Source: Mytilus trossulus (Eukaryota). Taken from it: a stretch of DNA of 64,000 bases. The DNA is taken from NCBI RefSeq assembly GCF_036588685.1, contig NC_086376.1, forward strand, positions 20,088,001-20,152,000. The letters run 5' to 3'. A program made the translations under genes and the position numbers. The notes below the pieces were generated by a model, which saw only the letters and a list, made by a program, of their open reading frames with translations, was not told where the DNA came from and made no database searches. The first letter of the stretch is position 1; every line of letters begins with the position of its first letter. Of this stretch, positions 1-64,000 are shown one piece after another.

Positions 1-1057
1 GGGCAAAAAGGTGGACAAACAATACAATTATAAAGACAATTTAATAGCAGTGTAAGGGATGTAATTCAATCACATTTAAAGACAATGTATTTGAAAGGGT
101 TATTGTGGTTGCAAACTCCATGAAATATGAATGAATTGAGATTGTAACCATATCTTGACAGAAAGCATTTATTTTGGAAAAGTGAAAAGTGTGGGAATAT
201 GAGGGGGGGAGAGGGGGTTTGATTGTTGAGTGCTTACTCGATTCTCACGTAACGAAATCAGTTAGATAATGGCCGGAAAATTTCGAAAACTTTAACTACA
301 GTCATTGGACAAAAGTGAGTTCCCAGTCGAAAAAAGTCCTATCATTTCAACTAAGGGAGCCACCATTTGATTTTTATGGGGGTCTAGGATGAAATTTGAA
401 AAAAATGTCAGGACAGGAGTTTTGAGTGAAAAAAGGCAGGATGAGACACTTGCAAAAAAAAAGCCGTCAGGACAACAATTTAGGTAAAAAAAAAAGTCAG
501 GATAAACTAGAAAAAAAAAAAAGGCAGGACCGAAAAGAGTGAAAAATAAAAAGGCAGGACAGAGATTACAGCTAAAAAAAATGCAGGACAAAAAATTTCA
601 TCCTGGTTAGTGGAGTGCTCCTAATATAAACGGAGGTGCATTGTACATACCAGAACAGAACGTGTGGGATAGTTACTTCCCTTTCTGTTACTCTTTGGTA
701 AAAAATTGCGGGAATTGTTAACTCAGCCAAAAAAAAATTAATGTGGTAAACATTGCAGTCACTGGTCTACTATCCTCAACAACAGCAACTTTCCAATACA
801 GCAAGTGCATCGCAGTGGTAAACGGCGAACCCTTTATTAAATTTTGAATGTTAAAAGTACAACGTTCATCATAGAGGGTGGTAAAGGGGGGTGCAGACAC
901 GAAAAAAAAACAACGTGAACGTGAAATAATATCTGTAATGAACGTTGCACGATAAATAAATACTTTTATATGAACCTTTTGTGACTGAGTCACTGTCTTC
1001 TTTTACATATTAACTCTTAGTTTTACTTAATATTCCCGATTAAGTATACACATTTAT

Positions 1058-1659
1058 GGGTGGGTCTTTTCACCACCGAACACCACCGCACACCACCGAA
1101 CACCCCAAAAACCAACAACCACTAAGAAAAACTGTGATATTATACAATAAAACGATAAAATAAATTAAATTACATATAATATAATCAATTTTTAGATTTT
1201 GATGGGCATCATTTTTATGTTAAAATCGATAATCAATATAAGGAAAAACGTCTCCGGATTTATCACTTTCCGGATAACATTATACATGTGTGTAATAAAA
1301 TTCAAGTATTTTCATAAATAGTAAACAATTCAAGTATCCTCGTTCTCTGTGCATGGGTTATATTTTGATATTTGTCTCTTTTCTTATTATTGGTACAACT
1401 ATTTAAAAAAAATATGGAAAAACATATATTTGAGGTGTCCATGAGGGTCTGCAGAGTTCAAAAAGAGGGGTGTTATAGACTCTTCTTTTCTGTTATCGGT
1501 AGATATTTGGACTCTTAGTCTTCTAATTTGTTGAATTAATAACTTGAATATTATATTTAAGTACCATTAATAACGATAAAAGTCAAAATAATAAACTTTT
1601 GGGGTGTTCGGTGGTGTTCGACGGTGTGCGGTGGTGTTCGGTGGTGAAAAGACCTACCG
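1058..1659. mobile_element. MITE with ~9-bp TSD (Mutator-like)
   Basis: Inverted GGTCTTTTCACCACCGAACACCACCGCACACC ends; CACATTTAT on both sides. Confidence 0.8.
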
Positions 1660-1891
1660 CACATTTATGATATAATTGGCTTACAGCTTTAAAAAATGAT
1701 TTCTTGACGATCCCTGCCAAGTGTTTGAATTTTATTTGAAAAATACCAAGCAGTCAAAATAAGACTTTGAAAATCAAGATGCACATACAATTAAATAAGC
1801 AGAACACGTTGAAAGAGGCACTCGTCTTGCACGACTGAACGTCAAATTAAAAAGGAAAAACATGTCGAACATGAAATAAAATACACCGATC

Positions 1892-1987
1892 CACAGGAGT
1901 TTGAAATCCTATCAATAAGGGGGTCAAAATTTACCAAAGTCAACTATCACAGTAGAGCTTCTCTTGATAGGATTTCAAACTCCTGTG
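1892..1987. repeat. Short foldback / mini-MITE
   Basis: CACAGGAGTTTGAAATCCTATCAA and exact inverse. Confidence 0.8.
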
Positions 1988-2206
1988 AGCAATCATAGGA
2001 AGAAAATAACCCTTTACCACCCTCATCATAACAAATGAGCAAATTTTTAAAGCACAGGCACTTGTTGGTTGTATCCATGGGAAGACCCAATATCAACATT
2101 TATTAAATGATATGAGCAAATAAGCCCTAATACGTATAAATCAGCATGTGCAATACTAAAAACGTTCCACTGTCGATATAAATCAAGATTTAATATTGCT
2201 CTTCGA

Positions 2207-2668
2207 ACAGGGCCAATACAGAAAAAAGCGGGGAAAAAAGCTGTATTAGCCACGTTCACTTCCGGTTTTCAATTTTCTTACGCCATTACTTAACTTTGGA
2301 AGTATCGTTATGCATAAAAACATTTGTATAATATTTTTTAAATTAAAGTCATAAAATAAACAGGTTAAATGATGTGCAATGTTTTGTAACGTCTTAAAGT
2401 TTTGAAACAGAAAAAACAGGGCCAATACAGAAAAAAGCGGGAAAAAAGCTGTATTGGCCCATGGGCTAATACAGGACGTTCACTTCCGGTTTTTAATTCT
2501 CTTGTTATCATTTAATAAAAGTGTTATGAACTGGCTGTTTCTGTATTGGCACTGGTATAGATTCTCGGTCAGCTGTATTGGCCCTCGACCCTACGGGTCT
2601 CGAGGCCAATACAACAAACCTTGAATCTATACCAGTGCCAATACAGAAACAGCCAGTTAATAACACTA
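2207..2668. repeat. Palindromic repeat element with internal direct repeats
   Basis: ACAGGGCCAATACAGAAAAAAGCGGG twice; ~45-bp inverted arms between 2521 and 2668. Confidence 0.7.
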
Positions 2669-3102
2669 TAATATTAACAAGTATTACTGCTATAGATTCT
2701 TGGGGACAGGACAACCTCCATTTTTCCAAAATTTGTTTTTAAAAAAATCTTCTACAAATTTTAATTATTTTTACTTTTTTCTGTATAATGAGAACAAATG
2801 AATATACTACCAATAACTTGTATTTGCTGTTTACTGTCAATTCTGATCCAAGTTTACTATCCACAGCAGTCACTGATATATTGTATAGAGAGAAAGTATC
2901 TCACATCTAAACATTTTTTTTATGTGAATTCTTGAGAGAATCCCAAAACTGATTCATCAAATTTTCATTTACCTCCTAGTCAGTGGGTATGATTCATTTC
3001 TGCTTCCTTACTTCTTCATAAACTGCTTGCTCTTTTAAAGAAAGGAGTAGGTTCAGTAAGCTTTATTTTGGTAAAATGCTTCTGCCACATAAATATGAGC
3101 TG

Positions 3103-5412
3103 TTTTTAAACGACCGCAATAATTAAAAAAAAAATTGGTTGTATATTGGTATCACTTTGGCGTCATCGTCCGATTACTTTTAGTTTTCGCACTCTAACTT
3201 TAGTAAAAATGAATAGAAATCTATGAAATTTAAACACAAGGTTTATGATCACAAAAGGAAGGTTGGGAATGATATTTGGAGTTTTGGTCCCAACATTTTA
3301 GGAATTAGGGGCCAAAAAGGACCTAAATAAGCATTTTCTTGGTTTTTGCACTATAACTTTAGTTTCTAAAAGTGAATAGAAATCTATGAAATTTTTACAC
3401 AATGTTTATGACCGAAAAAGGAAGGTTGGGATTGATTTTGGGAGTTTTTGTTCCAACAGTTTAGGAATTAGGGGCCAAAAAAGGGCCCAAGTAAGCATTA
3501 TTCTTGGTTTTCGCACAATAACTTTGAAATAAGAAAATAGAAATCAATGAAATTTAAACACAAGGTTTATGACCACAAAAGGAAGGTTGGGATTGATTTT
3601 GGGAGTTGAGGTCCCAACAGTTTAGGTACTAAGGGCCAAAAAGGGGCCCAAATAAGCATTTTTCTTGGTTTTCGCACCATTTCTTTAGTATAAGTAAATA
3701 GAAATCTATGAAATTTAAACACAAGGTTTATGTCCATTAAAGAAAGGTTGGGATTGATTTTGGGAGTTTTGGTCCCAACAGTTAAGGAATAAGAAGCCCA
3801 AAGGGTCCAAAATTAAACTTTGTTTGATTTTATCAAAAAATGAATAATTGGGGTTCTTTGATATGCTGAATCTTATGGTGTATGTAGATTCTTAATTTTT
3901 GGTCCCGTTTTCAAATTGGTATACATTAAGTTTCATAGGGTCCAAAATTAAACTTAGTTTGATTTTAACAAAAATTGAGCCATTGGGGTTCTTTGATATG
4001 CTGAATCTAAAAATGTACTTAGATTTTTTATTATGGGCCCAGTTTTCAAGTTGGTCCAAATCAGGTTCCAAAAAAAAACTTTGTTTGATTTCATCAAAAA
4101 TTGAATAATTAGGGTTCTTTGATATGCCAAGATTCTTAATTTTTGGTCCCGTTTTCAAATTGGTCTACATTAAAGTCCAAAGGGTCCAAAATCAAACTAA
4201 GTTTAATTTTTAACAAAAATTGAATTCTTGGGCTTCTTTGATATAGTGAATCTAAACATGTACTTAAGATTTTTGATTATGGGCCCAGTTTTTAAGTTTG
4301 TCCAAATCAGGATCCAAAATTATTAAACTTAAGTATTGTGCAATAAATAAAATTGGTGTATTTACTGTCTTCTGATTGGTTAAAAGTATTACTTTTATTT
4401 TCAATGTTGTCAATTTTTATGGCGACACGCCCACTCTGACGTTGTATATTCATACGCCAACATGTGTGTACGTTGTTTTTGTTAATATAAATAACATAAA
4501 ATGTTCTTTGAGCCTTATTTTTGATAGAAATTTATTTATAATGAATGGCAATAATTTATTTTGAATTTATTGAATCATAAAATTAATTTTTGACTCTTCA
4601 CATTTTACATAATCTGCTTCGCGGATCATTCAATGTGAAGAGCCAAAAATTAATTTTATGGTTCAATAAATTCAAAATAAATGATAGCCATTCATTAAAT
4701 AGCAAGAAATTTTCAGTTGCACAGTATTCAGCAATAGCAAGAAATATTCATTGCACAGTATTGTGCAATAGCAAATATTTACAATTGCACAGTATTGCAC
4801 AATAGCAAGAAATATCTAATTGCACAATATTGTGCAATAGCAAGAAATTTTCAATTGGAGTTATCTTTCTTTGTCCAGAATAGTAGTTGAATCAACTTAA
4901 ATCATTGTTTTATACAATATACAATGTAAATTCACTTTTACTTCCAACTGATAAATTAAAACAATCTTTACCATTCAGTGATAACAAGCACTTTTTTTAC
5001 ATTTTTATATTTTATGCTGTATTTAAATGAGTAGTTATTGTTGCAAACTCCATTAGAAATTTGAATTGAGATCAGCTATGGAAAAAGGGAAAGGGGGATG
5101 TGAAAAAAAAAATTTGGGGGGGGGGCATTTTTCTTATTTCAGATTTCATAAATAAAAAGAAAATTTCTTCAAGCATTTTTTTGAGAGGATTAATATTAAA
5201 CAGCATAGTGAATTGCTCAAAGGCAAAACACAAATTTTAAGTGCAATAGACCACATTCATTCTGTGTCAGAAACCTATGCTGTGTCATCTATTTAATCAC
5301 AATCCAAATTTAGAGCTGAATCCAGCTTGAATGGTGTGTCCATACTTGCCCCAACCGTTCAGGGTTCAACCTCTGCGGTCATATAAAGCTGCGCCCTGCG
5401 GAGCATCTGGTT
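3103..5412 (+). mobile_element. Helentron-type non-autonomous element (HINE-like) with internal ~120-bp tandem repeats
   Basis: Subterminal IR TTTAAACGACCGCA / TGCGGTCATATAAA, short 3' palindrome, T-tract insertion; flanks rejoin to match GCTGTTTTTGACAATACAATGCACA at ~5601. Confidence 0.75.
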
Positions 5413-5478
5413 GACAATACAATGCACAAATATTGCTTTCTAGCAACATTCAGTCATGCTAAATTACTGAAATCTTCA

Positions 5479-6063
5479 AAAGGAGTAGGTTCAGTAAGAC
5501 CCCTTTTTGGCCCCGAAATATAGCAGTTTTATAAAATTGTTAAAATGTAAACTATAAGTTATATATTGGACAGTAGAATGCTTCTGCTACATAGATATGG
5601 GCTGTTTTTGACAATACAATGCACATATATCGGGAACTAGCTCCATTAAGTCCTGCTAATCTACTGAAATCTTCACAATTCTAGCATTTTAGTTAAATTT
5701 CAGCCGGTTTCCGTTTAAAACGAAAGTGGCCCCATTCGTGTTCATCCTTAATATTGAAAAGTAAGTTGTATTTGATGATAATACATAACATATATAAAGG
5801 TTGAGGATGAACACGGATGCAGCCACTTTCATTTTTGACAAAAACCATCTGAAAAGTGACATTTTTCGGTATATTTGGTAGATTTTTCATATTTTAGCTT
5901 GAATCAGGTCGTATTTAATGACTGAATCAGTTAAAATCTTTCACATAAACTTATTGAATCAAATCAAATAGACACTTAAGTGTGTAAAATGTGGTCAAAA
6001 TGTTTCGTCAGATGAACCCAAAATTTGAGGCCAAAATCTGTCCTTACCGGACCTACTCCTTTT
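5479..6063. mobile_element. MITE (AAAGGAGTAGGT TIR) nested inside an older copy of its own family (~3041-6360)
   Basis: AAAGGAGTAGGTTCAGTAAG...CTTACCGGACCTACTCCTTT; homologous segments at 3041-3102, 5413-5478 and 6064-6360. Confidence 0.7.
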
Positions 6064-6970
6064 AGCATTTTGGTTAATTTTAAGACGGTTTCTGTCTGAA
6101 ATGAAAGTGACAGCATTTGTGTTCATTCATAATATTGAAATGTTAGTTGTATTTGATGATAATACAAAACATATATATAAAGGTTGAGGATGAACATGGA
6201 TGAAGCCTCGTTCATTTTTGACAAACACCGTTTGAAAAGTGACGATTTTTGGCATATTTGACAGATTTTTCATATATATTTAAGCCTAAATCAGCGCGTT
6301 TTTAATGACTAAATCAGTTAAAATCTTTCACTCAAACAAATGGAATCAATTGAAATCAAGGCTTAACTCTAAATATGGTTCCCAGCACAAAATGTTACCA
6401 ATGTTATTGAACAGCTGTATAAAGAGTAAATAAAATAAACCTACTAAAGTTGAACATCATACTAAACCCCAAACAATTTAAATGAACTAAAATTAAAAAA
6501 CATATACAAGAATATCCTTGGGATAGATGCACATGAGGTGAGGTTTATCATGTTTAATACGATCTCAATCCACCTGCTATACCTCAAGCCAATGTAGAAT
6601 AAAGAAACACACAGCAATACACACAGTAAAACTCCGTTCAAAATAATTCTGTGTACCTTGTCATAATGACTTTGGTAAAATGTTCCCCTATTTTAATAAT
6701 TGTAGTGAATTGTGTTGATAAACAGGACAATAGATGGACAATTAATATCTGGACAACAAGAAGTGATTTAAACTGTGTAAATGAAACTCCTGTGAGGTTT
6801 TTTTTATCACCATCTGCAGACTTAAAAAGAGGAATCTTATGTTCTAGGTTGCATCATATTGATAGGTAAATATCTGTTTGAAAGTTGCAAAAGGTCTTTT
6901 TACTGTCCAAATGATCTCTTATGCGTTTGACTTACATGTGCTTTAACTGCCTGTTAATTGAATTTTTCAG

Positions 6971-7097
6971 ATGAGTGATATTGATTCACAAGAGGATAAT
7001 GATGAAGACTGGGAAGACACCAAGTGGGCGGATCCTTATGATAAAAGTCCAAACAAAAATAAGATGGATGCAATAGGATCTGTTCTGAATGTCACAG
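6971..7097 (+). CDS. POLK: POLK coding exon 1 ([16 protein letters not shown]...)
   Basis: ttttcag|ATG ... cag|gtgggt; 127 nt, phase 1 matches next exon; sequence itself not recognisably conserved. Confidence 0.65.
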
Positions 7098-10000
7098 GTG
7101 GGTACATATTTCCCATGTACAAAATGAAAATTTCTATAAGAATTTGGTAGCCTTATGAATATGCACAGTCAATTTGAATGAAAGCAGAAAGGAGATCAAC
7201 ATCGATTAGACAGCAACACAAGACACCAATACTGTGGATTCATTTATTTTTAGTGAATAAAGAATATATATATTTTGGAGAATATTGGATTCTGTGGTTT
7301 CACCAAAGTTTGCAAAAAAGATTATAAATACGATAATACCGCCGGTAGTTAAATTTGTAGTTAACAGACCTGTACCAAAAATTACATGAAAATTGGTATC
7401 CCATGAATAACAATAAATCCACAGTAACCAAATAGCATTTAGACATTAAATTGATATCACTTTCTGATCTGTTCAAAGAATCTGTTATGTTTTAAGTGAA
7501 AAAAAAGTTCTTTTTGTTTAATAGGAAGCAAATTTTTTTGTTCAATACTTTGTATTTTGGAGATTTAAAAAGTCAGGGCTAACTTTAAATGTAAAAGTAT
7601 TACAATTTGACCTTTGCACACTTCACAGGAAATTTATTTTATTTATAAATGGCACCATGACTATTGCCTATTTTAATTTAGGCAAAGATAAAGTGAAAAT
7701 GCAGCCAATACAAAAAAATCAGGTAGAAGACAACCAAAACTTTTCAGAAAGTGACAGCAAGGCCTCAGAAAATTCTGGTCTTATGAATCGTATGAGATTA
7801 AATGATAACAAAGCTGGCATGGATGGATTGGACAAAGAAAAGATCAATCAAGTCATCCTTGAAGCATCAAAAGGTATATATACTGTATAAACATTAATTT
7901 TCGTGGGGTTAAAATTTCATGGTTTTGCATCCAAAAGTAAGTTCGTGGGGATTAATTTTCGTGGTTTTTAAGTTTAGAAAACAATTATGTAAAAGTAACT
8001 TTATAATTGACAATACTGGATAAAACAATAAAACTGATCTTAATTTTCACTGTTCAGAAAAAATCAATAATTGCATTGGTTAGTAACAGTGAGCACTAAT
8101 CAAGTGTTGTGACCTGCATACCCTATCTGGGTTTTACACACCCTTGATGTTTTATTTATAGGTTAGACTATACTTGGTCATGTTTTATGAAGATTTAAGC
8201 CCAAGGCGAAGCCGAGGGCTTAAATCTTCATAAAACATGACCAAGTATTGTCTGACCAATTTAGAACATATTCACACTTTCGAGTGACCTTACAAAATTA
8301 TCCTTTCCCATTGTTATATTGAAACCTAAATAAGAGTTCACTTTTTATAATGAACTAAATATAAAAGTTAACATAGGTAATGATCATTTCAATGGATGAA
8401 ATGAAATAGCACTGACATAGTTTGTGATGGATAAATTGTTTTTATTCTGCTTCAGGTAAAATTTAATACTTATATATCTTTAGATTTTTTAATTTTAAAA
8501 AACAACACAATATTATAAAAATCCCCTTTTTGATAAATATAAAACTCTGTATTTTCAGACCATTCAACATTAAATTCTTACTTTTTATTGATAAATTCAA
8601 ATGTATTGTGTTTCTCCGAAAACTATCCTTTGCTTTATATATCAGCAGTCTGACATTGTGGTTTTTTTTTTTAAAGAAAAATAAAAATAATTCCCTCAAA
8701 TGTAAGGTATACAAATTAAATAAATATTTTATTTATCCTAACCAATTTTTTTTGTGTATTCGATATATGTGTACCATTAGAAAATGCATCAAATTTTCCA
8801 AAATTCAAAATGTTTTTATTTCAATCTTTGCTCTTTCATCTTTAATCAGTAGGCTATTTTCCAAAGAAAATGCCTTAGAGGATTGTACACGTCCTTGGTG
8901 CAGTTAATAAGACTTCACTTTCATAATTGACTGACAATGAAAAGTCATTCATGTATATCATTTAATAGTGCATGGAAAGCAATGTACTATGAAAAATAGA
9001 GGGGAAAAATCTGACTTTCATTTTTTTCGGAGAAACACAATACAAATAAAATTATAAATAAAAAGTGAGCATTAAATGTTGAAAAGTCTGAATTTAAATG
9101 CTTATGCAGAGAGTTTTATATTCATGAAAAAAAATCAAATTTCAAAAACAGGATTTATATAACTATTGTGATGCTATTTAAAATAAAAAATAATTTCAAG
9201 ATAATAAGTATTAAATTTTACCTGAAACAGAAGAAAAACGAATTTATCCATTCAGCCCTCACAAACCATGTCAGTGCTATTTCATTCCATCCATTTAAAT
9301 GATGATTACCTCTGTTTTACATTTGGTTCATTATAAAAAGTGAACTCTTATTAAGGTTTGTATTTTACAATGGTAAAGGCTAATTTTTTAAGGTCACTAG
9401 AAAGTGTGAATATGTTCTAAATTGGTCATACAATACTTGGTCATGTTTTATGAAGATTTAAGCCCTAGGCTCCATGGGAAAGGCTAATTTTGTAAGGTCA
9501 CTAGAAAGTGTGAATATGTTCTAAATTGGTCACACAATACTTGGTCATGTTTTATGAAGATTTAACCCTTTAACGTTCCTACCGGTCAATTTGACCGGTA
9601 GGCAAAATTTGTGGCGGAGTAGTTTGCATGAAGTTTTGTATCGTTGACAATTTTTGACGTACATATGTGGTTGTGGGCTCAAATTGAAGATCAGTATACC
9701 ACCAACTTGATTTTTGGTGTCTGAAACCAACAAAATGCAATGCATTATGTCAATTTGCCCTATATTGATAAGATTTTTTGGGGCAAAAACTGTTTTATTT
9801 CTATTTTTAAATAGAATATTTTCACAAAATGTCACAAGACAAATTGTTGCTGTTTTTTGTTTTAAAATGACAATTTTGATAACTGTGCCGTGATCATTTA
9901 CAAGAATACTATCAAAACTGTAAGTAAAACTCATACACATACAAAAAATCTGATTCATAGAGTATCAACACTGAAACAAACTCAAATTACAAGGAATTTT

Positions 10001-13000
10001 CATGTTTTGTTTTGTCAGTTTTTATAGCAAAAGAGATGAGAACATCTAAAATGTGTTAAAAATTGTTAGCCAAGTCGGAATAGCAATAACAAATCTTTGT
10101 TTCTTTAGTGTCTGGTTATGAGGGTGTTGGATATCATATCGCTAAGGTATAGAAATAGTGACATATAGACGAAAAAACGAACATTTCTGAATAACTTTCT
10201 TACAAATTTGCTTCAAAAATAATAATTTTCAAAAAATAGCTTCTTAAGAAAACGAAGTTTGATTATATTCTCCCAAAATTAATTTCTAGTCTTACAGAGA
10301 AGGTGACTTATATGCTTAAATTTCATAAGTTTTCCAATGGTTTCTGTGGCTCAGTGGAAAGATGCACAGTCATACACCCGGATGATCGCGTGTTCAAACC
10401 TCACTGCCGGAGGATGAAAAAAATAAATTCCTATATTAAATGTAACTTAACTTAACTTTACTTTCAATTTCAATTAAGACAACTGAAATACATGATTTAC
10501 ATAAAAAAAAAAATCCCCCCCTTTTTTCTCCCATCTCTCTTTTTTGTTACATTCTTAGCCTGGGCACTCAAAAATACCAGATTTTCATTCAATATTTACT
10601 CAAAATTATTTCCTAAAGGCTTATTCTGTAAGCGGTTATGAATAGTTCATCTTTAACATAAACTTGGGCCATTTATTTGACTATGACAAAAATTCTCAAA
10701 AAATCCACTATTTTTCAGTGTTTCGAGTCTTGATATTTCTACCAATCAGACAAGTTTTGCATCTTTCTGTATAAAGTTTTCACCGATAACGTTTCCGAAA
10801 GTCTTCATGCATTAATCTAACTCTAAAACTATGTTCTATTTTTGTCACTAAATGACTGTAAAACCGCTTTTCCGCTTGAATTGTACATTTTTGTCACTTT
10901 AATTCAGCATGTCACGTGACTTTTGAGGGATATCACGTGACCAACGTAAGAAATTATTTTCCTTAAATCAAGTTTTCTTGAAACCTTGGTCAATTATCTA
11001 TCAGATGAGTCTAACTTGTCCTTTGAGTGAGCTTTTTATCGAAATGTGCAATTGATTGAAAACAGATATCCTTTATTCGGGAAGAAAAGGTAAAAAATCC
11101 TTGAATGTTAAAGGGTTAAGCCCTAGGCTCCATGGGAAAGGCTAATTTTGTAAGGTCACTAGAAAGTGTGAATATGTTCTAAATTGGTCACACAATACTT
11201 GGTCATGTTTTATGAAGATTTAAGCCCTAGGCTTCATGGGAAAGGCTAATTTTGTAAGGTCACTAGAAAGTGTGTATATGTTCTAAATCAGTCAGACAAT
11301 ACTTGGTTATGTATAATAAAGATTTAAAAGCCCTACACAGGAAAAATTGCAACATATGTTTATCATATATGTTTTCAAACATATGGAAAACATATGTTAA
11401 ACATATGAAAACATATGTCCCAATTTTTCCTATGTAGGCTTCGCCTATAAACAGTGATTGTGTTGTAAATTTATTAAGACTTGAGGGTAAAACAGACACA
11501 TTAGACTGTTAACTATAAATGGAAATTCACTTCTTTTTAAACCTTGAATATATCAAATAGGGGATACTTTTCTCAAAATCACGCAATCCTTTATTGAAGA
11601 TTTCTATCTAATTATTTCTAACAGTAATTAAATAGAAATGAGTACCTTTATGATACATATAGATTCTACCACTGCATCGAGTGTAATATGATATATACCC
11701 ACCCAGGCAGTTAAATTTTCAAATTTAAAATGTGAGGCTTGCCCGATCCTTTTAAATATTTTAAATTTAACTGTTGAGAGTGGATAAATATCGTATTCAT
11801 GAGATTTGGTGGTGGATTCAGTGGAATCTGTTTCTCTAATGATTTTCTAACATTATGCTGGCAAACTTATTCCTTCTTTTTGAATGATCTGCAAAAAGAT
11901 GTGTTCTTTTTATGTGACATCATCAGGCATGGTCGCCTTTCTTCATACCGTCACAATAGAAAATTCAGAGGAAAGCAAGAAAATTCGACATCATATCAGG
12001 CCCGTAGCCAGGAATTTCCAAAGGGGGGTTCGTTGGACTCACAAACTCGACTTTAACAGTCACAATTCGAACAGAACATTGACTTTAACAGTGCTTATTT
12101 GTTTTCTGGCTACGGGTATGCATAATCAGATTTTAACCAATGAAGTACTGAGATCAAACAAACCACACGATGATTAAATTTTTTTTATACTATGGGTCCA
12201 GAAAGGGATAAATTGACGAAGAATTAGAGAAACTATTTTAGAAGATAACGATCATCACAATTATGATTCAATATACAAATTAATTTGAACATGCATATAT
12301 AAATGATATAAATGCATTAATACTAGTAACAGAACATATAAATAAAAAAACATTGGGTATATTATTCATCCATTTGTATTTGATATCAAAGCATTAAATT
12401 TATGCAAAATGTTATTATATTTGTCATGATAGGATCAAGATTTTTTGAAAATGAAAGAAAGAAAGAACAACAGATGAATAAAAGAATTGAAGAGCAGAAA
12501 ATGAAGTTACAACAGATAACAGAAAGTCAGCTTAAACAGGGAATAATTGAAGTATGTGAACATATTAAAACTAATTTTCTTCAATACAAAAATATGTGAA
12601 AATAATCAAATGATACATTGTAGATTATGATTATGTGTACAACAACGGATGGACTTATATTTGAAATTTAAAGACACTTTATTATATTCAAAAGGAGTGT
12701 AGAGGACTTGGTGGCCAATTGGTCTTAGAAGTTGAACTATTGTATCACTATATAAAAAAGATGGGGTATGATTGCCAATGAGACAACTATCCACAAAAGA
12801 CCAAAATAACACAAACATTAACAACTACATGTACTAGCATATCAACACTGAGGTTGTGAGTTCAAATCCTGCTTGGAGCAGGTGCACTCACCTCGAATCT
12901 TTATTTTAGAATTGCTAGTTTTCTTACCAAAGGTCAGAGATTCTTCTGGGTACTTTGGCTTCCTCCATCATTAAAACTGACCTAAACAAAATAGCACAGG

Positions 13001-16000
13001 CTTCCGCCACAAATAAAAACTGACCAACACAAAATAGCACAGGCTTCCTCCACCAATAAAAACGGACCAACACAAAATAGCACAAAAGCATTGAAAGTGG
13101 CCTAAAAATACAATTACCCAATCAATCAATAAATCAATCAAAAGGAGTTTTCTGAAATATGAAAATCTGACAGATTTAAGGAAAACTAGTACACAGATTT
13201 GTTGTTGATATTTTTTTATCTAACTAGAACTAACTAATATTATCATTGTTTAGGCAGAGAAGCTTCTGGATCAGATAGAAAGAACAAAAGCTTAGGAAAA
13301 AAATTAACATGAATGGTATTGTTCTTTATTAGGCAGATAAACTTCTGGAGGAATTTGAGAACACCAGAGATTTGAGTAAAACCATCGTTCACATTGATAT
13401 GGATGCATTCTATGCAGCAGTTGAGATGAAAGACAACCCAGCACTGAAAGATAAACCAATGGCTGTCGGTGGCATGTCTATGTTGGTTGGTAACTTTATT
13501 CTCTTAGTCTGAAGCGTCAAAAATAGAAAAATGTAATATTAAGTATCATTATCAATGGCATTATAAATGATATTGAATAAATGCAATATAAAACAAAAAC
13601 AAAAATATACAGAACATTTACAAATGGCAAAAAAATAATAATGTAAAGTTGTTCTAGCAATTTTTGTAGTGTCGGAGAGAAAACAAGCACTTTTAACATT
13701 TCCAGTTAAAAAAAAAGATTTCATGTCTCCTTTATTTTGTTTGTTTGATATGAAACTAAAGAGAGAAAAAAACATTTGTTTAGAGCTTGAAATCTGACAG
13801 GAAAAAAACATTTAAAAAAAAATCAAATAATACACACCATATAAAAATAACATTCTATTTTGCCACTACCTAGTTAGACCGTTTTACAGTTTTACCATTT
13901 CCCATACCTAACTATGTATGTGTCATTGCAGTCCACTTCTAACTACCATGCAAGGAAGTTTGGAGTGAGGGCAGCCATGCCAGGTTTTATTGGTAAAAAG
14001 TTGTGTCCAGAACTTATTATTGTACCAACACACTTTGATAGATACACGGACATCAGTAAGCAAGTACGAGAAGTGTTGGCGGAATATGATCCAAATTTCT
14101 CTCCAATGAGTTTAGATGAAGCCTACTTAGATATGACCGAGCATTTTGAGAAGCGATTTCATCTGTCAGAATATGAAAGGACAGTTGTATGCAGAAAAAC
14201 AGACGGTTGCAGTAAAACTTTATGTAATTGTGATTTAAACCTGAAATTAAAAGCCTTACTATTGTATAATGAACTTAGTAAACATAACAGCTCTCCGTCA
14301 AATGATACTGCAGGTGAAACTGAACTTAAAAGTGAAAAACAGTCAACAACAATGTGTCCTCTTTGTGGCCGACCTTATCCAGAGTATGACCTTGTGGCCT
14401 TTGGCATGTCACCTGATGATTCTGTGAATGAGATGAGAGCAAAAATAGAGCAGAAAACTGGTTTGACAGCCAGTGCAGGTGAATAGCATAAGTTTTTAAG
14501 TGATAAGTGTTTGTCATTACGTAAAATTGTAATTGAAATCTGTAGTAGCAAAACTATAGTCAAGTTATTAAAAGATATATACTGTGGATTCATCATTATT
14601 CGTTGGATACCAATTTTAATTGGATTCATGGGAACAGGTGAAGAACAAATTTAAATGATCAATTAACTATTAATTTTCTTTATGCTTTGTATGCAGAAAT
14701 TGACAAAACCATGAAATTTTTTATCCACGAAAAATGTTTAGTTTTCCTCTATCCACGAAAATGTAAGTTTTCCTCAATCCACGAAAATTAGTACCCATAA
14801 AAATAAATGAATCCACAGAAGTAATTTTTATTAAAATTTGAGGTCTGTTTGCAGAATGTTTTGCAACACATATTTAATCTCAGGATAAAATTTGATGATA
14901 CCAATATCAACATAATAGCTAAAGGACAAGGTTCACTTATGGCACAAAGTGGGCTAAATTATTAACTTTATCATAAAACACCAAAAAGGTCTCAATTTGG
15001 TTCGTAAATGGATCAATTGCAAAAGTCTAAATGCTAAATATATCAGTTCTTTTCATAAAAATTCTGCCCTGAAATTTTCAGATGAATTGAACAATCAGTT
15101 GTTGGGTTGTTGCGGTCCGATTGGTAATTTTAAACAAGTTTTGCTGTTTTTGGTTATTATCTTAAATACTATCATAGATAGAGATAAACTGTAAACAGCA
15201 ATAATGTTCAGCAAAGTAAGATCTACAAATAAGTCAACATGTGACCCCTTAAGGAGTTATTGCCCTTTATAGTCAATTTTTAACAATTTTCATTAATTTG
15301 GAATTTTTAAAATAATTTCCTCAGTTACTTATGGTCAAAATTCAATACAGATAGACATAAGTAGCAAGAACGTTCAGTAAAGTAAGAACTTCAAACACAT
15401 ATTACCATCACCAAAACACAAGTTTGTCATGAATCCATCTGTGTCCTTTGTTTAATATGCACATAGACCAAGGTAAGCGACACAGGCTCTTTAGAGCCTC
15501 TAGTTCAAGAATAAGGGATGATAAAAATTGGTATTCATCTTCATATATACTAAATACATTTTTATTCTGTATTGTATAGGTATTGCACCAAATACGATGT
15601 TGGCTAAAGTTTGTTCTGATAAAAACAAGCCAAATGGTCAGTACAGAATATTACCTAATAGAGACACAGTTATGGAATTTATTACAGATCTACCAACAAG
15701 GAAGGTAAATATAGATCATTTCTTGTCAATATTTTGTAATATCTGTAGATAAAATTGAGAATGGAAATAGGGAATGTGTCAAAGAGACAACAACCTGACC
15801 AAATAAAAAAACAACAGCAGAAGGTCACCAACAGGTCTTCAATGTAGCGAGAAATTCCCGCACCCTGATTTGTCCTTCAGCTGGCCCCTAAACAAATATA
15901 TACTAGTTCAGTGATAATGAACGCCATACTAATTTCCAAATTTTACACAAGAAACTTAAATTAAAATAATACAAGACTAACAAAGGCCAGGTGCTCCTGA

Positions 16001-19000
16001 CTTGGGACAGGCGCAAAAATGCGGTGGGGTTAAACATGTTTGTGAGATCTCAACCCTCCCCCTATACCTCTAACTAATGTAGAAAAGTAAACGCATAACA
16101 ATACGCACATTAAAATTCAGTTCAAGAGAAGTCCGAGTCTGATGTCAGAAGATGTAACCAAAGAAAATAAACAAAATGACAATAATACATAAATAACAAC
16201 AGACTACTAGTAGTTAACTGACATGCCAGCTCCAGACTTCAATTAAACTGACTGAAAGATTATGATTTCATCATATGAGATGTCTTCCCTTGATTTTTCT
16301 ACTGCGTGTCCTATTAGAATTTAAAGAAGTTTACATGGTTAAATTTATTATGCCCCCAACTTGGGGAATGGGGCACTAAGTTAGACCCATTACTGTCCAT
16401 AAGTACATACTTAAGTTGGTACATCTTCCTTTACTTTAGTTACGGGTCAATTTTTCCATTCTAGAGTTATGCCTCTTTACAATTGTGAAAATTGCTGAAT
16501 TTTTTCGTTTCTGTTCTTTATCTTGACTTTACCTAGGCTAAACATTATGAATCCTTTTCAAAATGTTTTTTACAACAATACAGAGATTCAGTTAGAAAAT
16601 TGATATAGATTGATTGTTAGGTGTGCATTTCTTTCTGCCATGGCTCATCTGATCTTTGACACATTTATATGGTTCTTTTGTCTTCCTTATTAATAAGAAC
16701 ACTTCCAACATATTTAGTGAGATGTCATCAACAGTCTGAGAAATACATATCCTTGTTTTTTTTTATATTTTCAGATAAGTGGTATTGGTAAAGTGAGTGA
16801 GACCATGCTTAATGCCCTAGGTGTTTACACATGTAAAGATTTGTATGAGCAGAGGGCACTGCTATATCACTTGTACTCATCAATATCATTTAACTACTTT
16901 ATGAGAATATGTCTGGGTATAGGCTCTACATTTGTTGAAAGGTAATATTAATTTTGCAAAAAAAGTCACAGTTGTTTTGTTACTTAAACTTGTTCATAAT
17001 TCAAAGTCCCAGTTGTAGAATTCAGATTTGTTAGAAATTTCCTATATTGTCAGGTTATAGAGTTCTTATTATCTAGCAAAATAAATATCTGACTAAATTT
17101 TAATTTAAACAAATGTTTTTTCTATGGTCGGGTTGTTGTCTCTTTGACACATTCCCAATTTCCATTTTCAATTTTATTTATTAGATTGACTTATTGTTTT
17201 TTCCAAGTAGATGGTTGGAAATAAATGAAAATTATTAGTCTATTTCAAAATATAACTCCAAACTTATGTGTATTCTTGAACCAATGTGTACGTGCAGTGT
17301 TGTGATTTGGCGTTTTACACAAGTATGGGAAATACTGTGTTAAATTACTGCCTGAGTCAAACCAAAGACTTCCAATTGCTATTCCTGCCTCTCCACTAAC
17401 TATGCAGCATCAATGAGTAAGAGCAAAGTGAATGTTTCTAAATAGGGTTACAGGTTTATCTTTTTTATTTATGCCTTTTGAGGTAGCACATTGACTATCA
17501 AAATGAAATATTTTAAATGATATGTATTGTTTATTTCAGGGACAGTGAAAGAAAAAGCATTAGTACTGAAAGGTTAGTACACATTATTTGAATAGCATGA
17601 ACACTTTATGATAATATTGTAAATTAAGTCTGATGAAGTCCGCCTCCAGGCATTGGTGGCCTTAGGATGTTTCTTCTCTTTGTTTGGGTTGCTCTCTCTT
17701 TAGCACGTTCCCTGGTGTTATATGGTATTTTGAACCCCCTAAAAAGTTAACCCTGGGTCAAAATACAATGCTGTAAATTGACTCCGGGTCATTATACTGT
17801 CTGGTATTTTGAACAAAATCTACATATCCCTCTATGTCTCTTTAGTGTATACTTCTTCACTTTGCACATTCTGTAACTGTAAATTCCAAAATTAATAGGT
17901 GCTTTTACTATTATTGAAAATCACTGGTGGAAATGTTTTGATCTTATCAATGTAATTTACAAAGAAAATGTGAAAGATAATCACTCTTTGCATTCATGAA
18001 TGCCAGATTTAATTATTGTGAACCTGATACTAATATATTTTTTTCTCATTCATTACAACATCACAATAACACTGTACATACCTGCCAACTTTTGAAAATG
18101 CCCATGGGGGTTTTAGCGCGTGACAACAATTTCAAAGGTAACAATTCTTTGCGACGACTATTTTGCGCGTGCTGTTTTGTGGTCTAGAAAAAGTGACATA
18201 TTTGTAAGATGAGCTAACATGCCTTTTTCTAAGTTTATTTGCATGATTATGGTTATAATATCAGCAGAAAATATGAACAAGAAGCTGTAAGACCAGGAAT
18301 TATTTTTATGTGCAAGGATACAAATAGTTGTTGACTTTTACAATTCAAAATTATACACAAAGAAGGACCTTTATCAGGTTGGTAATAACACCTATGGATA
18401 CCCCCTCAATGTAAGGACATTAAAAACCACTTTTTAGTACAGATGAGCACGCATTCACATTATTTGAAGAAACTTTTCCCAAAGAACTATAAATCTTATG
18501 CTCTATCTGGTATTATATGGTCAACACATGAATTTAGATATGGGACAATACCCCTAATGCGCCTTGAAATGAGGAACACAAAAGTCACGTGTAAACAAAA
18601 AATCTCTGTGTAGTGATATTTGACACATTTCTATGATAAACAAATAACTGAGCTGAACCATTAGTGTTAATTTAGAAAATAAGGGAACACAGAATAAATG
18701 TGTAAAAACCATGGAGCTATGAAATGTGTTCAAAGTATTAAAATTTCAAAGAACTTATTGTGTTAAAATTGGGATTTTTTACCATGAGGAGCGACATCGC
18801 AAAAGGATACTCGGGGTTTGCTAAATTACGGAAAAATGAATCACACTTCGTACCCCGAAAATTTAACCACATATGTAAAAATGTCTCAGCTTCGAAACAA
18901 GCCATCATACATATACAAGTTTACGATATGGGCTGAGCAACAGAAGAAAACGTTACCATTACGGCCTATGGAATAACAATTGCGCATATTGCCCCATCTT

Positions 19001-22000
19001 GTGAGAAAGAATCCAGAGATGTCTTAAGCTAATTTCACCTTGTACACCACAGAAAATTGTTAAAATGATGGTTAGTAGTTTTTTATTTATACCTAGTTAT
19101 CATAAATGATTTCAGATAAATATTATTGATAAAGAACAGCAAAAATTCAATAAAATTTTCACTTTTAAATGCATTACTGGCACGGGGCTGAACACTTTTT
19201 TTAGGCACAGTCATAACTTTGTTTACCCCCCGAGAGATCCGAAATGAATTGTTTATTCAATTGAAAAAGGCAAGAAAAAACTTACATGTAATATAAATAA
19301 ATTGTAAGTAAACATGACACAATATAGTCTTTATTATGCAATTATCACTCTGGTCTACAGGAATAGCTTATAATCAAGGGAGATAACACACTTCACACGA
19401 GTAAAGTGAGATACATCATACATGTGCTTTTATCCAATGATTTGACCCTGGTCAGTAGATATCATATGCAAATAAACAGAAAAAAAACATGTACATGTAA
19501 ATCACAAATTACTATTGTTAATGCACACGAGCAAAACACAAGATATTGTCATTTCTCAGTGAAAAAGGGGGAGGGTCAAACCTTCTTGAACACAATATTG
19601 CTATTCAACTACATGTATTAAGCTAGTTAGCTACTACTCATTGCTTCTAATATAAACAGTTTAAATGAAGGTGGCTAAGCCACAAGGGAGAAGCATTTTT
19701 CTTTCTTTGTGATAAAATTTTCAAGAATTAGATTTTTCTCTCTCAATAATACTTATGTATTTAAATTAAATGATAACACAGTTTGAGTTATTTTTTTTTG
19801 TCTTATTTCAGTTCCAGACATATCATTACTTTTAAATATGAGATGACAAACTAAAGGTTTTAAAAAGTCCTGAATAACTGGTAAGCATTTTGATTTATTA
19901 GGTAAGCTCTAAATTATTTATTTATGGTATTTGTGCAAATGAAATTACAGTCGGTATGTTAAAAATATGCTTATATGAAAACTGTTGCTATGGTCTTGCT
20001 ATTAAATGAAAAGGCTTGGTTACTGGTCTTTTCGACTCAACATTTCGAGTTAAATCTTGCGTCAACTGATTCTCATGTAACACTGCAAACTCTATTTAGC
20101 ACTATTTTGATCTGTCATTATTTAATGACGCCATAATATGTGTGATGTCACAATGTTTCCTTTAATACCTCATGTGGATTTCTCACTGATAAAGGGTTTT
20201 CACTGAAATACATGTAAAAAGCCTTTTTTTCTCAAATAGAATTATGTGAATGGACAAGTTTTGAAAATTTGCACTTCATTGCATTCTAATTACATGATAA
20301 GAATGACTTTCCCAGTAGTTTTGAGGGGTTTCCACAGCATTATATACCAGATGTCCACTAGTAAGAATAGTTATTTTGCTGGGTTTTTTTTTATGAAATC
20401 TACATTTTTGCATAATTTCTCTGTCAAAATGCACTTTAAGACACAAGAAAATGTTATAGAATGCTTTAATAGGGTCTGTGTATTGTTATTTAGGGTTATC
20501 ATCAGAAGTTTTGTCCTTGTTTTGACTAGTAAAGGTATACTGGAAGAAATTAATTATACATGCACGTTGTATTAAAAATAAATGAATATAGCGATAAATG
20601 TGTCATTGCCATATAGTGCTGAAATGACTTTATTTTTTTTCAGAAATGGACAAAAATACACAGATTTATTCAGAATGTCATACCGATGAAGATCACCTAA
20701 AAATATTTGGAAAAATCAGAACTATGGATTTCAATATGGGACAATACCCCTAATGCGCCTTGAAATGAGGAACACAAAAGTCATGTGTAAACAAAAAATC
20801 TCTGTGTAGTGATATTTGACACATTTCTATGATAAACAAATAACTGAGCTGAACCATTAGTGTTAATTTAGAAAATAAGGGAACACAGAATAAATGTGTA
20901 AAAACCATGGAGCTATGAAATGTGTTCAAAGTATTAAAATTTCAAAGAACTTATTGTGTTAAAATTGGGATTTTTTACCATGAGGAGCGACATCGCAAAA
21001 GGATACTCGGGGTTTGCTAAATTACGGAAAAATGAATCACACTTCGTACCCCGAAAATTTAACCACATATGTAAAAATGTCTCAGCTTCGAAACAAGCCA
21101 TCATACATATACAAGTTTACGATATGGGCTGAGCAACAGAAGAAAACGTTACCATTACGGCCTATGGAATAACAATTGCGCATATTGCCCCATATGTTCT
21201 TTGCCTTATATCTTCTTTATAATTCAAAATAATAGGACCCTTCATTTAGAAAAGCTGTTCCAAATATAATGTCTGAATTTCCCATTTTTAAGTTAATAAA
21301 TCTTCATTTTTCTATTTTATTAATTTTTACAAGAGTGACCCCTTGACTAAGGGTAGTCCTTCATTTAAGTGATTCCTCATATTGATGTTGAGGGGGGGAT
21401 TCATGTGAAAAATAATGAATAGTACATTATACTTTAAATGATTAAATATTATGTTACAGCAAGTGTAATGTCAATAAATTTATTAGTGAATAAACTACTA
21501 TTTATTATCTTCATGGTAGTACTCCATCATTGAAATTTGTCAATCAGCCATGCTTTTATTCTTATTCTGTTTAAGAACCTCCTTGCAGTTGAAAAATCAT
21601 TTGCCATGTTCACGTTTTTGCTATTCTGACCACCAACAAACAGAAGAATACAACACAAGTTCAATATCTAGCATGTAAGAATAATCTTGAGAGAAAACGT
21701 TTTTGATTGGCTGATTAATTTGATCATGAGAAAAATACAATTTGATTGGCTGAACACAATTGTCCGCCATTGGACACAGTTCAAAATCGGGAACAACAAA
21801 ATTTTTCATGTAGATTTTCACCAAATCATGTTTTAGAGGGTTTTTCAGGAACACGATCGTGCAATCGTGACAAAGGGTCAAAATCGTGTAGTACACGCCT
21901 AAATCGTGAAAGTTGGCAGGTATGACTGTATTTAATACAGTATAAGTTTACCTACTGGTTCTTTAAATAAATGTCCTAGCATGCCTTGAGATTGTTGCCT

Positions 22001-25000
22001 GTTGTTTCATGTGTATTTTCCAGTTCTTCATTTCTTGTTCTCCATGTAATATCATTATTCAATTAACAGTTTATCAATCTTATCAGAACCAAAGTATTGA
22101 TTAAAAGTTTCACATAAACTTAAGAAAACAGTTGAGTTATATAGGAAATCAGTACTATTTATTTCAAAGTATATTCAATGAGGTAGGTAAACCAGTTGAG
22201 TTATATGAGGGTGGTAAAGGGTTATTTTCGTGCAACATGTTTTTACTTTTTTATTTGATGTTCAGTCATGCAAGATCGGTGCCTCTTTCAACGTGTTCTG
22301 CTTATTTAATTTTATGTGCATCTTGATTTTCAAAGACTTATTTTGTGTGCTCTGTATTTTTCAAATAAAATTCAAACACTTGGCAGGGATCGTCAAGAAA
22401 TACTTTTTTAAAAGCTGTAAACCAATTATATCATAAATGTGTATACTAAATCGAGTATATCAAGTAGAACAAAGAAATAATATATAAAAGAAGACAGTGA
22501 CTCAGTCACAAAAGGTTCACATAAAAGTATTTATTTTTCGTGCAATGTTCGTTACAGAAAATATTGCATGTTCAACGTGAAATTATTCTTATTTCACCTT
22601 TTTTTCGTGCAAGCACCCCCCTTCACCATCCTCTTATATGGTTCATCAGTATTATATTTTTTTACAGAACATTCAATGAGATCAGTAAACCAGTAGAGTT
22701 ATACAGTAAATGTGAAGAACTGAGTGAAGCCTTGTCTGAAGATTTAAAAGATGAAGAGTTAAAGGTCAATTCATAATTATTTGTTAACATAGATGAATAA
22801 AAGTAGATATTGGGTTAAGTTCAATGAGACAGCAACCACACAACACGAGGTAAACAGAACAGATATGAGTCTCCAATAATGAACAAGTGTCAAAACTAAA
22901 TGGGAAACGCAAAATCTGCAATTCCTTAGATAGAGATTATCAAAAGCATAATGCAAATACACAAATTTTGAAAGATTTACAAAAAATAGAGACCATATAA
23001 TACAATGGTACCTTTCTTTTGACAGGCATGTGTTTATAATGTTTGAATTACTCACAATGGTTTATAAACAGTCATATTTCAAAGTTATGGCAAAAAACTG
23101 GACATAAATGACTTAGATCTCAGACATTCAGAACGATGAAGATTGATGATTGTGTCACTATAAAATTGGCCAATGACTTATGATACAATTTTTTTTTAGT
23201 TTAAACATATTTATTTATAGTGGATTGGGAAACAAGTTTTGCAGCTTATATTAATCCCTTTCCACTTTGCGGGTGCAAGTGCTGCAGTATAGAGCTGCAT
23301 TAGTTTGCTCTTTTTCAAAACCTACATTGCTACAAATGACACAACTATCAACCATTCCATCACAAAAAAGATTGCAAACACACACACAATTGAACTTTGC
23401 CATTATTTCTGCTTTACAGCTTTTACAAATGCATTCCTGTCAACCTGTGACGATGAAAATGCAGGTCATGACCTGCATTGAAGAATCAAATCTCAGGTCA
23501 TAGCGCGTACGAACTTTTTCGAGCTGAATTTTAGTATTTATGGTACATTTTCTTATAATGTATATCGAAGATACCAAATTATCAATGCATGTTCACTTGG
23601 TTAGGTCATATTAAATCTTATTAAGTATTATTTCATTGCACTTTTAAAGATTTTTATAAATTTGTGTGACACATGTTCTTTACTTTTTGTCATCATCAAA
23701 TTCCAGAATTTATTTTTCATATGTAATTTGGCTATAAACATACCAATTTAATTGAGATGGAAATTAGACTATGATAAAATATAGTAATACAGTTAAAGGA
23801 AGTATAAATGTAAAAAATAATTTTCAACTTTTTTTCAAAAATTGTATAAAGGTATAAAAATAATGAAAAGTTATTTTTCAATATGTATTTGAATTTTATA
23901 TTTTTATGATTTAATCTTTTTCACCCATAAAACGTAAATATAAGGAATAATTTTTAATGGTGACAAATTAGGGGAAGTAACTAGTTGAAATATGTTTGTA
24001 AACCAATAGGCAACTGATAGTGCAATTTATTTACGACCTAAAGCTAAGGTAATTGGTGTTAATTAACAGTGTGTTTGACACCGAAGCTGTCAAGTGAAGC
24101 CATGCACTTATTGGGTCACTTAATTTGACAGTTTACATAGCTAGATGAACTTCCTGTTCATGGAAAAATTACGAATTTGCCTGTATTTTAATTTGAAAAG
24201 AATATTACTTATGAAATAAATCTCAAGGCTAAGAAATACGGGTAAAATCGGGTCATTTTCGGAATTCCCGGGTTATTTCAATGACCCAGCGGGTGTCCCG
24301 GGTGATCCCTCAGAATTGTGAAAATCTCGGGTCACACCCGCAGAATACGGGTCAGTTGACAGGTATGACAAATGATGCAAATCAAGTAAACATTTTAGAC
24401 ACTAAAGTTTTTTATAAAATTGATTTTGTGAAAACTCTGTCCTCTGCCTTGAAACAAATGTTTTCTTTTATCAATTTGTAGGGTAAAACAGTTTCTATAA
24501 AGATAAAGACAGTTGAATTTGAAGTGAAGACAAGAGCACACACTTTAAAAGACTACACAAGTGATAGTGATTTAATTTATGCTGCAGCAAAGGAGTTACT
24601 GAGGGTTGAAATACAGGCTATAGCACCTAACCCTCTTAGGTTAAGACTTATGGGTAATATATGTTATTTATAGAGTACAATACAAAGTGTAGCATCTAAA
24701 CCTCTCAGGCTTAGACTTATGGGTAATATAGACTTATGGGTAATATATGTTATTTATAGAGTACAATACAAAATGTAGCATCTTAAAACCTATCAGGCTT
24801 AGATATTTTACAAGTATACATGTATTGATCCTGTAGAAATATAATGTGTTGCACTTAAGCTCCTCATTATTTTAATGTTCATATAGTAGAAATATAGCCA
24901 AACTACCTATAACATGTATAAAACAAACTTTTGATATATTTATGGACTGTTGCAAAAACATCTTTGAAATCTCTTACACAAGAAGTTTCATTTGTTTATT

Positions 25001-27803
25001 GACATAGAGTCTGCAGTCTAAAGTTTCAAGTTGATCATCACTATATATTTCTTTTTACACCTTTTTAAAATGTAGATTTACCATGCTTTTTTTTCAAACT
25101 GAAATAAGAAATGTGGATCACCATGCTATTTTTCATGTTAAAAGTTATGCAAATTTCCCAATTTTTCACAGATTATGAGTTGCACTTCTGCTTATTATAT
25201 GAACTGAATTGTTCTGTGGGTAGGTGTTTGATGTTTTTATTTCATTTTGGGGGAAATTAAACAATTGCTGTATAGGTTTACCCTATCATGTCTTATACCC
25301 AACATAATAATTCACACATTTGTTTTGATCTTTTATATATTAAACATGCATTGATAAATATGCCTTAGGCTGTGTGTTGTACCCTTACACTGATAATAGA
25401 GATTGTCTTATTTACTTTTACTAATTAAAATAATCATTTTAGGAGTGAGAATGTCAAGTTTGTTACATCAAAACCTGTGTAAAAAGAAACAGAATACTAT
25501 AACTGGATTTATCAAACGTATGGGAACAGTCAAACAGAAACAACAGGAATACAGTGACAGTGCTATGTCTGAAGGTGAAAGTGAAAGTAAAAATGCAGAG
25601 AGCACTGTGTTTCAGGAACAAACCTTAGAAAAGTCTCATGTTTGTGTGGTCACAGAACAAAATTTGAAAAAGTCACATGTCTATTTTTCCAAAGAAGTTG
25701 AAAATGTACTCATCAAAGATGAATCCTCGGACAGTGAACAAAATGATGAGAGACCTATTGATTTTGATATAAATATGTTAAAGTGTACCAAAGAGAAAGA
25801 TTTAGACGTCATTAAAAAGAATGCCATACCTCCTAAATTAACATCTGACAGGGAAGATGATATTAAACTAAAGGAAACTAATATATTAATTCAAGGAATT
25901 AGGGAAGACATTGCAACTGTGAAACTGAATGCAAAAGAATTGAAAAATGGCATTCATGAAAGTAAAGACTTGAGTAATGGGAGCTGTGATAATCAGGAAT
26001 GTACAACTTCTACAAATACTGCATTGGACAGTTATGTTTGTCCTGTGTGTCAGGATAATATTGAATGTAAAGACCTTACAATGTTTAATCAGCACATTGA
26101 TGTCTGCTTGAACAAGAAGGTTGTAATGGATTGTACAAAGATTGCAAATGATGAGGATAAATCTTTGAAAAAATCATTATCCCCAAGAAAGAAATCTAAA
26201 TCTTTGCCAAAATCAAAACCCAAGAAAAAAACTTTACAATTTACTCCAATTTCATCATCCTTAGTGTCACAGTTTTGTAAACAAAATATTGAAAAAAGAG
26301 AGGAAGTTCCAGACGAAGAGAAAGAGTTTAAAAATTCCGAAGGAATGATTGTTGATATTGATTCTGATTCTGAAAGAGATTCAGAAAAACCTGAGTTAGG
26401 TAAAATAATAAAAACTGGAAGTATCAGACAAAAAACTAAGGGAAAACAATTAAGGAAAGACAACACTCTGTCTAACGGTGGCAGTTCTCACATAGAAACC
26501 AAAGGAGAAAATTCAGAAATATTTGACAAAGAAGTGTCAAGTCATAAATCATACACAGATCGCAGTGATGGACCATGTTTGCCTTCTGAAGATACAGACT
26601 CAATGTTATCTGTGAAAATTAGCAATTCTCAATCAACCAATGATGAGATGGAGAACTTAAATTCATCTAAATATTTGATTTGTCCAGTATGTTTTATGGA
26701 ACAGAAAGGATGTGATTTGGATATTTTCAATGAACATGTAGATACATGTTTATCTAAAGATGAGATTACTAAAGTTGTTAAAATTGAGAACAGTGCACCT
26801 TCAAAACCACAGAAAATTGACAAAAAAATCATGGTTAAATCACAAAAAAGGTATGTGTTACAGGGAGTCTATACATATAGTTTCAGGGGAGATATCATCT
26901 AAGGAGGGAAGGAATTTGAAAACAAACTTAAAAAATACTCATTATATGTGTTTGCCATTTTTAAATGAAAGGCAAATTTAAAAACTAGAATATGTCATTT
27001 TTCTTTTGCGTTGGTAACAAAGCTGTGTTTAAATTGATGTCACAATTAAATTTGGCAGAAAAAGTGATGCAACTATTTTGAAACAAATATTCTGATACAT
27101 TAATACTGTTTTCTTTAAAGAAAACCCAGCATACATACAAAATACAATAGGTACAGTATTCAACGATTTCCCTAGGTACAATTTTAGATATCTCACACCA
27201 TACATGCCATATAGGATACAAAACAGAACTTGGCATGTTTTAACCTACTGCCCTAATCACAAATATTAATATATCATTATATTATAATGAAAGGAATTTT
27301 GTGAGATGCTAATTAGTAAGTGATTCATTATAAGTTATTTCCCTTAGACTGTGAATTGTCATTGAAGAACATGACATATTTACAGCATACTAACCAATCT
27401 GCTTTTAAAAGTATCAAACTAAAGCCAAGGCATATGAAAATATTTGAAAAAAATAATAAGAATTTGAAAACTGCTTTTTAACTAAAGGTCCCCAAATTAC
27501 AAAAAAAATGCTGCTTGATTGAGACGTGTATTGCATGCCTGAAATCATTAAAACGGTAATATTTGATAATGACAATCAGTATACTTCTACAATCAATTAA
27601 ACATATAGGTATGACAAGCTGTTATACATGGAAATAAAATTCTGCCATACCAGAAAGATTGAAAGATCTTTATATTCTATTATGTTATATAATGATTCAA
27701 ATTATTTTACAGATCATTGGATTCACCGACAGGAAAACAAGGAAATAAGCGACAAAAGACCAAAACTGACATTCGAACCATTGAGTCTTTCTTTAAAATT
27801 TAA
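6971..27803 (+). CDS. POLK: DNA polymerase kappa (Y-family, DinB-like), 12 coding exons, ~1076 aa (whole-gene span)
   Basis: Exons join in phase with GT-AG sites (3231 nt total). Motifs: N-clasp [80 protein letters not shown], two UBZ4 fingers, C-terminal PIP-like IESFFK. Confidence 0.96.
7682..7873 (+). CDS. POLK: POLK coding exon 2
   Basis: [28 protein letters not shown]; ag/gt boundaries. Confidence 0.9.
8171..11330. repeat. Foldback element with palindrome and ~104-bp tandem repeats
   Basis: 32-bp-arm palindrome 8171-8248; ~8250-8700 inverted relative to ~9020-9460; repeat units at ~9460, ~11118, ~11222. Confidence 0.7.
9566..11115. mobile_element. Non-autonomous piggyBac-like element
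   Basis: TTAA|CCCTTTAACGTTC ... GAATGTTAAAGGG|TTAA interrupting a tandem repeat unit. Confidence 0.85.
12433..12551 (+). CDS. POLK: POLK coding exon 3
   Basis: [21 protein letters not shown]; ag/gt boundaries, phase consistent. Confidence 0.92.
12700..13140 (+). mobile_element. Degenerate tRNA-derived SINE
   Basis: A-box-like TGGCCAATTGG, B-box GTTCAAATCC, (AATC)n tail. Confidence 0.5.
13333..13485 (+). CDS. POLK: POLK coding exon 4 (catalytic motif I)
   Basis: [51 protein letters not shown]. Confidence 0.95.
13932..14478 (+). CDS. POLK: POLK coding exon 5
   Basis: [11 protein letters not shown]...SLDEAYLD...KTGLTASAG. Confidence 0.95.
14582..14818. mobile_element. Small MITE (CTGTGGATTCAT TIR); relative at ~7231-7423
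   Basis: CTGTGGATTCAT...ATGAATCCACAG at the ends. Confidence 0.65.
15580..15704 (+). CDS. POLK: POLK coding exon 6
   Basis: [22 protein letters not shown]...LPTRK. Confidence 0.95.
15749..16278 (+). repeat. Interspersed repeat family (inverted copies at ~17125-17180 and ~37583-37770)
   Basis: ATAAAATTGAGAATGGAAAT..GTCAAAGAGACAAC shared between copies. Confidence 0.8.
16775..16941 (+). CDS. POLK: POLK coding exon 7 (thumb/HhH)
   Basis: [23 protein letters not shown]...[10 protein letters not shown]. Confidence 0.95.
17540..17572 (+). CDS. POLK: POLK coding exon 8 (33 nt)
   Basis: tttcag|[13 protein letters not shown]|gttagt; matches the conserved RKSxSxER motif. Confidence 0.92.
18538..18997. 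repeat. 460-bp MITE-like module, copy A
   Basis: Near-identical to 20734-21193; ATGGGRCAATA inverted ends. Confidence 0.85.
20734..21193. repeat. 460-bp MITE-like module, copy B
   Basis: Near-identical to 18538-18997. Confidence 0.85.
22668..22764 (+). CDS. POLK: POLK coding exon 9 (little finger)
   Basis: [33 protein letters not shown]. Confidence 0.92.
23432..24367. mobile_element. Non-autonomous TIR element with termini related to 18077-21924
   Basis: CATTCCTGTCAAC / GTTGACAGGTATG; 7-bp TSD ACAAATG. Confidence 0.7.
24482..24653 (+). CDS. POLK: POLK coding exon 10 (little finger)
   Basis: [19 protein letters not shown]...PLRLRLMG. Confidence 0.93.
25443..26850 (+). CDS. POLK: POLK coding exon 11 (two UBZ4 zinc fingers)
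   Basis: GVRMSSL start; CPVC...FNQHIDVCL and CPVC...FNEHVDTCL. Confidence 0.92.
27713..27803 (+). CDS. POLK: POLK last coding exon (basic NLS-like stretch + PIP-box)
   Basis: ttttacag|[30 protein letters not shown]; phase fits. Confidence 0.88.
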
Positions 27804-30800
27804 ACATTCCATTTATATATTGCATCGTAACTATTCATGATATAACGTTTATAAAACAAATATATTTTTACAAAAATAGTAAATGTATACAGTAAAAAAA
27901 AAATCAAGGATATTTGTCTTTTCCTGTCAGAACTTTCCTCTATGAAAAGACTGGTGTTCTTTAATATAAACAGGATCAACAAATACTGGGATATATCAGT
28001 CAGGGGTGCTACTTAAACATGTGATTTCATAATCACCTATTTCAGTGATTTTTTGGGATACGATTGCTGTCAAGCAATCTGTAGACTTTTACCGTTGACC
28101 CTATGATACACTCCCTCACGTCATTCGTTTTATTGGAAAATGACGCAGTCATTGTTCCATAACTGCCGACCTGATTTCTCTGCCTACCGCGCTTGGTTTC
28201 GTATTTACTAATTTCAATACAAACTGGAATGTGCTTGTGTTATCATTATGCATGAGCATTGTGTAGTAATCAGCCAGGAACCAGTTTACAAACTAACTGG
28301 TTTCTGTTTGTATTCCACTACAGTCGAACAAAGTGTTGTAGTTTGACAGGAACCAGTCCAGAATTGTGTAAACTACAAAACGTAATCGGTTATTATCATT
28401 CCGTTTTGTTGTTTCATACCGACTTATATGGTTTGAATAAGCTTAAGACCCTTCAAACATTAATGTGATAGGTATATTAAAGACTGTTTTACAAAAGGAT
28501 GAAACTGTTTTGCTTTAAAAGTCGTACTAAAGTGATATATGTTATGTACGGATTTCCACTCTCACCGGTTAATTTCTTCTTTTACACGTGCTTTTGAAAC
28601 TTCCTGTTTAAACATCGCAAGTTTTAAAATTGTTTTTTGAGTGAATTAAACTTATTTTAACAATCACGAAGCGTTCGGGAATCATTTCAAGCAGTTTCTT
28701 CTTCTCTTTGATGAAGGAAAATAGGTTTTCTCAAGAAAATACCGCAAACGATCGCAGAGGAATTGAAACGTACAAGTCAAGTCGGCACCTGGTTAAATTG
28801 GCATCTAGTCAAATCGGCACCTATTTGACGTCAATTCGGCTTCCAATAATATTTATTATAATATTTTCTATTCAATTAATTAATAACTGTTACCAAGTAC
28901 ATAGTGAATATTAGGTAAACAACGAAACCAAAGTGAATATGTTGTTGTGTATAAAAGTAAACAACGAAGCTATTGTTTTAACCATTAGACAATTATTAAA
29001 ATTAAATGGAAAACTATGAGTCCCTTTCAATAAATCAAACTTTCATGCCAAATAATTATCAAATTTAAGGTGGTTTTTTTTTCAGTAATGTTTAAACAGC
29101 ATTAAACAAACAATCCTGTAAAAGACTCAACTGGTTAAATAATGCATAAAAATATCCAATATCTCATGTATTAGTCCAAATAATAATGACGTCTGACAAG
29201 GCTATTTTATTTTTTTCTGGGACGCCTTCCTAAGACGTTCGTAGGAAGGCTACCTAAGAAGGCGTCCCAGAAAAAAATTAACATAGCCTTGTGATCATAG
29301 GAAGGTGTCCCAGAATAAAATTTAAAAAGCCTTGCCAGACGTAATAATTATTTGGACTACTCATATATATCATTAAATATACACCAAAAAATTCATGTAG
29401 TTGAGAAAAATAAATACATACAAAATGTACATGAACATCCAAAAAAGTGAAAGTTAGTATTAACTCTTTTTGCTTTAAAAATTTACAACTGCATTTAAGT
29501 ATTGTATGCTTTTTTTTTGTTAATTCATTGAGGTGTAAAAGCGTTGACCGAAGTACTTTTTGTATGAAGCGTGTAAGCGCTTCATTCTAAAAATGTGCAC
29601 ACGGTCAACGCTTTTGCAACCCTATGAGGTTACAAAAAGAAACATTCAATACTTATAATTACTTTTTTTAGCTAGGATCATGAAAACACGAATTTTATAA
29701 CTTTTTTATTCAATTCATCTGTGCACTTTATTGTGGGACCACGTGTTATCATGAATGAAGAGTTTTATTGAGTGATGCAATTGCTTGAGGAATAACATGT
29801 GATGTGCAGTTAGCCAATCAGAATAAAGTATTATAATGAAACATATATCAAATGTAATTATAACAAAATATATTACGTTGTAAGAGTTATCTCCCCAAAC
29901 ACTGTTTTTCTTGTGGCCACCTCTCCTTCGTAACAGTAAAAGATTTTATTTTACCAAATTGCTCGTTACATATTTAGGATAAGAATATTCGTTTGAACCA
30001 TAGCTCTATGGGGACTCCATATGAGAGTTATTCCCCCTTTTTCATTTGATTCAAGCGATATGCATTTTCAACTGGTAAACCATAACTGATAGAGACCTAG
30101 GGTCTTCATGAGGTCATTGGTACTAAAAATGAAAATGAGGTCAATGTCAAAGGTCAAGGTCATATTATAAATTTTGATTTTGGCTTATTTTCACTTCTTT
30201 TCAAATACTGTATGACATTTTGACAAATAATTTTTCATAAATTATTAGTTGCGACATGTCCTTACTTGTATATTTGGGTTGAAAGGCTGCGCATACAATA
30301 AAAGGGAGTTTTTGTCCATCTTACATTTAAAATTACGCGTCAAGTGGTAGTACTCATTAACCAAACATATTAAAGACCTAGGATATTTTGATTCAAGGTC
30401 CATGGTTTGTGACCTTGAAATTGAGGTCAAGGTCAGAGGTTAATAGGACGTCATAAAGCCATAGGAACTAACATTTTAAACTGATTTTTCATATTTCAAT
30501 ATAAAAATAGATCTTTTCTAGTGGAAAGACTTCAATTGTTCTCTGAACAATTTGTTTTTAATTTACTTCATATTTTGTGGGAGAAGGGGGTTCAGACTAT
30601 GTGGTATCAGTTCTGTTTGCGGCCAATACACTTTCGCACCTCGCACGTTCACACCCAAGGTCCGTTCGCACTCTCAAATTCGCGCCCAATTTTAATTCAA
30701 ATTCAAGTTGAATAATTGGAAAATCATGATTGTTGTTTTAAATTGCTTTGGTGTAAATTCTGAATGTATTTATAGTATGGTATGAGTAAAACATTGAAGA

Positions 30801-33800
30801 TTTTAAAGGAAAAACACAAAAGATAATTGTTTTTAAGCCCTTTGATCTGAAACAACGAAACAATAAAATATAGGAATCAAAATATAGCAATCCACTATTA
30901 TAACCAAAACATGATAAAATTTATTCAACACACAGAAAAATAAATAGTCAGAATCTCACTTCATTATGAAAGAGGTCAATGAAACAAAGTATAGCAATAC
31001 ACTAACCAAAACATGATTAAGAGTTATTCAACGCTAAATAAAACGTTGACAAAATACCACTTTATTTAGAAAGGATTGTTATTATCTTTAACAATACGCT
31101 ATCCAAAACATGATTAAGATTTATTCAACACAAAAAAAAAATGCTGTCTCACTTTATTTTGAGACAATGACAACAATTATACTTATAAGAAAACACTTGC
31201 TTACAGAGTTATTAAACACAAAACCAATTAAGATTAGTTGCGAACATGTAGGGTGTGAAAGTGAAAGGGGGCGAACATGAGTTGGCGCAAACGTGAATGG
31301 GCGCGAACGGACCCGGATTCAGCCTATGTACCAGTGAGAAATATAGAAGCCTTTCTACGGTATTTATTTGTACAATTCAGGTAGTCTTGACCTATTCATT
31401 TGTCTTAAAAAAAAACCAGCCAGTTGGCACCTTCACTTCACACACACACATATACGAATATCAATTATATGCTTACGAGACATGTTGCATTGTTAAACTA
31501 ATTACGGTATGTGAAAATCAAGGCTTGCATAAAAACTATCCCAATATTAGAGACAGTGGCGTCATTTTTCTTCCGAGCTTTCAGCTCTTTGATTCTAAAC
31601 ATTCAGCAACATCTCAGATTCTTATGATTGTCTTGCTTTAAAAGGTAAAAACAAGCAAAACAATTGAACATAAACAACTTTCCTGTAATGTTTTACTCAT
31701 AATCTTCATGTGTGATATTTTCCTTGACTTATATGCGTGTTTGTAACAATACGGAAAATCAGAATTAAACAGTATTTATATTTAGTATTTTTATAAATTT
31801 AGAAACACGTCAGAGGGAATTCCCAAATTTTGATAACTTGCGAGAGTTCTCTGAAAGCCGATCGATAATTCTATTTCTGTCACAAGAACTGAAGAGGAGT
31901 ATTTCTATATTTTACCGTTAAGAAACTGATATTTGATACTGTACTCTCATAAAGAAATGCAGAACCATTCATCATATCATTTAATAAACGTTCTTGTTCC
32001 AAATCGCAAGTCGCGGATTGTTTATGTATTAATGCCCATGCGTGGTCTCACTAATTAGAGACAAAAAGAATTGTAGAGACAAAAAGCGTCAAGAAGCGAC
32101 AAGAAGAATAATATTAGCAACAAGAAACTATTTAGCGACAAGAAAACATTTTTTTATTTATATTACTTATTCGCATAAATATTAAAAACATATGCAAAAG
32201 AAAACAATTTCAACGACAGGAAAGTTGATTTTGATAGGGGAAAAAATGAAATTCAGTTGCTACATTTATTTACATGATATTTTATAAGGTATCACAGGAA
32301 GTATTACCTTTACCCAGTCGTTTTATGGTATTACTTTTACTTGTGTTTTAGAACAATAATATATTTTGTCTTTTTATTTGTTTTTAAAACTATTTTTGTA
32401 CAATATATACTTAACTTGCAAAATGCATTATTTGTGCATAATTGTCCAGAAAATACACACACAAATAGTGAAATACAAATTAAGAACTGAAATCAATCAA
32501 GAGGAAAAACCCTCTATTGAAAAACGCGCTAATGCAAGCTCAGTCCTTCTTGCCTTGGGCCAGTTTTAAACACATAATTAAGCATCCTTGAAATCACAAT
32601 ATGTTGTGATTTCAAGGATGCCTTTTTTTTTGTCTGAGCTGTTGTTACGGTAAACCGTGCGGACCTTCTTTTAATGTTACTTGATCAAATACGGTTACGT
32701 ATTGCGGTTACGGTAAACACATGTTAACGTTTGGTCTACATTCCTTCTTTAGGAATGGTACTTCTTGTTTTATCAATGAGACACTGCTAAGTGATTAAGA
32801 CTATTTGTTAGTCTAGTTTACCGTACCACCAAACAATCCTTTAACATTTCAGTTTCCCGTTTCTTTGTATTAAATGTTTGAGAAACAAGATAAGGATATT
32901 GATAGGTAAAGATTTCAGGGTTTCTGTCCATTGATATCGAAACATATCAGCCGCGAGCCAGAGAGTTTCACCTTGTGTCGAGCGACTGAACACCCAAAAT
33001 CTCTTATTTGTTCTTTCACTATGTTTGTGCTAGACAAACGTAGGCCTGACAACGTCTTGTGACGTCGCTGATAACTTCTCAAACACTATGACGTTGCTGA
33101 TATTATCTGCTCAGAGCAAAGACATTTCTAGGTAAACTAATTGTATGAGGGTACGGTAAACAAAGATGCAATACCAAAATAAAAGGACCCAGTATTATAC
33201 TTTATAGTCCAGTTTACCGTATCAGCATACATTTTTTTTTGTCTTCTGTGGAATTCATTTCTAATCCGAAACTCATTGAATAAATTGGAAGCAAATATCC
33301 CCTTGAACATTCAGACAGTGATTTAATTTCGTTTAGTTTGTTGTGGTTAACCTTCAGCGTGCGAAGAAACGGTAAACTGCAGAGTATACTTATACTAGTT
33401 GAGCTACGGTAAACCTTTAATAGAATTTTTATGGTTACGGTAAACATTGCAGTCACAAGCTATGGAAAAGTTTATGGTAACGGTAAACATATAAGAAAAA
33501 TGACTTAGAAATGTTAACCGTTTGCAAGAGTAGGTACCATTAATGAAAAGGGGAGCTATTTCCAAAAATGTACTATTTAATTATGTAAGGAAGCATTTAT
33601 TAAGACTTGTCTCCCCTTGAACATCAAGACATGGAAGAGGCCATATAGGCCGATTTACTATATAAGGCTTGCATTTCACTATTTGGGATCTTTATCACAT
33701 CACATCCACGCCAGTTTAAAATGGATTTTTTAATGAACAGTGGACTCTCAAATGTTGTAGCTCTTACTGAAGAAGTTTTCTCTGCCTCTAGCGAAATATT

Positions 33801-33943
33801 CGGTAAAGTTGCAATAAAGAAAGTCATCAAAACCTCAACTGAGTTTGAAGCTTTTCTCAGCCTCAAACACGAAAACATCGTCGAAGCCATTGAAATCATC
33901 GAAGCCGAAGAATTTGCCTTCGTTTTGATGGAATTTGCTGAAT

Positions 33944-36900
33944 GGGCTATTCCAGAAATAATCCATACCCCCCCTATAGAAGGTACATGTGGTTTGGAAA
34001 AAAATCCATGGAAAATTTTTGATGTGGTTCAGAAAAAAATCTGGAATTCCATGTCAGTCCTATAGAAGGCAAATAGATAAATAAAAATATTCCATGGAAA
34101 ATTATGATCTTGTTATTAAAAAATTTCTGGAAATCCAGAGCCATCCTATAGAAGGCAACTATAAAAGTTTAAAAATTCCATGGAAAATCTGGATTTTGTC
34201 ACTTTCAGTAAAATCTAATTTTTGAGCTTGTATGTATATCTGTAGTTCATTAGGTAATAATAAAGTCCAATATGTATCTTTACAAACAATGTATCAGTAT
34301 GTGGTATAGCTTTTTGCACATTGTTGAAGGCTGTATGATATTCTTAAGTTGTTAAAATATATCTTTTGATCTCTGTTGGGGAGTTAGTCCAAATAATTTT
34401 GATGTCTAGGAGAGCTATTTTAAGTTTTTGCTTTGACGCCTCCCCACACATCAAAGTAAGATCAAAAGAAGTGAAAATTGAAAAATACCCACAGGAGACG
34501 GCATGATTATCTGGACCTATAGTGAAGAGTTGTCTTATTGGCAATTTGGAAATGATACCACCTTTTATTATTTTCATACTACATCCATACATGTTGTAAG
34601 CCAGAGTTACCAGTACTGAACTTCAGTCTGAGATTTGTAAATTTGAAATCGTTTGCAAAAGGACCTAAAAAGAAGTGAAATGTGAACATTTGTTATGTAC
34701 GTGTACCTCAGATACTAACATAACATTCAGGGGATAAACATGTAGATGTTGATAGTGATAATACTTCAAAGAGATGCCTACTTCCAACACCACATGACAT
34801 GTTTGATAGTTTATTGGGGCATTTCTTAAGTACTTATTGGAGAGATAATAAATATTTTCCCATCTTTTCTTTTACCATGGAAGTTTAATAGATCTTCAAG
34901 TGAATTTAAATTGATATGAATACTGTCATTACTGTGTATTTTATAATTCATTCATGACAAAAATAATAATTTTAATAATTCTTTATTGAAAAGCACTTTA
35001 TGCCCATATGGACCAATGGCTTAAAACATTATACAGTTTACATAAAACAATGAAAATAAACAATGGAGACACTTTGAACTATAATTTGTCTTTTTTCAAA
35101 TCAATATATATATATATATAAGAGATTCAAATTATATCAAGGACTCCCTGCCCTCAGTCTTAGTGACTTTTTTTTTTAAAAAGGAGCCTAATTTGCAAGT
35201 GTCCTGTTTTGTTTCAGGATTGAGGATATGTTTTAATTTATCTAAATAATATTTTTTTTTTATCAACATGATAAATGGTTCTAACATCCAAATTTCACTT
35301 ATAATACTTAAAATTTTCATGTTTTATGGGTTTTTTTTATCATAAAGGAGTCATAATTCAATGCAGCTATAAGGGTAATGATAAAAAAACAACCATACTC
35401 AGTGGCGGGTCCAAATATTTTCATAAGTGGGGGTCCACTGACTGCCTAAGAAGGGACCCGCTCCAGTCACGCTTCAGTGATTCCCTTTATAAGCAAACAA
35501 TATTTTCCCAAAAGGGGGAGGGCATTGCCCCCTGCCCCCCCTAAATCCGCCTCTGATACCAAGAAATGAAGAATCAAAAGAAATGACATAGTAAATATAC
35601 TGGATGTTAAATATCAAATCAAGATTTTTGCAACTATTTACAAGTCAGTGTTTAAAAAAAATAACATAGTTCATTATCTGGATTTACAGGGTTTTATTTA
35701 TGTTCTCTACAAGATGTTTGTATTGAAATTTGTGAGAAACCACACACCAGGACACTGCAGGACCTACTGCTTTTCTTAGTTGTTGAGGTTGAAGATTATT
35801 TTATCTAGCCATTCAGTTGACTAACAATCAGTAGTACAAGCTTGATGAAATCCCACTGTGACCACATGGCCATTTCTGTGGATTTTAATTAATTATAAAA
35901 TGATATATATACTACATGTAATTATTTGAACTACATGTTATAAGACAAATGAGATTAAAACTAGGAATTATGTATCCACAATCCCTTGCTCTGCAAAAAT
36001 AAATATTAAGTCTCAGTTTTAAAATTATAAAAGTTTATTTGTTTATTAATATTAAAGTTGTTTCATTTATTTATCAATTATTATTATACATTGACTCTAT
36101 ATTGTCATTTGATGATCATTACAAATTGTTGAAGTGGATTAACATGATAACATCTATTATTTGAATATGTTTTGATTATAAACATAATGTATCATCTTTC
36201 ATTTCCATTATAACTTTTTTCAACTTTAAACATGTAAAAAATAAAAATGTCATTATTATACAAATTTAGAATTTAACAATTGTTTAAAAGTTTTGAAATT
36301 TTCTTTAATTTCATGATGTTTTAAAATGTAAAGAAATACAGGGATTTGGAAACAATAAGAATTTGTATAAATACGTTACCCAATGAAGGAGTGTTATGTC
36401 TAGATTTGGTGACTAGTTGCAGGCGACAAATAGCAAATCATAAAACTATGTACAGGAAATATTAAAAATGTCAAATTTTGGTTAGAGCAAGAACTTTATA
36501 TGAGATTAGAGACACATTTGTAATGAATTGTGAACTACTTTATATTTTTTTAAAACTTGTGTTGAATTTTTGATGGTTCATTTATATTTGGAGAAAACTT
36601 TTTCAAAGTGTGGCAGTGATACAAGAACATTAAATTTGATAACTTCTCAAATTTCATTCCAGTATACAATTTTATTTTAGAAATTCAGCCATTTCTTATG
36701 CAAATTTATATTGAACATTTTATAATATAGATATAAAGACAAAATACAAACTAAACACAAATTTTATTTTTCGAAAAAAAAAAGGAAAAAAAAAGGGGGG
36801 ATGTCTGGAGCTTATTAAATTCAAACCTCAGAAGATTTTGCCACTAGCTGATTTTGATATGAATGTATTTATGTGGAACAATACTTTTACACTATGTAGA

Positions 36901-39132
36901 ACACATGTGGTCATTTCTGGTCAGTCATCTAAGATCTATTGTGGTAATCGGAAGATTTCATGCAGTGATGACAAATAAACAAGTGTTTGAAATTAATGAT
37001 TTGTCAATAAGACGTTAATTGGTTATTGATACTGAAGGAACTCAAAATCTGGTGTTTATCATGTTTATAGCTTGAAAATCAGAGCAGATAGCATTTTATC
37101 CTAACAATAGATATTAGAAAAATGATAAGTTCAATGTCATTATAGGCACCAATAATGATTTAAATCATCGTTATAAATATGATAGTGAATTCACAATAAA
37201 ACTATAAGAAGAAAAAAATATCTCCTTACTTTAAGCCAATGTAAAACATTTGGTCATAATGGAATTATTTTGAGATGTAAATACCTTTTCAATTTTTAAA
37301 AGGCTTTGTTTCATTCTTGGAAAAGTTTTCTTTTTCTTTTATGAAGTCAAGTTTACATGTACAAGTATGTAAATTTGCATTTCAAATATCTGAATTGAGA
37401 ACTATCATGTTTAAGAATTGATTTTCAAAATATGTTTACCTACCCTGATATACACTATCTTTTTCGGGTAATTTATACTGATAGCGTTTGACATTTTCAG
37501 CTGAACAAATTTATCAATTTTACATAACTTAAATTATTGTATGCTGGTTCATATTCTGGACGCCAATCTTTGCTCCTTTTTGGAAATTAGTATGGCGTTC
37601 ATTATCACTGAACTAGTATATATTTGTTTAGGGGCCAGCTGAAGGACGCCTCCGGGTGCCGGAATTTCTCGCTACATTGAAGACCTGTTGGTGACCTTCT
37701 GCTGTTGTTTTTTTATTTGGTCGGTGTGTTGTCTCTTTGACCCATTCCCCATTTCCATTCTCAATTTTATTAGAAAAATATATCAAACTTGATGATTTCT
37801 TTTTTTGTGATTCCAGTACACAAACAAAAATAATTAAAAGAAATGAAAATTTGTAAAAAAAATCAATTAATATTGTCATTTATGCCTTATTTATTCATAT
37901 ATCTCAACTGTGTTTGTAATATGCTTTAAATTACACTAAAATAGAAAACAAACTATCCAACTTTAGAATTCCCTTGTAAATGGTGTAGTAACAGTTTGTA
38001 ACGTGATCAAAACAGCAGACAGCTTGTGTTGCATTCCCAAATAGCAATAAGGTTTATTGACTGTTAAAGATGAGAAATAATCATTAATACCGTTTAAGAT
38101 GATATAAGCATACAAAAACACAAGCTCTTTAAGTTATGATCTTTTAAGTCAACCCCTCAACTTTAAAACAATGTCATGAATGAGTTGGTGTAAACAAGAA
38201 GATGTGGTAAGAGTATCAATGAGACTACTCACAACCCAAATCACAGCGTATACAAAGTTAACAATCATAGATCAAAAACATGGAGCCTTGGCTCACACCA
38301 AACAACAAGTTATAAAGGGCCCTAAAAATAACTGAAAACCCAACTGTTGAATCAATATGAAAAAACAGAAACCAGAAACACCTATGGACATGTTACTACA
38401 CCAACAAATGACAACCATTTAACAATGGCATCTGATCAAGGACAGGTGCATACAAAAAATGCAGCATTTTAAACATAATATAACAGGAGCCAATCTTCAC
38501 CTCCACTTGAGACTGTAATGTAACATTACATTATAAAAAGACCCACTATAAATTATCAATTGAAATGGATGAACTTGATCACAAAGAAATTTTAACAAGA
38601 ACTAGTATTAAGCATACAGCTGCCATTTATGCATACACTGAATGAATGCCAGTTTGATTTAATCATCTACATGTGAGCTGCGGAACCTTAGCTCTTAGGT
38701 CCTTATGTTATTTATCATTTGACCATAGATCTGCAAATAGTCAAGAAATAACATAAGGATCTAAGAGCTACGGTTCCTCAACTATCTACATGTATGACAC
38801 AATAATCAATATAAACAATATTAAAACTTATATGTTTCATGTAAATATTTAGTTGGAAAATTTCTGTTGGAAGTTAAATTTGCCTGGAAATTTTCTTTTG
38901 GAAGTTAAATTTGCCTGGAAATATTTAATTGAACCAGATATTTTCTTGGAAGTTTTAGTATTATTCTCATTTTTTTCCTGGAATAATTCTTACAAATTGT
39001 TGAAAAATTCTGGAAATTATTGCCAACTAAGAGAATATTTTCTGGAAAATCTGATATTTTTACAGATTTTTTATCTGGAATTCCTAAACCTTCTATAGGG
39101 GGGGGGGGTATGGATTATTTCTGGAATAGCCC
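33944..39132. mobile_element. 5.2-kb non-autonomous TIR transposon, PIF/Harbinger (PHIS)-like
   Basis: TIR GGGCTATTCCAGAAATAATCCATACCCCCCC-TATAGAAGG and inverse; 3-bp AAT TSD, verified against the empty site in sister units; subterminal TGGAA repeats. Confidence 0.88.
38671..38783. mobile_element. Palindromic mini-MITE inside the 5.2-kb element
   Basis: Inverted arms GGAACC.TAGCTCTTAG.TCCTTATGTTATTT; ATCTACATGT on both sides. Confidence 0.65.
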
Positions 39133-39273
39133 AATTCGGAGATGTTTTTGAATACATAATGAACAACGGTCTCATGTCCGTTGAAGCCACCCTCTCTCTT
39201 TTCTCTCAGGTTGTCAAAGCAATCGAATACTGCCACTCAATTGGAATCGCCCACAATGACATTAAATTAGAAA

Positions 39274-40856
39274 GGCACTGGCTACGATTACATGGAAATG
39301 TAACAATAATAAAAATATTATTGTTACATAGGAGACTAAATGCCGGAATGCAAAGGCGGATAAGGAACCGATTAATTACGAATGTAACAATAATTACTGA
39401 GGCTACGGTTACATGGCGTTATTGTTACATGAAAAACAGCAATCATTAAACTTAAATCTTGCCGGTATAGTTTTGTTGCCTTAATCTTGCATATGTACGA
39501 AATAATACTTGTAACAATGATAAATAATAAATATTATCGTTAACGAATGGTGTTTAAATTTTTTTTCTAACGTATAAATGGTTTTGGTGTTTTAAAGATA
39601 CTACTTAAGGATGTTCGCTGCTCAGTTTCATAATAAATAACTTTTCATAAAACTTGTATGTATTGGTAGGGAATAAATTTAGGGATCAAAATAGCAAAAT
39701 AAAATATAGGGGTCCATGTGCTTGTTTTCGAGATATTAGCCATTGGAATTTTGGCGGGAAAATGTTCTCTCTTGATTTTTCATAGCTTTATCATTGACCA
39801 GTTAAAGTTCTCAAATACTATTATAAAATAAATAAAATTTTATAAGACTTTAACAAATGACTTATAATTATACATGTAAAAGATTTATAAAAAGAAAAAT
39901 GGGGGTTCATGGGGATTTTTTTTTAATTATTCAAATGGATAAAACCAGAGGATTCCAAAAATCTGACAAAAATTCCGAAACATGACAAGCAGACATCCTT
40001 AAGATAAGTAGTGCCAAAGGCGAAAATATAGACCAATGGTTTGTTGTTGAGAACTCGGGCTGAGAAAAGTGTTCACTTTAAGTATTTTAAAACTGCACAT
40101 CTACTCGTATTACTGTCATTATACAATGCACAATGGATGAAGAGATTCTTGTGACCAATTTTGTTGTGGGTGAAAAATTTAAAACTTGGGATTCGTTTGA
40201 AACAAAACTGAAACAATATCAAGACACAAATTTCATTCAGCTATACAAACGCAGTTCTAAAAAAAATTAACGGACGGCAATGTGACCATACTGAAAGATG
40301 ACATAAAACTACATCACATGCTTCCAACCAAAATATTAGATGAGAACATAAACATTGCTCGAGTGAAAAAGTATTTCCACCGGAAGCATGGCAAACATTA
40401 AAGGTCGCATTATCATCAAAAAGGGATATCGCAGAATGGAACTGTACAGTATGTGATACGGACGTTCACAGTGCGGCATCACTGGTGTGTGATGGCTGCT
40501 TGGAGTGGTTTCACCAAAAATGTGTCGGACTCAGAAATGCTCCAAAAACCACTTACTGGATATGTAGAAAATGTCATTGCAAATAAATAATTAAAGAATT
40601 TATATTTAATAATTGTATGTATTGTAAATATAAAATAAATGTCTTTAATTTTTATTATCTAGTACATTTTAATAGACCCATTGTATATTGCTGTTTTTCA
40701 TGTAACAATAACGCCATGTAACCGTAGCCTCAGTAATTATTGTTACATTCGTAATTAATCGGTTCCTTACCCGACCTTGCATTCCGTCATTTAGTCTCCT
40801 ATGTAACAATAATATTTTTATTATTGTTACATTTCCATGTAACCGTAGCCAGTGCC
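39274..40856 (+). mobile_element. Internally deleted Mutator-like element (MULE) with transposase remnant and PHD finger
   Basis: ~170-bp TIRs starting GGCACTGGCTACG; 9-bp TSD AATTAGAAA; remnants MDEEIL..VGEKFKTWDSFETKLKQY (40133) and a C4HC3 motif (40437-40586). Confidence 0.9.
39609..39998. mobile_element. Kolobok-like MITE nested in the MULE
   Basis: TTAA|GGATGT...ACATCC|TTAA. Confidence 0.65.
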
Positions 40857-42396
40857 AATTAGAAAACGTCTTGTTGTCTAATGGTTGTGTCAAATTGGCC
40901 GACTTTGGATTTGCCAAGTCGTCCGATATTGTTGCCGAATCTGAAGAATTTTGTGGAACCCTCCTCCCATACGCTGCCCCAGAAGTTATTATGGGAATGG
41001 AACACAGCACCATGAAAGCAGATATGTGGAGTATGGGAGTTATGCTCTACGTCATGCTCTTCGGAGCTTTCCCATTCTCCGATAGTGACGCTACCTCTAT
41101 GGTCCAATCTCAAATCTCAAACACCCTCTTTTTCCCAGAAAACACTAACGAAACGTTAAAGTCTCTCATCTCCTCTATGCTTGAACCCTCTATTGAAAAA
41201 CGCGCTAATGCAAGCTCAGTCCTTCTTGCCTTGAGCCAGTTTTAAACACATAATTAAGCATCCTTGAAATCACAATATGTTGTGATTTCAAGGATGCCTT
41301 TTTTTTTGTCTGAGCTGTTGTTACGGTAAACCGTGCGGACCTTCTTTTAATGTTACTTGATCAAATACGGTTACGTATTGCGGTTACGGTAAACACATGT
41401 TAACGTTTGGTCTACATTCCTTCTTTAGGAATGGTACTTCTTGTTTTATCAATGAGACACTGCTAAGTGATTAAGACTATTTGTTAGTCTAGTTTACCGT
41501 ACCACCAAACAATCCTTTAACATTTCAGTTTCCCGTTTCTTTGTATTAAATGTTTGAGAAACAAGATAAGGATATTGATAGGTAAAGATTTCAGGGTTTC
41601 TGTCCATTGATATCGAAACATATCAGCCGCGAGCCAGAGAGTTTCACCTTGTGTCGAGCGACTGAACACCCATAATCTCTTATTCGTTCTTTCACTATGT
41701 TTGTGCTAGACAAACGTAGGCCTGACAACGTCTTGTGACGTCGCTGATAACTTCTCAAACACTATGACGTTGCTGATATTATCTGCTCAGAGCAAAGACA
41801 TTTCTAGGTAAACTAATTGTATGAGGGTACGGTAAACAAAGATGCAATACCAAAATAAAAGGACCCAGTATTATACTTTATAGTCCAGTTTACCGTATCA
41901 GCATACATTTTTTTTTGTCTTCTGTGGAATTCATTTCTAATCCGAAACTCATTGAATAAATTGGAAGCAAATATCCCCTTGAACATTCAGACAGTGATTT
42001 AATTTCGTTTAGTTTGTTGTGGTTAACCTTCAGCGTGCGAAGAAACGGTAAACTGCAGAGTATACTTATACTAGTTGAGCTACGGTAAACCTTTAATAGA
42101 ATTTTTATGGTTACGGTAAACATTGCAGTCACAAGCTATGGAAAAGTTTATGGTAACGGTAAACATATAAGAAAAATGACTTAGAAATGTTAACCGTTTG
42201 CAAGAGTAGGTACTATTAATGAAAAGGGGAGCTATTTCCAAAAATGTACTATTTAATTATGTAAGGAAGCATTTATTAAGACTTGTCTCCCCTTGAACAT
42301 CAAGACATGGAAGAGGCCATATCGGTCGATTTACTATATAAGGCTTGCATTTCACTATTTGGGATCTTTATCACATCACATCCACGCCAGTTTAAA

Positions 42397-43138
42397 ATGG
42401 ATTTTTTAATGAACAATGGACTCTCAAATGTTGTAGCTCTTACTGAAGAAGTTTTCTCTGCCTCTAGCGAAATATTCGGTAAAGTTGCAATAAAGAAAGT
42501 CATCAAAACCTCAACTGAGTTTGAAGCTTTTCTCAGCCTCAAACACGAAAACATCGTCGAAGCCATTGAAATCATCGAAGCCGAAGAATTTGCCTTCGTT
42601 TTGATGGAATTTGCTGAATTCGGAGATGTTTTTGAATACATAATGAACAACGAACGGTCTCGTGTCCGTTGAAGCCACCCTCTCTCTTTTCTCTCAGGTT
42701 GTCAAAGCAATCGAATACTGCCACTCAATTGGAATCGCCCACAATGACATTAAATTAGAAAACGTCTTGTTGTCTAATGGTTGTGTCAAATTGGCCGACT
42801 TTGGATTTGCCAAGTCGTCCGATATTGTTGCCGAATCTGAAGAATTTTGTGGAACCCTCCCATACGCTGCCCCAGAAGTTATTATGGGAATGGAACACAG
42901 CACCATGAAAGCCGATATGTGGAGTATGGGAGTTATGCTCTACGTCATGCTCTTCGGAGCTTTCCCATTCTCCGATAGTGACGCTACCTCTATGGTCCAA
43001 TCTCAAATCTCAAACACCCTCTTTTTCCCAGAAAACACTAACGAAACGTTAAAGTCTCTCATCTCCTCTATGCTTGAACCCTCTATTGAAAAACGCGCTA
43101 ATGCAAGCTCAGTCCTTCTTGCCTTGAGCCAGTTTTAA
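42397..43138 (+). pseudogene. Kinase copy 2, frameshifted
   Basis: 4-bp duplication (aacaacgaacggt, ~42650) splits the ORF. Confidence 0.85.
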
Positions 43139-44289
43139 ACACATAATTAAGCATCCTTGAAATCACAATATGTTGTGATTTCAAGGATGCCTTTTTTTTT
43201 GTCTGAGCTGTTGTTACGGTAAACCGTGCGGACCTTCTTTTAATGTTACTTGATCAAATACGGTTACGTATTGCGGTTACGGTAAACACATGTTAACGTT
43301 TGGTCTACATTCCTTCTTTAGGAATGGTACTTCTTGTTTTATCAATGAGACACTGCTAAGTGATTAAGACTATTTGTTAGTCTAGTTTACCGTACCACCA
43401 AACAATCCTTTAACATTTCAGTTTCCCGTTTCTTTGTATTAAATGTTTGAGAAACAAGATAAGGATATTGATAGGTAAAGATTTCAGGGTTTCTGTCCAT
43501 TGATATCGAAACATATCAGCCGCGAGCCAGAGAGTTTCACCTTGTGTCGAGCGACTGAACACCCATAATCTCTTATTTGTTCTTTCACTATGTTTGTGCT
43601 AGACAAACGTAGGCCTGACAACGTCTTGTGACGTCGCTGATAACTTCTCAAACACTATGACGTTGCTGATATTATCTGCTCAGAGCAAAGACATTTCTAG
43701 GTAAACTAATTGTATGAGGGTACGGTAAACAAAGATGCAATACCAAAATAAAAGGACCCAGTATTATACTTTATAGTCCAGTTTACCGTATCAGCATACA
43801 TTTTTTTTTGTCTTCTGTGGAATTCATTTCTAATCCGAAACTCATTGAATAAATTGGAAGCAAATATCCCCTTGAACATTCAGACAGTGATTTAATTTCG
43901 TTTAGTTTGTTGTGGTTAACCTTCAGCGTGCGAAGAAACGGTAAACTGCAGAGTATACTTATACTAGTTGAGCTACGGTAAACCTTTAATAGAATGTTTA
44001 TGGTTACGGTAAACATTGCAGTCACAAGCTATGGAAAAGTTTATGGTAACGGTAAACATATAAGAAAAATGACTTAGAAATGTTAACCGTTTGCAAGAGT
44101 AGGTACCATTAATGAAAAGGGGAGCTATTTCCAAAAATGTACTATTTAATTATGTAAGGAAGCATTTATTAAGACTTGTCTCCCCTTGAACATCAAGACA
44201 TGGAAGAGGCCATATCGGCCGATTTACTATATAAGGCTTGCATTTCACTATTTGGGATCTTTATCACATTACATCCACGCCAGTTTAAA

Positions 44290-45029
44290 ATGGATTTTTT
44301 AATGAACAGTGGACTCTCAAATGTTGTAGCTCTTACTGAAGAAGTTTTCTCTGCCTCTAGCGAAATATTCGGTAAAGTTGCAATAAAGAAAGTCATCAAA
44401 ACCTCAACTGAGTTTGAAGCTTTTCTCAGCCTCAAACACGAAAACATCGTCGAAGCCATTGAAATCATCGAAGCCGAAGAATTTGCCTTCGTTTTGATGG
44501 AATTTGCTGAATTCGGAGATGTTTTTGAATACATAATGAACAACGGTCTCATGTCCGTTGAAGCCACCCTCTCTCTTTTCTCTCAGGTTGTCAAAGCAAT
44601 CGAATACTGCCACTCAATTGGAATCGCCCACAATGACATTAAATTAGAAAACGTCTTGTTGTCTAATGGTTGTGTCAAATTGGCCGACTTTGGATTTGCC
44701 AAGTCGTCCGATATTGTTGCCGAATCTGAAGAATTTTGTGGAACACTCCCATACGCTGCCCCAGAAGTTATTATGGGAATGGAACACAGCACCATGAAAG
44801 CCGATATGTGGAGTATGGGAGTTATGCTCTACGTCATGCTCTTCGGAGCTTTCCCATTCTCCGATAGTGACGCTACCTCTATGGTCCAATCTCAAATCTC
44901 AAACACCCTCTTTTTCCCAGAAAACACTAACGAAACGTTTTAAAGTCTCTCATCTCCTCTATGCTTGAACCCTCTATTGAAAAACGCGCTAATGCAAGCT
45001 CAGTCCTTCTTGCCTTGAGCCAGTTTTAA
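44290..45029 (+). pseudogene. Kinase copy 3, C-terminally truncated by +2 T frameshift
   Basis: aacgttttaaag vs aacgttaaag; stop at 44943 removes subdomain XI (could be a sequencing error). Confidence 0.75.
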
Positions 45030-46179
45030 ACACATAATTAAGCATCCTTGAAATCACAATATGTTGTGATTTCAAGGATGCCTTTTTTTTGTCTGAGCTG
45101 TTGTTACGGTAAACCGTGCGGACCTTCTTTTAATGTTACTTGATCAAATACGGTTACGTATTGCGGTTACGGTAAACACATGTTAACGTTTGGTCTACAT
45201 TCCTTCTTTAGGAATGGTACTTCTTGTTTTATCAATGAGACACTGCTAAGTGATTAAGACTATTTGTTAGTCTAGTTTACCGTACCACCAAACAATCCTT
45301 TAACATTTCAGTTTCCCGTTTCTTTGTATTAAATGTTTGAGAAACAAGATAAGGATATTGATAGGTAAAGATTTCAGGGTTTCTGTCCATTGATATCGAA
45401 ACATATCAGCCGCGAGCCAGAGAGTTTCACCTCGTGTCGAGCGACTGAACACCCATAATCTCTTATTCGTTCTTTCACTATGTTTGTGCTAGACAAACGT
45501 AGGCCTGACAACGTCTTGTGACGTCGCTGATAACTTATCAAACACTATGACGTTGCTGATATTATCTGCTCAGAGCAAAGACATTTCTAGGTAAACTAAT
45601 TGTATGAGGGTACGGTAAACAAAGATGCAATACCAAAATAAAAGGACCCAGTATTATACTTTATAGTCCAGTTTACCGTATCAGCATACAGTTTTTTTTG
45701 TCTTCTGTGGAATTCATTTCTAATCCGAAACTCATTGAATAAATTGGAAGCAAATATCCCCTTGAACATTCAGACAGTGATTTAATTTCGTTTAGTTTGT
45801 TGTGGTTAACCTTCAGCGTGCGAAGAAACGGTAAACTGCAGAGTATACTTATACTAGTTGAGCTACGGTAAACCTTTAATAGAATTTTTATGGTTACGGT
45901 AAACATTGCAGTCACAAGCTATGGAAAAGTTTATGGTAACGGTAAACATATAAGAAAAATGACTTAGAAATGTTAACCGTTTGCAAGAGTAGGTACCATT
46001 AATGAAAAGGGGAGCTATTTCCAAAAATGTACTATTTAATTATGTAAGGAAGCATTTATTAAGACTTGTCTCCCCTTGAACATCAAGACATGGAAGAGGC
46101 CATATCGGCCGATTTACTATATAAGGCTTGCATTTCACTATTTGGGATCTTTATCACATCACATCCACGCCAGTTTAAA

Positions 46180-46917
46180 ATGCATTTTTTAATGAACAGT
46201 GGACTCTCAAATGTTGTAGCTCTTACTGAAGAAGTTTTCTCTGCCTCTAGCGAAATATTCGGTAAAGTTGCAATAAAGAAAGTCATCAAAACCTCAACTG
46301 AGTTTGAAGCTTTTCTCAGCCTCAAACACGAAAACATCGTCGAAGCCATTGAAATCATCGAAGCCGAAGAATTTGCCTTCGTTTTGATGGAATTTGCTGA
46401 ATTCGGAGATGTTTTTGAATACATAATGAACAACGGTCTCATGTCCGTTGAAGCCACCCTCTCTCTTTTCTCTCAGGTTGTCAAAGCAATCGAATACTGC
46501 CACTCAATTGGAATCGCCCACAATGACATTAAATTAGAAAACGTCTTGTTGTCTAATGGTTGTGTCAAATTGGCCGACTTTGGATTTGCCAAGTCGTCCG
46601 ATATTGTTGCCGAATCTGAAGAATTTTGTGGAACCCTCCCATACGCTGCCCCAGAAGTTATTATGGGAATGGAACACAGCACCATGAAAGCCGATATGTG
46701 GAGTATGGGAGTTATGCTCTACGTCATGCTCTTCGGAGCTTTCCCATTCTCCGATAGTGACGCTACCTCTATGGTCCAATCTCAAATCTCAAACACCCTC
46801 TTTTTCCCAGAAAACACTAACGAAACGTTAAAGTCTCTCATCTCCTCTATGCTTGAACCCTCTATTGAAAAACGCGCTAATGCAAGCTCAGTCCTTCTTG
46901 CCTTGAGCCAGTTTTAA
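46180..46917 (+). CDS. Intronless Ser/Thr kinase, CAMK group, TSSK-like, 245 aa (copy 4, D2H)
   Basis: VAIK, HNDIKLEN, DFG, FCGTLPYAAPE, DMWSMGV; ATG downstream of a TATA box. Confidence 0.85.
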   Translation: MHFLMNSGLSNVVALTEEVFSASSEIFGKVAIKKVIKTSTEFEAFLSLKHENIVEAIEIIEAEEFAFVLMEFAEFGDVFEYIMNNGLMSVEATLSLFSQVVKAIEYCHSIGIAHNDIKLENVLLSNGCVKLADFGFAKSSDIVAESEEFCGTLPYAAPEVIMGMEHSTMKADMWSMGVMLYVMLFGAFPFSDSDATSMVQSQISNTLFFPENTNETLKSLISSMLEPSIEKRANASSVLLALSQF

Positions 46918-46929
46918 ACACATAATTAA

Positions 46930-46979
46930 GCATCCTTGAAATCACAATATGTTGTGATTTCAAGGATGCCTTTTTTTTT
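46930..46979 (+). terminator. 18-bp perfect hairpin + T9 after the kinase stop (representative; one per spacer); function unproven
   Basis: GCATCCTTGAAATCACAA-tatg-TTGTGATTTCAAGGATGC-c-TTTTTTTTT, starting 12 nt after TAA. Confidence 0.55.
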
Positions 46980-48006
46980 GTCTGAGCTGTTGTTACGGTA
47001 AACCGTGCGGACCTTCTTTTAATGTTACTTGATCAAATACGGTTACGTATTGCGGTTACGGTAAACACATGTTAACGTTTGGTCTACATTCCTTCTTTAG
47101 GAATGGTACTTCTTGTTTTATCAATGAGACACTGCTAAGTGATTAAGACTATTTGTTAGTCTAGTTTACCGTACCACCAAACAATCCTTTAACATTTCAG
47201 TTTCCCGTTTCTTTGTATTAAATGTTTGAGAAACAAGATAAGGATATTGATAGGTAAAGATTTCAGGGTTTCTGTCCATTGATATCGAAACATATCAGCC
47301 GCGAGCCAGAGAGTTTCACCTTGTGTCGAGCGACTGAACACCCATAATCTCTTATTTGTTCTTTCACTATGTTTGTGCTAGACAAACGTAGGCCTGACAA
47401 CGTCTTGTGACGTCGCTGATAACTTCTCAAACACTATGACGTTGCTGATATTATCTGCTCAGAGCAAAGACATTTCTAGGTAAACTAATTGTATGAGGGT
47501 ACGGTAAACAAAGATGCAATACCAAAATAAAAGGACCCAGTATTATACTTTATAGTCCAGTTTACCGTATCAGCATACAGTTTTTTTTGTCTTCTGTGGA
47601 ATTCATTTCTAATCCGAAACTCATTGAATAAATTGGAAGCAAATATCCCCTTGAACATTCAGACAGTGATTTAATTTCGTTTAGTTTGTTGTGGTTAACC
47701 TTCAGCGTGCGAAGAAACGGTAAACTGCAGAGTATACTTATACTAGTTGAGCTACGGTAAACCTTTAATAGAATTTTTATGGTTACGGTAAACATTGCAG
47801 TCACAAGCTATGGAAAAGTTTATGGTAACGGTAAACATATAAGAAAAATGACTTAGAAATGTTAACCGTTTGCAAGAGTAGGTACCATTAATGAAAAGGG
47901 GAGCTATTTCCAAAAATGTACTATTTAATTATGTAAGGAAGCATTTATTAAGACTTGTCTCCCCTTGAACATCAAGACATGGAAGAGGCCATATCGGCCG
48001 ATTTAC

Positions 48007-48013
48007 TATATAA
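48007..48013 (+). promoter_or_regulatory. TATA box of the kinase unit (representative; present in all 12)
   Basis: cTATATAAgg ~62 bp upstream of ATG, Inr-like TCACATC ~35 bp downstream of it. Confidence 0.7.
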
Positions 48014-48068
48014 GGCTTGCATTTCACTATTTGGGATCTTTATCACATCACATCCACGCCAGTTTAAA

Positions 48069-48806
48069 ATGGATTTTTTAATGAACAGTGGACTCTCAAA
48101 TGTTGTAGCTCTTACTGAAGAAGTTTTCTCTGCCTCTAGCGAAATATTCGGTAAAGTTGCAATAAAGAAAGTCATCAAAACCTCAACTGAGTTTGAAGCT
48201 TTTCTCAGCCTCAAACACGAAAACATCGTCGAAGCCATTGAAATCATCGAAGCCGAAGAATTTGCCTTCGTTTTGATGGAATTTGCTGAATTCGGAGATG
48301 TTTTTGAATACATAATGAACAACGGTCTCATGTCCGTTGAAGCCACCCTCTCTCTTTTCTCTCAGGTTGTCAAAGCAATCGAATACTGCCACTCAATTGG
48401 AATCGCCCACAATGACATTAAATTAGAAAACGTCTTGTTGTCTAATGGTTGTGTCAAATTGGCCGACTTTGGATTTGCCAAGTCGTCCGATATTGTTGCC
48501 GAATCTGAAGAATTTTGTGGAACCCTCCCATACGCTGCCCCAGAAGTTATTATGGGAATGGAACACAGCACCATGAAAGCCGATATGTGGAGTATGGGAG
48601 TTATGCTCTACGTCATGCTCTTCGGAGCTTTCCCATTCTCCGATAGTGACGCTACCTCTATGGTCCAATCTCAAATCTCAAACACCCTCTTTTTCCCAGA
48701 AAACACTAACGAAACGTTAAAGTCTCTCATCTCCTCTATGCTTGAACCCTCTATTGAAAAACGCGCTAATGCAAGCTCAGTCCTTCTTGCCTTGAGCCAG
48801 TTTTAA
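48069..48806 (+). CDS. Intronless TSSK-like kinase copy 5
   Basis: Intact 245-aa ORF, aaaATGg context. Confidence 0.88.
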   Translation: MDFLMNSGLSNVVALTEEVFSASSEIFGKVAIKKVIKTSTEFEAFLSLKHENIVEAIEIIEAEEFAFVLMEFAEFGDVFEYIMNNGLMSVEATLSLFSQVVKAIEYCHSIGIAHNDIKLENVLLSNGCVKLADFGFAKSSDIVAESEEFCGTLPYAAPEVIMGMEHSTMKADMWSMGVMLYVMLFGAFPFSDSDATSMVQSQISNTLFFPENTNETLKSLISSMLEPSIEKRANASSVLLALSQF

Positions 48807-49949
48807 ACACATAATTAAGCATCCTTGAAATCACAATATGTTGTGATTTCAAGGATGCCTTTTTTTTTGTCTGAGCTGTTGTTACGGTAAACCGTGCGGA
48901 CCTTCTTTTAATGTTACTTGATCAAATACGGTTACGTATTGCGGTTACGGTAAACACATGTTAACGTTTGGTCTACATTCCTTCTTTAGGAATGGTACTT
49001 CTTGTTTTATCAATGAGACACTGCTAAGTGATTAAGACTATTTGTTAGTCTAGTTTACCGTACCACCAAACAATCCTTTAACATTTCAGTTTCCCGTTTC
49101 TTTGTATTAAATGTTTGAGAAACAAGATAAGGATATTGATAGGTAAAGATTTCAGGGTTTCTGTCCATTGATATCGAAACATATCAGCCGCGAGCCAGAG
49201 AGTTTCACCTTGTGTCGAGCGACTGAACACCCATAATCTCTTATTCGTTCTTTCACTATGTTTGTGCTAGACAAACGTAGGCCTGACAACGTCTTGTGAC
49301 GTCGCTGATAACTTCTCAAACACTATGACGTTGCTGATATTATCTGCTCAGAGCAAAGACATTTCTAGGTAAACTAATTGTATGAGGGTACGGTAAACAA
49401 AGATGCAATACCAAAATAAAAGGACCCACTTTATAGTCCAGTTTACCGTATCAGCATACAGTTTTTTTTGTCTTCTGTGGAATTCATTTCTAATCCGAAA
49501 CTCATTGAATAAATTGGAAGCAAATATCCCCTTGAACATTCAGACAGTGATTTAATTTCGTTTAGTTTGTTGTGGTTAACCTTCAGCGTGCGAAGAAACG
49601 GTAAACTGCAGAGTATACTTATACTAGTTGAGCTACGGTAAACCTTTAATAGAATTTTTATGGTTACGGTAAACATTGCAGTCACAAGCTATGGAAAAGT
49701 TTATGGTAACGGTAAACATATAAGAAAAATGACTTAGAAATGTTAACCGTTTGCCAGAGTAGGTACCATTAATGAAAAGGGGGGCTATTTCCAAAAATGT
49801 ACTATTTAATTATGTAAGGAAGCATTTATTAAGACTTGTCTCCCCTTGAACATCAAGACATGGAAGAGGCCATATCGGCCGATTTACTATATAAGGCTTG
49901 CATTTCACTATTTGGGATCTTTATCACATCACATCCACGCCAGTTTAAA

Positions 49950-50687
49950 ATGGATTTTTTAATGAACAGTGGACTCTCAAATGTTGTAGCTCTTACTGAA
50001 GAAGTTTTCTCTGCCTCTAGCGAAATATTCGGTAAAGTTGCAATAAAGAAAGTCATCAAAACCTCAACTGAGTTTGAAGCTTTTCTCAGCCTCAAACACG
50101 AAAACATCGTCGAAGCCATTGAAATCATCGAAGCCGAAGAATTTGCCTTCGTTTTGATGGAATTTGCTGAATTCGGAGATGTTTTTGAATACATAATGAA
50201 CAACGGTCTCATGTCCGTTGAAGCCACCCTCTCTCTTTTCTCTCAGGTTGTCAAAGCAATCGAATACTGCCACTCAATTGGAATCGCCCACAATGACATT
50301 AAATTAGAAAACGTCTTGTTGTCTAATGGTTGTGTCAAATTGGCCGACTTTGGATTTGCCAAGTCGTCCGATATTGTTGCCGAATCTGAAGAATTTTGTG
50401 GAACCCTCCCATACGCTGCCCCAGAAGTTATTATGGGAATGGAACACAGCACCATGAAAGCCGATATGTGGAGTATGGGAGTTATGCTCTACGTCATGCT
50501 CTTCGGAGCTTTCCCATTCTCCGATAGTGACGCTACCTCTATGGTCCAATCTCAAATCTCAAACACCCTCTTTTTCCCAGAAAACACTAACGAAACGTTA
50601 AAGTCTCTCATCTCCTCTATGCTTGAACCCTCTATTGAAAAACGCGCTAATGCAAGCTCAGTCCTTCTTGCCTTGAGCCAGTTTTAA
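49950..50687 (+). CDS. Intronless TSSK-like kinase copy 6
   Basis: Intact 245-aa ORF. Confidence 0.88.
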   Translation: MDFLMNSGLSNVVALTEEVFSASSEIFGKVAIKKVIKTSTEFEAFLSLKHENIVEAIEIIEAEEFAFVLMEFAEFGDVFEYIMNNGLMSVEATLSLFSQVVKAIEYCHSIGIAHNDIKLENVLLSNGCVKLADFGFAKSSDIVAESEEFCGTLPYAAPEVIMGMEHSTMKADMWSMGVMLYVMLFGAFPFSDSDATSMVQSQISNTLFFPENTNETLKSLISSMLEPSIEKRANASSVLLALSQF

Positions 50688-51838
50688 ACACATAATTAAG
50701 CATCCTTGAAATCACAATATGTTGTGATTTCAAGGATGCCTTTTTTTTTGTCTGAGCTGTTGTTACGGTAAACCGTGCGGACCTTCTTTTAATGTTACTT
50801 GATCAAATACGGTTACGTATTGCGGTTACGGTAAACACATGTTAACGTGTGGTCTACATTCCTTCTTTAGGAATGGTACTTCTTGTTTTATCAATGAGAC
50901 ACTGCTAAGTGATTAAGACTATTTGTTAGTCTAGTTTACCGTACCACCAAACAATCCTTTAACATTTCAGTTTCCCGTTTCTTTGTATTAAATGTTTGAG
51001 AAACAAGATAAGGATATTGATAGGTAAAGATTTCAGGGTTTCTGTCCATTGATATCGAAACATATCAGCCGCGAGCCAGAGAGTTTCACCTTGTGTCGAG
51101 CGACTGAACACCCATAATCTCTTATTCGTTCTTTCACTATGTTTGTGCTAGACAAACGTAGGCCTGACAACGTCTTGTGACGTCGCTGATAACTTCTCAA
51201 ACACTATGACGTTGCTGATATTATCTGCTCAGAGCAAAGACATTTCTAGGTAAACTAATTGTATGAGGGTACGGTAAACAAAGATGCAATACCAAAATAA
51301 AAGGACCCAGTATTATACTTTATAGCCCAGTTTACCGTATCAGCATACAGTTTTTTTTGTCTTCTGTGGAATTCATGTCTAATCCGAAACTCATTGAATA
51401 AATTGGAAGCAAATATCCCCTTGAACATTCAGACAGTGATTTAATTTCGTTTAGTTTGTTGTGGTTAACCTTCAGCGTGCGAAGAAACGGTAAACTGCAG
51501 AGTATACTTATACTAGTTGAGCTACGGTAAACCTTTAATAGAATTTTTATGGTTACGGTAAACATTGCAGTCACAAGCTATGGAAAAGTTTATGGTAACG
51601 GTAAACATATAAGAAAAATGACTTAGAAATGTTAACCGTTTGCAAGAGTAGGTACCATTAATGAAAAGGGGAGCTATTTCCAAAAATGTACTATTTAATT
51701 ATGTAAGGAAGCATTTATTAAGACTTGTCTCCCCTTGAACATCAAGACATGGAAGAGGCCATATCGGCCGATTTACTATATAAGGCTTGCATTTCACTAT
51801 TTGGGATCTTTATCACATCACATCCACGCCAGTTTAAA

Positions 51839-52576
51839 ATGGATTTTTTAATGAACAGTGGACTCTCAAATGTTGTAGCTCTTACTGAAGAAGTTTTCTC
51901 TGCCTCTAGCGAAATATTCGGTAAAGTTGCAATAAAGAAAGTCATCAAAACCTCAACTGAGTTTGAAGCTTTTCTCAGCCTCAAACACGAAAACATCGTC
52001 GAAGCCATTGAAATCATCGAAGCCGAAGAATTTGCCTTCGTTTTGATGGAATTTGCTGAATTCGGAGATGTTTTTGAATACATAATGAACAACGGTCTCA
52101 TGTCCGTTGAAGCCACCCTCTCTCTTTTCTCTCAGGTTGTCAAAGCAATCGAATACTGCCACTCAATTGGAATCGCCCACAATGACATTAAATTAGAAAA
52201 CGTCTTGTTGTCTAATGGTTGTGTCAAATTGGCCGACTTTGGATTTGCCAAGTCGTCCGATATTGTTGCCGAATCTGAAGAATTTTGTGGAACCCTCCCA
52301 TACGCTGCCCCAGAAGTTATTATGGGAATGGAACACAGCACCATGAAAGCCGATATGTGGAGTATGGGAGTTATGCTCTACGTCATGCTCTTCGGAGCTT
52401 TCCCATTCTCCGATAGTGACGCTACCTCTATGGTCCAATCTCAAATCTCAAACACCCTCTTTTTCCCAGAAAACACTAACGAAACGTTAAAGTCTCTCAT
52501 CTCCTCTATGCTTGAACCCTCTATTGAAAAACGCGCTAATGCAAGCTCAGTCCTTCTTGCCTTGAGCCAGTTTTAA
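51839..52576 (+). CDS. Intronless TSSK-like kinase copy 7
   Basis: Intact 245-aa ORF. Confidence 0.88.
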   Translation: MDFLMNSGLSNVVALTEEVFSASSEIFGKVAIKKVIKTSTEFEAFLSLKHENIVEAIEIIEAEEFAFVLMEFAEFGDVFEYIMNNGLMSVEATLSLFSQVVKAIEYCHSIGIAHNDIKLENVLLSNGCVKLADFGFAKSSDIVAESEEFCGTLPYAAPEVIMGMEHSTMKADMWSMGVMLYVMLFGAFPFSDSDATSMVQSQISNTLFFPENTNETLKSLISSMLEPSIEKRANASSVLLALSQF

Positions 52577-53727
52577 ACACATAATTAAGCATCCTTGAAA
52601 TCACAATATGTTGTGATTTCAAGGATGCCTTTTTTTTTGTCTGAGCTGTTGTTACGGTAAACCGTGCGGACCTTCTTTTAATGTTACTTGATCAAATACG
52701 GTTACGTATTGCGGTTACGGTAAACACATGTTAACGTTTGGTCTACATTCCTTCTTTAGGAATGGTACTTCTTGTTTTATCAATGAGACACTGCTAAGTG
52801 ATTAAGACTATTTGTTAGTCTAGTTTACCGTACCACCAAACAATCCTTTAACATTTCAGTTTCCCGTTTCTTTGTATTAAATGTTTGAGAAACAAGATAA
52901 GGATATTGATAGGTAAAGATTTCAGGGTTTCTGTCCATTGATATCGAAACATATCAGCCGCGAGCCAGAGAGTTTCACCTTGTGTCGAGCGACTGAACAC
53001 CCATAATCTCTTATTCGTTCTTTCACTATGTTTGTGCTAGACAAACGTAGGCCTGACAACGTCTTGTGACGTCGCTGATAACTTCTCAAACACTATGACG
53101 TTGCTGATATTATCTGCTCAGAGCAAAGACATTTCTAGGTAAACTAATTGTATGAGGGTACGGTAAACAAAGATGCAATACCAAAATAAAAGGACCCAGT
53201 ATTATACTTTATAGTCCAGTTTACCGTATCAGCATACAGTTTTTTTTGTCTTCTGTGGAATTCATTTCTAATCCGAAACTCATTGAATAAATTGGAAGCA
53301 AATATCCCCTTGAACATTCAGACAGTGATTTAATTTCGTTTAGTTTGTTGTGGTTAACCTTCAGCGTGCGAAGAAACGGTAAACTGCAGAGTATACTTAT
53401 ACTAGTTGAGCTACGGTAAACCTTTAATAGAATTTTTATGGTTACGGTAAACATTGCAGTCACAAGCTATGGAAAAGTTTATGGTAACGGTAAACATATA
53501 AGAAAAATGACTTAGAAATGTTAACCGTTTGCCAGAGTAGGTACCATTAATGAAAAGGGGGGCTATTTCCAAAAATGTACTATTTAATTATGTAAGGAAG
53601 CATTTATTAAGACTTGTCTCCCCTTGAACATCAAGACATGGAAGAGGCCATATCGGCCGATTTACTATATAAGGCTTGCATTTCACTATTTGGGATCTTT
53701 ATCACATCACATCCACGCCAGTTTAAA

Positions 53728-54465
53728 ATGGATTTTTTAATGAACAGTGGACTCTCAAATGTTGTAGCTCTTACTGAAGAAGTTTTCTCTGCCTCTAGCG
53801 AAATATTCGGTAAAGTTGCAATAAAGAAAGTCATCAAAACCTCAACTGAGTTTGAAGCTTTTCTCAGCCTCAAACACGAAAACATCGTCGAAGCCATTGA
53901 AATCATCGAAGCCGAAGAATTTGCCTTCGTTTTGATGGAATTTGCTGAATTCGGAGATGTTTTTGAATACATAATGAACAACGGTCTCATGTCCGTTGAA
54001 GCCACCCTCTCTCTTTTCTCTCAGGTTGTCAAAGCAATCGAATACTGCCACTCAATTGGAATCGCCCACAATGACATTAAATTAGAAAACGTCTTGTTGT
54101 CTAATGGTTGTGTCAAATTGGCCGACTTTGGATTTGCCAAGTCGTCCGATATTGTTGCCGAATCTGAAGAATTTTGTGGAACCCTCCCATACGCTGCCCC
54201 AGAAGTTATTATGAGAATGGAACACAGCACCATGAAAGCCGATATGTGGAGTATGGGAGTTATGCTCTACGTCATGCTCTTCGGAGCTTTCCCATTCTCC
54301 GATAGTGACGCTACCTCTATGGTCCAATCTCAAATCTCAAACACCCTCTTTTTCCCAGAAAACACTAACGAAACGTTAAAGTCTCTCATCTCCTCTATGC
54401 TTGAACCCTCTATTGAAAAACGCGCTAATGCAAGCTCAGTCCTTCTTGCCTTGAGCCAGTTTTAA
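53728..54465 (+). CDS. Intronless TSSK-like kinase copy 8 (G>R after APE)
   Basis: Intact ORF; EVIMRMEH instead of EVIMGMEH. Confidence 0.86.
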   Translation: MDFLMNSGLSNVVALTEEVFSASSEIFGKVAIKKVIKTSTEFEAFLSLKHENIVEAIEIIEAEEFAFVLMEFAEFGDVFEYIMNNGLMSVEATLSLFSQVVKAIEYCHSIGIAHNDIKLENVLLSNGCVKLADFGFAKSSDIVAESEEFCGTLPYAAPEVIMRMEHSTMKADMWSMGVMLYVMLFGAFPFSDSDATSMVQSQISNTLFFPENTNETLKSLISSMLEPSIEKRANASSVLLALSQF

Positions 54466-55616
54466 ACACATAATTAAGCATCCTTGAAATCACAATATGT
54501 TGTGATTTCAAGGATGCCTTTTTTTTTGTCTGAGCTGTTGTTACGGTAAACCGTGCGGACCTTCTTTTAATGTTACTTGATCAAATACGGTTACGTATTG
54601 CGGTTACGGTAAACACATGTTAACGTTTGGTCTACATTCCTTCTTTAGGAATGGTACTTCTTGTTTTATCAATGAGACACTGCTAAGTGATTAAGACTAT
54701 TTGTTAGTCTAGTTTACCGTACCACCAAACAATCCTTTAACATTTCAGTTTCCCGTTTCTTTGTATTAAATGTTTGAGAAACAAGATAAGGATATTGATA
54801 GGTAAAGATTTCAGGGTTTCTGTCCATTGATATCGAAACATATCAGCCGCGAGCCAGAGAGTTTCACCTTGTGTCGAGCGACTGAACACCCATAATCTCT
54901 TATTCGTTCTTTCACTATGTTTGTGCTAGACAAACGTAGGCCTGACAACGTCTTGTGACGTCGCTGATAACTTCTCAAACACTATGACGTTGCTGATATT
55001 ATCTGCTCAGAGCAAAGACATTTCTAGGTAAACTAATTGTATGAGGGTACGGTAAACAAAGATGCAATACCAAAATAAAAGGACCCAGTATTATACTTTA
55101 TAGTCCAGTTTACCGTATCAGCATACAGTTTTTTTTGTCTTCTGTGGAATTCATTTCTAATCCGAAACTCATTGAATAAATTGGAAGCAAATATCCCCTT
55201 GAACATTCAGACAGTGATTTAATTTCGTTTAGTTTGTTGTGGTTAACCTTCAGCGTGCGAAGAAACGGTAAACTGCAGAGTATACTTATACTAGTTGAGC
55301 TACGGTAAACCTTTAATAGAATTTTTATGGTTACGGTAAACATTGCAGTCACAAGCTATGGAAAAGTTTATGGTAACGGTAAACATATAAGAAAAATGAC
55401 TTAGAAATGTTAACCGTTTGCAAGAGTAGGTACCATTAATGAAAAGGGGAGCTATTTCCAAAAATGTACTATTTAATTATGTAAGGAAGCATTTATTAAG
55501 ACTTGTCTCCCCTTGAACATCAAGACATGGAAGAGGCCATATCGGCCGATTTACTATATAAGGCTTGCATTTCACTATTTGGGATCTTTATCACATCACA
55601 TCCACGCCAGTTTAAA

Positions 55617-56354
55617 ATGGATTTTTTAATGAACAGTGGACTCTCAAATGTTGTAGCTCTTACTGAAGAAGTTTTCTCTGCCTCTAGCGAAATATTCGGT
55701 AAAGTTGCAATAAAGAAAGTCATCAAAACCTCAACTGAGTTTGAAGCTTTTCTCAGCCTCAAACACGAAAACATCGTCGAAGCCATTGAAATCATTGAAG
55801 CCGAAGAATTTGCCTTCGTTTTGATGGAATTTGCTGAATTCGGAGATGTTTTTGAATACATAATGAACAACGGTCTCATGTCCGTTGAAGCCACCCTCTC
55901 TCTTTTCTCTCAGGTTGTCAAAGCAATCGAATACTGCCACTCAATTGGAATCGCCCACAATGACATTAAATTAGAAAACGTCTTGTTGTCTAATGGTTGT
56001 GTCAAATTGGCCGACTTTGGATTTGCCAAGTCGTCCGATATTGTTGCCGAATCTGAAGAATTTTGTGGAACCCTCCCATACGCTGCCCCAGAAGTTATTA
56101 TGGGAATGGAACACAGCACCATGAAAGCCGATATGTGGAGTATGGGAGTAATGCTCTACGTCATGCTCTTCGGAGCTTTCCCATTCTCCGATAGTGACGC
56201 TACCTCTATGGTCCAATCTCAAATCTCAAACACCCTCTTTTTCCCAGAAAACACTAACGAAACGTTAAAGTCTCTCATCTCCTCTATGCTTGAACCCTCT
56301 ATTGAAAAACGCGCTAATGCAAGCTCAGTCCTTCTTGCCTTGAGCCAGTTTTAA
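55617..56354 (+). CDS. Intronless TSSK-like kinase copy 9
   Basis: Intact ORF; two synonymous changes seen. Confidence 0.88.
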   Translation: MDFLMNSGLSNVVALTEEVFSASSEIFGKVAIKKVIKTSTEFEAFLSLKHENIVEAIEIIEAEEFAFVLMEFAEFGDVFEYIMNNGLMSVEATLSLFSQVVKAIEYCHSIGIAHNDIKLENVLLSNGCVKLADFGFAKSSDIVAESEEFCGTLPYAAPEVIMGMEHSTMKADMWSMGVMLYVMLFGAFPFSDSDATSMVQSQISNTLFFPENTNETLKSLISSMLEPSIEKRANASSVLLALSQF

Positions 56355-57505
56355 ACACATAATTAAGCATCCTTGAAATCACAATATGTTGTGATTTCAA
56401 GGATGCCTTTTTTTTTGTCTGAGCTGTTGTTACGGTAAACCGTGCGGACCTTCTTTTAATGTTACTTGATCAAATACGGTTACGTATTGCGGTTACGGTA
56501 AACACATGTTAACGTTTGGTCTACATTCCTTCTTTAGGAATGGTACTTCTTGTTTTATCAATGAGACACTGCTAAGTGATTAAGACTATTTGTTAGTCTA
56601 GTTTACCGTACCACCAAACAATCCTTTAACATTTCAGTTTCCCGTTTCTTTGTATTAAATGTTTGAGAAACAAGATAAGGATATTGATAGGTAAAGATTT
56701 CAGGGTTTCTGTCCATTGATATCGAAACATATCAGCCGCGAGCCAGAGAGTTTCACCTTGTGTCGAGCGACTGAACACCCATAATCTCTTATTCGTTCTT
56801 TCACTATGTTTGTGCTAGACAAACGTAGGCCTGACAACGTCTTGTGACGTCGCTGATAACTTCTCAAACACTATGACGTTGCTGATATTATCTGCTCAGA
56901 GCAAAGACATTTCTAGGTAAACTAATTGTATGAGGGTACGGTAAACAAAGATGCAATACCAAAATAAAAGGACCCAGTATTATACTTTATAGTCCAGTTT
57001 ACCGTATCAGCATACAGTTTTTTTTGTCTTCTGTGGAATTCATTTCTAATCCGAAACTCATTGAATAAATTGGAAGCAAATATCCCCTTGAACATTCAGA
57101 CAGTGATTTAATTTCGTTTAGTTTGTTGTGGTTAACCTTCAGCGTGCGAAGAAACGGTAAACTGCAGAGTATACTTATACTAGTTGAGCTACGGTAAACC
57201 TTTAATAGAATTTTTATGGTTACGGTAAACATTGCAGTCACAAGCTATGGAAAAGTTTATGGTAACGGTAAACATATAAGAAAAATGACTTAGAAATGTT
57301 AACCGTTTGCAAGAGTAGGTACCATTAATGAAAAGGGGAGCTATTTCCAAAAATGTACTATTTAATTATGTAAGGAAGCATTTATTAAGACTTGTCTCCC
57401 CTTGAACATCAAGACATGGAAGAGGCCATATCGGCCGATTTACTATATAAGGCTTGCATTTCACTATTTGGGATCTTTATCACATCACATCCACGCCAGT
57501 TTAAA

Positions 57506-58243
57506 ATGGATTTTTTAATGAACAGTGGACTCTCAAATGTTGTAGCTCTTACTGAAGAAGTTTTCTCTGCCTCTAGCGAAATATTCGGTAAAGTTGCAAT
57601 AAAGAAAGTCATCAAAACCTCAACTGAGTTTGAAGCTTTTCTCAGCCTCAAACACGAAAACATCGTCGAAGCCATTGAAATCATCGAAGCCGAAGAATTT
57701 GCCTTCGTTTTGATGGAATTTGCTGAATTCGGAGATGTTTTTGAATACATAATGAACAACGGTCTCATGTCCGTTGAAGCCACCCTCTCTCTTTTCTCTC
57801 AGGTTGTCAAAGCAATCGAATACTGCCACTCAATTGGAATCGCCCACAATGACATTAAATTAGAAAACGTCTTGTTGTCTAATGGTTGTGTCAAATTGGC
57901 CGACTTTGGATTTGCCAAGTCGTCCGATATTGTTGCCGAATCTGAAGAATTTTGTGGAACCCTCCCATACGCTGCCCCAGAAGTTATTATGGGAATGGAA
58001 CACAGCACCATGAAAGCCGATATGTGGAGTATGGGAGTTATGCTCTACGTCATGCTCTTCGGAGCTTTCCCATTCTCCGATAGTGACGCTACCTCTATGG
58101 TCCAATCTCAAATCTCAAACACCCTCTTTTTCCCAGAAAACACTAACGAAACGTTAAAGTCTCTCATCTCCTCTATGCTTGAACCCTCTATTGAAAAACG
58201 CGCTAATGCAAGCTCAGTCCTTCTTGCCTTGAGCCAGTTTTAA
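57506..58243 (+). CDS. Intronless TSSK-like kinase copy 10
   Basis: Intact 245-aa ORF. Confidence 0.88.
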   Translation: MDFLMNSGLSNVVALTEEVFSASSEIFGKVAIKKVIKTSTEFEAFLSLKHENIVEAIEIIEAEEFAFVLMEFAEFGDVFEYIMNNGLMSVEATLSLFSQVVKAIEYCHSIGIAHNDIKLENVLLSNGCVKLADFGFAKSSDIVAESEEFCGTLPYAAPEVIMGMEHSTMKADMWSMGVMLYVMLFGAFPFSDSDATSMVQSQISNTLFFPENTNETLKSLISSMLEPSIEKRANASSVLLALSQF

Positions 58244-59393
58244 ACACATAATTAAGCATCCTTGAAATCACAATATGTTGTGATTTCAAGGATGCCTTTT
58301 TTTTGTCTGAGCTGTTGTTACGGTAAACCGTGCGGACCTTCTTTTAATGTTACTTGATCAAATACGGTTACGTATTGCGGTTACGGTAAACACATGTTAA
58401 CGTTTGGTCTACATTCCTTCTTTAGGAATGGTACTTCTTGTTTTATCAATGAGACACTGCTAAGTGATTAAGACTATTTGTTAGTCTAGTTTACCGTACC
58501 ACCAAACAATCCTTTAACATTTCAGTTTCCCGTTTCTTTGTATTAAATGTTTGAGAAACAAGATAAGGATATTGATAGGTAAAGATTTCAGGGTTTCTGT
58601 CCATTGATATCGAAACATATCAGCCGCGAGCCAGAGAGTTTCACCTTGTGTCGAGCGACTGAACACCCATAATCTCTTATTCGTTCTTTCACTATGTTTG
58701 TGCTAGACAAACGTAGGCCTGACAACGTCTTGTGACGTCGCTGATAACTTCTCAAACACTATGACGTTGCTGATATTATCTGCTCAGAGCAAAGACATTT
58801 CTAGGTAAACTAATTGTATGAGGGTACGGTAAACAAAGATGCAATACCAAAATAAAAGGACCCAGTATTATACTTTATAGTCCAGTTTACCGTATCAGCA
58901 TACATTTTTTTTTGTCTTCTGTGGAATTCATTTCTAATCCGAAACTCATTGAATAAATTGGAAGCAAATATCCCCTTGAACATTCAGACAGTGATTTAAT
59001 TTCGTTTAGTTTGTTGTGGTTAACCTTCAGCGTGCGAAGAAACGGTAAACTGCAGAGTATACTTATACTAGTTGAGCTACGGTAAACCTTTAATAGAATT
59101 TTTATGGTTACGGTAAACATTGCAGTCACAAGCTATGGAAAAGTTTATGGTAACGGTAAACATATAAGAAAAATGACTTAGAAATGTTAACCGTTTGCAA
59201 GAGTAGGTACCATTAATGAAAAGGGGAGCTATTTCCAAAAATGTACTATTTAATTATGTAAGGAAGCATTTATGAAGACTTGTCTCCCCTTGAACATCAA
59301 GACATGGAAGAGGCCATATCGGCCGATTTACTATATAAGGCTTGCATTTCACTATTTGGGATCTTTATCACATCACATCCACGCCAGTTTAAA

Positions 59394-60131
59394 ATGGATT
59401 TTTTAATGAACAGTGGACTCTCAAATGTTGTAGCTCTTACTGAAGAAGTTTTCTCTGCCTCTAGCGAAATATTCGGTAAAGTTGCAATAAAGAAAGTCAT
59501 CAAAACCTCAACTGAGTTTGAAGCTTTTCTCAGCCTCAAACACGAAAACATCGTCGAAGCCATTGAAATCATCGAAGCCGAAGAATTTGCCTTCGTTTTG
59601 ATGGAATTTGCTGAATTCGGAGATGTTTTTGAATACATAATGAACAACGGTCTCATGTCCGTTGAAGCCACCCTCTCTCTTTTCTCTCAGGTTGTCAAAG
59701 CAATCGAATACTGCCACTCAATTGGAATCGCCCACAATGACATTAAATTAGAAAACGTCTTGTTGTCTAATGGTTGTGTCAAATTGGCCGACTTTGGATT
59801 TGCCAAGTCGTCCGATATTGTTGCCGAATCTGAAGAATTTTGTGGAACCCTCCCATACGCTGCCCCAGAAGTTATTATGGGAATGGAACACAGCACCATG
59901 AAAGCCGATATGTGGAGTATGGGAGTTATGCTCTACGTCATGCTCTTCGGAGCTTTCCCATTCTCCGATAGTGACGCTACCTCTATGGTCCAATCTCAAA
60001 TCTCAAACACCCTCTTTTTCCCAGAAAACACTAACGAAACGTTAAAGTCTCTCATCTCCTCTATGCTTGAACCCTCTATTGAAAAACGCGCTAATGCAAG
60101 CTCAGTCCTTCTTGCCTTGAGCCAGTTTTAA
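59394..60131 (+). CDS. Intronless TSSK-like kinase copy 11
   Basis: Intact ORF; downstream hairpin shortened by a 19-bp deletion. Confidence 0.88.
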   Translation: MDFLMNSGLSNVVALTEEVFSASSEIFGKVAIKKVIKTSTEFEAFLSLKHENIVEAIEIIEAEEFAFVLMEFAEFGDVFEYIMNNGLMSVEATLSLFSQVVKAIEYCHSIGIAHNDIKLENVLLSNGCVKLADFGFAKSSDIVAESEEFCGTLPYAAPEVIMGMEHSTMKADMWSMGVMLYVMLFGAFPFSDSDATSMVQSQISNTLFFPENTNETLKSLISSMLEPSIEKRANASSVLLALSQF

Positions 60132-61263
60132 ACACATAATTAAGCATCCTTGTTTCAAGGATGCCTTTTTTTTTGTCTGAGCTGTTGTTACGGTAAACCG
60201 TGCGGACCTTCTTTTAATGTTACTTGATCAAATACGGTTACGTATTGCGGTTACGGTAAACACATGTTAACGTTTGGTCTACATTCCTTCTTTAGGAATG
60301 GTACTTCTTGTTTTATCAATGAGACACTGCTAAGTGATTAAGACTATTTGTTAGTCTAGTTTACCGTACCACCAAACAATCCTTTAACATTTCAGTTTCC
60401 CGTTTCTTTGTATTAAATGTTTGAGAAACAAGATAAGGATATTGATAGGTAAAGATTTCAGGGTTTCTGTCCATTGAAATCGAAACATATCAGCCGCGAG
60501 CCAGAGAGTTTCACCTTGTGTCGAGCGACTGAACACCCATAATCTCTTATTCGTTCTTTCACTATGTTTGTGCTAGACAAACGTAGGCCTGACAACGTCT
60601 TGTGACGTCGCTGATAACTTCTCAAACACTATGACGTTGCTGATATTATCTGCTCAGAGCAAAGACATTTCTAGGTAAACTAATTGTATGAGGGTACGGT
60701 AAACAAAGATGCAATACCAAAATAAAAGGACCCAGTATTATACTTTATAGTCCAGTTTACCGTATCAGCATACAGTTTTTTTTGTCTTCTGTGGAATTCA
60801 TTTCTAATCCGAAACTCATTGAATAAATTGGAAGCAAATATCCCCTTGAACATTCAGACAGTGATTTAATTTCGTTTAGTTTGTTGTGGTTAACCTTCAG
60901 CGTGCGAAGAAACGGTAAACTGCAGAGTATACTTATACTAGTTGAGCTACGGTAAACCTTTAATAGAATTTTTATGGTTACGGTAAACATTGCAGTCACA
61001 AGCTATGGAAAAGTTTATGGTAACGGTAAACATATAAGAAAAATGACTTAGAAATGTTAACCGTTTGCAAGAGTAGGTACCATTAATGAAAAGGGGAGCT
61101 ATTTCCAAAAATGTACTATTTAATTATGTAAGGAAGCATTTATTAAGACTTGTCTCCCCTTGAACATCAAGACATGGAAGAGGCCATATCGGCCGATTTA
61201 CTATATAAGGCTTGCATTTCACTATTTGGGATCTTTATCACATCACATCCACGCCAGTTTAAA

Positions 61264-61947
61264 ATGGATTTTTTAATGAACAGTGGACTCTCAAATGTTG
61301 TAGCTCTTACTGAAGAAGTTTTCTCTGCCTCTAGCGAAATATTCGTTAAAGTTGCAATAAAGAAAGTCATCAAAACCTCAACTGAGTTTGAAGCTTTTCT
61401 CAGCCTCAAACACGAAAACATCGTCGAAGCCATTGAAATCATCGAAGCCGAAGAATTTGCCTTCGTTTTGATGGAATTTGCTGAATTCGGAGATGTTTTT
61501 GAATACATAATGAACAACGGTCTCATGTCCGTTGAAGCCACCCTCTCTCTTTTCTCTCAGGTTGTCAAAGCAATCGAATACTGCCACTCAATTGGAATCG
61601 CCCACAATGACATTAAATTAGAAAACGTCTTGTTGTCTAATGGTTGTGTCAAATTGGCCGACTTTGGATTTGCCAAGTCGTCCGATATTGTTGCCGAATC
61701 TGAAGAATTTTGTGGAACCCTCCCATACGCTGCCCCAGAAGTTATTATGGGAATGGAACACAGCACCATGAAAGCCGATATGTGGAGTATGGGAGTTATG
61801 CTCCACGTCATGCTCTTCGGGGCTTTCCCATTCTCCGATAGTGACGCTACCTCTATGGTCCAATCTCAAATCTCAAACACCCTCTTTTTCCCAGAAATTT
61901 TAGTAATTAAAAATACTTTTAATTGGCCAAATCAAACAAGAAATTGA
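61264..61947 (+). pseudogene. Kinase copy 12, truncated at the array end (61897) and read through into flank
   Basis: Matches unit up to ...FFPE, then unrelated ILVIKNTF...; G>V and Y>H substitutions. Confidence 0.9.
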
Positions 61948-62044
61948 GAGAATTCAAGAATCGCGATGGCAAATATGTTGCAAACAAAATCATTTTTTTT
62001 TATTTTTTCTGTTACTGGGTTGTGGCAATAACCCCTCGATGTGA

Positions 62045-62407
62045 TGAGCTCTCTCCATCCACTACTACTGCTTGTGTCCGATGTGATAGGAAGCTAGCAA
62101 TCCACCTATTGACATTTCCTCTGATTCCGTAGTGTTCGAGTTTATGGACGAGTAGACTGTGACCAACTTTGTCGAAAGCCTTAGAGAAATCCACAATTAG
62201 TACGTCTGTCTGTTTACCTGCACTCATGTTTTAGTGATGTCGTCCACAAAAATCAATTAGCTGGGTTTCACAAGAACGTTTGGAGCGAAAGCCATGTTGT
62301 AATGGGTATAGAATTTGGTGGCGATCTGCATGGTTCATGATATGGCTTGTGATTATGTTCTCTATGAGTTTGCAGCATATACAAGTCAGAGATATTGGTC
62401 GGTAGTT
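62045..62407 (-). mobile_element. LINE reverse transcriptase fragment (CR1/L2-like)
   Basis: Minus strand encodes YRPISLTCICCK..QHGFR..SCETQL and DFSKAFDKVGH..GIRG, frameshifted. Confidence 0.9.
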
Positions 62408-64000
62408 CTACGTGCTATTAGGTAGAAAGCATCGTAATGCAATATCTACAATTTTTCCACCTTTATACATCGTTTAACCAGATATATTTCTCCTTTATAC
62501 ATCGTTTAACCAGATATATTTCTCTTTCAAATACACTTAAACACGGGTTGTATGTACGTATCTTTTCTAGTGTTTTCTTGTCCTTATTAAAGTTCATTTG
62601 TTGATGTTTAAATATTTTTTAACGACTGAACACAGGAGTGAATGAATGCAACAATTATATATACTGAAGACTTGGGCTGTACAATGATAGTGTACGTATA
62701 TCATACTGATAATTATTCTAGCAGTAATTATGTTAATTTAGGATGAAATGACAGGAATTCATGAGCTATGCCTCAGGCTTTCTGAAAAAAATATCAATGA
62801 CAATGTAAACAGGAACAAAACATTGACACGATTGATGCTCTCTTCTATGTTATAGTTATTTAGGTATGTGTGTTGCACAAGTTTCAAAAAAACTTAAGTT
62901 ATAAAACTTTTTTTCAGGGCACAAACCCACTTTAAAGAGACTTGTCTACTGCCATACCCATCCTATTTTCATGCACCATTTGCAAGCAAGAGACTGAATG
63001 GTTTGCAAAATTAAAAATCAGGACGGTGTCCAATTAAAACAAAAGAACTTAACTGGATGAATATTGTAGGAGAAATCTAGAGGAAAGTTTTGATTTGTGA
63101 AATTGGTTTTCCTGAAAAGTCATTCATCCTAGCCTGCAGAAAGGAACTATAACTGTCCACCACCAACTGACGAGCTAATGTTGAGCTTCACATATGGAAT
63201 TACTCAAATACCATCAATGTCTACGTTTTCAGCACAGATTTCACAAGTTATGACTCAGCTGTGCTTTTTTTATACCTGTTAAAGTGTTGTATACTAAATT
63301 TTATTTTTTTATCAATAAATATATATTGTGTCATTTAAGAACTTGTATTTTGCCAAAAGATGCATACTAGTGAATGAAAGTGGTGCAGTTCATTTTGCTT
63401 TGGTATATAGAATTGAATTACAATTGTTCATGTTATTGGAATGCTTATAAAAATAAGGAGATGTGGTACAATGTAGATGATATTTAGTGAGTTTATCAAG
63501 CAAAAGTGAATAAGAAATAGGTATAAGCAGTTACAGGTACTACTGTACAATCTCAAACAATGAGAAAAACTCATACCGTAAAGAGAATTTCATATTTACA
63601 AGTAAGTTTTGTTTTTGCGTCGAATAATTTTCTTCTATTGTTTTAATTGCAAATATGGGAAGTTGTTAAAATGCTAATGAGACAGCTGTTATGGCCACAG
63701 AGCCTTAATTGAAAACTTCTTTTTCATTCATACCGGTAGATTTTGCCTGGAGTTAGAAACATATCTGCCAACTTTTCAAAATGCACATGGGGGTGGTTCA
63801 TATAGTCATACACAACCTTCAAGGGGGCCTTCAAATGGAAGCAGGACAAGTTGCCCCACTGGCTAATCGCCCCACTTTTAAAAAAACCGCCACAAACTGA
63901 TTTATCAAATCGCCCCACATGTGAAATTGGTTAAATCATATATAAAAATATATATATATATATACTGAAATTATAATTCTAAAACAAAAACCTAATTGTT

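What the first reader, a model, noticed from the sequence alone, without database searches (positions are those of the whole stretch)
32508..61897. Young, highly homogeneous array of a compact TSSK-like kinase cassette (candidate ampliconic or selfish germline gene)
Seen: 12 near-identical 1.89-kb units, each a self-contained intronless gene with TATA box, 245-aa kinase, 3' hairpin+T tract and a motif-dense spacer; 8 copies have intact ORFs. Known: TSSK kinases are mostly intronless and testis-expressed; amplified kinase-related germline genes include Drosophila Stellate (CK2-beta-like) and mouse Smok, both tied to segregation distortion. Inference: a histone-cluster-like, dosage-amplified kinase locus, possibly a sperm or drive gene, or cargo of a self-amplifying element.
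Basis: partly seen in the sequence, partly recalled or inferred. Interest (0 to 1): 0.92.

Follow-up and report, generated by a model that had tools for sequence, protein, structure and literature searches.

The report
Tandem array of rewired mussel kinase genes
A mussel chromosome carries twelve near-identical head-to-tail copies of a tiny intronless gene for an unusual sperm-kinase-like (TSSK-clade) enzyme; it is one of three such arrays kept alike by concerted evolution and kept intact by selection, but where the gene is expressed could not be tested.

Summary
Window 32508-61897 holds about 12 units of 1889 bp, 98.7-100% identical. There are 12 kinase reading frames, 8 of them intact, and two transposon insertions near the 5' edge.

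It has three such arrays, with about 12, 30 and 16 units on three chromosomes. The scan had already noted the other two (s1-820519, s1-820514).

The 245-aa protein lies inside the TSSK clade, in a mollusc subclade of short kinases. It sits on a long stem branch. It has lost all three glycines of the Gly-rich loop, the Arg of HRD and the activation-loop Ser/Thr, but keeps every catalytic residue.

- Between array types dN/dS is 0.14-0.18.
- Two array types recur in M. edulis and M. galloprovincialis, and the substitutions private to M. trossulus sit in all 13 intact copies of one array. The array is therefore homogenised, not young.
- A TATA promoter, eight or nine exact ACGGTAAAC sites per spacer and an 18-bp hairpin followed by T9 are conserved between diverged arrays.
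- No evidence supports drive, transposon cargo or viral origin.

I read it as a dosage-amplified functional gene family, probably of the male germline.

The parts
32508..61897 (+). Whole tandem array: about 12 units of 1889 bp, interrupted by two transposons
   Evidence: Blastn of the unit against the window. The first unit starts at position 677 of the ATG-based unit and the last ends at position 634.
32508..32569 (+). 3' remnant of a kinase CDS at the left edge of the array (last 62 nt including the stop)
   Evidence: The homology begins at ...AACCCTCTATTG.
33721..41242 (+). Broken CDS copy 1. Its pieces are 33721-33945, 39133-39273 and 40857-41242, split by the two transposons.
33946..39132 (.). 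Inserted non-autonomous DNA transposon, about 5.19 kb, with 32-bp perfect terminal inverted repeats and a 3-bp target duplication AAT
   Evidence: the repeat finder pair I3; junctions read
39274..40856 (.). Inserted 1.58-kb element with 170-bp terminal inverted repeats (97% complementary) and a 9-bp target duplication AATTAGAAA
   Evidence: the repeat finder pair I1; junctions read
42397..43138 (+). Broken CDS copy 2, frameshifted (its unit is 1893 bp)
44290..44943 (+). Broken CDS copy 3: the frame closes after 217 codons
46180..46917 (+). Intact 245-aa kinase CDS (variant D2H)
48069..48806 (+). Intact 245-aa kinase CDS
49950..50687 (+). Intact 245-aa kinase CDS
51839..52576 (+). Intact 245-aa kinase CDS
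53728..54465 (+). Intact 245-aa kinase CDS (variant G163R); the reference copy used for all searches
55617..56354 (+). Intact 245-aa kinase CDS
57506..58243 (+). Intact 245-aa kinase CDS
59394..60131 (+). Intact 245-aa kinase CDS
61264..61897 (+). Last CDS copy, cut off by the right edge of the array after about 211 codons
53500..53727 (+). Proximal promoter block conserved between array types (example unit). It includes a 45-bp conserved block, the TATA-like CTATATAAGGC at 53665-53675, and AAAATGG around the start codon.
   Evidence: Three-array alignment; distance from TATA to ATG
53376..53495 (+). Cluster of four forward ACGGTAAAC sites, 241-352 nt upstream of the ATG (example unit)
   Evidence: The cluster is kept in the diverged C1 array.
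54478..54527 (+). 3' hairpin (18-bp stem, 4-nt loop) plus T9, starting 13 nt after the start of the stop codon (example unit; present in every unit)
   Evidence: It is conserved in C1 with a longer stem.
54543..54614 (+). Two forward ACGGTAAAC sites, 15 and 78 nt after the T-run (example unit)
60144..60174 (+). Variant hairpin in the second-last unit. A central deletion of about 19 bp leaves an 8-bp stem followed by T9.
   Evidence: read directly

Best explanation
This is one of three tandem arrays of a functional multi-copy gene family in Mytilus. The arrays evolve in concert.

Each 1.89-kb unit is a complete small gene. It has a cluster of ACGGTAAAC sites, a conserved proximal promoter about 230 bp long with a TATA box, and a 5' leader of roughly 30 nt. 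It has an intronless 245-aa ORF in a good start context. A conserved hairpin followed by a U-tract begins 13 nt after the stop codon, and two more ACGGTAAAC sites follow it.

The protein is a stripped-down member of the TSSK clade:
- All three glycines of the Gly-rich loop are replaced (LTEEVFSA).
- HRD has become H-N/C/S/G-D.
- The activation-loop Ser/Thr is replaced by acidic residues (ESEEFCGT).
- The beta3 Lys, alphaC Glu, catalytic Asp, Asn and the DFG Asp are invariant.

From this I infer a constitutively configured kinase that does not depend on phosphorylation.

Shown: the arrays are real in the assembly, old, homogenised by unequal exchange or gene conversion, and under purifying selection on the protein.

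Inferred:
- Amplification to about 46 intact copies genome-wide serves dosage, that is, a burst of transcript at one stage. By analogy with other TSSKs that stage is most likely spermiogenesis.
- The ACGGTAAAC sites bind one sequence-specific factor.
- The hairpin and U-tract act at the RNA level, either in 3'-end formation or termination between closely packed units, or as a 3'-UTR control element.
For: Array anatomy and number.

Selection:
- dN/dS is 0.175 (C4 against C1) and 0.141 (C3 against C1), at dS 0.26.
- Within arrays the CDS varies less than the spacer: 0.54% of columns against 1.5-5.1%.
- Between C4 and C3 the spacer is 91% identical and the CDS 98.5%.

Concerted evolution across species: array types are shared with M. 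edulis and M. galloprovincialis. The five sites where M. trossulus C1 differs from M. edulis carry the same residue in all 13 intact C1 copies; M. galloprovincialis shares the M. edulis residue at four of the five.

Wider family: 13 further 242-267-aa relatives at 68-81% identity keep the same odd motifs and all catalytic residues.

TSSK placement:
- The clade of all named TSSKs plus this family has 100/99 support against SNF1, CIPK, AMPK-like and CaMK sequences.
- The mollusc short-kinase subclade has 99/97 support.
- The family's stem branch is 1.04 substitutions per site.
- The result holds when M. trossulus paralogues, including a SIK-like one, are added.

Conserved non-coding features:
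- Eight ACGGTAAAC per unit survive in C1 although much of its spacer no longer aligns.
- Both arms of the hairpin and the T9/T10 run are conserved. The single arm change (A to G) gives a G-U pair, which an RNA helix tolerates.
- The promoter block and TATA box are conserved.

CpG observed/expected is 0.88-0.93 in the unit against 0.51 in the flanks. In molluscs this usually marks sparsely methylated genes that are restricted by tissue or stage; that reading rests on my own knowledge.
Against: - 'Male germline' is borrowed from the family name.
- The published M. edulis testis kinase TSTK1 is a different gene. Its qPCR primers do not match the unit.
- Loss of the whole Gly-rich loop and a shortened alphaC are typical of pseudokinases. 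In the AlphaFold model alphaC is helix 40-46 and the N-lobe pLDDT is 62-77. Catalysis is therefore not assured.
- Within arrays the new variants are mostly non-synonymous, for example 9 against 1 in C3. Single copies are thus under weak selection.
- No AATAAA lies before the hairpin, but ATTAAA or AATAAA lies 227-299 nt after the stop codon in all three array types. The hairpin may be an internal 3'-UTR element rather than the 3' end.
- Hairpin covariation rests on one substitution only.
Confidence: 0.6

Rival explanations
1. The protein is a pseudokinase or scaffold. The array makes large amounts of a non-catalytic, kinase-shaped protein that binds or sequesters partners, for example substrates or regulators of canonical TSSKs. 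This rivals only the protein mechanism, not the reading of the array.
For: - All three Gly-loop glycines are replaced, and there is a six-residue deletion after the loop.
- The beta3-alphaC segment is shortened.
- The HRD arginine is lost and the activation loop is acidic.
- The N-lobe is modelled with only moderate confidence and a 7-residue alphaC.
- The long stem branch of 1.04 substitutions per site suggests a change of function.
Against: K33, E41, D116, K118, N121, D133-F-G and A-P-E are invariant across 17 sequences down to 43% identity. Pseudokinases usually lose at least one of these; that generalisation rests on my own knowledge.
Confidence: 0.2
2. It is an ampliconic conflict gene. 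Copy number is driven by an arms race in the germline (meiotic drive or its suppression), as with mouse Smok/Tcr or Drosophila Stellate/Su(Ste).
For: - Multi-copy, homogeneous arrays of a kinase with rewired regulation, in a clade whose known members act in spermatids.
- A burst of protein change at the origin of the family.
Against: - Since that burst the protein has been under steady purifying selection, with dN/dS 0.14-0.18, not recurrent positive selection.
- The array types are stable across three species.
- There are three separate chromosomal loci.
- No antisense or inverted copies were seen that could make suppressor small RNAs: all units of an array point the same way.
- No transmission or expression data exist.
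Confidence: 0.1
3. It is an inert satellite-like repeat that happens to carry a decaying gene copy, spread by circular DNA or unequal exchange, and has no organismal function.
For: - Broken copies and transposon insertions sit at the array edges.
- In C4 and C3 the array starts and ends at nearly the same phase of the unit. That fits seeding from a circular multi-unit intermediate.
Against: - 8 of 12 copies here and about 46 of about 58 genome-wide are intact.
- dN/dS is 0.14-0.18.
- ORF length and catalytic residues are conserved in relatives at 68-81% identity.
- The CDS is far better conserved than the spacer.
Confidence: 0.04
4. It is cargo of a transposon or an endogenised viral gene. The terminator-like hairpin, T-run and compact promoter would then reflect a viral or prokaryotic transcription unit.
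For: The hairpin plus T9 passes a bacterial-terminator scan. The gene is intronless and compact. The unit size resembles that of small circular replicons.
Against: - The best matches in 2.9 million viral contigs are 24-31% identical.
- The nearest relatives are mollusc and other animal TSSKs.
- There are no terminal repeats, target duplication or transposase at unit or array ends.
- Genome-wide the gene occurs only in the three arrays plus a few degenerate fragments.
- The hairpin loop is not conserved between array types, so it is unlike a replication-origin nonamer.
Confidence: 0.03
5. It is an assembly artefact: one or a few copies were over-expanded by the assembler.
For: Near-identical 1.9-kb repeats are hard to assemble. 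No reads could be examined.
Against: - Units carry private variants: units of 1881, 1870, 1893 and 1891 bp, the D2H and G163R variants, and a deleted hairpin centre.
- Two transposons with clean target duplications interrupt one unit.
- Multi-copy gene models of the same family exist in independent assemblies of M. edulis, M. galloprovincialis and M. coruscus.
Confidence: 0.03

Closest known systems
TSSK family (testis-specific serine/threonine kinases, TSSK1-6; CAMK group)
   Same: - The family lies inside the clade formed by all named TSSKs, with 100/99 support.
- It is a short protein made of the kinase domain only, from an intronless gene.
- RefSeq already names the M. trossulus, M. edulis and M. 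galloprovincialis copies 'TSSK3-like'.
   Different: - No Gly-rich loop, a non-RD catalytic loop and an acidic activation loop in place of the regulatory Ser/Thr.
- A long stem branch.
- About 58 copies in three homogenised tandem arrays instead of dispersed single genes.
- Testis expression is not shown.
Short TSSK-like kinases of other molluscs (Haliotis 'TSSK3-like' at 261 aa, a Tegillarca granosa 257-aa protein, and unnamed 253-269-aa sequences)
   Same: - Sister lineages in one subclade with 99/97 support.
- Similar length, a shortened beta3-alphaC segment and a shared C-terminal FPE...MLEP motif.
- Among the M. trossulus kinases sampled, only the array family falls in this subclade.
   Different: Those proteins keep GxGxxG, HRD and the activation-loop Ser/Thr. 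Whether they are arrayed is unknown.
Replication-dependent histone gene arrays, including the tandem histone units described in Mytilus (the Mytilus case from my own knowledge)
   Same: Compact intronless genes in homogeneous tandem arrays, with a conserved stem-loop just after the stop codon and no conserved AAUAAA before it. The arrays evolve in concert.
   Different: - The hairpin here has an 18-22-bp stem plus U9-10, not the 6-bp stem and 4-nt loop of histone mRNAs.
- No Rfam family, including the histone 3' stem-loop, reaches its threshold.
- The product is a kinase.
Mouse Smok/Tcr and Drosophila Stellate/Su(Ste) (amplified kinase-related germline genes; from my own knowledge)
   Same: Multi-copy clusters of kinase or kinase-subunit genes with altered regulation.
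   Different: They are not homologous in any close sense. Here there is steady purifying selection and arrays shared across species, and no evidence of drive, sex linkage or small-RNA control.
rDNA spacer organisation with Reb1/TTF-I sites (from my own knowledge)
   Same: One short site is repeated both just downstream of the transcribed part and upstream of the next promoter of a tandem unit. The core CGGTAA resembles the yeast Reb1 site CGGGTAA.
   Different: The resemblance is recalled, not tested. No binding factor is identified, and this is presumably a Pol II protein-coding unit.

Membership tests
TSSK family | Phylogenetic placement with named TSSKs, apart from CAMKL (AMPK, SNF1, SIK, CIPK) and CaMK kinases | tested here: met
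   - In the IQ-TREE tree of 53 sequences, the TSSK clade that includes the array family has 100/99 support.
- With M. trossulus paralogues added, the same clade has SH-aLRT 98, and a SIK-like mussel sequence goes with the outgroup.
- Caveats: no full MARK sequence was available, and by raw score the best PDB matches are MARK kinase domains (131 bits against 114 for TSSK6).
TSSK family | Canonical active-kinase motifs shared by TSSKs (GxGxxG, HRD, activation-loop Thr/Ser) | tested here: not met
   The alignment shows LTEEVFSA, H-N/C/S/G-D and ESEEFCGT in their place. The catalytic Lys, Glu, Asp, Asn and DFG are kept.
TSSK family | Short, intronless gene encoding the kinase domain only | tested here: met
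   An uninterrupted 245-aa ORF; Pfam Pkinase covers residues 36-239.
TSSK family | Expression specific to testis or spermatids | not testable with these tools
Multigene family under concerted evolution | Copies within a species or array are more alike than orthologous arrays between species, with species-specific changes fixed in all copies | tested here: met
   - Identity within an array is 99.2-99.7%.
- At the five sites where M. trossulus C1 differs from M. edulis, all 13 intact C1 copies carry the same residue. M. galloprovincialis shares the M. edulis residue at four of the five.
- Only protein sequences of the other species were available.
Histone-type 3' end (SLBP stem-loop) | Match to the conserved histone 3' stem-loop | tested here: not met
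   The Rfam scan of 51000-56000 at E up to 1 lists only weak generic hairpin matches, all below their gathering scores, and no histone stem-loop.
Transposable-element cargo | Terminal repeats, target-site duplication, a transposase or Rep gene, and dispersed copies | tested here: not met
   The array junctions are plain, with at most a few bases of microhomology. The unit's only ORF of 150 aa or more is the kinase. The gene occurs only in the three arrays plus degenerate fragments.
Viral kinase or endogenous viral element | Closer to viral than to cellular kinases | tested here: not met
   The best matches in IMG/VR are 24-31% identical, against 36-47% to animal TSSK-like proteins.
Ampliconic or drive gene | Post-meiotic germline expression, copy-number conflict, transmission distortion | not testable with these tools
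   No reads or crosses were available. The indirect signs (purifying selection, arrays shared across species) do not favour it.

The most novel reading that the evidence does not exclude
The unit may be a new kind of animal Pol II 'mini-gene', organised like rDNA or histone repeats. One dedicated DNA-binding factor would recognise ACGGTAAAC both upstream of the promoter and just after the gene. A long hairpin plus U-tract would form or protect a 3' end independent of poly(A). Together they would allow burst production of a constitutively 'on' TSSK that needs no activation-loop phosphorylation and works without a Gly-rich loop. Such a kinase could be needed in bulk in mytilid spermatids, conceivably in a sperm trait particular to these mussels.
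Probability: 0.12. Interest if true: 0.8.

Novelty: new variant of a known kind. Interest (0 to 1): 0.55.

Why it matters
Tandem arrays that evolve in concert are classic for rRNA, histone and a few germline genes. A protein kinase amplified to about 58 copies in three such arrays, shared across mussel species, is unusual, and I found no paper describing it.

The protein is a natural experiment in kinase design. It has no Gly-rich loop, no RD arginine and an acidic activation loop, yet every catalytic residue has been conserved through long divergence.

The spacers offer a clean, testable cis-regulatory grammar: an exact 9-mer repeated eight or nine times, and a conserved hairpin plus U-tract after the stop codon.

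If the gene is expressed in the male germline, it would be a marker and a candidate effector of spermiogenesis in commercially and ecologically important mussels.

If expression is absent, or the kinase is ordinary in function, this remains a tidy example of concerted evolution and little more.

Tried and rejected
Tools that gave no answer:
The DNA and source of the 68-81% relatives could not be fetched, so cross-species covariation of the hairpin and arraying in other genera are untested.
There is therefore no expression, 3'-end or copy-number evidence.

Searches that found nothing useful:
- The metagenome scan found only relatives at 40% identity or less. Records near this genome may be left out of that collection.
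- The viral scan found 31% identity or less. Viral origin is rejected.
- Rfam gave only sub-threshold generic hairpins.
- Literature searches found no paper on this gene or array.
- The M. edulis testis kinase TSTK1 of PMC3144882 is another gene. Neither of its primers matches the window within 3 mismatches.

Results that were uninformative:
- Foldseek on the AlphaFold model gave generic CAMK kinases (SIK3, AMPK, MARK) with poor rmsd, so it does not help to classify the subfamily.
- The genome-wide search for pairs of ACGGTAAAC gave 221 matches. I estimate that nearly all lie in the three arrays. The tool's reversed-pattern control was as high (265), so that control says nothing, and the match list was truncated.
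- The search for the hairpin arm found exact matches only in the arrays among the rows listed. The 1-2-mismatch matches were not resolved.

Readings considered and dropped:
- A Pol III transcription unit. A T6 run lies right after the ATG, and by my own knowledge such a run would terminate Pol III.
- A CRESS-like replicon. The hairpin loop is not conserved and there is no Rep gene.

Full report
**The observation**

A 1889-bp unit taken from the window matches head-to-tail from 32508 to 61897, at 98.7-100% identity. Tandem Repeats Finder misses it only because its longest period is 500 bp.

In the phase of the reference unit the array consists of:
- a 486-bp partial unit;
- one unit interrupted twice;
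- ten complete units of 1870-1893 bp;
- a final 1361-bp partial unit.

This is about 12 units once the two insertions are removed. Mean pairwise identity of whole units is 99.66%. G+C rises from about 0.32 in the flanks to about 0.38 in the array.

There are twelve starts of the kinase frame. Eight give intact 245-aa ORFs. Of the four broken copies, one is split by transposons, one is frameshifted, one stops after 217 codons and one is cut by the array end.

The two interruptions are real transposon insertions:
- A 5.19-kb element has 32-bp perfect terminal inverted repeats and a 3-bp target duplication.
- A 1.58-kb element has 170-bp terminal inverted repeats and a 9-bp target duplication.

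Both lie inside one CDS near the 5' edge of the array.

**Where it is**

The contig lengths of the window's genome (94,312,406, 113,486,924 and 96,324,366 bp) equal those recorded for RefSeq Mytilus trossulus proteins of this family. I take the genome to be M. trossulus.

A six-frame search of the whole genome finds the gene in three arrays and essentially nowhere else:
- this one on C4;
- about 30 units of about 1891 bp on C3;
- about 16 units of 1711-1727 bp on C1.

A few short degenerate fragments lie elsewhere. Counted as ORFs that start with Met and run 245 codons, intact copies number 8, 25 and 13.

The scan had already noted the other two arrays. A follow-up on the C3 array reached the same general reading (s1-820519, s1-820514).

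Upstream of this array lies a Y-family DNA polymerase gene on the same strand. Its IMS-domain exon is at 13914-14486. A 499-aa ORF at 25403-26902 has weak UBZ-like features. Downstream there is a reverse-transcriptase fragment. The array is therefore intergenic.

**The protein**

Pfam Pkinase matches residues 36-239 at E 3.4e-51.

An alignment with 13 further 242-267-aa relatives at 68-81% identity, from unnamed sources, and with a canonical 255-aa relative (P0024, 43%) shows the following:
- The family has replaced GxGxxG by LTEEVFSA, with a six-residue deletion after it.
- HRD is replaced by H-N/C/S/G-D.
- The activation-loop Ser/Thr is replaced by acidic residues (ESEEFCGT or ESDEFCGT).
- K33, E41, D116, K118, N121, the DFG triplet and APE are invariant.

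The AlphaFold model has mean pLDDT 74.9 and shows a reduced N-lobe with a 7-residue alphaC. Foldseek returns generic CAMK kinases.

A maximum-likelihood tree gives these results:
- The family falls inside the clade of all named TSSKs, with 100/99 support against SNF1, CIPK, AMPK-like and CaMK sequences.
- Within it, the family belongs to a subclade of short mollusc kinases (Haliotis, Tegillarca and unnamed sequences) with 99/97 support.
- The family sits on a stem branch of 1.04 substitutions per site, followed by short internal branches.

Adding seven M. trossulus paralogues does not change this. Three of them fall elsewhere in the TSSK clade. A SIK-like one joins the outgroup. None joins the short-kinase subclade. 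The arrayed gene is therefore the only mussel representative of that subclade among those sampled.

Viral contigs hold nothing closer than 31% identity.

**Age and selection**

Between the consensus coding sequences of the arrays:
- C4 against C1: dS 0.259, dN 0.045, dN/dS 0.175.
- C3 against C1: dN/dS 0.141.
- C4 against C3: dS 0.026.

The spacer diverges much faster than the CDS. It is 91% identical between C4 and C3, against 98.5% for the CDS, and it is only partly alignable to C1.

Proteins of M. edulis and M. galloprovincialis sort by array type, not by species. The C1-type proteins differ from the M. trossulus C1 consensus at 4-5 sites and from C3 or C4 at 20-26. The C3-type proteins differ from C3 at 2 sites.

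At the five sites where M. trossulus C1 differs from M. edulis, all 13 intact M. trossulus copies carry the same residue. This is concerted evolution of arrays that predate the split of these species. The high homogeneity is therefore not a sign of youth.

Within arrays the few new variants are mostly non-synonymous. That is expected when each copy is individually under weak selection.

**Non-coding anatomy**

A three-way alignment of the consensus units serves as a footprint. The conserved parts are:
- the CDS;
- both arms of the hairpin and the following T9/T10;
- the ACGGTAAAC sites with a few flanking bases;
- a 45-bp block;
- the TATA-like CTATATAAGGC, 62 nt before the ATG;
- the AAAATGG start context.

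The 9-mer occurs 108 times in the window, all in the array, against 0.23 expected. It occurs nine times per unit here and eight times per unit in C1. Relative to the gene:
- Four forward copies lie 241-352 nt upstream of the ATG.
- Two forward copies lie 15 and 78 nt after the T-run.
- One further forward copy and two reverse copies lie between these groups.

Genome-wide, I estimate that nearly all closely spaced pairs of the site lie in the three arrays.

The hairpin has an 18-bp stem, a free energy of -28.6 kcal/mol and a z-score of -7.8. It begins 13 nt after the start of the stop codon. In C1 the stem is longer and the loop different. The single arm substitution gives a G-U pair, which fits an RNA-level role, but it is only one event. 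One unit here has lost the centre of the palindrome and keeps an 8-bp stem plus T9.

No Rfam family matches. No AATAAA or ATTAAA lies between the stop codon and the hairpin, but one lies 227-299 nt downstream in each array type. Whether transcripts end at the U-tract or run on to a poly(A) site is therefore open.

CpG observed/expected is 0.88-0.93 in the unit, against 0.51 in the flanks and 0.43 in the inserted transposons.

**How the arrays spread**

The array junctions show no terminal repeats or target duplication.

In ATG-based unit coordinates this array starts at 677 and ends at 634. The C3 array starts at 165-263 and ends at about 183-190. Both ends lie inside the CDS, so neither array can be the place where a single gene first duplicated.

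The near-equal start and end phases would have chances of about 4% and 8% under independent breaks. That fits seeding by a circular multi-unit intermediate that opened at one point. With two cases, and a C1 array that does not show the pattern, this is a suggestion only.

**Verdict**

The array is real. It is a functional, dosage-amplified gene family under concerted evolution, and it encodes a rewired kinase of the TSSK clade.

The testis part is untested.

Noticed in passing
window 33946-39132: A non-autonomous DNA transposon of 5.19 kb, with 32-bp perfect terminal inverted repeats (GGGCTATTCCAG...) and a 3-bp target duplication AAT, inserted in a kinase CDS. It has no ORF of 115 aa or more.
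   Followed up: partly
window 39274-40856: A 1.58-kb element with 170-bp terminal inverted repeats (97% complementary) and a 9-bp target duplication AATTAGAAA, in the same CDS copy. By my own knowledge, the long repeats and the 9-bp duplication recall Mutator-like elements.
   Followed up: partly
window 60144-60174: One unit has a deletion of about 19 bp at the centre of the 3' palindrome. An 8-bp stem plus T9 remains, so the hairpin form survives. The neighbouring unit has T8 instead of T9.
   Followed up: partly
window 32508 and 61897; C3 array in L031-L037: The array starts and ends at nearly the same phase of the unit: 677 and 634 here, about 165-263 and about 190 in C3. Both ends lie inside the CDS. 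This would fit seeding of the arrays from circular multi-unit DNA. The C1 array does not show the pattern.
   Followed up: partly
window 32508-61897 against window 1-32507: CpG observed/expected is 0.88-0.93 in the units, against 0.51 in the flanks and 0.43 in the inserted transposons. This suggests the array is spared germline methylation.
   Followed up: no
window 13914-14486 and 25403-26902: Upstream neighbour on the + strand: an exon with an impB/mucB/samB (Y-family DNA polymerase) domain, E 8.8e-26. A 499-aa ORF without a Pfam match has weak language-model look-alikes that carry zf_UBZ or IMS_C. It is possibly the large C-terminal exon of the same polymerase gene.
   Followed up: partly
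window 3183-4322, 9370-9569, 11109-11327: Unrelated tandem repeats: a 161-bp unit (3.8 copies), a 135-bp unit (4.1 copies), and two separate pairs of a 104-bp unit about 1.7 kb apart.
   Followed up: no
L031-L037 (G000:C3:16300001-16370000): The identities of successive C3 units to the C4 unit repeat in a pattern about seven units long. This suggests a higher-order duplication of about 13 kb inside that array. The units at its far edge are only 81-86% identical.
   Followed up: no
G000:C10:40235393-40235548 and G000:C11:49642203-49642409: Short, stop-containing fragments of the arrayed kinase, 65% and 50% identical over 52-69 residues, lie away from the arrays. They are possibly old orphan copies.
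   Followed up: no
L042:9114-9950 (G000:C4, about 9 kb past the window end): A 278-aa ORF on the - strand with a weak reverse-transcriptase match (RVT_1, E 1.7e-4, below the Pfam cut-off). It is a retroelement fragment downstream of the array.
   Followed up: no

What the first reader, a model, noticed from the sequence alone, without database searches (positions are those of the whole stretch)
32508..61897. Array is circularly permuted: both ends break within the same 42 bp of the kinase ORF
The left end starts at AACCCTCTATTG (EPSIEK codons) and the right end stops at TTCCCAGAAA (FFPE). Only ACACTAACG...ATGCTTG (42 bp) lies between these points, so the array is 12 units minus 42 bp with no visible TSD. 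Local duplication of a resident gene should leave native flanks and an intact terminal gene. This geometry fits integration of a ~1.9-kb circle-derived multimer opened inside the ORF. A single opened monomer could not supply the 42 bp present in internal units, so at least a dimer was inserted (inference).
Basis: partly seen in the sequence, partly recalled or inferred. Interest (0 to 1): 0.88.

Follow-up and report, generated by a model that had tools for sequence, protein, structure and literature searches.

The report
Transposed kinase-gene array with in-phase ends
A mussel chromosome carries a 12-copy tandem array of a small testis-type kinase gene that was evidently inserted here from elsewhere, and its two ends stop within the same 42 bp of the repeat, which is what re-insertion of a DNA circle would leave, although the circle is not proven.

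Summary
The array (window 32508-61897, period 1889 bp) is a 116-bp partial unit, 11 units and a 1731-bp partial unit. It starts at unit phase 1774 and ends at phase 1731. The 42 bp between these points lie inside the kinase domain, are present in every internal unit, and are identical in a paralogous array. There is no TSD, and junction microhomology is 0-1 nt.

The array was not born here. Its left flank is a dispersed 1768-bp repeat broken at about position 1000, and the missing 768 bp is absent for 28 kb to the right. A roughly 30-unit array with the same period sits on C3 (2.5% substitutions apart) and has old degenerate kinase remnants at its edge. A 16-unit older array sits on C1. The C4 array has sharp ends and no remnants.

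In-phase ends are the signature already proposed for eccDNA reintegration of Drosophila satellites. Random ends would give it with p of about 0.02-0.045. I put a once-opened circular multimer at about 0.5. The rivals are a linear fragment landing in phase by chance, or a fragment cut twice at a recurrent break site near phase 1730.

The exact donor is not in the assembly. The scan had already noted the C1 and C3 arrays elsewhere in this genome.

The parts
32508..61897 (+). Whole tandem array of the TSSK-like kinase cassette: 12 units minus 42 bp, period 1889 bp
32508..32623 (+). Left terminal partial unit (phase 1774-1889). It holds the last 20 codons, the stop codon, and the hairpin plus T run. 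It carries the C4-type bases at both diagnostic sites (1782, 1813).
32624..41299 (+). First full unit (u01). Its ORF is destroyed by two transposon insertions.
33944..39132 (.). 5.2-kb non-autonomous DNA transposon with perfect 25-bp terminal inverted repeats and a 3-bp TSD (AAT). It inserted after the array was in place.
39274..40856 (.). 1.6-kb DNA transposon with about 25-bp terminal inverted repeats and a 9-bp TSD (AATTAGAAA).
41300..60166 (+). Units u02-u11. u02 (+4 bp) and u03 (+2 bp) are frameshifted. u04-u11 encode the intact 245-aa kinase.
60167..61897 (+). Right terminal partial unit (phase 1-1731). The kinase ORF is cut 34 codons before its stop.
48703..48744 (+). The 42 bp (phase 1732-1773) in the reference unit. 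It is present in all internal units, absent from both ends, and identical in the C3 array.
28050..28134 (+). First 85 bp of the left-flank dispersed repeat TE-L (full length 1768 bp).
28135..31587 (.). 3.45-kb insertion inside TE-L. Seven bp of TE-L (positions 79-85) are duplicated on both sides.
31588..32507 (+). TE-L positions 79-1000, 98% identical to more than 40 other copies. It is broken at the array junction, and TE-L positions 1001-1768 are missing.
61898..62038 (+). 141-bp low-copy piece (E141). Its only paralogue, C12:48789411-48789522, begins its homology exactly at the array junction.
62039..64000 (+). Start of another dispersed element (TE-R). It also starts a roughly 12-kb segment that is repeated in tandem beyond the window.

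Best explanation
The C4 array is a secondary, transposed copy of a tandemly repeated TSSK-like kinase cassette. The resident, older arrays lie on C3 (same 1.89-kb period) and C1. Most likely a circular multimer of at least two units was excised from a C3-type array by recombination between units, which gives exact multiples of the period. It was opened by one break inside the kinase ORF and lost about 42 bp at the ends. It was then ligated by end joining (0-1 nt microhomology, no TSD) between two broken chromosomal ends in transposon-rich DNA. One of those ends lay inside a TE-L copy. The array then changed in place: units were gained in the middle by unequal exchange, two DNA transposons entered unit 1, and frameshifts arose in units 2 and 3. 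Shown: the geometry, the foreign flanks, the paralogous arrays and the later changes. Inferred: the circular intermediate, the number of units inserted and the donor.
For: The ends are in phase: 116 + 1731 = 1889 - 42. The 42 bp lies within the Pkinase match and is identical in C3 units, so the ends are not a founding duplication junction. The left flank is TE-L broken at about position 1000 of 1768, with the remainder absent for 28 kb. A roughly 30-unit array with period 1890 sits on C3, 98% identical in the ORF and 2.5% different overall, and has 79-93% identical scrambled remnants at its right edge. C1 has 74-80% remnants. C4 has none. All C4 units, including the 116-bp end piece, carry the C4-specific bases, so the inserted DNA was already of C4 type. 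Counted as substitution differences from the consensus-like unit u10, the edge units carry more (u01-u03: 5 each, u12: 4) than most central units (1-3, for example u05: 1, u11: 2). This fits growth in place after insertion. Junction microhomology is 0-1 nt. The same signature, truncated first and last repeats that together make one monomer, was put forward as a mark of eccDNA reintegration for Rsp-like satellite arrays (PMC7403614). A second permuted piece of this gene lies beside the C1 array: ref 1347-1730 joined at GAA to 1149-1295.
Against: No circle, empty allele or orthologous locus was seen. A random fragment of an array gives this geometry in 2-4.5% of cases, and the finding was picked because of the coincidence. 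Three independent breakpoints fall at phase 1724-1731 (C4 right end, C1 remnant, C3 right edge), so a fragile site could give in-phase ends on a linear fragment. The other two arrays are not near-integral: C1 is 15 units plus 1220 of 1711 bp, and C3 is short by 255 bp. No C4-type donor exists in the assembly. The homology of E141 to its C12 paralogue starts exactly at the junction, which may mean the right boundary is the edge of some other element or filler rather than plain target DNA.
Confidence: 0.5

Rival explanations
1. A linear multi-unit fragment of a donor array was inserted at a chromosomal break. The fragment was either released by two breaks or copied by break-induced or synthesis-dependent repair with template switching. 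The near-integral length is chance.
For: Every fact except the phase coincidence fits equally well: foreign flanks, a donor-type array on C3, and sharp ends. The chance is 0.023-0.045. C1 and C3 show non-integral lengths.
Against: It needs a 2-4% coincidence. Junction microhomology of 0-1 nt fits microhomology-driven template switching poorly. A second permuted kinase fragment at C1 would be a further coincidence.
Confidence: 0.2
2. A linear fragment was cut at the same fragile site, near phase 1730, in two different units of the donor array. One end was resected by 42 bp and the fragment was captured elsewhere. No circle is needed.
For: Three independent junctions lie at phase 1724-1731: the C4 right end (1731), the C1 remnant 1730|1149 joined at GAA, and the C3 edge 1006|1724-1730 joined at CCAAGA. 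A rough scan statistic for about 18 breakpoints gives p of about 0.04.
Against: The two remnant junctions lie in old, 74-91% identical sequence. The clustering is only marginally significant. No obvious palindrome or other structure lies at the site. Free linear DNA is short-lived compared with circles.
Confidence: 0.13
3. The array arose or long resided at this C4 locus. Both ends were later eroded by independent deletions or rearrangements linked to transposon activity.
For: The region is a transposon nest. TE-L is also broken at another point by an insertion, and the left three units are decayed.
Against: It needs the same 2-4% coincidence plus two deletions. There are no degenerate kinase remnants around the array, unlike C3 and C1. 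The end units are as similar to the consensus as the others.
Confidence: 0.07
4. The structure is an artefact of assembly or a product of transposon-mediated capture. Examples are a chimeric retrocopy made by template switching from the element that starts at 61898, or transduction.
For: E141 homology begins exactly at the junction, as a 5' terminus of an element would. The reads could not be inspected.
Against: The window has no gaps, and the joins are not within shared repeats, so an assembler would not create them. TE-L is broken internally rather than at a terminus. The remainder of any element continuing from E141 is not found within 28 kb. The unit contains 1 kb of spacer, so it is not an mRNA copy.
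Confidence: 0.08

Closest known systems
Rsp-like satellite arrays newly inserted on the Drosophila simulans and D. mauritiana X chromosome (Sproul et al. 2020, PMC7403614)
   Same: [quoted passage not shown] The authors read this as possible reintegration of an eccDNA formed by intra-array exchange. Junctions show end-joining features, followed by local expansion by unequal exchange.
   Different: Those are short non-coding satellites that insert into another satellite, often at 4-7 bp microhomologies, and the circles were shown physically. Here the unit is a 1.89-kb protein-coding cassette in a mussel, 42 bp are lost, microhomology is 0-1 nt, and there are no circle data.
Interchromosomal duplications through circular intermediates in mammals: cattle colour-sidedness KIT translocations (abstract of PMC12235870) and human duplications (PMC7188851; PMC7450558)
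   Same: A chromosomal segment is circularised, cut at a new point and reinserted on another chromosome, which leaves a permuted copy.
   Different: In those cases the segment is single-copy, so the permutation itself proves the circle. In a tandem array the permutation is uninformative and only the integral length speaks.
Spread of Cast satellites in Tribolium castaneum by eccDNA or transposons (PMC11610590)
   Same: Arrays are dispersed to many loci in bursts, and eccDNA is proposed as the vehicle.
   Different: Array ends there showed no regular pattern, and no gene is carried.
Ordinary in-situ tandem gene arrays kept alike by unequal crossing-over, such as the C3 and C1 arrays of this same family
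   Same: The same cassette and the same homogenisation, with central units more alike than edge units.
   Different: The resident arrays are bordered by old degenerate kinase fragments. The C4 array has clean ends in foreign DNA.

Membership tests
Array derived from reintegrated eccDNA (signature as in PMC7403614) | [quoted passage not shown] | tested here: met
   116 bp + 1731 bp = 1889 - 42
Array derived from reintegrated eccDNA (signature as in PMC7403614) | A donor array of the same repeat exists elsewhere in the genome | tested here: inconclusive
   The C3 array has the same period but differs by 2.5% substitutions plus indels. No C4-type unit exists outside the window.
Array derived from reintegrated eccDNA (signature as in PMC7403614) | End-joining junctions in unrelated DNA, with no target-site duplication | tested here: met
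   0-1 nt microhomology and no TSD. The left flank is an internally broken TE-L.
Array derived from reintegrated eccDNA (signature as in PMC7403614) | An empty site in another allele or species | not testable with these tools
No second haplotig of the flanks exists in the assembly. Paralogous TE-L copies show that 768 bp of target is missing.
Array derived from reintegrated eccDNA (signature as in PMC7403614) | Circles made of multiples of the unit are physically present | not testable with these tools
   This needs Circle-seq or 2D gels.
Array born by local tandem duplication | Array ends coincide with the novel junction between units, and the flanks are native | tested here: not met
   The ends fall in authentic, conserved kinase coding sequence, and the flanks are a broken transposon and an unrelated 141-bp piece.
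Transposon-mediated capture or transduction (Helitron, LINE, composite transposon) | The array abuts transposon termini in the expected orientation | tested here: inconclusive
   On the left this is not met, because TE-L is broken at about position 1000 of 1768. On the right, E141 homology starts exactly at the junction, but its nature is unknown.
TSSK-type protein kinase (cargo gene) | A protein kinase domain with its closest named relatives being TSSKs | tested here: met
   Pfam Pkinase E = 5e-51. The best named hits are TSSK and testis-specific serine/threonine kinase 3-like of Mytilus. Catalytic competence was not assessed here.

The most novel reading that the evidence does not exclude
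The kinase cassette is a gene amplicon that repeatedly moves between chromosomes as circular DNA in the germline. The evidence that does not exclude this: three arrays on three chromosomes, each with its left end inside the ORF; a circularly permuted monomer fragment beside the C1 array; and a recurrent break site near phase 1730. The conserved spacer features (nine ACGGTAAAC motifs, and a perfect hairpin followed by a T run) could then act as cis elements for excision, maintenance or reinsertion.
Probability: 0.12. Interest if true: 0.8.

Novelty: new member of a known kind. Interest (0 to 1): 0.5.

Why it matters
Germline reintegration of eccDNA is widely proposed as the way tandem repeats colonise new loci, but it is rarely supported by a clean junction geometry. 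It is almost never shown for an array of intact protein-coding genes. This locus offers a defined case that could be tested by PCR in a species group known for large gene presence/absence variation: two unique junctions, a candidate parental array, and a 1.89-kb unit. If confirmed, it would show that circles can seed a new multi-copy locus of a testis-type kinase on another chromosome.

Tried and rejected
1. The flanks as an insertion into a longer array, or a higher-order repeat. Rejected: unit phase 1-209 occurs only 12 times on C4, and E141 is unique apart from one copy on C12.
2. A simple insertion into an intact TE-L with the rest of TE-L on the right. Rejected: TE-L 1001-1768 is absent for 28 kb, and only a different, 73-87% identical copy appears at 88.2-89.4 kb of the extended sequence.
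3. The present C3 array as direct donor. Rejected: 45 substitutions per unit plus about 97 gap columns separate them, and the C4-specific bases are already present in the 116-bp end piece.
4. A Helitron, rolling-circle transposon or CRESS-like replicon. No Rep gene is present, the ends are not at the hairpin, and the only credible ORF is the kinase.
5. A retrocopy of an mRNA. Rejected because the unit carries about 1 kb of spacer.
6. TE-R copies as the LTR pair of one element. Dropped because the duplication runs for about 12 kb in tandem.
The first whole-unit genome search missed the C3 array because only 37 of 112 candidates were scored.
8. Literature searches found no paper on Mytilus TSSK arrays or Mytilus eccDNA.
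Full report
**What is there**

The window is G000:C4:20088001-20152000 of a 1.3-Gb, AT-rich animal genome. The cargo protein's best named relatives are Mytilus TSSK proteins. A 97% identical protein named for Mytilus trossulus lies on a contig whose length equals that of C3. The genome is therefore a mussel, probably M. trossulus.

One unit (window 46972-48860, 1889 bp) was compared with the window by BLAST. The result is a 116-bp piece at 32508-32623 (phase 1774-1889), then eleven units, then a last unit at 60167-61897 covering phase 1-1731. The first full unit is split by insertions at 33944-39132 and 39274-40856. Both have perfect terminal inverted repeats and target-site duplications (AAT and AATTAGAAA) and no long ORF. 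They are DNA transposons that arrived after the array.

Each unit holds one credible ORF, a 245-aa kinase (Pfam Pkinase, E = 5e-51).

**The observation**

The sequence missing from both ends is phase 1732-1773, which is 42 bp or 14 codons, inside the Pkinase match. It is present in all eleven internal copies and is base-for-base identical in the C3 array. It is therefore real coding sequence, not junction filler.

The flanks share no direct repeat. Comparison with other copies of the left-flank repeat allows at most 1 nt of overlap on the left and none that can be determined on the right.

With random ends, a deficit of 0-42 bp has probability 43/1889 = 0.023, or 0.045 two-sided.

**The flanks**

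The 920 bp to the left (31588-32507) are 98% identical to more than 40 dispersed copies. Aligning nine of these copies with their flanks shows a 1768-bp element, TE-L:
- The window holds TE-L positions 1-85 at 28050-28134.
- It holds positions 79-1000 at 31588-32507.
- These two parts are separated by a 3.45-kb insertion with a 7-bp duplication.
- TE-L stops dead at the array, and positions 1001-1768 are not found in the 28 kb to the right.
- A deletion subfamily of TE-L has its breakpoint 7 bp from this point.

On the right, 61898-62038 (E141) has a single paralogue, on C12:
- The paralogue is 96% identical, and its homology begins exactly at the array junction.
- In C12 the sequence upstream is unique, and a dispersed repeat begins right after the homologous stretch.
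- I could not decide whether E141 is old local DNA, the terminus of a rare element, or templated filler.

From 62039 another dispersed element starts. It also opens a roughly 12-kb segment that is repeated in tandem beyond the window.

The array therefore lies between two unrelated pieces of DNA. A simple empty site joining 32507 to 61898 is not expected.

**Relatives**

A first whole-unit search found a 16-unit array on C1: period 1711-1726, 85% identical, beginning at ref about 1164 and ending at phase 1666 of its own 1711-bp unit. That search missed a larger array because only part of the candidates were scored.

A short query then revealed about 30 units on C3:16307993-16364953, minus strand, with period 1890. 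Sampled C3 units differ from each other by 1-4 substitutions and from C4 units by about 45 substitutions (2.5%) plus about 97 gap columns. The ORF is 98% identical in DNA and 97% in protein.

The homogeneous C3 array runs from phase about 1262 (with a 45-bp internal deletion) to phase 1006. It is followed by scrambled kinase fragments of 79-93% identity. C1 also has 74-80% identical fragments downstream. C4 has none. A Mytilus coruscus protein is 96% identical to the C1 type and only 88-90% to the C3 and C4 types, so the C1 type is older than that species split.

C3 and C1 therefore look like long-standing homes of the cassette, and C4 looks like a later arrival. The three arrays have different flanks and different end phases.

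**History inside the C4 array**

Units differ by 1-9 substitutions, mostly singletons. Measured against the consensus-like unit u10, the edge units carry more substitution differences (u01-u03: 5 each, u12: 4) than most central units (1-3, for example u05: 1, u11: 2). A few derived variants are shared:
- Position 386 is shared by u01, u03 and u05.
- Positions 903 and 931 are shared by u06 and u08.
- Position 609 is shared by u04-u10 and u12.

The ORFs of u01, u02 and u03 are broken, and u04-u11 are intact. This is the pattern of an array that has grown and been homogenised in its middle after it was in place.

The 116-bp end piece cannot be replaced by unequal exchange, yet it already has the C4-type base at both diagnostic sites. 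The inserted DNA was therefore of C4 type. No C4-type unit exists elsewhere in the assembly. The donor is missing: it may be another haplotype, a lost array, or an introgressed one.

**Mechanism**

The ends fall in authentic ORF and the flanks are foreign, so local birth by duplication is excluded as the origin of these ends. What remains is insertion of a piece of an array.

Any such piece looks circularly permuted. The only discriminating fact is that its length is an exact multiple of the unit minus 42 bp. A circle excised by recombination between units is an exact multiple. One break plus a little resection gives exactly this geometry, and blunt junctions fit end joining.

Sproul et al. 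describe this same signature for new Rsp-like satellite arrays and read it as possible eccDNA reintegration (PMC7403614). Similar circle-mediated duplications are reported in Tribolium, cattle and humans.

Several points count against the circle:
- A random fragment gives the pattern in 2-4.5% of cases.
- The finding was selected for the coincidence.
- C1 and C3 are not near-integral.
- Three independent junctions fall at phase 1724-1731: the C4 right end, the C1 remnant 1730|1149 joined at GAA, and the C3 edge 1006|1724-1730 joined at CCAAGA. A fragile site cut in two units could therefore release a linear fragment with in-phase ends.

One observation leans slightly towards circles. The C1 remnant, ref 1347-1730 followed directly by 1149-1295, is itself a permuted 582-bp segment lacking 51 bp. 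It is old, however, and other routes to it exist.

Weighing these, I put the circular intermediate at about 0.5, a chance linear fragment at 0.2, a fragile-site linear fragment at 0.13, in-situ erosion at 0.07, and artefact or transposon capture at 0.08.

**Limits**

No orthologous locus, empty allele or read support for the junctions could be examined.

**Verdict**

It is a new example, carrying genes and found in a mollusc, of a signature already described for satellites. Earlier notes of this scan had already recorded the C1 and C3 arrays. I confirmed both independently.

Noticed in passing
G000:C3:16307993-16364953 (loci L053-L056): A roughly 30-unit array of the same cassette, period 1890, minus strand. 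Its units are 99.8-99.95% alike. The right edge is followed by scrambled 79-93% identical kinase fragments. One unit carries an extra piece of about 660 bp near 16360-16362 kb.
   Followed up: partly
G000:C1:26029794-26030231 (loci L018, L022): Beside the C1 array lies an old kinase remnant in permuted order: ref 1347-1730 joined at a GAA microhomology directly to ref 1149-1295. This is a 582-bp segment opened within a 51-bp gap, the same geometry as the finding at monomer scale.
   Followed up: partly
unit phase 1724-1731 (e.g. window 48695-48702); L054; L018: Three independent rearrangement junctions in three arrays fall within 8 bp of each other at ...CCCAGAA(A). This may be a recurrent break site. 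A rough scan-statistic gives p of about 0.04.
   Followed up: partly
window 32500-32507 and loci L034, L036, L037: The point where TE-L is broken by the array lies 7 bp from the breakpoint of a 473-bp internal deletion that defines a TE-L subfamily. This TE-L position may be break-prone.
   Followed up: no
window 33944-39132 and 39274-40856: Two young non-autonomous DNA transposons with perfect terminal inverted repeats (3-bp and 9-bp TSDs). Both sit inside the kinase ORF of the first unit and in none of the other units.
   Followed up: partly
window 41300-45082: Units 2 and 3 carry frameshifts (+4 bp at phase 1349, +2 bp at phase 1745). All three leftmost ORFs are therefore dead, while the eight units u04-u11 are intact.
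   Followed up: yes
window 32647-61031: The 9-mer ACGGTAAAC occurs exactly nine times per spacer, in both orientations. That is 108 times in the array and never elsewhere in the window, against 0.23 expected.
   Followed up: partly
window 60153-60166 region (unit u11, phase 1857-1875): Unit 11 has a 19-bp deletion that removes half of the perfect hairpin following the stop codon in every other unit.
   Followed up: no
window 62039-64000 and beyond (L051, L042, L057, L058): A roughly 12-kb segment starting exactly at 62039 is repeated in tandem (62039-74022 and 74023 to about 86000 in extended coordinates), 97-99% alike. It contains satellite blocks related to those at window 3161-5412.
   Followed up: partly
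whole genome G000: No C4-type unit exists outside the window although the array was evidently imported, so the donor array is missing from this assembly.
   Followed up: partly

Follow-up and report, generated by a model that had tools for sequence, protein, structure and literature searches.

We have analyzed a tandemly repeated kinase gene of the mussel Mytilus trossulus in nearly every copy of which a long hairpin, followed by a run of 8-11 T's, stands just behind the stop codon. The hairpin is real and conserved, and it probably acts as RNA at the 3' end of this mobile tandem gene; together with its U-tract it makes a signal that is unusual among protein-coding genes of animals. To our knowledge, cleavage and polyadenylation is the accepted way for such genes to end their mRNAs, with histones as the exception, and a translated, non-adenylated mRNA outside the histones has, as far as we know, a low prior in animals. 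The broadest interpretation, which we regard as rather unlikely, is that of a circle-propagated 'coding satellite' of mussels: a unit of 1.7-2.2 kb that multiplies and moves in the form of tandem arrays and carries a divergent kinase under purifying selection, the mRNA of which is ended by a bacterial-style hairpin-U terminator without a poly(A) signal. If true, this would be a class of translated animal mRNA beyond the histones that bypasses cleavage and polyadenylation. Release of Pol II at T-tracts was shown recently, in the available portions of two reports mostly for non-coding, promoter-proximal or already cleaved RNA (PMC11610936, PMC7615648). A conserved hairpin-U signal on a selected coding gene, present in about 55-60 copies, offers a natural and cheap test of this route for animal mRNA. 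The gene family itself, mobile, ampliconic and TSSK-like, and paralleled by clusters in ark clam and abalone, raises the prospect of sperm function or selfish spread.

The repeat unit, its hairpin and the three arrays

The window (the whole stretch of 64,000 nucleotides that was analyzed) contains one of three head-to-tail arrays, which lie on three chromosomes of the mussel genome and are referred to here as C4 (the array in the window), C3 and C1. The window unit of 1889 bp consists of a TATA box, an intronless kinase ORF, the hairpin with its tract and a motif-bearing spacer (Table 1); the window units differ from the reference unit at 3-13 aligned positions. An in-frame upstream ATG at 46090 precedes the TATA box. 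CpG is not depleted in the unit (0.87-0.95, versus 0.50 in the flank).

Table 1. Features of the array in the window, with positions counted from the first base of the window
Feature	Position	Strand	Remark
Tandem array of the 1889-bp unit	32510..61897	+	12 units with a hairpin, then a final partial ORF; from ORF nt 679 to nt 634
5.2-kb insertion with terminal inverted repeats, in first ORF copy	33943..39131 (approximate)		
1.6-kb insertion with terminal inverted repeats and 9-bp target duplication, in first ORF copy	39274..40856 (approximate)		
TATATAA box	46118..46124	+	C1 unit has one at the matching place
Intronless ORF of acidic TSSK-like kinase, 245 aa	46180..46917	+	Starts at second ATG
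TTTAAA hexamer overlapping stop codon	46913..46918	+	In all three arrays; missed in the first-pass annotation
Perfect 18-bp stem with TATG loop	46930..46969	+	Inverted-repeat check, RNA fold
T9 tract	46971..46979	+	One base past stem, with GTC behind it; no T run on the sense strand of the unit is longer
Nine ACGGTAAAC motifs in spacer	46995..47836	7 on +, 2 on -	0.008 expected per spacer
Captured piece of dispersed host repeat in spacer of C4 lineage	49166..49197	+	127 matches within 3 mismatches, 12 of them in the window array
Shortened hairpin copy, 9-bp stem left	60144..60164	+	Central 19-nt deletion

The first-pass annotation had described a perfect 18-bp stem with a 4-nt loop and T8-9, located 12 nt after the TAA in each spacer. 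An inverted-repeat check and RNA folding confirmed the structure and its distance from the stop codon (46915-46917); a single C at 46970 separates stem from tract, and seven of the 18 stem pairs are GC. The fold of 46900-47000 has an energy of -36.8 kcal/mol (z -6.69), none of 200 shuffles was equally stable, and hairpin plus tract pass a simple terminator scan. The word 'each' needs a small correction: the hairpin occupies 12 positions in the window, 11 of them intact, and the one at 60144 has lost 19 nt. The T run is nine long at 10 of the 12 positions and eight long at the other two. These 12 hairpins are copies of one amplified element and are counted as one observation. Across 142.5 kb of DNA, most of it outside the arrays, a perfect 12-bp arm pair followed by T7 occurs once, in the first unit of the C1 array. 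The annotation's statement that the hairpin does not match the 6-bp histone stem-loop was borne out by an Rfam scan, which returned 12 weak matches, none at gathering score, with the histone stem-loop not among them.

The nearest ATTAAA and AATAAA had been placed about 300 and 610 bp downstream, and in C4 they indeed lie 300 and 609 nt after the stop. The positions of these hexamers are not conserved (609, 710 and 300 nt in C4 versus 228 and 556 nt in C1). TTTAAA is a minor variant of the poly(A) hexamer, and the copy that overlaps the stop codon is a possible weak poly(A) signal.

The spacer motif ACGGTAAAC is found nine times in the C4 unit spacer and eight times in each of the C3 and C1 units; there is none inside the ORF and none in the 32.5 kb to the left of the array. 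The sites form a homotypic cluster of 8-9 per unit, the sequence being kept while positions turn over between lineages, and this cluster may be enhancer- or origin-like. A block at 49152-49197 that is shared with other contigs was considered as the common region of a multipartite virus and rejected, as the block comes from a dispersed host repeat. Folding of the unit gave no rod (36 hairpin loops, 60% paired), and no ribozyme family in Rfam matched it.

The C3 array gave about 30 ORF matches, with 97% identity, and its hairpin is the same as that of C4. The C1 array has 16 units of 1701-1727 bp with 90% protein identity. In the 100 of 108 rows listed, the hairpin-arm pattern occurs 54 times (16 in C1, 27 in C3 and 11 in C4), which equals the sum of the three arrays, so that by count none of these 54 is a solitary copy outside them. 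No other gene family with a like architecture was found in the genome among the best 150 of 261-274 protein candidates, the best 40 of 147 spacer candidates and the pattern matches listed, up to 100 rows each; motif patterns likewise yielded no additional family above control. A stem with T7 follows none of 144 distant kinase ORFs, and the two host TSSK genes that are single-copy lack such a hairpin and do have A[AT]TAAA downstream. Decayed and rearranged pieces of the unit, 78-90% identical, lie beside the arrays at C3 (16306800-16308000) and C1 (26029700-26030300), pointing to an apparently older residence of the unit at these loci; the C3 piece carries no hairpin arm. Hairpin-damaged copies also persist within the arrays.

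The hairpin is present in the diverged C1 homologues, where it begins 7-8 nt past the stop and has 34 of 36 arm bases in common with C4, a degree of retention with a chance probability of about 0.011 at 21% neutral change. The outer stem of C1 has 24 pairs, 21 Watson-Crick and three G-U with none of any other kind, and T9-11 follows directly behind it in all 16 copies. The C1 loop is longer and different in sequence, and the tract has stayed beside the stem. The C4 and C1 spacers match at about 30-60% in a forced alignment: past the tract, GTC and the first motif they are unalignable up to the last 390 bp before the ATG. The C1 hairpin folds at -41.1 kcal/mol in the sense direction versus -29.8 kcal/mol in the antisense, G-U pairs being A-C on the other strand; the chance of all three being G-U is estimated at roughly 0.03-0.13. 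Two lineages with a readable hairpin underlie this conservation, and the two-sided compensatory changes that the annotation proposed to seek in diverged copies did not appear in them (0 of 35 pairs).

The kinase and the probable spread of its arrays

The kinase ORF matches the Pfam family Pkinase (E 4e-51). The catalytic Lys, HxD-K-N, DFG and APE are retained; the glycine-rich ATP loop is absent in all 17 aligned rows, and H[NSCG]D is found where HRD is expected. The pI is 4.4, versus 8.5 and 9.2 for the two host TSSKs, and the predicted structure is poor (pLDDT 49). Proteins nearly identical to the unit kinase carry TSSK-like (TSSK3-like) annotations in four species of Mytilus, and several of these proteins have consecutive accessions. 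We consider the kinase to be under selection because dN/dS between the C4 and C1 ORFs is 0.175 (dS 0.26); the distinct ORF changes within arrays are 13 nonsynonymous and 5 synonymous. The ORF is intact in 42 of 47 whole units.

A profile search against 1.84 billion representatives placed the whole close family in one cluster. Relatives of 69-81% identity lie mostly on contigs of 0.8-2.2 kb, although three share one 17-kb contig, and such unit-sized contigs are as expected for collapsed arrays or circles. Among the next single-domain matches are short TSSK-like genes of Tegillarca and Haliotis that stand in consecutive runs. A quick tree gave the unit kinases their own clade (97), apart from canonical TSSKs, in an open node (SH-aLRT 87) which it shares with short kinases of molluscs and with one long viral branch; the Tegillarca and Haliotis run genes group loosely with the mussel clade. 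The arraying of short TSSK-like genes suggests a wider mollusc habit. Short TSSK-like kinases in gene runs or on contigs of 1-2 kb are P0123 (Tegillarca), P0177 (Haliotis asinina), P0127, P0250, P0024 and P0221. No close relative was found in viral contigs (71 loci, best match 36%) or prokaryote genomes (42 loci), and the best match in JGI metagenomes was 40% among the best 80 of 508 matches, in a scan that missed at least one member, the family protein P0070 being from JGI. A viral link through the motif pair was discarded: 14 viral loci carry the pair and none encodes a related kinase. The accessible text of three papers on mollusc TSSKs (PMC8042308, PMC3144882, PMC4883820) deals with canonical or testis-expressed TSSKs and makes no mention of such arrays. 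In the wider literature covered, which mostly excludes subscription papers, we came across no account of arrays, motif or hairpin.

The arrays start and end at unit nt 679/634 (C4), 263/1790 (C3) and 67/1286 (C1), and none of these six ends falls at the hairpin or tract. The C4 array falls 44 bp short of an integral number of units. At its left end it interrupts a dispersed repeat; five other copies of this repeat, 95-98% identical to the interrupted one, all run on past the junction. The right flank of the array is unrelated, and there is no target duplication. The C3 and C1 arrays, with their other phases, have scrambled, decayed edges. We see no carrier transposon, because the arrays have no adjacent flank in common. 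The C4 array has the look of a circular multimer that was broken once and inserted recently by end-joining, as judged from one case in which the near-integer length has an estimated chance of about 1 in 20. Reinsertion of tandem genes by way of circular multimers is a known route, as described in the available part of PMC3225859. The unit probably spreads by way of extrachromosomal circles of several units, which reinsert where the DNA breaks; the hairpin lies off the insertion ends and is not needed for this process.

Several other elements accompany the window array. Two DNA transposon-like insertions disrupt the first ORF copy (Table 1). An LTR-like repeat starts at 62039, 142 bp past the array, and recurs 12 kb further on (C4:20162023); the pair is probably one LTR element. 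An IMS-domain exon (Pfam PF00817) at 13914-14486, with the array just downstream, and a frame of 483 aa at 25451-26902 that bears two zinc-finger-like CxxC...H...C motifs look like exons of a Y-family DNA polymerase, which we take to be kappa-like.

How the kinase RNA may end

Four of 19 listed sequencing runs were examined, all as contigs, which show no ends, strand or tails. X12 is the sole run recorded as RNA; X1, X4 and X5 are RNA by guess and may be DNA or read-through RNA. The X12 contigs have a depth of 14.4-16.6 over 48026-48821 versus 2.9-4.3 in the spacer, a step of about fourfold that comes from one run and is weak. The high depth starts 19 nt past the TATA start of that unit and ends at the third hairpin base, a CA at the 5' foot, 14 nt past TTTAAA. 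No A tail was seen among the X12 loose ends, though contigs drop tips. This stop comes from one study and one place, and we put it below the bar for even a weak hint. The contigs of X1, X4 and X5 cross the hairpin and cover the whole unit: the depth in X1 (8.4 versus 6.2-7.5) has no step at the hairpin, and X4 and X5 gave single cyclic whole-unit contigs of 1919 and 1774 nt. Word shares of 0.39-0.50 had been taken as gene-only cover in X4 and X5; this was dropped, as both proved to be whole-unit with sequence differences. Flat cover in certain libraries, together with a step over the gene body in a metatranscriptome, would be the picture expected of non-adenylated RNA on top of background DNA. 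The X12 end also fits cleavage at the CA or poor reverse transcription through a strong hairpin. An X12 contig variant at 48830-48840 has 2 nt of the loop region missing and still has a 17-bp stem with a 4-nt loop.

We think it probable that the hairpin is an RNA 3'-end signal. The best reading of how it works, which we favor tentatively and with some doubt, is hairpin-assisted release of Pol II at the U-tract. Pol II would start just past the TATA box and meet the T-tract about 830 nt later, in what would be the early zone of reported Pol II T-tract termination. There it would pause and be released with the help of the hairpin, so that hairpin and tract would form the 3' end of the kinase RNA and the hairpin would then shield the free end; stopping at the tract would also keep transcription off the motif-rich promoter of the next unit. 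We prefer release at the U-tract to cleavage and polyadenylation because the adjacency of stem and tract is kept, the gene is short and Pol II termination at T-tracts is reported, in the available text, near start sites and after some short genes (PMC11610936, PMC7615648). The evidence for it consists of the C1 conservation, the sense-strand G-U pairs, the unconserved hexamers and, weakly, the X12 step. Counting against it are the three runs that cross the hairpin, the lack of compensatory change and the persistence of damaged hairpins; moreover, in the parts of these papers available, Pol II release at a T-tract needs no hairpin (PMC7615648) and mature elongation complexes resist T-tracts (PMC11610936). 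The annotation's suggestion of a non-canonical mRNA 3'-end signal is partly supported, by the retained hairpin and tract, the sense G-U pairs and the unconserved hexamers, with the X12 drop as a weak addition; two-sided compensation was not among the changes seen.

The chief rival, a rather unlikely course in our estimate, is that the RNA ends at this place by cleavage and polyadenylation at or beside the hairpin, with TTTAAA as a weak hexamer, the T/GT-rich tract as downstream element and the stem bringing both close; we include here a Mimiviridae-like cut within the stem by an enzyme of the RNase III type. A structured stretch that separates the hexamer from the cut site has mammalian precedent, ordinary poly(A) translation would be retained, the hexamer is common to all three arrays, and the X12 high-depth contig ends exactly at a CA at a fitting distance from it. 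Against this, TTTAAA is perhaps mere Phe-stop coding, the loose ends have no A tail (with the reservation that contigs drop tips), a tract abutting the stem is not required, and the unit is without viral processing genes. The sense-strand G-U pairs suit any RNA structure, including a 3' UTR element (for stability, localization, translational storage or as a small-RNA source) in transcripts extending to poly(A) sites further downstream or through the array. The X1, X4 and X5 contigs that cross the hairpin agree with such an element, and the C1 hairpin is pre-miRNA sized (58 nt), although the C4 stem is short for the stem-length requirement of Microprocessor; with the X12 depth step, the unconserved downstream hexamers and the Rfam scores, which fall far short of gathering, all opposed to it, we hold this distinctly unlikely.

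A signal acting in DNA, namely a Helentron-type 3' end, a rolling-circle origin or a cruciform for making or copying circles, with ACGGTAAAC as iteron-like sites, would suit arrays that resemble concatemers, the many motifs flanking the hairpin, the cyclic whole-unit contigs of X4 and X5 and the relatives on unit-sized contigs. We give it little credence, since the array ends avoid hairpin and tract, subterminal repeats are absent, all 54 pattern matches among those listed lie within the three arrays, the loop, where a nick site is expected, is what differs, and the G-T pairs favor one RNA strand. Of the forms proposed in the first-pass annotation, the Helentron-like 3' end is contradicted by the stem of 18-24 bp, array ends elsewhere, the lack of shared flanks and of solitary copies among the matches listed, and a longest subterminal inverted-repeat match (60 nt past the tract versus 90 nt before the hairpin) of 7 nt in C4 and 6 nt in C1; the canonical Helitron CTRR end about 11 bp past the palindrome is absent as well, the stem being followed by C, T9 and GTC. 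CRESS-type rolling-circle origins carry a conserved nick-site motif in the loop, and the rolling-circle signal fails on the loops of C4 and C1, which differ wholly, as well as on the array ends. The palindrome could also be neutral, copied as the unit amplified and held perfect through repair between its arms. Such neutrality would agree with within-array variation that looks unselected (13 nonsynonymous and 5 synonymous changes, damaged hairpins), but arm sequence, tract and position were kept while the adjoining spacer turned over, and repair would erase the G-T pairs; this we find hardly probable.

Comparison with known systems

Histone clusters are also made of short intronless units in homogenized arrays at several loci; the mussel hairpin is not the histone stem-loop. 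The arrays are similarly like the eccDNA-forming tandem arrays of 5S rDNA and satellites, in the available account, in their short, homogenized, intronless units at several loci and in a near-integer insertion without target duplication, and differ in that the unit encodes a divergent kinase (PMC3225859). The nearest named relatives of that kinase are the TSSKs, of which the canonical members, in the accessible part of the source, are single-copy, have a basic pI of 8.5-9.8 and bear the glycine-rich loop, whereas the unit kinase is multicopy, acidic and loopless (PMC8042308). Helentrons, HINE and DINE-1 elements (PMC4067079; oyster arrays, PMC7492417) are alike in having a palindrome beside T's and in forming bivalve tandem repeats; as far as the excerpts describe them, they have subterminal inverted repeats of 12-15 bp and a palindrome of 5-10 bp near a T-flanked 3' terminus (PMC4067079).

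Closer parallels are found among RNA-ending systems. Pol II T-tract termination has in common with the mussel case a short gene whose coding strand bears a T-tract no more than about 1 kb from its likely start. In the text available, the transcripts ended in this way are snRNAs, promoter-proximal ones or those past a poly(A) site, the mapped products are exosome-sensitive and a hairpin is not required, whereas the mussel tract would define the end of a coding mRNA and comes with a conserved hairpin (PMC11610936, PMC7615648). The Mimiviridae hairpin rule, which the annotation had invoked, likewise has a long palindrome at the gene end and no conserved AATAAA; according to the part of the source available it requires cytoplasmic enzymes of the virus, an RNase III-like nuclease and a poly(A) polymerase, and the mussel unit has one ORF and none of these (PMC4402537). 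The Mimiviridae feature of a poly(A) site inside the hairpin may be set beside the X12 contig, which stops at the stem foot without a visible tail (contigs drop tips). This rule applies by analogy only, through a 3' hairpin without conserved AATAAA; the kinase has no close viral relative among the 71 loci (best match 36%). The bacterial intrinsic (Rho-independent) terminator also has a stem and then a U-tract of about 7-9 just past the stop codon; the mussel hairpin differs in belonging to an animal nuclear gene with a TATA box and in its longer (18-24 bp), less GC-rich stem, and no close bacterial relative of the gene was found among 42 prokaryote loci. By analogy, then, the mussel hairpin resembles the bacterial terminator and parallels the Mimiviridae rule, and is a member of neither.

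What the first reader, a model, noticed from the sequence alone, without database searches (positions are those of the whole stretch)
46995..47870. Nine exact ACGGTAAAC motifs per spacer, in both orientations
In one ~1.15-kb spacer I count 7 forward and 2 reverse exact 9-mers, plus variants (ACGGTTAC, AGGTAAAC, GTTAACCGT). They are embedded in otherwise unrelated sequence, and four cluster ~230-350 bp upstream of the ATG. A given 9-mer is expected about once per 130 kb at uniform composition. GTAAAC(A) is the Forkhead core and AACGGT a Myb core. This could be a homotypic enhancer (~100 sites across the array) or iteron-like binding sites for a replication or transposition protein.
Basis: partly seen in the sequence, partly recalled or inferred. 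Interest (0 to 1): 0.8.

Follow-up and report, generated by a model that had tools for sequence, protein, structure and literature searches.

The report
Conserved motif cluster in kinase-array spacers
Each spacer of a tandemly repeated mussel (Mytilus) testis-type kinase gene carries about nine exact copies of a 12-bp DNA word that selection has kept intact in three separately evolving arrays, so they are most likely docking sites for one still-unknown DNA-binding protein that controls these genes.

Summary
Spacer 46918-48068 holds 7 forward and 2 reverse exact ACGGTAAAC, about 0.006 expected. The window holds 108.

The window is a Mytilus chromosome. It carries 11-12 head-to-tail 1.89-kb units, each an intronless TSSK-like kinase gene plus a spacer. 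Two paralogous arrays lie on other chromosomes (97% and 90% protein identity).

Comparing the arrays shows the sites are functional:
- 7 of the 9 sites are exact at the same places in the most diverged array. There the non-motif spacer is 50-72% identical or unalignable.
- A dead relic unit has lost 4 of 6 sites.
- The flanks are unrelated, so this is not a decayed tandem repeat.

The real motif is longer, G-N-T-ACGGTAAAC (optimum GGTTACGGTAAAC). About 145 of the genome's 166 copies of that 13-mer lie in the three arrays.

RNA contigs start about 20-30 bp after a conserved TATA box, so the main cluster lies about -160 to -320.

Best reading: a homotypic cluster of sites for one sequence-specific protein. 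Canonical Forkhead or Myb cores do not fit.

This is a solid but ordinary kind of element, notable for being private to this gene family.

The parts
46995..47003 (+). Site 1 (ttgTTACGGTAAACc). It lies 78 bp after the stop codon, just past the hairpin and T9 run.
   Evidence: Exact 9-mer. The 15-nt block TTGTTACGGTAAACC is invariant in all three arrays.
47058..47066 (+). Site 2 (cGGTTACGGTAAACa).
   Evidence: Exact 9-mer. The 14-nt block CGGTTACGGTAAAC is invariant in all three arrays, although blastn cannot align the surrounding sequence to the C1 array.
47164..47172 (-). Site 3, reverse orientation.
   Evidence: Exact in the C4 and C3 arrays and absent from C1. Its 41-nt context is 76% like that of site 5, which indicates a local duplication (family D2).
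47200..47208 (-). One-mismatch variant ACGGGAAAC. It is an inverted near-copy of site 6.
   Evidence: pair I6: 16 nt, 94% complementary. Present in C4 and C3 but not in C1.
47501..47509 (+). Site 4 (gGGTACGGTAAACaa).
   Evidence: Exact in C4 and C1, where it sits in a ~24-bp island of homology inside unalignable spacer. The C3 array has ACGGTAAAG here.
47560..47568 (-). Site 5, reverse orientation.
   Evidence: Exact in C4 and C3 and absent from C1. In the dead relic unit it has decayed to GTTTGCCAT.
47717..47725 (+). Site 6, about -310 from the inferred transcription start.
   Evidence: Exact in all three arrays. It is retained in the relic unit.
47754..47762 (+). Site 7, about -275.
   Evidence: The 15-nt block TACGGTAAACCTTTA is invariant in all three arrays. 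The relic unit has ACTGTAAAC.
47785..47793 (+). Site 8, about -245. It has the full optimum TATGGTTACGGTAAACAT.
   Evidence: The 18-nt block is invariant in all three arrays. An insertion disrupts it in the relic unit.
47828..47836 (+). Site 9, about -200.
   Evidence: Exact in all three arrays. It is deleted in the relic unit.
47861..47869 (-). Site 10. Here it is a one-mismatch variant (GTTAACCGT on +). It is exact GTTTACCGT in the C1 array and in the relic unit, so the exact form is probably ancestral.
47865..47903 (+). Conserved block without the motif: ACCGTTTGCAAGAGTAG-TACCATTAATGAAAAGGGGAG. It is probably a further promoter element.
   Evidence: Blocks of 17 and 21 nt are invariant in all three arrays.
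48008..48016 (+). TATA box, TATATAAGG.
   Evidence: CTATATAAGGC is invariant in all three arrays. RNA contigs begin at 48026 (run X16) and 48035 (run X17).
46930..46979 (+). 3' hairpin (18-bp stem) followed by a T9 run, directly after the stop codon of the upstream unit.
   Evidence: pair I1. The stems and the T run are invariant across the arrays, while the C1 loop is 18 nt longer.
48069..48806 (+). Intronless 245-aa TSSK-like protein kinase gene, the gene served by the spacer.
   Evidence: Pfam Pkinase, E = 4e-51. The closest named proteins are Mytilus TSSK/TSSK3-like. dN/dS is 0.18 against the C1 array. RNA contigs cover it at higher depth than the spacer.
32508..61897 (+). The whole tandem array: 11 full 1.89-kb units plus a first unit whose gene is interrupted. 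Every spacer has 7 forward and 2 reverse sites.

Best explanation
The ACGGTAAAC words are the core of a 12-13-bp recognition sequence, G-N-T-ACGGTAAAC (optimum GGTTACGGTAAAC). One sequence-specific DNA-binding protein probably reads it.

Each 1.15-kb spacer carries a homotypic cluster of these sites:
- four to five sites at about -160 to -320 from the transcription start;
- one site in mid-spacer;
- two sites just past the 3' end of the upstream unit.

The cluster most likely acts as the upstream activating region (promoter-proximal enhancer) of the TATA-containing promoter of an amplified, intronless TSSK-like kinase gene. Many identical high-affinity sites would give cooperative, highly specific recruitment, so that about 57 gene copies in three arrays are switched on together.

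Shown here: the sites exist, the cluster form is private to this gene family, the sites lie upstream of the RNA start, and they are under purifying selection.

Inferred only: that a protein binds them, that binding activates transcription, and that this happens in the male germ line.
For: 1. Local excess. There are 9 sites per 1151 bp where about 0.006 is expected, and 108 in the window against 0.23 in shuffles.

2. Conservation against a diverged background. Three arrays exist: C4 (this window), C3:16.31-16.36 Mb and C1:26.00-26.03 Mb.
- C4 and C1 differ by dS = 0.26.
- Blastn aligns only the hairpin and the last ~390 bp of the spacer.
- Even so, 7 of 9 sites are exact at aligned places, against 5.6% of other 9-mer windows (binomial P ~6e-8).
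- The four proximal sites are all intact where non-motif columns are 72% identical, or 58% counting gaps. The chance of that is 6e-6 to 2e-9.
- Of the 16 blocks of 9 bp or more that are invariant in all three arrays, 7 hold the motif.
- Each site contains a CpG, in a genome with CpG observed/expected of 0.62.

3. Internal control. A dead relic unit at the edge of the C3 array has lost 4 of 6 sites, one of them by two changes, one a CpG-to-CpA change.

4. Within-array variation is lower in motif columns: 4 of 3267 against 214 of 44658 (Fisher P = 0.0016).

5. The information extends beyond the 9-mer. G at -3 occurs in 20 of 22 distinct contexts and T at -1 in 17 of 22.

6. Position. RNA contigs from two studies start at 48026 and 48035, after the conserved TATA box at 48008. 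Depth over the coding sequence is 3-4 times that over the spacer or more.

7. Co-expression. CDS contigs of both the C4/C3 type and the C1 type occur in the same RNA runs (records 13/14 and 20/21).

8. Both orientations occur, the flanks are unrelated and no Rfam family matches the motif region. All of this fits a DNA-level site.

9. The cluster is private to the family. About 145 of the 166 genomic copies of GGTTACGGTAAAC lie in the three arrays.
Against: - No binding, chromatin or reporter data exist.
- The expressing tissue is unknown. The RNA runs that hold the gene are gut metatranscriptomes assembled as contigs, which cannot give exact starts or levels.
- All seven sites conserved across the arrays point the same way as the gene. 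An orientation-independent activator does not predict this. It could reflect origin by local duplication or an orientation-dependent function.
- Nine identical cores with almost no degeneracy are unusual for ordinary enhancer clusters.
- Seven more distant TSSK paralogues have no exact site within about 4 kb. No unique-sequence cluster was found elsewhere. The putative factor would therefore have no other clustered target.
- The multiple alignment may be anchored on the motif itself. This is mitigated by the alignment-free counts.
- Concerted evolution makes the units within one array non-independent.
Confidence: 0.6

Rival explanations
1. Boundary, terminator or roadblock sites. The same kind of protein binding would serve to separate neighbouring units of a head-to-tail array. 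It would stop read-through from the upstream copy, or stop replication forks, rather than activate transcription. The parallel is TTF-I/Reb1 sites downstream of the rRNA gene and just upstream of the next rDNA promoter.
For: - Two conserved sites lie 78 and 141 bp after the stop codon, directly behind the conserved hairpin and T9 run. The main cluster lies just upstream of the next promoter.
- All seven sites conserved across the arrays share the orientation of transcription.
- The cluster occurs only in tandem arrays.
- Spacer RNA coverage is low or absent compared with the coding sequence.
- From memory only: the yeast Reb1 core, ACGGGTAA-like, resembles ACGGTAA.
Against: - The sites at -160 to -320 are equally typical of activators.
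- One reverse site (site 10) is conserved or ancestral.
- There are no data on termination or on replication forks.
- Contigs cannot show where transcripts end.
Confidence: 0.17
2. Binding sites for a protein derived from, or encoded by, a transposon. The function would be non-transcriptional, such as array amplification, recombination, homogenisation, or an iteron-like replication role on an extrachromosomal circle.
For: - A young dispersed repeat family (at least 40 loci, 97-100% identical) carries two to four 22-bp subrepeats ATGTTACGGTAAACATTTTTAC. It shares the 15-mer GTTACGGTAAACATT with site 8.
- The C4 array begins at unit position 1828 and ends at 1785.
Against: - Similarity between spacer and repeat is limited to that 15-mer.
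- No ORF of 150 aa or more lies in the repeat copies examined.
- Site spacing is irregular (37, 31, 43, 33 bp).
- No replication or transposase gene lies in the unit.
- The other two arrays end in unrelated phases of the unit.
- A control 9-mer forms as many close pairs in repeats genome-wide, so a repeat family sharing the word can be chance.
Confidence: 0.08
3. A neutral relic. The sites would be leftovers of an internal short tandem repeat, or of repeated local duplication, with no function.
For: - Some sites share short flanks. Sites 8 and 9 share TTTATGGTWACGGTAAACAT. The two reverse sites share 41 nt at 76% identity.
- Elsewhere, in this genome and in metagenomes, clusters of this 9-mer are strictly periodic tandem repeats.
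Against: - Flanks overall are no more alike than shuffled sequence.
- Spacing is aperiodic.
- Exact cores persist across dS = 0.26 while inter-site sequence drops to 50-72% identity.
- The sites decay in the one dead unit.
Confidence: 0.04
4. An RNA-level element in a spacer transcript, for example a protein or small-RNA target site.
For: - Low-depth RNA-library contigs cover parts of the spacer.
- The reverse complement matches the start of a mammalian miRNA discussed in papers found by the motif search. This is coincidental.
Against: - The sites occur in both orientations.
- They lie outside the main transcript, upstream of the RNA start and downstream of the hairpin.
- No Rfam match.
- Run X17 has no coverage over sites 1-3.
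Confidence: 0.02

Closest known systems
Homotypic clusters of transcription-factor binding sites in promoters and enhancers (for example Bicoid sites in the hunchback P2 promoter, or clustered Su(H) or GAGA sites)
   Same: Several copies of one motif lie within a few hundred bp upstream of a TATA promoter. Both orientations occur, spacing is irregular, and sites turn over (gain and loss) between paralogues while the cluster persists.
   Different: The cores are identical rather than degenerate. The motif is long (12-13 bp). In clustered form it is private to one amplified gene family. The binding factor is unknown.
TTF-I (Sal box) and Reb1/Nsi1 sites in rDNA intergenic spacers
   Same: The setting is a tandem gene array. 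Repeated, same-orientation sites for one protein lie just downstream of the gene's 3' end and again about 170-300 bp upstream of the next promoter.
   Different: This is a protein-coding gene with a TATA box, which suggests Pol II, not an rRNA gene. No termination or fork-barrier data exist. Sequence similarity to the Reb1 core is partial and recalled from memory only.
Forkhead (FOX) primary site RYAAAYA, that is GTAAACA
   Same: Every site contains GTAAAC.
   Different: The A that completes the core is present in only 4 of 9 sites (10 of 22 distinct contexts). The invariant ACGG and the G at -3 are not part of the FOX site.
Palindromic dimer sites of the GTTAC/GTAAC type (PAR-bZIP RTTAYGTAAY; RFX X-box GTNRCC-N-RGYAAC)
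   Same: GTTAC-G-GTAAAC is an imperfect inverted repeat of GTT(T)AC half-sites, which suggests a dimer or a two-domain reader. RFX factors are known spermatogenesis regulators (from memory).
   Different: The half-site spacing and one extra A do not fit either consensus. No comparison against a motif database was possible with these tools.
Subterminal transposase-binding repeats (for example the AAACGG repeats of maize Ac) and plasmid iterons
   Same: A short exact word is repeated many times in both orientations. The same extended word recurs in 22-bp subrepeats of a young dispersed repeat in this genome.
   Different: The unit holds no transposase or Rep gene. There are no terminal inverted repeats at the unit or array ends. 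Spacing is irregular. The sites lie upstream of a conserved cellular promoter.

Membership tests
Homotypic cis-regulatory cluster of binding sites | Three or more copies of one motif within a few hundred bp, far above chance | tested here: met
   There are 9 exact and 2 near sites in 1151 bp, with 4-5 of them in 153 bp, where about 0.006 is expected.
Homotypic cis-regulatory cluster of binding sites | Located in non-transcribed DNA upstream of the regulated promoter | tested here: met
   RNA contigs start at 48026 and 48035, after the TATA box at 48008. The proximal cluster is at 47717-47869. Contigs give only approximate starts.
Homotypic cis-regulatory cluster of binding sites | Sites conserved relative to the surrounding sequence | tested here: met
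   7 of 9 sites are exact in the C1 array, against 5.6% of other 9-mer windows. A relic unit has lost 4 of 6 sites. This rests on paralogous arrays only.
Homotypic cis-regulatory cluster of binding sites | A protein binds the sites and changes transcription | not testable with these tools
   This needs EMSA or pull-down, footprinting, and reporter mutagenesis.
Forkhead binding site | Core RYAAAYA (GTAAACA) with the final A | tested here: not met
   The base after GTAAAC is A in 4 of 9 sites, T in 3 and C in 2. Over distinct contexts from the three arrays it is A in 10 of 22.
Myb binding site | Core YAACGG / YAACNG | tested here: not met
   Only 2 of 9 sites have AACGG, and only one has YAACGG. 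The base at -1 is T in 17 of 22 contexts, giving TACGG.
   Flank similarity equals that of shuffles (z = 1.2 and -0.7). Start-to-start spacings are 63, 106, 337, 59, 157, 37, 31 and 43 bp. Tandem Repeats Finder reports nothing in the spacer. Only two site pairs share short flanks.
Iterons or transposase-binding subterminal repeats | Association with a replication or transposase gene, or with element termini | tested here: not met
   The unit encodes only the kinase. The array ends fall at different unit phases with no terminal repeats. The repeat family that shares the word has no ORF of 150 aa or more in the copies read.
Known RNA family | Match to an Rfam covariance model at the gathering score | tested here: not met
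   The only matches are sub-threshold generic hairpin hits on the 3' hairpin. Nothing matches at the motif sites.

The most novel reading that the evidence does not exclude
The 12-13-bp word may be a private operator for a lineage-specific DNA-binding protein, possibly derived from a transposon. That protein would exist to manage these ampliconic kinase arrays. It might bind about 480 sites on three chromosomes to coordinate germ-line expression. It might also mark unit boundaries (termination, fork arrest, recombination or homogenisation), as TTF-I does in rDNA or CLAMP does at the Drosophila histone locus. The same word in a young, active-looking dispersed repeat would then mean that a mobile element uses, or supplied, the same factor.
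Probability: 0.15. Interest if true: 0.7.

Novelty: new member of a known kind. Interest (0 to 1): 0.42.

Why it matters
Bivalve cis-regulation is almost uncharted, and no mussel promoter element has a known binder. This site set is unusually clean: identical cores, a 12-13-bp specificity, roughly 480 copies, conservation across paralogues, and a dead-copy control. That makes a pull-down or footprint experiment straightforward.

Such an experiment could identify the regulator of an amplified TSSK-like gene family. This family is a candidate ampliconic germ-line gene system in a group with unusual sex determination and mitochondrial inheritance.

If the factor also serves array architecture or is shared with a mobile element, the locus would become a model for how tandem gene amplicons are controlled. 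As it stands, it is a well-supported but conventional regulatory cluster.

Tried and rejected
- Metagenome scan for three sites in a row. It returned 112 loci. All are strictly periodic tandem repeats (periods 7-54 bp), and none is related to the unit by blastn or tblastn. This is uninformative except as a base rate.
- Literature searches for the 9-mer in either orientation. They found only primers, guide sequences and a mammalian miRNA, and no described binding site.
- Search for Mytilus TSSK papers. It gave only general evidence that mollusc TSSKs are testis-expressed (for example PMC8042308 and PMC6905558), and nothing on these arrays.
- Genome-wide search for other clusters. Outside the three arrays every close pair lies in a tandem repeat, a 60-bp satellite, or one dispersed repeat. 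A control word gives similar numbers. The listings are capped at 100 rows and same-strand gaps above 49 bp could not be separated from array hits, so sparse clusters may have been missed.
- Seven distant TSSK paralogues. They have no exact sites, so the motif is not a general TSSK-promoter element.
- Spacer derived from a transposon. Rejected for the dispersed repeat, which shares only a 15-mer. No copies of the mid-spacer were found outside the C4 and C3 arrays, although only the best 40 candidates were scored.
- Tissue of expression. The runs that hold the gene are coded DNA runs and gut or other metatranscriptomes, so no tissue can be named.
- Forkhead, Myb, PAR-bZIP, RFX and Reb1 assignments. 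These were considered from memory and none fits fully. No motif database was available.
Full report
**The observation**

The finding is accurate. In the spacer between the stop codon at 46915-46917 and the ATG at 48069 there are seven forward sites (46995, 47058, 47501, 47717, 47754, 47785, 47828) and two reverse sites (47164, 47560) of exact ACGGTAAAC. There are also one-mismatch variants at 47200 and 47861. The window holds 108 exact copies, against 0.23 expected from dinucleotide-preserving shuffles. All lie in the 12 spacer copies of a tandem array and none lies in the coding sequence.

**Context**

The window is G000:C4:20088001-20152000 of a 1.3-Gb genome with 32% G+C. The genome is a Mytilus, probably M. 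trossulus. The reason is that contig C3 has exactly the length of the contig that carries NCBI's 'TSSK3-like [Mytilus trossulus]' protein.

The repeat unit is 1889 bp. It consists of a 1151-bp spacer and an intronless 245-codon protein-kinase gene (Pfam Pkinase, E = 4e-51). The closest named relatives of the kinase are Mytilus 'TSSK' proteins, followed by arthropod testis-specific kinases at 33-39% identity.

The window holds 11 full units at 99.4-100% identity, plus a first unit whose gene is interrupted.

Two further arrays exist:
- about 30 units on C3:16.308-16.365 Mb, on the minus strand, with 97% protein identity;
- about 16 units on C1:26.001-26.030 Mb, with 90% protein identity and a unit of 1711-1726 bp.

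Earlier notes of this scan describe these arrays independently (s1-820514, s1-820519).

The next nearest kinases in the genome are only about 37% identical.

**Is it more than chance, and is it local?**

Genome-wide the 9-mer occurs 6605 times. Markov models of orders 0-4, trained on 204 kb of non-array sequence from this genome, predict 5100-7900. The word is therefore not enriched globally. The excess is confined to the arrays, roughly 480 sites in about 108 kb.

An alignment-free k-mer count shows that in each of the three array spacers the motif is the only k-mer (k = 7-12) repeated more than a handful of times.

**Is it a decayed tandem repeat?**

- Tandem Repeats Finder sees nothing in the spacer.
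- Start-to-start spacings are irregular: 63, 106, 337, 59, 157, 37, 31 and 43 bp.
- With the motif removed, the 22-nt flanks of the nine sites are no more similar to one another than shuffled flanks (z = 1.2 upstream, -0.7 downstream).
- Only two pairs show a local-duplication signature. Sites 8 and 9 share TTTATGGTW before the core. The two reverse sites share 41 nt at 76% identity.

Some sites probably arose by small duplications, but the cluster is not a repeat relic.

**The true motif is longer**

I pooled the 22 distinct site contexts from the three array consensus sequences.
- Position -3 is G in 20 of 22.
- Position -1 is T in 17 of 22.
- Position -2 is T in 12 of 22.
- Position -4 is G in 13 of 22.
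- The base after the core is unconstrained (A 10, T 6, C 6).

The recognition sequence is thus G-N-T-ACGGTAAAC, with optimum GGTTACGGTAAAC. It is an imperfect inverted repeat of GTT(T)AC half-sites.

It also argues against the Myb reading, because AACGG is present in only 2 of 9 sites.

The 13-mer occurs 166 times in the genome. About 145 of these lie in the three arrays: 61 are listed on C1, about 60 are on C3, and 24 are in this window. The remaining ~20 singletons match chance expectation. In clustered form the motif is therefore private to this gene family.

**Conservation**

The coding sequences of C4 and C1 differ by dS = 0.26 with dN/dS = 0.18, so the kinase is under purifying selection.

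Between their spacers, blastn aligns only the hairpin region (unit 33-90) and the last ~390 bp before the ATG. The middle ~670 bp is unalignable.

I aligned 44 spacers from the three arrays.
- 7 of the 9 C4 sites are exact at the aligned places in C1.
- Only 5.6% of other 9-mer windows are perfectly conserved (binomial P ~6e-8).
- Sites 2 and 4 survive as 14- and ~24-bp islands inside the unalignable part.

Around the proximal cluster, non-motif columns are 72% identical, or 58% counting gaps. The chance that all four 9-mers stay intact is 6e-6 to 2e-9.

Of the 16 blocks of 9 bp or more that are invariant in all three arrays:
- seven contain the motif;
- three are the 3' hairpin and T-run;
- most of the others are promoter elements, including CTATATAAGGC and a 38-bp block at 47865-47903.

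There is also turnover:
- C3 has lost site 4 (ACGGTAAAG);
- C4 and C3 carry a T-to-A change in site 10, which is exact in C1;
- the two reverse sites are specific to C4 and C3.

Within arrays, deviations from the array consensus are four times rarer in motif columns, 4 of 3267 against 214 of 44658 (Fisher P = 0.0016). The units are not independent, so this is supporting evidence only.

**An internal negative control**

At the downstream edge of the C3 array lies an old, dead unit. It is 79-85% identical, has lost its start codon and carries indels. Of the six sites it covers, four have decayed:
- GTTTACCGT has become GTTTGCCAT;
- ACGGTAAAC has become ACTGTAAAC;
- one site is disrupted by an insertion;
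- one site is deleted.

Two sites remain, which is about what neutral decay predicts. The sites are therefore maintained only where the unit is alive.

**Position relative to the transcript**

In two RNA libraries from different studies (X16, X17), contigs begin at 48026 and 48035. That is 10-27 bp after the conserved TATA box (48008-48016). They cover the coding sequence at depth 14-25. The spacer has depth 0-4.

Contigs cannot fix a start exactly, and DNA carry-over cannot be excluded. Even so, the picture is a TATA promoter with a 5' UTR of about 30-45 nt. On that basis:
- the proximal sites lie at about -160 to -320;
- site 4 lies at about -530;
- sites 1 and 2 lie 78 and 141 bp behind the upstream unit's stop codon, just past the hairpin and T9 run.

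CDS contigs of both the C4/C3 type and the C1 type (10 differences in 113 nt) occur in both RNA runs. This is consistent with co-expression of the diverged arrays.

All spacer differences that the tool listed between runs fall outside the 9-mers (substitutions at 47103, 47357, 47676, 47696, 47777, 47796, 47851 and 48035, and indels at 47042-47050, 47098, 47106, 47584 and 47736). 24 further differences were not listed.

The runs are gut or environmental metatranscriptomes and coded DNA runs. The expressing tissue therefore remains unknown.

**Elsewhere in the genome**

Same-strand pairs of the 9-mer within 0-49 bp occur outside the arrays only in repeats:
- a 60-bp satellite on C23;
- several minisatellites with periods of 20-48 bp;
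- one dispersed repeat family.

A control word gives comparable numbers of pairs. This is therefore the normal behaviour of any 9-mer in a repeat-rich genome.

Seven distant TSSK paralogues have no exact site within about 4 kb.

The dispersed repeat is worth noting. It is present at 40 or more loci at 97-100% identity. It contains a (CCGGCGGTTGAGTTAA)n minisatellite and two to four 22-bp subrepeats, ATGTTACGGTAAACATTTTTAC. It often lies in inverted pairs.

It shares with the spacer only the 15-mer GTTACGGTAAACATT. No ORF of 150 aa or more was found in the copies read. Given several repeat families that contain the word, a match of the three extra 5' bases is not significant by my estimate (about 0.1). 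I treat it as a lead, not as evidence.

**Mechanism**

The robust conclusion, which I put at about 85%, is that these are sites for a sequence-specific DNA-binding factor and are kept by purifying selection.

The most likely role (0.6) is an upstream activating cluster for the kinase promoter. The supporting points are the position upstream of a TATA box, occurrence in both orientations, clustering, site turnover with the cluster retained, and co-expression of the arrays.

A boundary, terminator or roadblock role like that of TTF-I/Reb1 in rDNA spacers is a real alternative (0.17). Its support is that all seven conserved sites share the gene's orientation and two sit directly behind the 3' hairpin.

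A transposon-derived or replication-related role (0.08) has only the shared 15-mer and the circular permutation of this array in its favour.

A neutral relic (0.04) and an RNA-level element (0.02) are disfavoured. For the latter, no Rfam family matches the motif region.

**Limits**

All conservation evidence comes from paralogous arrays within one genome.
- The one metagenome scan found only unrelated periodic repeats.
- No motif database, binding data or chromatin data were available.
- Literature searches found no description of this word as a binding site.

**Verdict**

It is explained as a conserved homotypic cluster of binding sites with a 12-13-bp specificity that is private to an amplified TSSK-like gene family. 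It is a new member of a well-known kind of element. Interest is moderate, and would be higher if the binder proves to be array-dedicated or transposon-derived.

Noticed in passing
G000:C4:20784676-20786386 (L005 3676-5385); also L006, L007, L008, L027, L028: A young dispersed repeat family, at 40 or more loci with 97-100% identity. It often forms inverted pairs 0.8-3 kb apart. It contains a (CCGGCGGTTGAGTTAA)n minisatellite and two to four 22-bp subrepeats ATGTTACGGTAAACATTTTTAC that share the 15-mer GTTACGGTAAACATT with spacer site 8. No ORF of 150 aa or more was found in the copies read, and the superfamily is undetermined.
   Followed up: partly
G000:C23:513001-523000 (L009): A 60-bp satellite in which nearly every monomer carries AACGGTAAACTAC (77 exact sites in 10 kb). 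It has a higher-order period of about 1783 bp. It contributes to the genome-wide count of the 9-mer.
   Followed up: partly
window 46930-46979, and the same place in the C3 and C1 arrays: The hairpin (18-bp stem) and T9 run directly after the stop codon are invariant in all three arrays, while the C1 loop is 18 nt longer. No AATAAA lies nearby. This suggests an unusual 3'-end signal. It is also noted as s1-826810.
   Followed up: partly
window 47865-47903: A 38-bp block, ACCGTTTGCAAGAGTAG.TACCATTAATGAAAAGGGGAG, is almost invariant between all three arrays and does not contain the motif. It lies between the motif cluster and the TATA box and is probably a second promoter element.
   Followed up: no
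G000:C3 about 16307050-16307870 (reverse complement of L023+L003, positions 7130-7950): An old, dead kinase unit sits at the edge of the C3 array. It is 79-85% identical, has lost its start codon and carries indels and internal duplications. It served as a neutral-decay control for the motif sites.
   Followed up: yes
window 32508 and 61897: The array starts at unit position 1828 and ends at unit position 1785. Both ends therefore fall within about 42 bp of the same phase inside the kinase ORF. This is compatible with integration of a circular multi-unit intermediate. It is also noted as s1-826671. The C1 and C3 arrays end in other phases.
   Followed up: partly
window 33944-40856: The kinase gene of the first unit is split by about 6.9 kb of foreign sequence. 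Fragments of the ORF lie at 33721-33943, 39133-39273 and 40857-41245. Its spacer still has all nine sites.
   Followed up: no
L030-L141 (metagenome contigs): Three or more ACGGTAAAC within 15-45 bp occur in over 112 metagenome contigs from soil, marine and gut samples. All are strictly periodic tandem repeats (periods of 7, 11, 14, 21, 28 bp and so on), including (ACGGTAA)n microsatellites. They are unrelated to the mussel unit.
   Followed up: yes

What the first reader, a model, noticed from the sequence alone, without database searches (positions are those of the whole stretch)
48069..48806. Rewired kinase: non-RD, phosphomimetic activation loop, no Gly-rich loop
The catalytic K (VAIK), D (HND-IKLEN), DFG and APE are intact. 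HRD is HND, and the activation segment reads SEEFCGT where TSSK/AMPK-family kinases have TFCGS, so Glu replaces the phospho-Thr and the phosphate-binding Arg is lost together. The GxGxxG loop is absent (VVALTEEVFSA) and there is no regulatory tail. This suggests a minimal, phosphorylation-independent enzyme or a dominant-acting pseudokinase (inference).
Basis: partly seen in the sequence, partly recalled or inferred. Interest (0 to 1): 0.78.

Follow-up and report, generated by a model that had tools for sequence, protein, structure and literature searches.

The report
Rewired mini-kinase in mussel gene arrays
A mussel genome carries about fifty near-identical copies of a very small protein-kinase gene that keeps its catalytic residues but has lost the usual on-switch and the glycine-rich ATP loop; selection keeps the gene, but its activity and place of expression are untested.

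Summary
Window 48069-48806 (+) is an intact 245-aa ORF with a protein-kinase domain (Pfam 4e-51). K33, E41, D116, K118, N121, DFG and APE are present. HRD reads HND, Glu148 sits where MARK and TSSK kinases have the T-loop Thr, GxGxxG is replaced by T-E-E-V-F-S, and the protein ends 13 residues after the subdomain-XI Arg.

The same changes occur in 16 of 16 family sequences (69-100% identity). The nearest short relatives (38-43% identity) keep GxGxxG, HRD and Thr.

The gene is one unit of a 1.89-kb tandem array (window 32508-61897; 12 copies, 8 intact), one of three arrays on three chromosomes of what is evidently Mytilus trossulus (at least 49 intact copies). RefSeq names the protein 'TSSK3-like'. 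The scan met the two sister arrays before on other DNA (s1-820514, s1-820519).

dN/dS between arrays is 0.14-0.18 at dS 0.26, so the gene does not evolve neutrally. The protein is strongly acidic (pI 4.4; relatives named TSSK are near 9).

My best reading is a T-loop-independent, probably active minimal kinase (0.55). A non-catalytic decoy is the main rival (0.3). Activity and tissue of expression remain untested. This is a new variant of a known kind.

The parts
48069..48806 (+). Intronless CDS of the 245-aa mini-kinase (the finding), stop codon included
   Evidence: ORF and translation. Pfam Pkinase 4e-51. AlphaFold2 model with pLDDT 93.9 and pTM 0.91.
48111..48134 (+). Codons L15-A22 (LTEEVFSA): the glycine-free equivalent of the GxGxxG nucleotide loop
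   Evidence: Aligned to LGEGSFGK of P0024. Lies at the beta1-beta2 turn of the model. T16 is found in 15 of 16 family rows, against G in 42 of 48 outgroup rows that have a residue in that column.
48165..48167 (+). Codon K33 (VAIK lysine)
   Evidence: At least 90% conserved in the 69-row alignment A2 and present in 16 of 16 family rows.
48408..48431 (+). Codons H114-N121 (HNDIKLEN): catalytic loop in non-RD form
   Evidence: D116, K118 and N121 are invariant in A2. Position 115 is N, C, S or G and never R in 16 of 16 family rows.
48465..48545 (+). Activation segment from DFG (133-135) to APE (157-159), with K138, S146, E147, E148 (T-loop position) and T152
   Evidence: phmmer alignment to MARK4. 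A1 and A3. Per-site table.
48006..48015 (+). TATA-box-like CTATATAAGG, 61 nt before the ATG. It is identical in all three arrays, and the start context is AAAATGG.
   Evidence: Three-array alignment. Position. Its role as a promoter is inferred.
48819..48868 (+). 18-bp perfect hairpin (48819-48836 / 48841-48858, loop 48837-48840) followed by T9 (48860-48868), starting 13 nt after the stop codon
   Evidence: Fold dG -29.3 kcal/mol, z -6.9. The C1 array keeps the stems despite an 18-nt loop insertion and one A>G change that still allows a G-U pair. No Rfam family reaches its gathering score.
46995..47836 (.). Spacer upstream of this copy, with seven forward and two reverse exact ACGGTAAAC motifs
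   Evidence: Positions. There are 0 copies in the 34.6 kb of window outside the array and 0 in the two insertions. Motifs near the promoter and just after the T-run are conserved in array C1.
32508..61897 (+). Whole tandem array: units of about 1889 bp, 99.4-99.9% identical, with 12 CDS copies
   Evidence: blastn of one unit against the window. CDS copies. A contig of run X1 joins 48880 back to 47000.
46180..46917 (+). Intact sister copy (D2H). Further intact copies lie at 49950-50687, 51839-52576, 53728-54465 (G163R), 55617-56354 (two synonymous changes), 57506-58243 and 59394-60131.
33721..41245 (+). First CDS copy, broken by two insertions (33944-39132 and 39274-40856). Other broken copies start at 42397 (frameshift near nt 257), 44290 (frameshift near nt 651) and 61264 (array ends at 61897).

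Best explanation
This is a real gene kept by selection. It belongs to a mussel-lineage subfamily of CAMKL/TSSK-like kinases reduced to a bare 245-aa catalytic domain. In this genome it is amplified to about 50 intact intronless copies in three homogenised tandem arrays.

Shown:
- The full phosphotransfer set is invariant (K33, E41, D116, K118, N121, D133, APE, R232).
- The T-loop switch is dismantled: Thr to Glu148, HRD-Arg to a variable residue, alphaC Arg lost.
- The three loop glycines are replaced by T, E and S.
- The beta2-beta3 and beta3-alphaC links are shortened.
- The protein has a net charge of about -20.

Inferred:
- The enzyme folds directly into an active-like conformation and needs no T-loop phosphorylation. 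Glu148 may pair with the retained K138.
- It still binds ATP-Mg through K33, N121 and D133, with an unusual acidic lid.
- It is made in bulk from many TATA-driven copies. By homology this is probably in the male germ line.
- It acts on very basic substrates such as sperm nuclear basic proteins or histones.
For: Kinase domain and fold:
- Pfam Pkinase 4e-51.
- AlphaFold2 pLDDT 93.9 and pTM 0.91, with five N-lobe strands and a short alphaC.
- Foldseek top hits are AMPK, SIK3 and MARK kinase domains, TM 0.83.

Catalytic residues are invariant in 16 of 16 family rows at 69-100% identity.

Selection:
- NG86 dN/dS is 0.175 (C4 vs C1) and 0.141 (C3 vs C1) at dS 0.26.
- The excess of synonymous changes has p 3e-9 and 2e-11.
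- Between C4 and C1 the CDS is 91.9% identical, against 52% in the distal spacer.
- At least 49 full-length copies have no stop: 8 on C4, 28 on C3, 13 on C1.

Lineage:
- The same protein type is annotated in M. trossulus, M. edulis, M. galloprovincialis and M. coruscus.
- The short relatives P0024, P0183 and P0212 (250-257 aa) keep GxGxxG, HRD and Thr. The three losses therefore arose on the family's long stem branch (1.56 changes per column, quick tree).

Charge: pI 4.4 and net charge -13 to -22 in the family, against a median near +8 in the outgroup.

Background: canonical TSSKs need T-loop Thr phosphorylation, and T>A inactivates TSSK3 (passages of PMC7401350).

Expression: RNA libraries of two studies hold CDS contigs. 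In X12, 48075-48880 is covered, while 47000-47850 has only a 32-nt piece.
Against: - No activity, ATP-binding or expression experiment exists. Three literature searches found no paper on this family.
- All three loop glycines are lost and two Glu sit in the lid. This could hinder phosphate binding, and that pattern is common in pseudokinases (recalled).
- With the HRD Arg and the alphaC Arg gone, Glu148 has only K138 to pair with, so 'phosphomimetic' is only partly apt.
- Ser146 and Thr152 are conserved and could still be phosphorylated.
- The RNA evidence is weak. All runs are contigs, the spacer is covered at lower depth in X15 and X16, X1 behaves like DNA, and the tool itself warns that holes prove nothing.
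- 'Testis-specific' is only a homology-derived name. The quick tree does not place the family inside the named TSSK clade.
- The basic-substrate idea rests on charge alone.
Confidence: 0.55

Rival explanations
1. It is a non-catalytic kinase-fold protein: a pseudokinase, a nucleotide-binding scaffold, or a decoy. Made in excess from about 50 copies, it would bind partners or substrates of canonical TSSK/MARK-type kinases and so act dominantly. The known parallel is SMOK-Tcr, a dominant-negative sperm kinase.
For: - GxGxxG has lost all three glycines, and conserved Glu residues sit in the lid.
- The beta3-alphaC link and alphaC are truncated; alphaC is 8 residues in the model.
- The stem branch is long, suggesting a change of function.
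- The massive copy number fits action by dosage.
- There is a precedent for a dominant-negative sperm kinase in transmission distortion (passages of PMC6394906).
Against: - K33, E41, D116, K118, N121 and D133 are invariant in 16 of 16 family rows. A protein that no longer catalyses usually lets at least one of them drift (recalled criterion).
- The aromatic tip residue of the loop (F20) is kept in 15 of 16 rows.
- The predicted fold matches active-type AMPK domains.
Confidence: 0.3
2. It is an active kinase that is still switched by phosphorylation, but at Ser146 (T-loop position -2) or Thr152 (the CGT position) instead of the canonical Thr.
For: - S146 and T152 are present in 16 of 16 family rows.
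- S at position -2 is also the majority residue in canonical relatives.
Against: - The basic pocket that reads a T-loop phosphate is mostly gone (N115, T40).
- The flanking residues are already acidic (E145, E147, E148), which leaves little room for a charge switch. This point is inference.
Confidence: 0.1
3. It is a functionless amplified sequence: a satellite-like array of a dead or dying retrocopy whose open frames persist only because the amplification is recent.
For: - Units within an array are 99.4-99.9% identical.
- 4 of the 12 copies in the window are broken.
- C4 vs C3 has only 11 differences, with dN/dS 0.46.
Against: - Between arrays dN/dS is 0.14-0.18 at dS 0.26.
- The CDS is far better conserved than the spacer.
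- Intact homologues of 242-267 aa exist at 69-81% identity.
- C1-type and C3/C4-type proteins both occur in other Mytilus species.
- The TATA box, start context and 3' hairpin are conserved.
Confidence: 0.04

Closest known systems
TSSK family (TSSK3, TSSK6), the smallest AMPK-related sperm kinases
   Same: - The best named hits are TSSK proteins, and RefSeq calls it 'TSSK3-like'.
- The PDB TSSK6 chain matches at 5.6e-33.
- The gene is intronless like most Tssk genes, and the protein is little more than a kinase domain (PMC7401350 passages).
   Different: - TSSKs need the T-loop Thr; here it is Glu.
- HRD has become HND, the glycine loop is lost, the protein is 245 aa and its pI is 4.4, against about 9.
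- The quick tree leaves it outside the named TSSK clade, in an unresolved CAMKL polytomy.
- There are about 50 tandem copies, against about four TSSK genes in the oyster kinome (PMC4883820 passage).
MARK / AMPK / SIK kinase domains (CAMKL)
   Same: - These are the best solved-structure matches by sequence (MARK4, 3.3e-38) and by fold (AMPK alpha, TM 0.83).
- The DFGF...(T)FCG(S/T)..YAAPE activation segment has the same layout.
   Different: - Those kinases are RD kinases switched on by an upstream kinase at the T-loop Thr.
- They carry UBA/AID or other regulatory tails, and this protein has none.
Short canonical relatives P0024, P0183, P0212 (unnamed sources, 250-257 aa)
   Same: - They are the closest non-family sequences (38-43% identity).
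- They too end right after the kinase domain, and P0024 is also acidic with pI 4.4.
   Different: - They keep GEGS[FY]GK, HRD and the T-loop Thr.
- G000 has no closer orthologue of P0024 than the arrays themselves.
Kinases with Glu in place of the activation-loop phospho-residue (phosphorylase kinase gamma; recalled, not tested here) and non-RD kinases in general
   Same: - An acidic residue sits at the phospho-site, and no activating phosphorylation is needed.
- Within my own sample, P0043 and P0053 independently combine HND with Glu at this site. Five HRD proteins also carry Glu there.
   Different: - Those examples keep the glycine-rich loop.
- In PhK-gamma the RD arginine that the Glu contacts is also kept (recalled).
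SMOK / Tcr sperm motility kinase of the mouse t-haplotype, and ampliconic germ-line gene families
   Same: - It is a kinase gene family tied by homology naming to sperm function.
- An altered kinase can act dominantly there (PMC6394906 passages).
   Different: - No evidence here of germ-line expression, of drive, or of a wild-type/variant pair.
- That SMOK belongs near MARK kinases, and that Smok is multi-copy, are recalled and were not tested.
Replication-dependent histone gene arrays (recalled)
   Same: Both are tandem arrays of short intronless TATA-driven genes with a stem-loop just after the stop codon.
   Different: - The hairpin here is 18 bp plus T9 and is not the histone stem-loop. 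No Rfam family reaches its threshold.
- The product is an enzyme.

Membership tests
Eukaryotic protein kinase superfamily (Pfam PF00069) | Domain match above the curated cut-off | tested here: met
   174.4 bits against a cut-off of 31.7, E 4e-51
Eukaryotic protein kinase superfamily (Pfam PF00069) | Catalytic residues: beta3 Lys, alphaC Glu, HxD Asp, catalytic-loop Lys/Asn, DFG Asp, APE, subdomain-XI Arg | tested here: met
   K33, E41, D116, K118, N121, D133, E159 and R232 are present here and in 16 of 16 family rows
Eukaryotic protein kinase superfamily (Pfam PF00069) | Glycine-rich loop GxGxxG | tested here: not met
   It reads T16-E17-E18-V19-F20-S21. The Pfam alignment only starts at residue 36, profile position 43.
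Eukaryotic protein kinase superfamily (Pfam PF00069) | Bilobal kinase fold | tested here: met
   AlphaFold2 pLDDT 93.9. Foldseek TM 0.83 to AMPK alpha. This is a prediction, not a solved structure.
Eukaryotic protein kinase superfamily (Pfam PF00069) | ATP binding and phosphotransfer | not testable with these tools
   Needs recombinant protein
TSSK family | Groups with named TSSKs in a tree | tested here: inconclusive
   Quick IQ-TREE of 69 rows. The mini-family is one clade (SH-aLRT 100), sister to P0024 (87, with a long-branch warning). It lies beside the named TSSK clade, not inside it. The fork joining them has support 83 and is drawn open. The careful search did not finish.
TSSK family | T-loop Thr whose phosphorylation is required for activity (PMC7401350) | tested here: not met
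   E148 is at that position in 16 of 16 family rows
TSSK family | Testis-specific expression | tested here: inconclusive
   The only data are contigs of 3 RNA-library runs (gut metatranscriptomes, 2 studies) and one run of uncertain type. No tissue information.
TSSK family | Intronless gene, protein little more than the kinase domain | tested here: met
   Single uninterrupted ORF. The N-terminus MEFL/MDFL is shared by the family.
Pseudokinase (criterion recalled: loss of at least one of VAIK-Lys, HRD-Asp, DFG-Asp) | At least one of the three residues missing | tested here: not met
   All three are present and invariant in the family
Non-RD kinases | Residue before the catalytic Asp is not Arg | tested here: met
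   N115 here; N, C, S or G in 16 of 16 family rows
Ampliconic germ-line / drive-type gene family (SMOK-Tcr-like) | Multi-copy tandem amplification | tested here: met
   Three arrays with at least 49 intact copies
Ampliconic germ-line / drive-type gene family (SMOK-Tcr-like) | Germ-line expression and effect on transmission | not testable with these tools
   Needs tissue RNA data and crosses

The most novel reading that the evidence does not exclude
The three homogenised arrays are an ampliconic germ-line system. In it, a kinase stripped of every regulatory input (no T-loop switch, no tail, an altered nucleotide lid) acts dominantly by dosage. The setting would be a genetic-conflict or gamete-competition process: sperm competition, transmission distortion as with mouse SMOK-Tcr, or the paternal-mitochondria pathway peculiar to mussels. 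A less bold sub-case is that it is the smallest active eukaryotic protein kinase and shows that GxGxxG is dispensable.
Probability: 0.1. Interest if true: 0.85.

Novelty: new variant of a known kind. Interest (0 to 1): 0.5.

Why it matters
If active, this 245-aa enzyme would be a natural minimal kinase. It would work without the glycine-rich loop and without activation-loop phosphorylation, which makes it a compact model for what a kinase core really needs.

If inactive, it would be a pseudokinase that selection keeps with every catalytic residue intact, and that would be unusual.

Either way, about 50 selected, homogenised copies of an enzyme gene, each with its own TATA promoter, repeated 9-mer motif and 3' hairpin, point to a need for bulk or burst expression. 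In mussels that could bear on spermiogenesis, early development or gamete conflict.

It also matters for annotation. The 'TSSK3-like' label hides that the defining T-loop Thr is absent.

Tried and rejected
- I considered that FGKV at residues 27-30 might be the remnant of the Gly loop fused to VAIK by a deletion. I rejected this because alignment A1 and the model place LTEEVFSA at the beta1-beta2 turn and give three separate N-terminal strands.
- I considered an upstream start. The ORF runs back to 47955, and the 275-aa RefSeq models of M. edulis and M. galloprovincialis start at the ATG at 47979. I rejected it because that ATG lies upstream of the conserved TATA box, and the C1 array has no ATG in that extension.
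- I considered Pol III transcription because of the hairpin plus T9. It is unlikely: the CDS itself holds nine runs of four or more T.
- I checked whether the 'TSTK1' mRNA of M. edulis testis (PMC3144882) is this gene. Neither qPCR primer occurs in the window. That clone matched sea-urchin TSSK1 at 4e-70, so it is probably a canonical TSSK. This check is weak evidence.
- Rfam gave nothing above gathering score for the unit.
- The 50%-representative search was dominated by multi-domain gene models. It added only a few short relatives.
- The careful tree search did not finish within the time limit, so I report only the quick tree.
- I did not ask for supplementary files. Sex-biased expression tables of bivalve transcriptome papers (for example Table S4 of PMC5800059) may bear on expression and were not seen.

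Rows dropped:
- For the family alignment I used the window protein, P0002, P0004-P0014 and P0017-P0019 (16 rows). From the 120 listed I left out the truncated or fused models P0001, P0003, P0015, P0016 and P0020-P0023.
- A2 holds 69 rows picked by hand from those 120.
- dN/dS used one copy per array.
- Read laying used 4 of the 22 runs listed.
Full report
**What is at the coordinates**

Window 48069-48806 (+) is an uninterrupted ORF of 245 codons plus TAA. The window has no N.

- Pfam finds a protein-kinase domain (PF00069, 174 bits, E 4e-51) over residues 36-239, which correspond to profile positions 43-258. The first 35 residues are too divergent to be aligned by the model.
- The best solved-structure relatives by sequence are MARK4, MARK3, MARK1 and MARK2 (3e-38), followed by MELK, CIPK, SIK3, AMPK and TSSK6 (5.6e-33).

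**The observation, motif by motif**

- K33 (VAIK), H114-N115-D116-I-K118-L-E-N121, D133-F-G and A157-P-E are all present.
- In the phmmer alignment to MARK4, 'ESEEFCGT' lies on 'KLDTFCGS', so E148 replaces the T-loop Thr.
- Two canonical intronless TSSK-like genes of the same genome read GEGTYAKV / HRD / SKTFCGS and GSGSYSKV / HRD / SRTYCGS.
- In alignment A1, L15-T-E-E-V-F-S-A22 lies on L-G-E-G-S-F-G-K of P0024.
- An AlphaFold2 model built on a 69-row alignment is confident (pLDDT 93.9, pTM 0.91). It places strands at 9-14, 19-24 and 28-36, so T16-E18 is the beta1-beta2 turn. AlphaC is only eight residues long, 40-47.
- Foldseek matches the model to AMPK-alpha, SIK3 and MARK domains, TM 0.83.
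- The protein stops 13 residues after the subdomain-XI Arg (R232).

Two details can be added. The Arg of the usual alphaC 'RE' is also lost (T40). K138, in the DFGFAK position, is kept. By recalled PKA numbering this corresponds to K189, one of the three residues that hold the T-loop phosphate.

**It is a family trait**

The word-indexed search gave 374 proteins at E <= 0.001 among 726 candidates. Named hits above 80% identity are all from Mytilus (M. trossulus, M. edulis, M. coruscus). Fourteen further unnamed proteins of 242-267 aa are 69-81% identical over 99-100% of the query.

In these 16 rows, window included (truncated and fused models left out, see Tried and rejected):
- the catalytic residues are invariant;
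- position 115 is N, C, S or G and never R;
- position 148 is always E;
- position 16 is T in 15 rows and A in 1;
- positions 17 and 18 are acidic in 15 of 16 rows each;
- F20 is kept in 15 of 16 rows;
- S146 and T152 are kept in all 16.

The next nearest sequences, P0024, P0183 and P0212, are 250-257 aa and 38-43% identical. They are also bare kinase domains but keep GEGS[FY]GK, HRD and Thr.

G000 holds no closer orthologue of P0024 than the arrays themselves.

A quick maximum-likelihood tree makes the 16 rows one clade (SH-aLRT 100) on a long stem (1.56 changes per column) with short internal branches. It is sister to P0024 (87, with a long-branch warning). The clade sits beside, not inside, the clade of proteins named TSSK, and the fork joining them is unresolved. 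The careful search did not finish. 'TSSK-like' is therefore a best-hit label, not a demonstrated membership.

Glu at the T-loop site is not unique. In my 53 outgroup rows seven carry it, and two of those (P0043, P0053) also read HND.

**Context the finding does not mention**

The gene is one unit of a head-to-tail array.
- blastn of one unit (spacer 1151 nt plus CDS 738 nt) tiles window 32508-61897 at 99.4-99.9% identity.
- Of the 12 CDS copies, eight are intact. One is split by two insertions, two have frameshifts, and the last is cut by the array end.
- A six-frame search of the whole assembly finds two more arrays. C3:16309057-16364908 has 29 full-length copies at 96-97% aa identity, 28 of them without a stop. 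C1:26001448-26030024 has 13 intact copies at 89-90%.
- That makes at least 49 intact copies. The tool states that such counts are lower bounds.

Organism and annotation:
- The window's own protein sits in the same 90% cluster.
- That cluster also holds M. edulis, M. galloprovincialis and M. coruscus entries named 'TSSK3-like', 'TSSK', 'STK22' or 'MARK'. Several M. edulis accessions share one sequence.
- The organism is therefore evidently M. trossulus, and the gene model is already in RefSeq.
- Earlier agents of this scan described the C1 and C3 arrays (s1-820514, s1-820519). My counts agree with theirs.

**Selection**

I used one copy per array and Nei-Gojobori estimates.

| Pair | dS | dN | omega |
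|---|---|---|---|
| C4 vs C1 | 0.259 | 0.046 | 0.175 |
| C3 vs C1 | 0.258 | 0.036 | 0.141 |
| C4 vs C3 (11 differences only) | 0.026 | 0.012 | 0.46 |

- The excess of synonymous changes is significant, binomial p 3e-9 and 2e-11.
- Between C4 and C1 the CDS is 91.9% identical, the proximal 430 nt of spacer 77%, and the distal spacer 52% with many gaps.
- A C1-type protein exists in M. edulis (P0015), so the two array types predate that species split. This last step is inference.

**Gene anatomy**

These features are conserved among the three arrays:
- a CTATATAAGG box 61 nt before the ATG, and an AAAATGG start context;
- an 18-bp perfect hairpin plus T9 starting 13 nt after the stop codon (dG -29.3 kcal/mol, z -6.9). 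Array C1 keeps both arms despite an 18-nt insertion in the loop and one A>G change that still allows a G-U pair;
- several of the nine ACGGTAAAC motifs per spacer. The window has none outside the array.

No Rfam family reaches its threshold. The nearest poly(A) signals lie 300, 609 and 702 nt after the stop codon. Which 3' end the mRNA uses is unknown.

**Expression**

Of 22 listed runs that hold the stretch, three are on record as RNA. All three are gut metatranscriptomes, from two studies. I laid four runs on 47000-48880.
- X12 has an 828-nt contig over 48075-48880 and a 149-nt piece at 47852-48000. It has nothing over 47000-47850 except a 32-nt piece with unlike flanks.
- X15 and X16 cover the CDS at depth 8-25 and parts of the spacer at depth 2-4.
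- X1 covers everything and joins the unit end to the unit start, as DNA would.

All of these are contigs, and the tool warns that holes and depths prove little. This is compatible with transcription of the CDS but does not show it, and it says nothing about tissue.

**How it most likely works**

Shown: the phosphotransfer residues are under constraint, and the regulatory inputs of a CAMKL kinase are gone. There is no T-loop Thr, no RD Arg, no alphaC Arg and no tail. According to a TSSK review, canonical TSSKs require T-loop Thr phosphorylation, and a T>A change inactivates TSSK3 (PMC7401350 passages).

Inferred: the domain adopts an active-like state on its own, with E148 perhaps held by K138. 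It binds ATP-Mg through K33, N121 and D133 under an unusual acidic lid.

The family has net charge -13 to -22 and pI 4.4-5.0, against a median near +8 and pI about 9 in the relatives named TSSK. Family-specific conserved acidic residues line the lid (E18) and the activation segment (E145, E148). This suggests very basic substrates, which is inference only. The copy number suggests bulk or burst production.

I put 0.55 on an active, T-loop-independent kinase. The rivals are a non-catalytic decoy or scaffold (0.3), an enzyme still regulated at S146 or T152 (0.1), and junk (about 0.04).

**Literature**

- Searches for TSSK + Mytilus (12 papers), for Mytilus + tandemly + kinase + intronless (2 papers), and for Mytilus + testis-specific serine + gonad + transcriptome (14 papers) listed nothing on this family or its arrays. 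I saw only listings and abstract starts, except for the passages read.
- The oyster kinome paper reports a number of TSSKs similar to its four MARKs and has no occurrence of the word 'tandem' (PMC4883820 passages).
- The M. edulis testis 'TSTK1' clone is probably a different, canonical gene (primers absent from the window).

**Verdict**

This is a new variant of a known kind: an annotated but uncharacterised, lineage-specific, amplified mini-kinase with a dismantled activation switch and a glycine-free nucleotide loop. Interest is moderate (0.5). It would rise sharply if the protein proves active, or if expression ties the arrays to gamete biology.

Noticed in passing
window 13914-14486 (+): A 190-aa ORF matches the impB/mucB/samB (Y-family DNA polymerase) Pfam domain at 8.8e-26. 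It is probably one exon of a translesion polymerase gene.
   Followed up: partly
window 25403-26902 (+): A 499-aa open frame has no Pfam family at E <= 0.001. It is unusually long for AT-rich animal DNA, and its origin is unknown.
   Followed up: partly
window 33944-39132 and 39274-40856: Two insertions (about 5.2 kb and 1.6 kb) split the first kinase copy of the array. They hold no ORF of 150 aa or more and none of the 9-mer motifs. They are probably transposon remnants.
   Followed up: partly
window 3183-4322, 9370-9569, 11109-11327: Ordinary tandem repeats lie outside the array: a 161-bp period (3.8 copies), a 135-bp period (4.1 copies), and a 104-bp unit present at two places 1.7 kb apart.
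   Followed up: no
window 47277-47308: A 32-nt piece of the spacer occurs in RNA-library contigs at higher depth, with flanks unlike the window. It is a short dispersed element shared with other loci.
   Followed up: no
window 46995-47836 (and each spacer): The exact 9-mer ACGGTAAAC (extended consensus about GGTTACGGTAAAC) occurs nine times per spacer and nowhere else in the window. It is absent from 8.5 kb around three canonical TSSK-like genes of the same genome.
   Followed up: partly
L032 (G000:C1:26028500-26032500): The far end of the C1 array holds a degenerate copy: an open frame of 125 aa that matches residues 82-160 at 80% identity, after which the frame is lost.
   Followed up: no
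proteins P0043 and P0053 (JGI sources, 300 aa): An unrelated pair of kinases independently combines HND with Glu at the T-loop position, while keeping the first loop glycine and the alphaC Arg.
   Followed up: no
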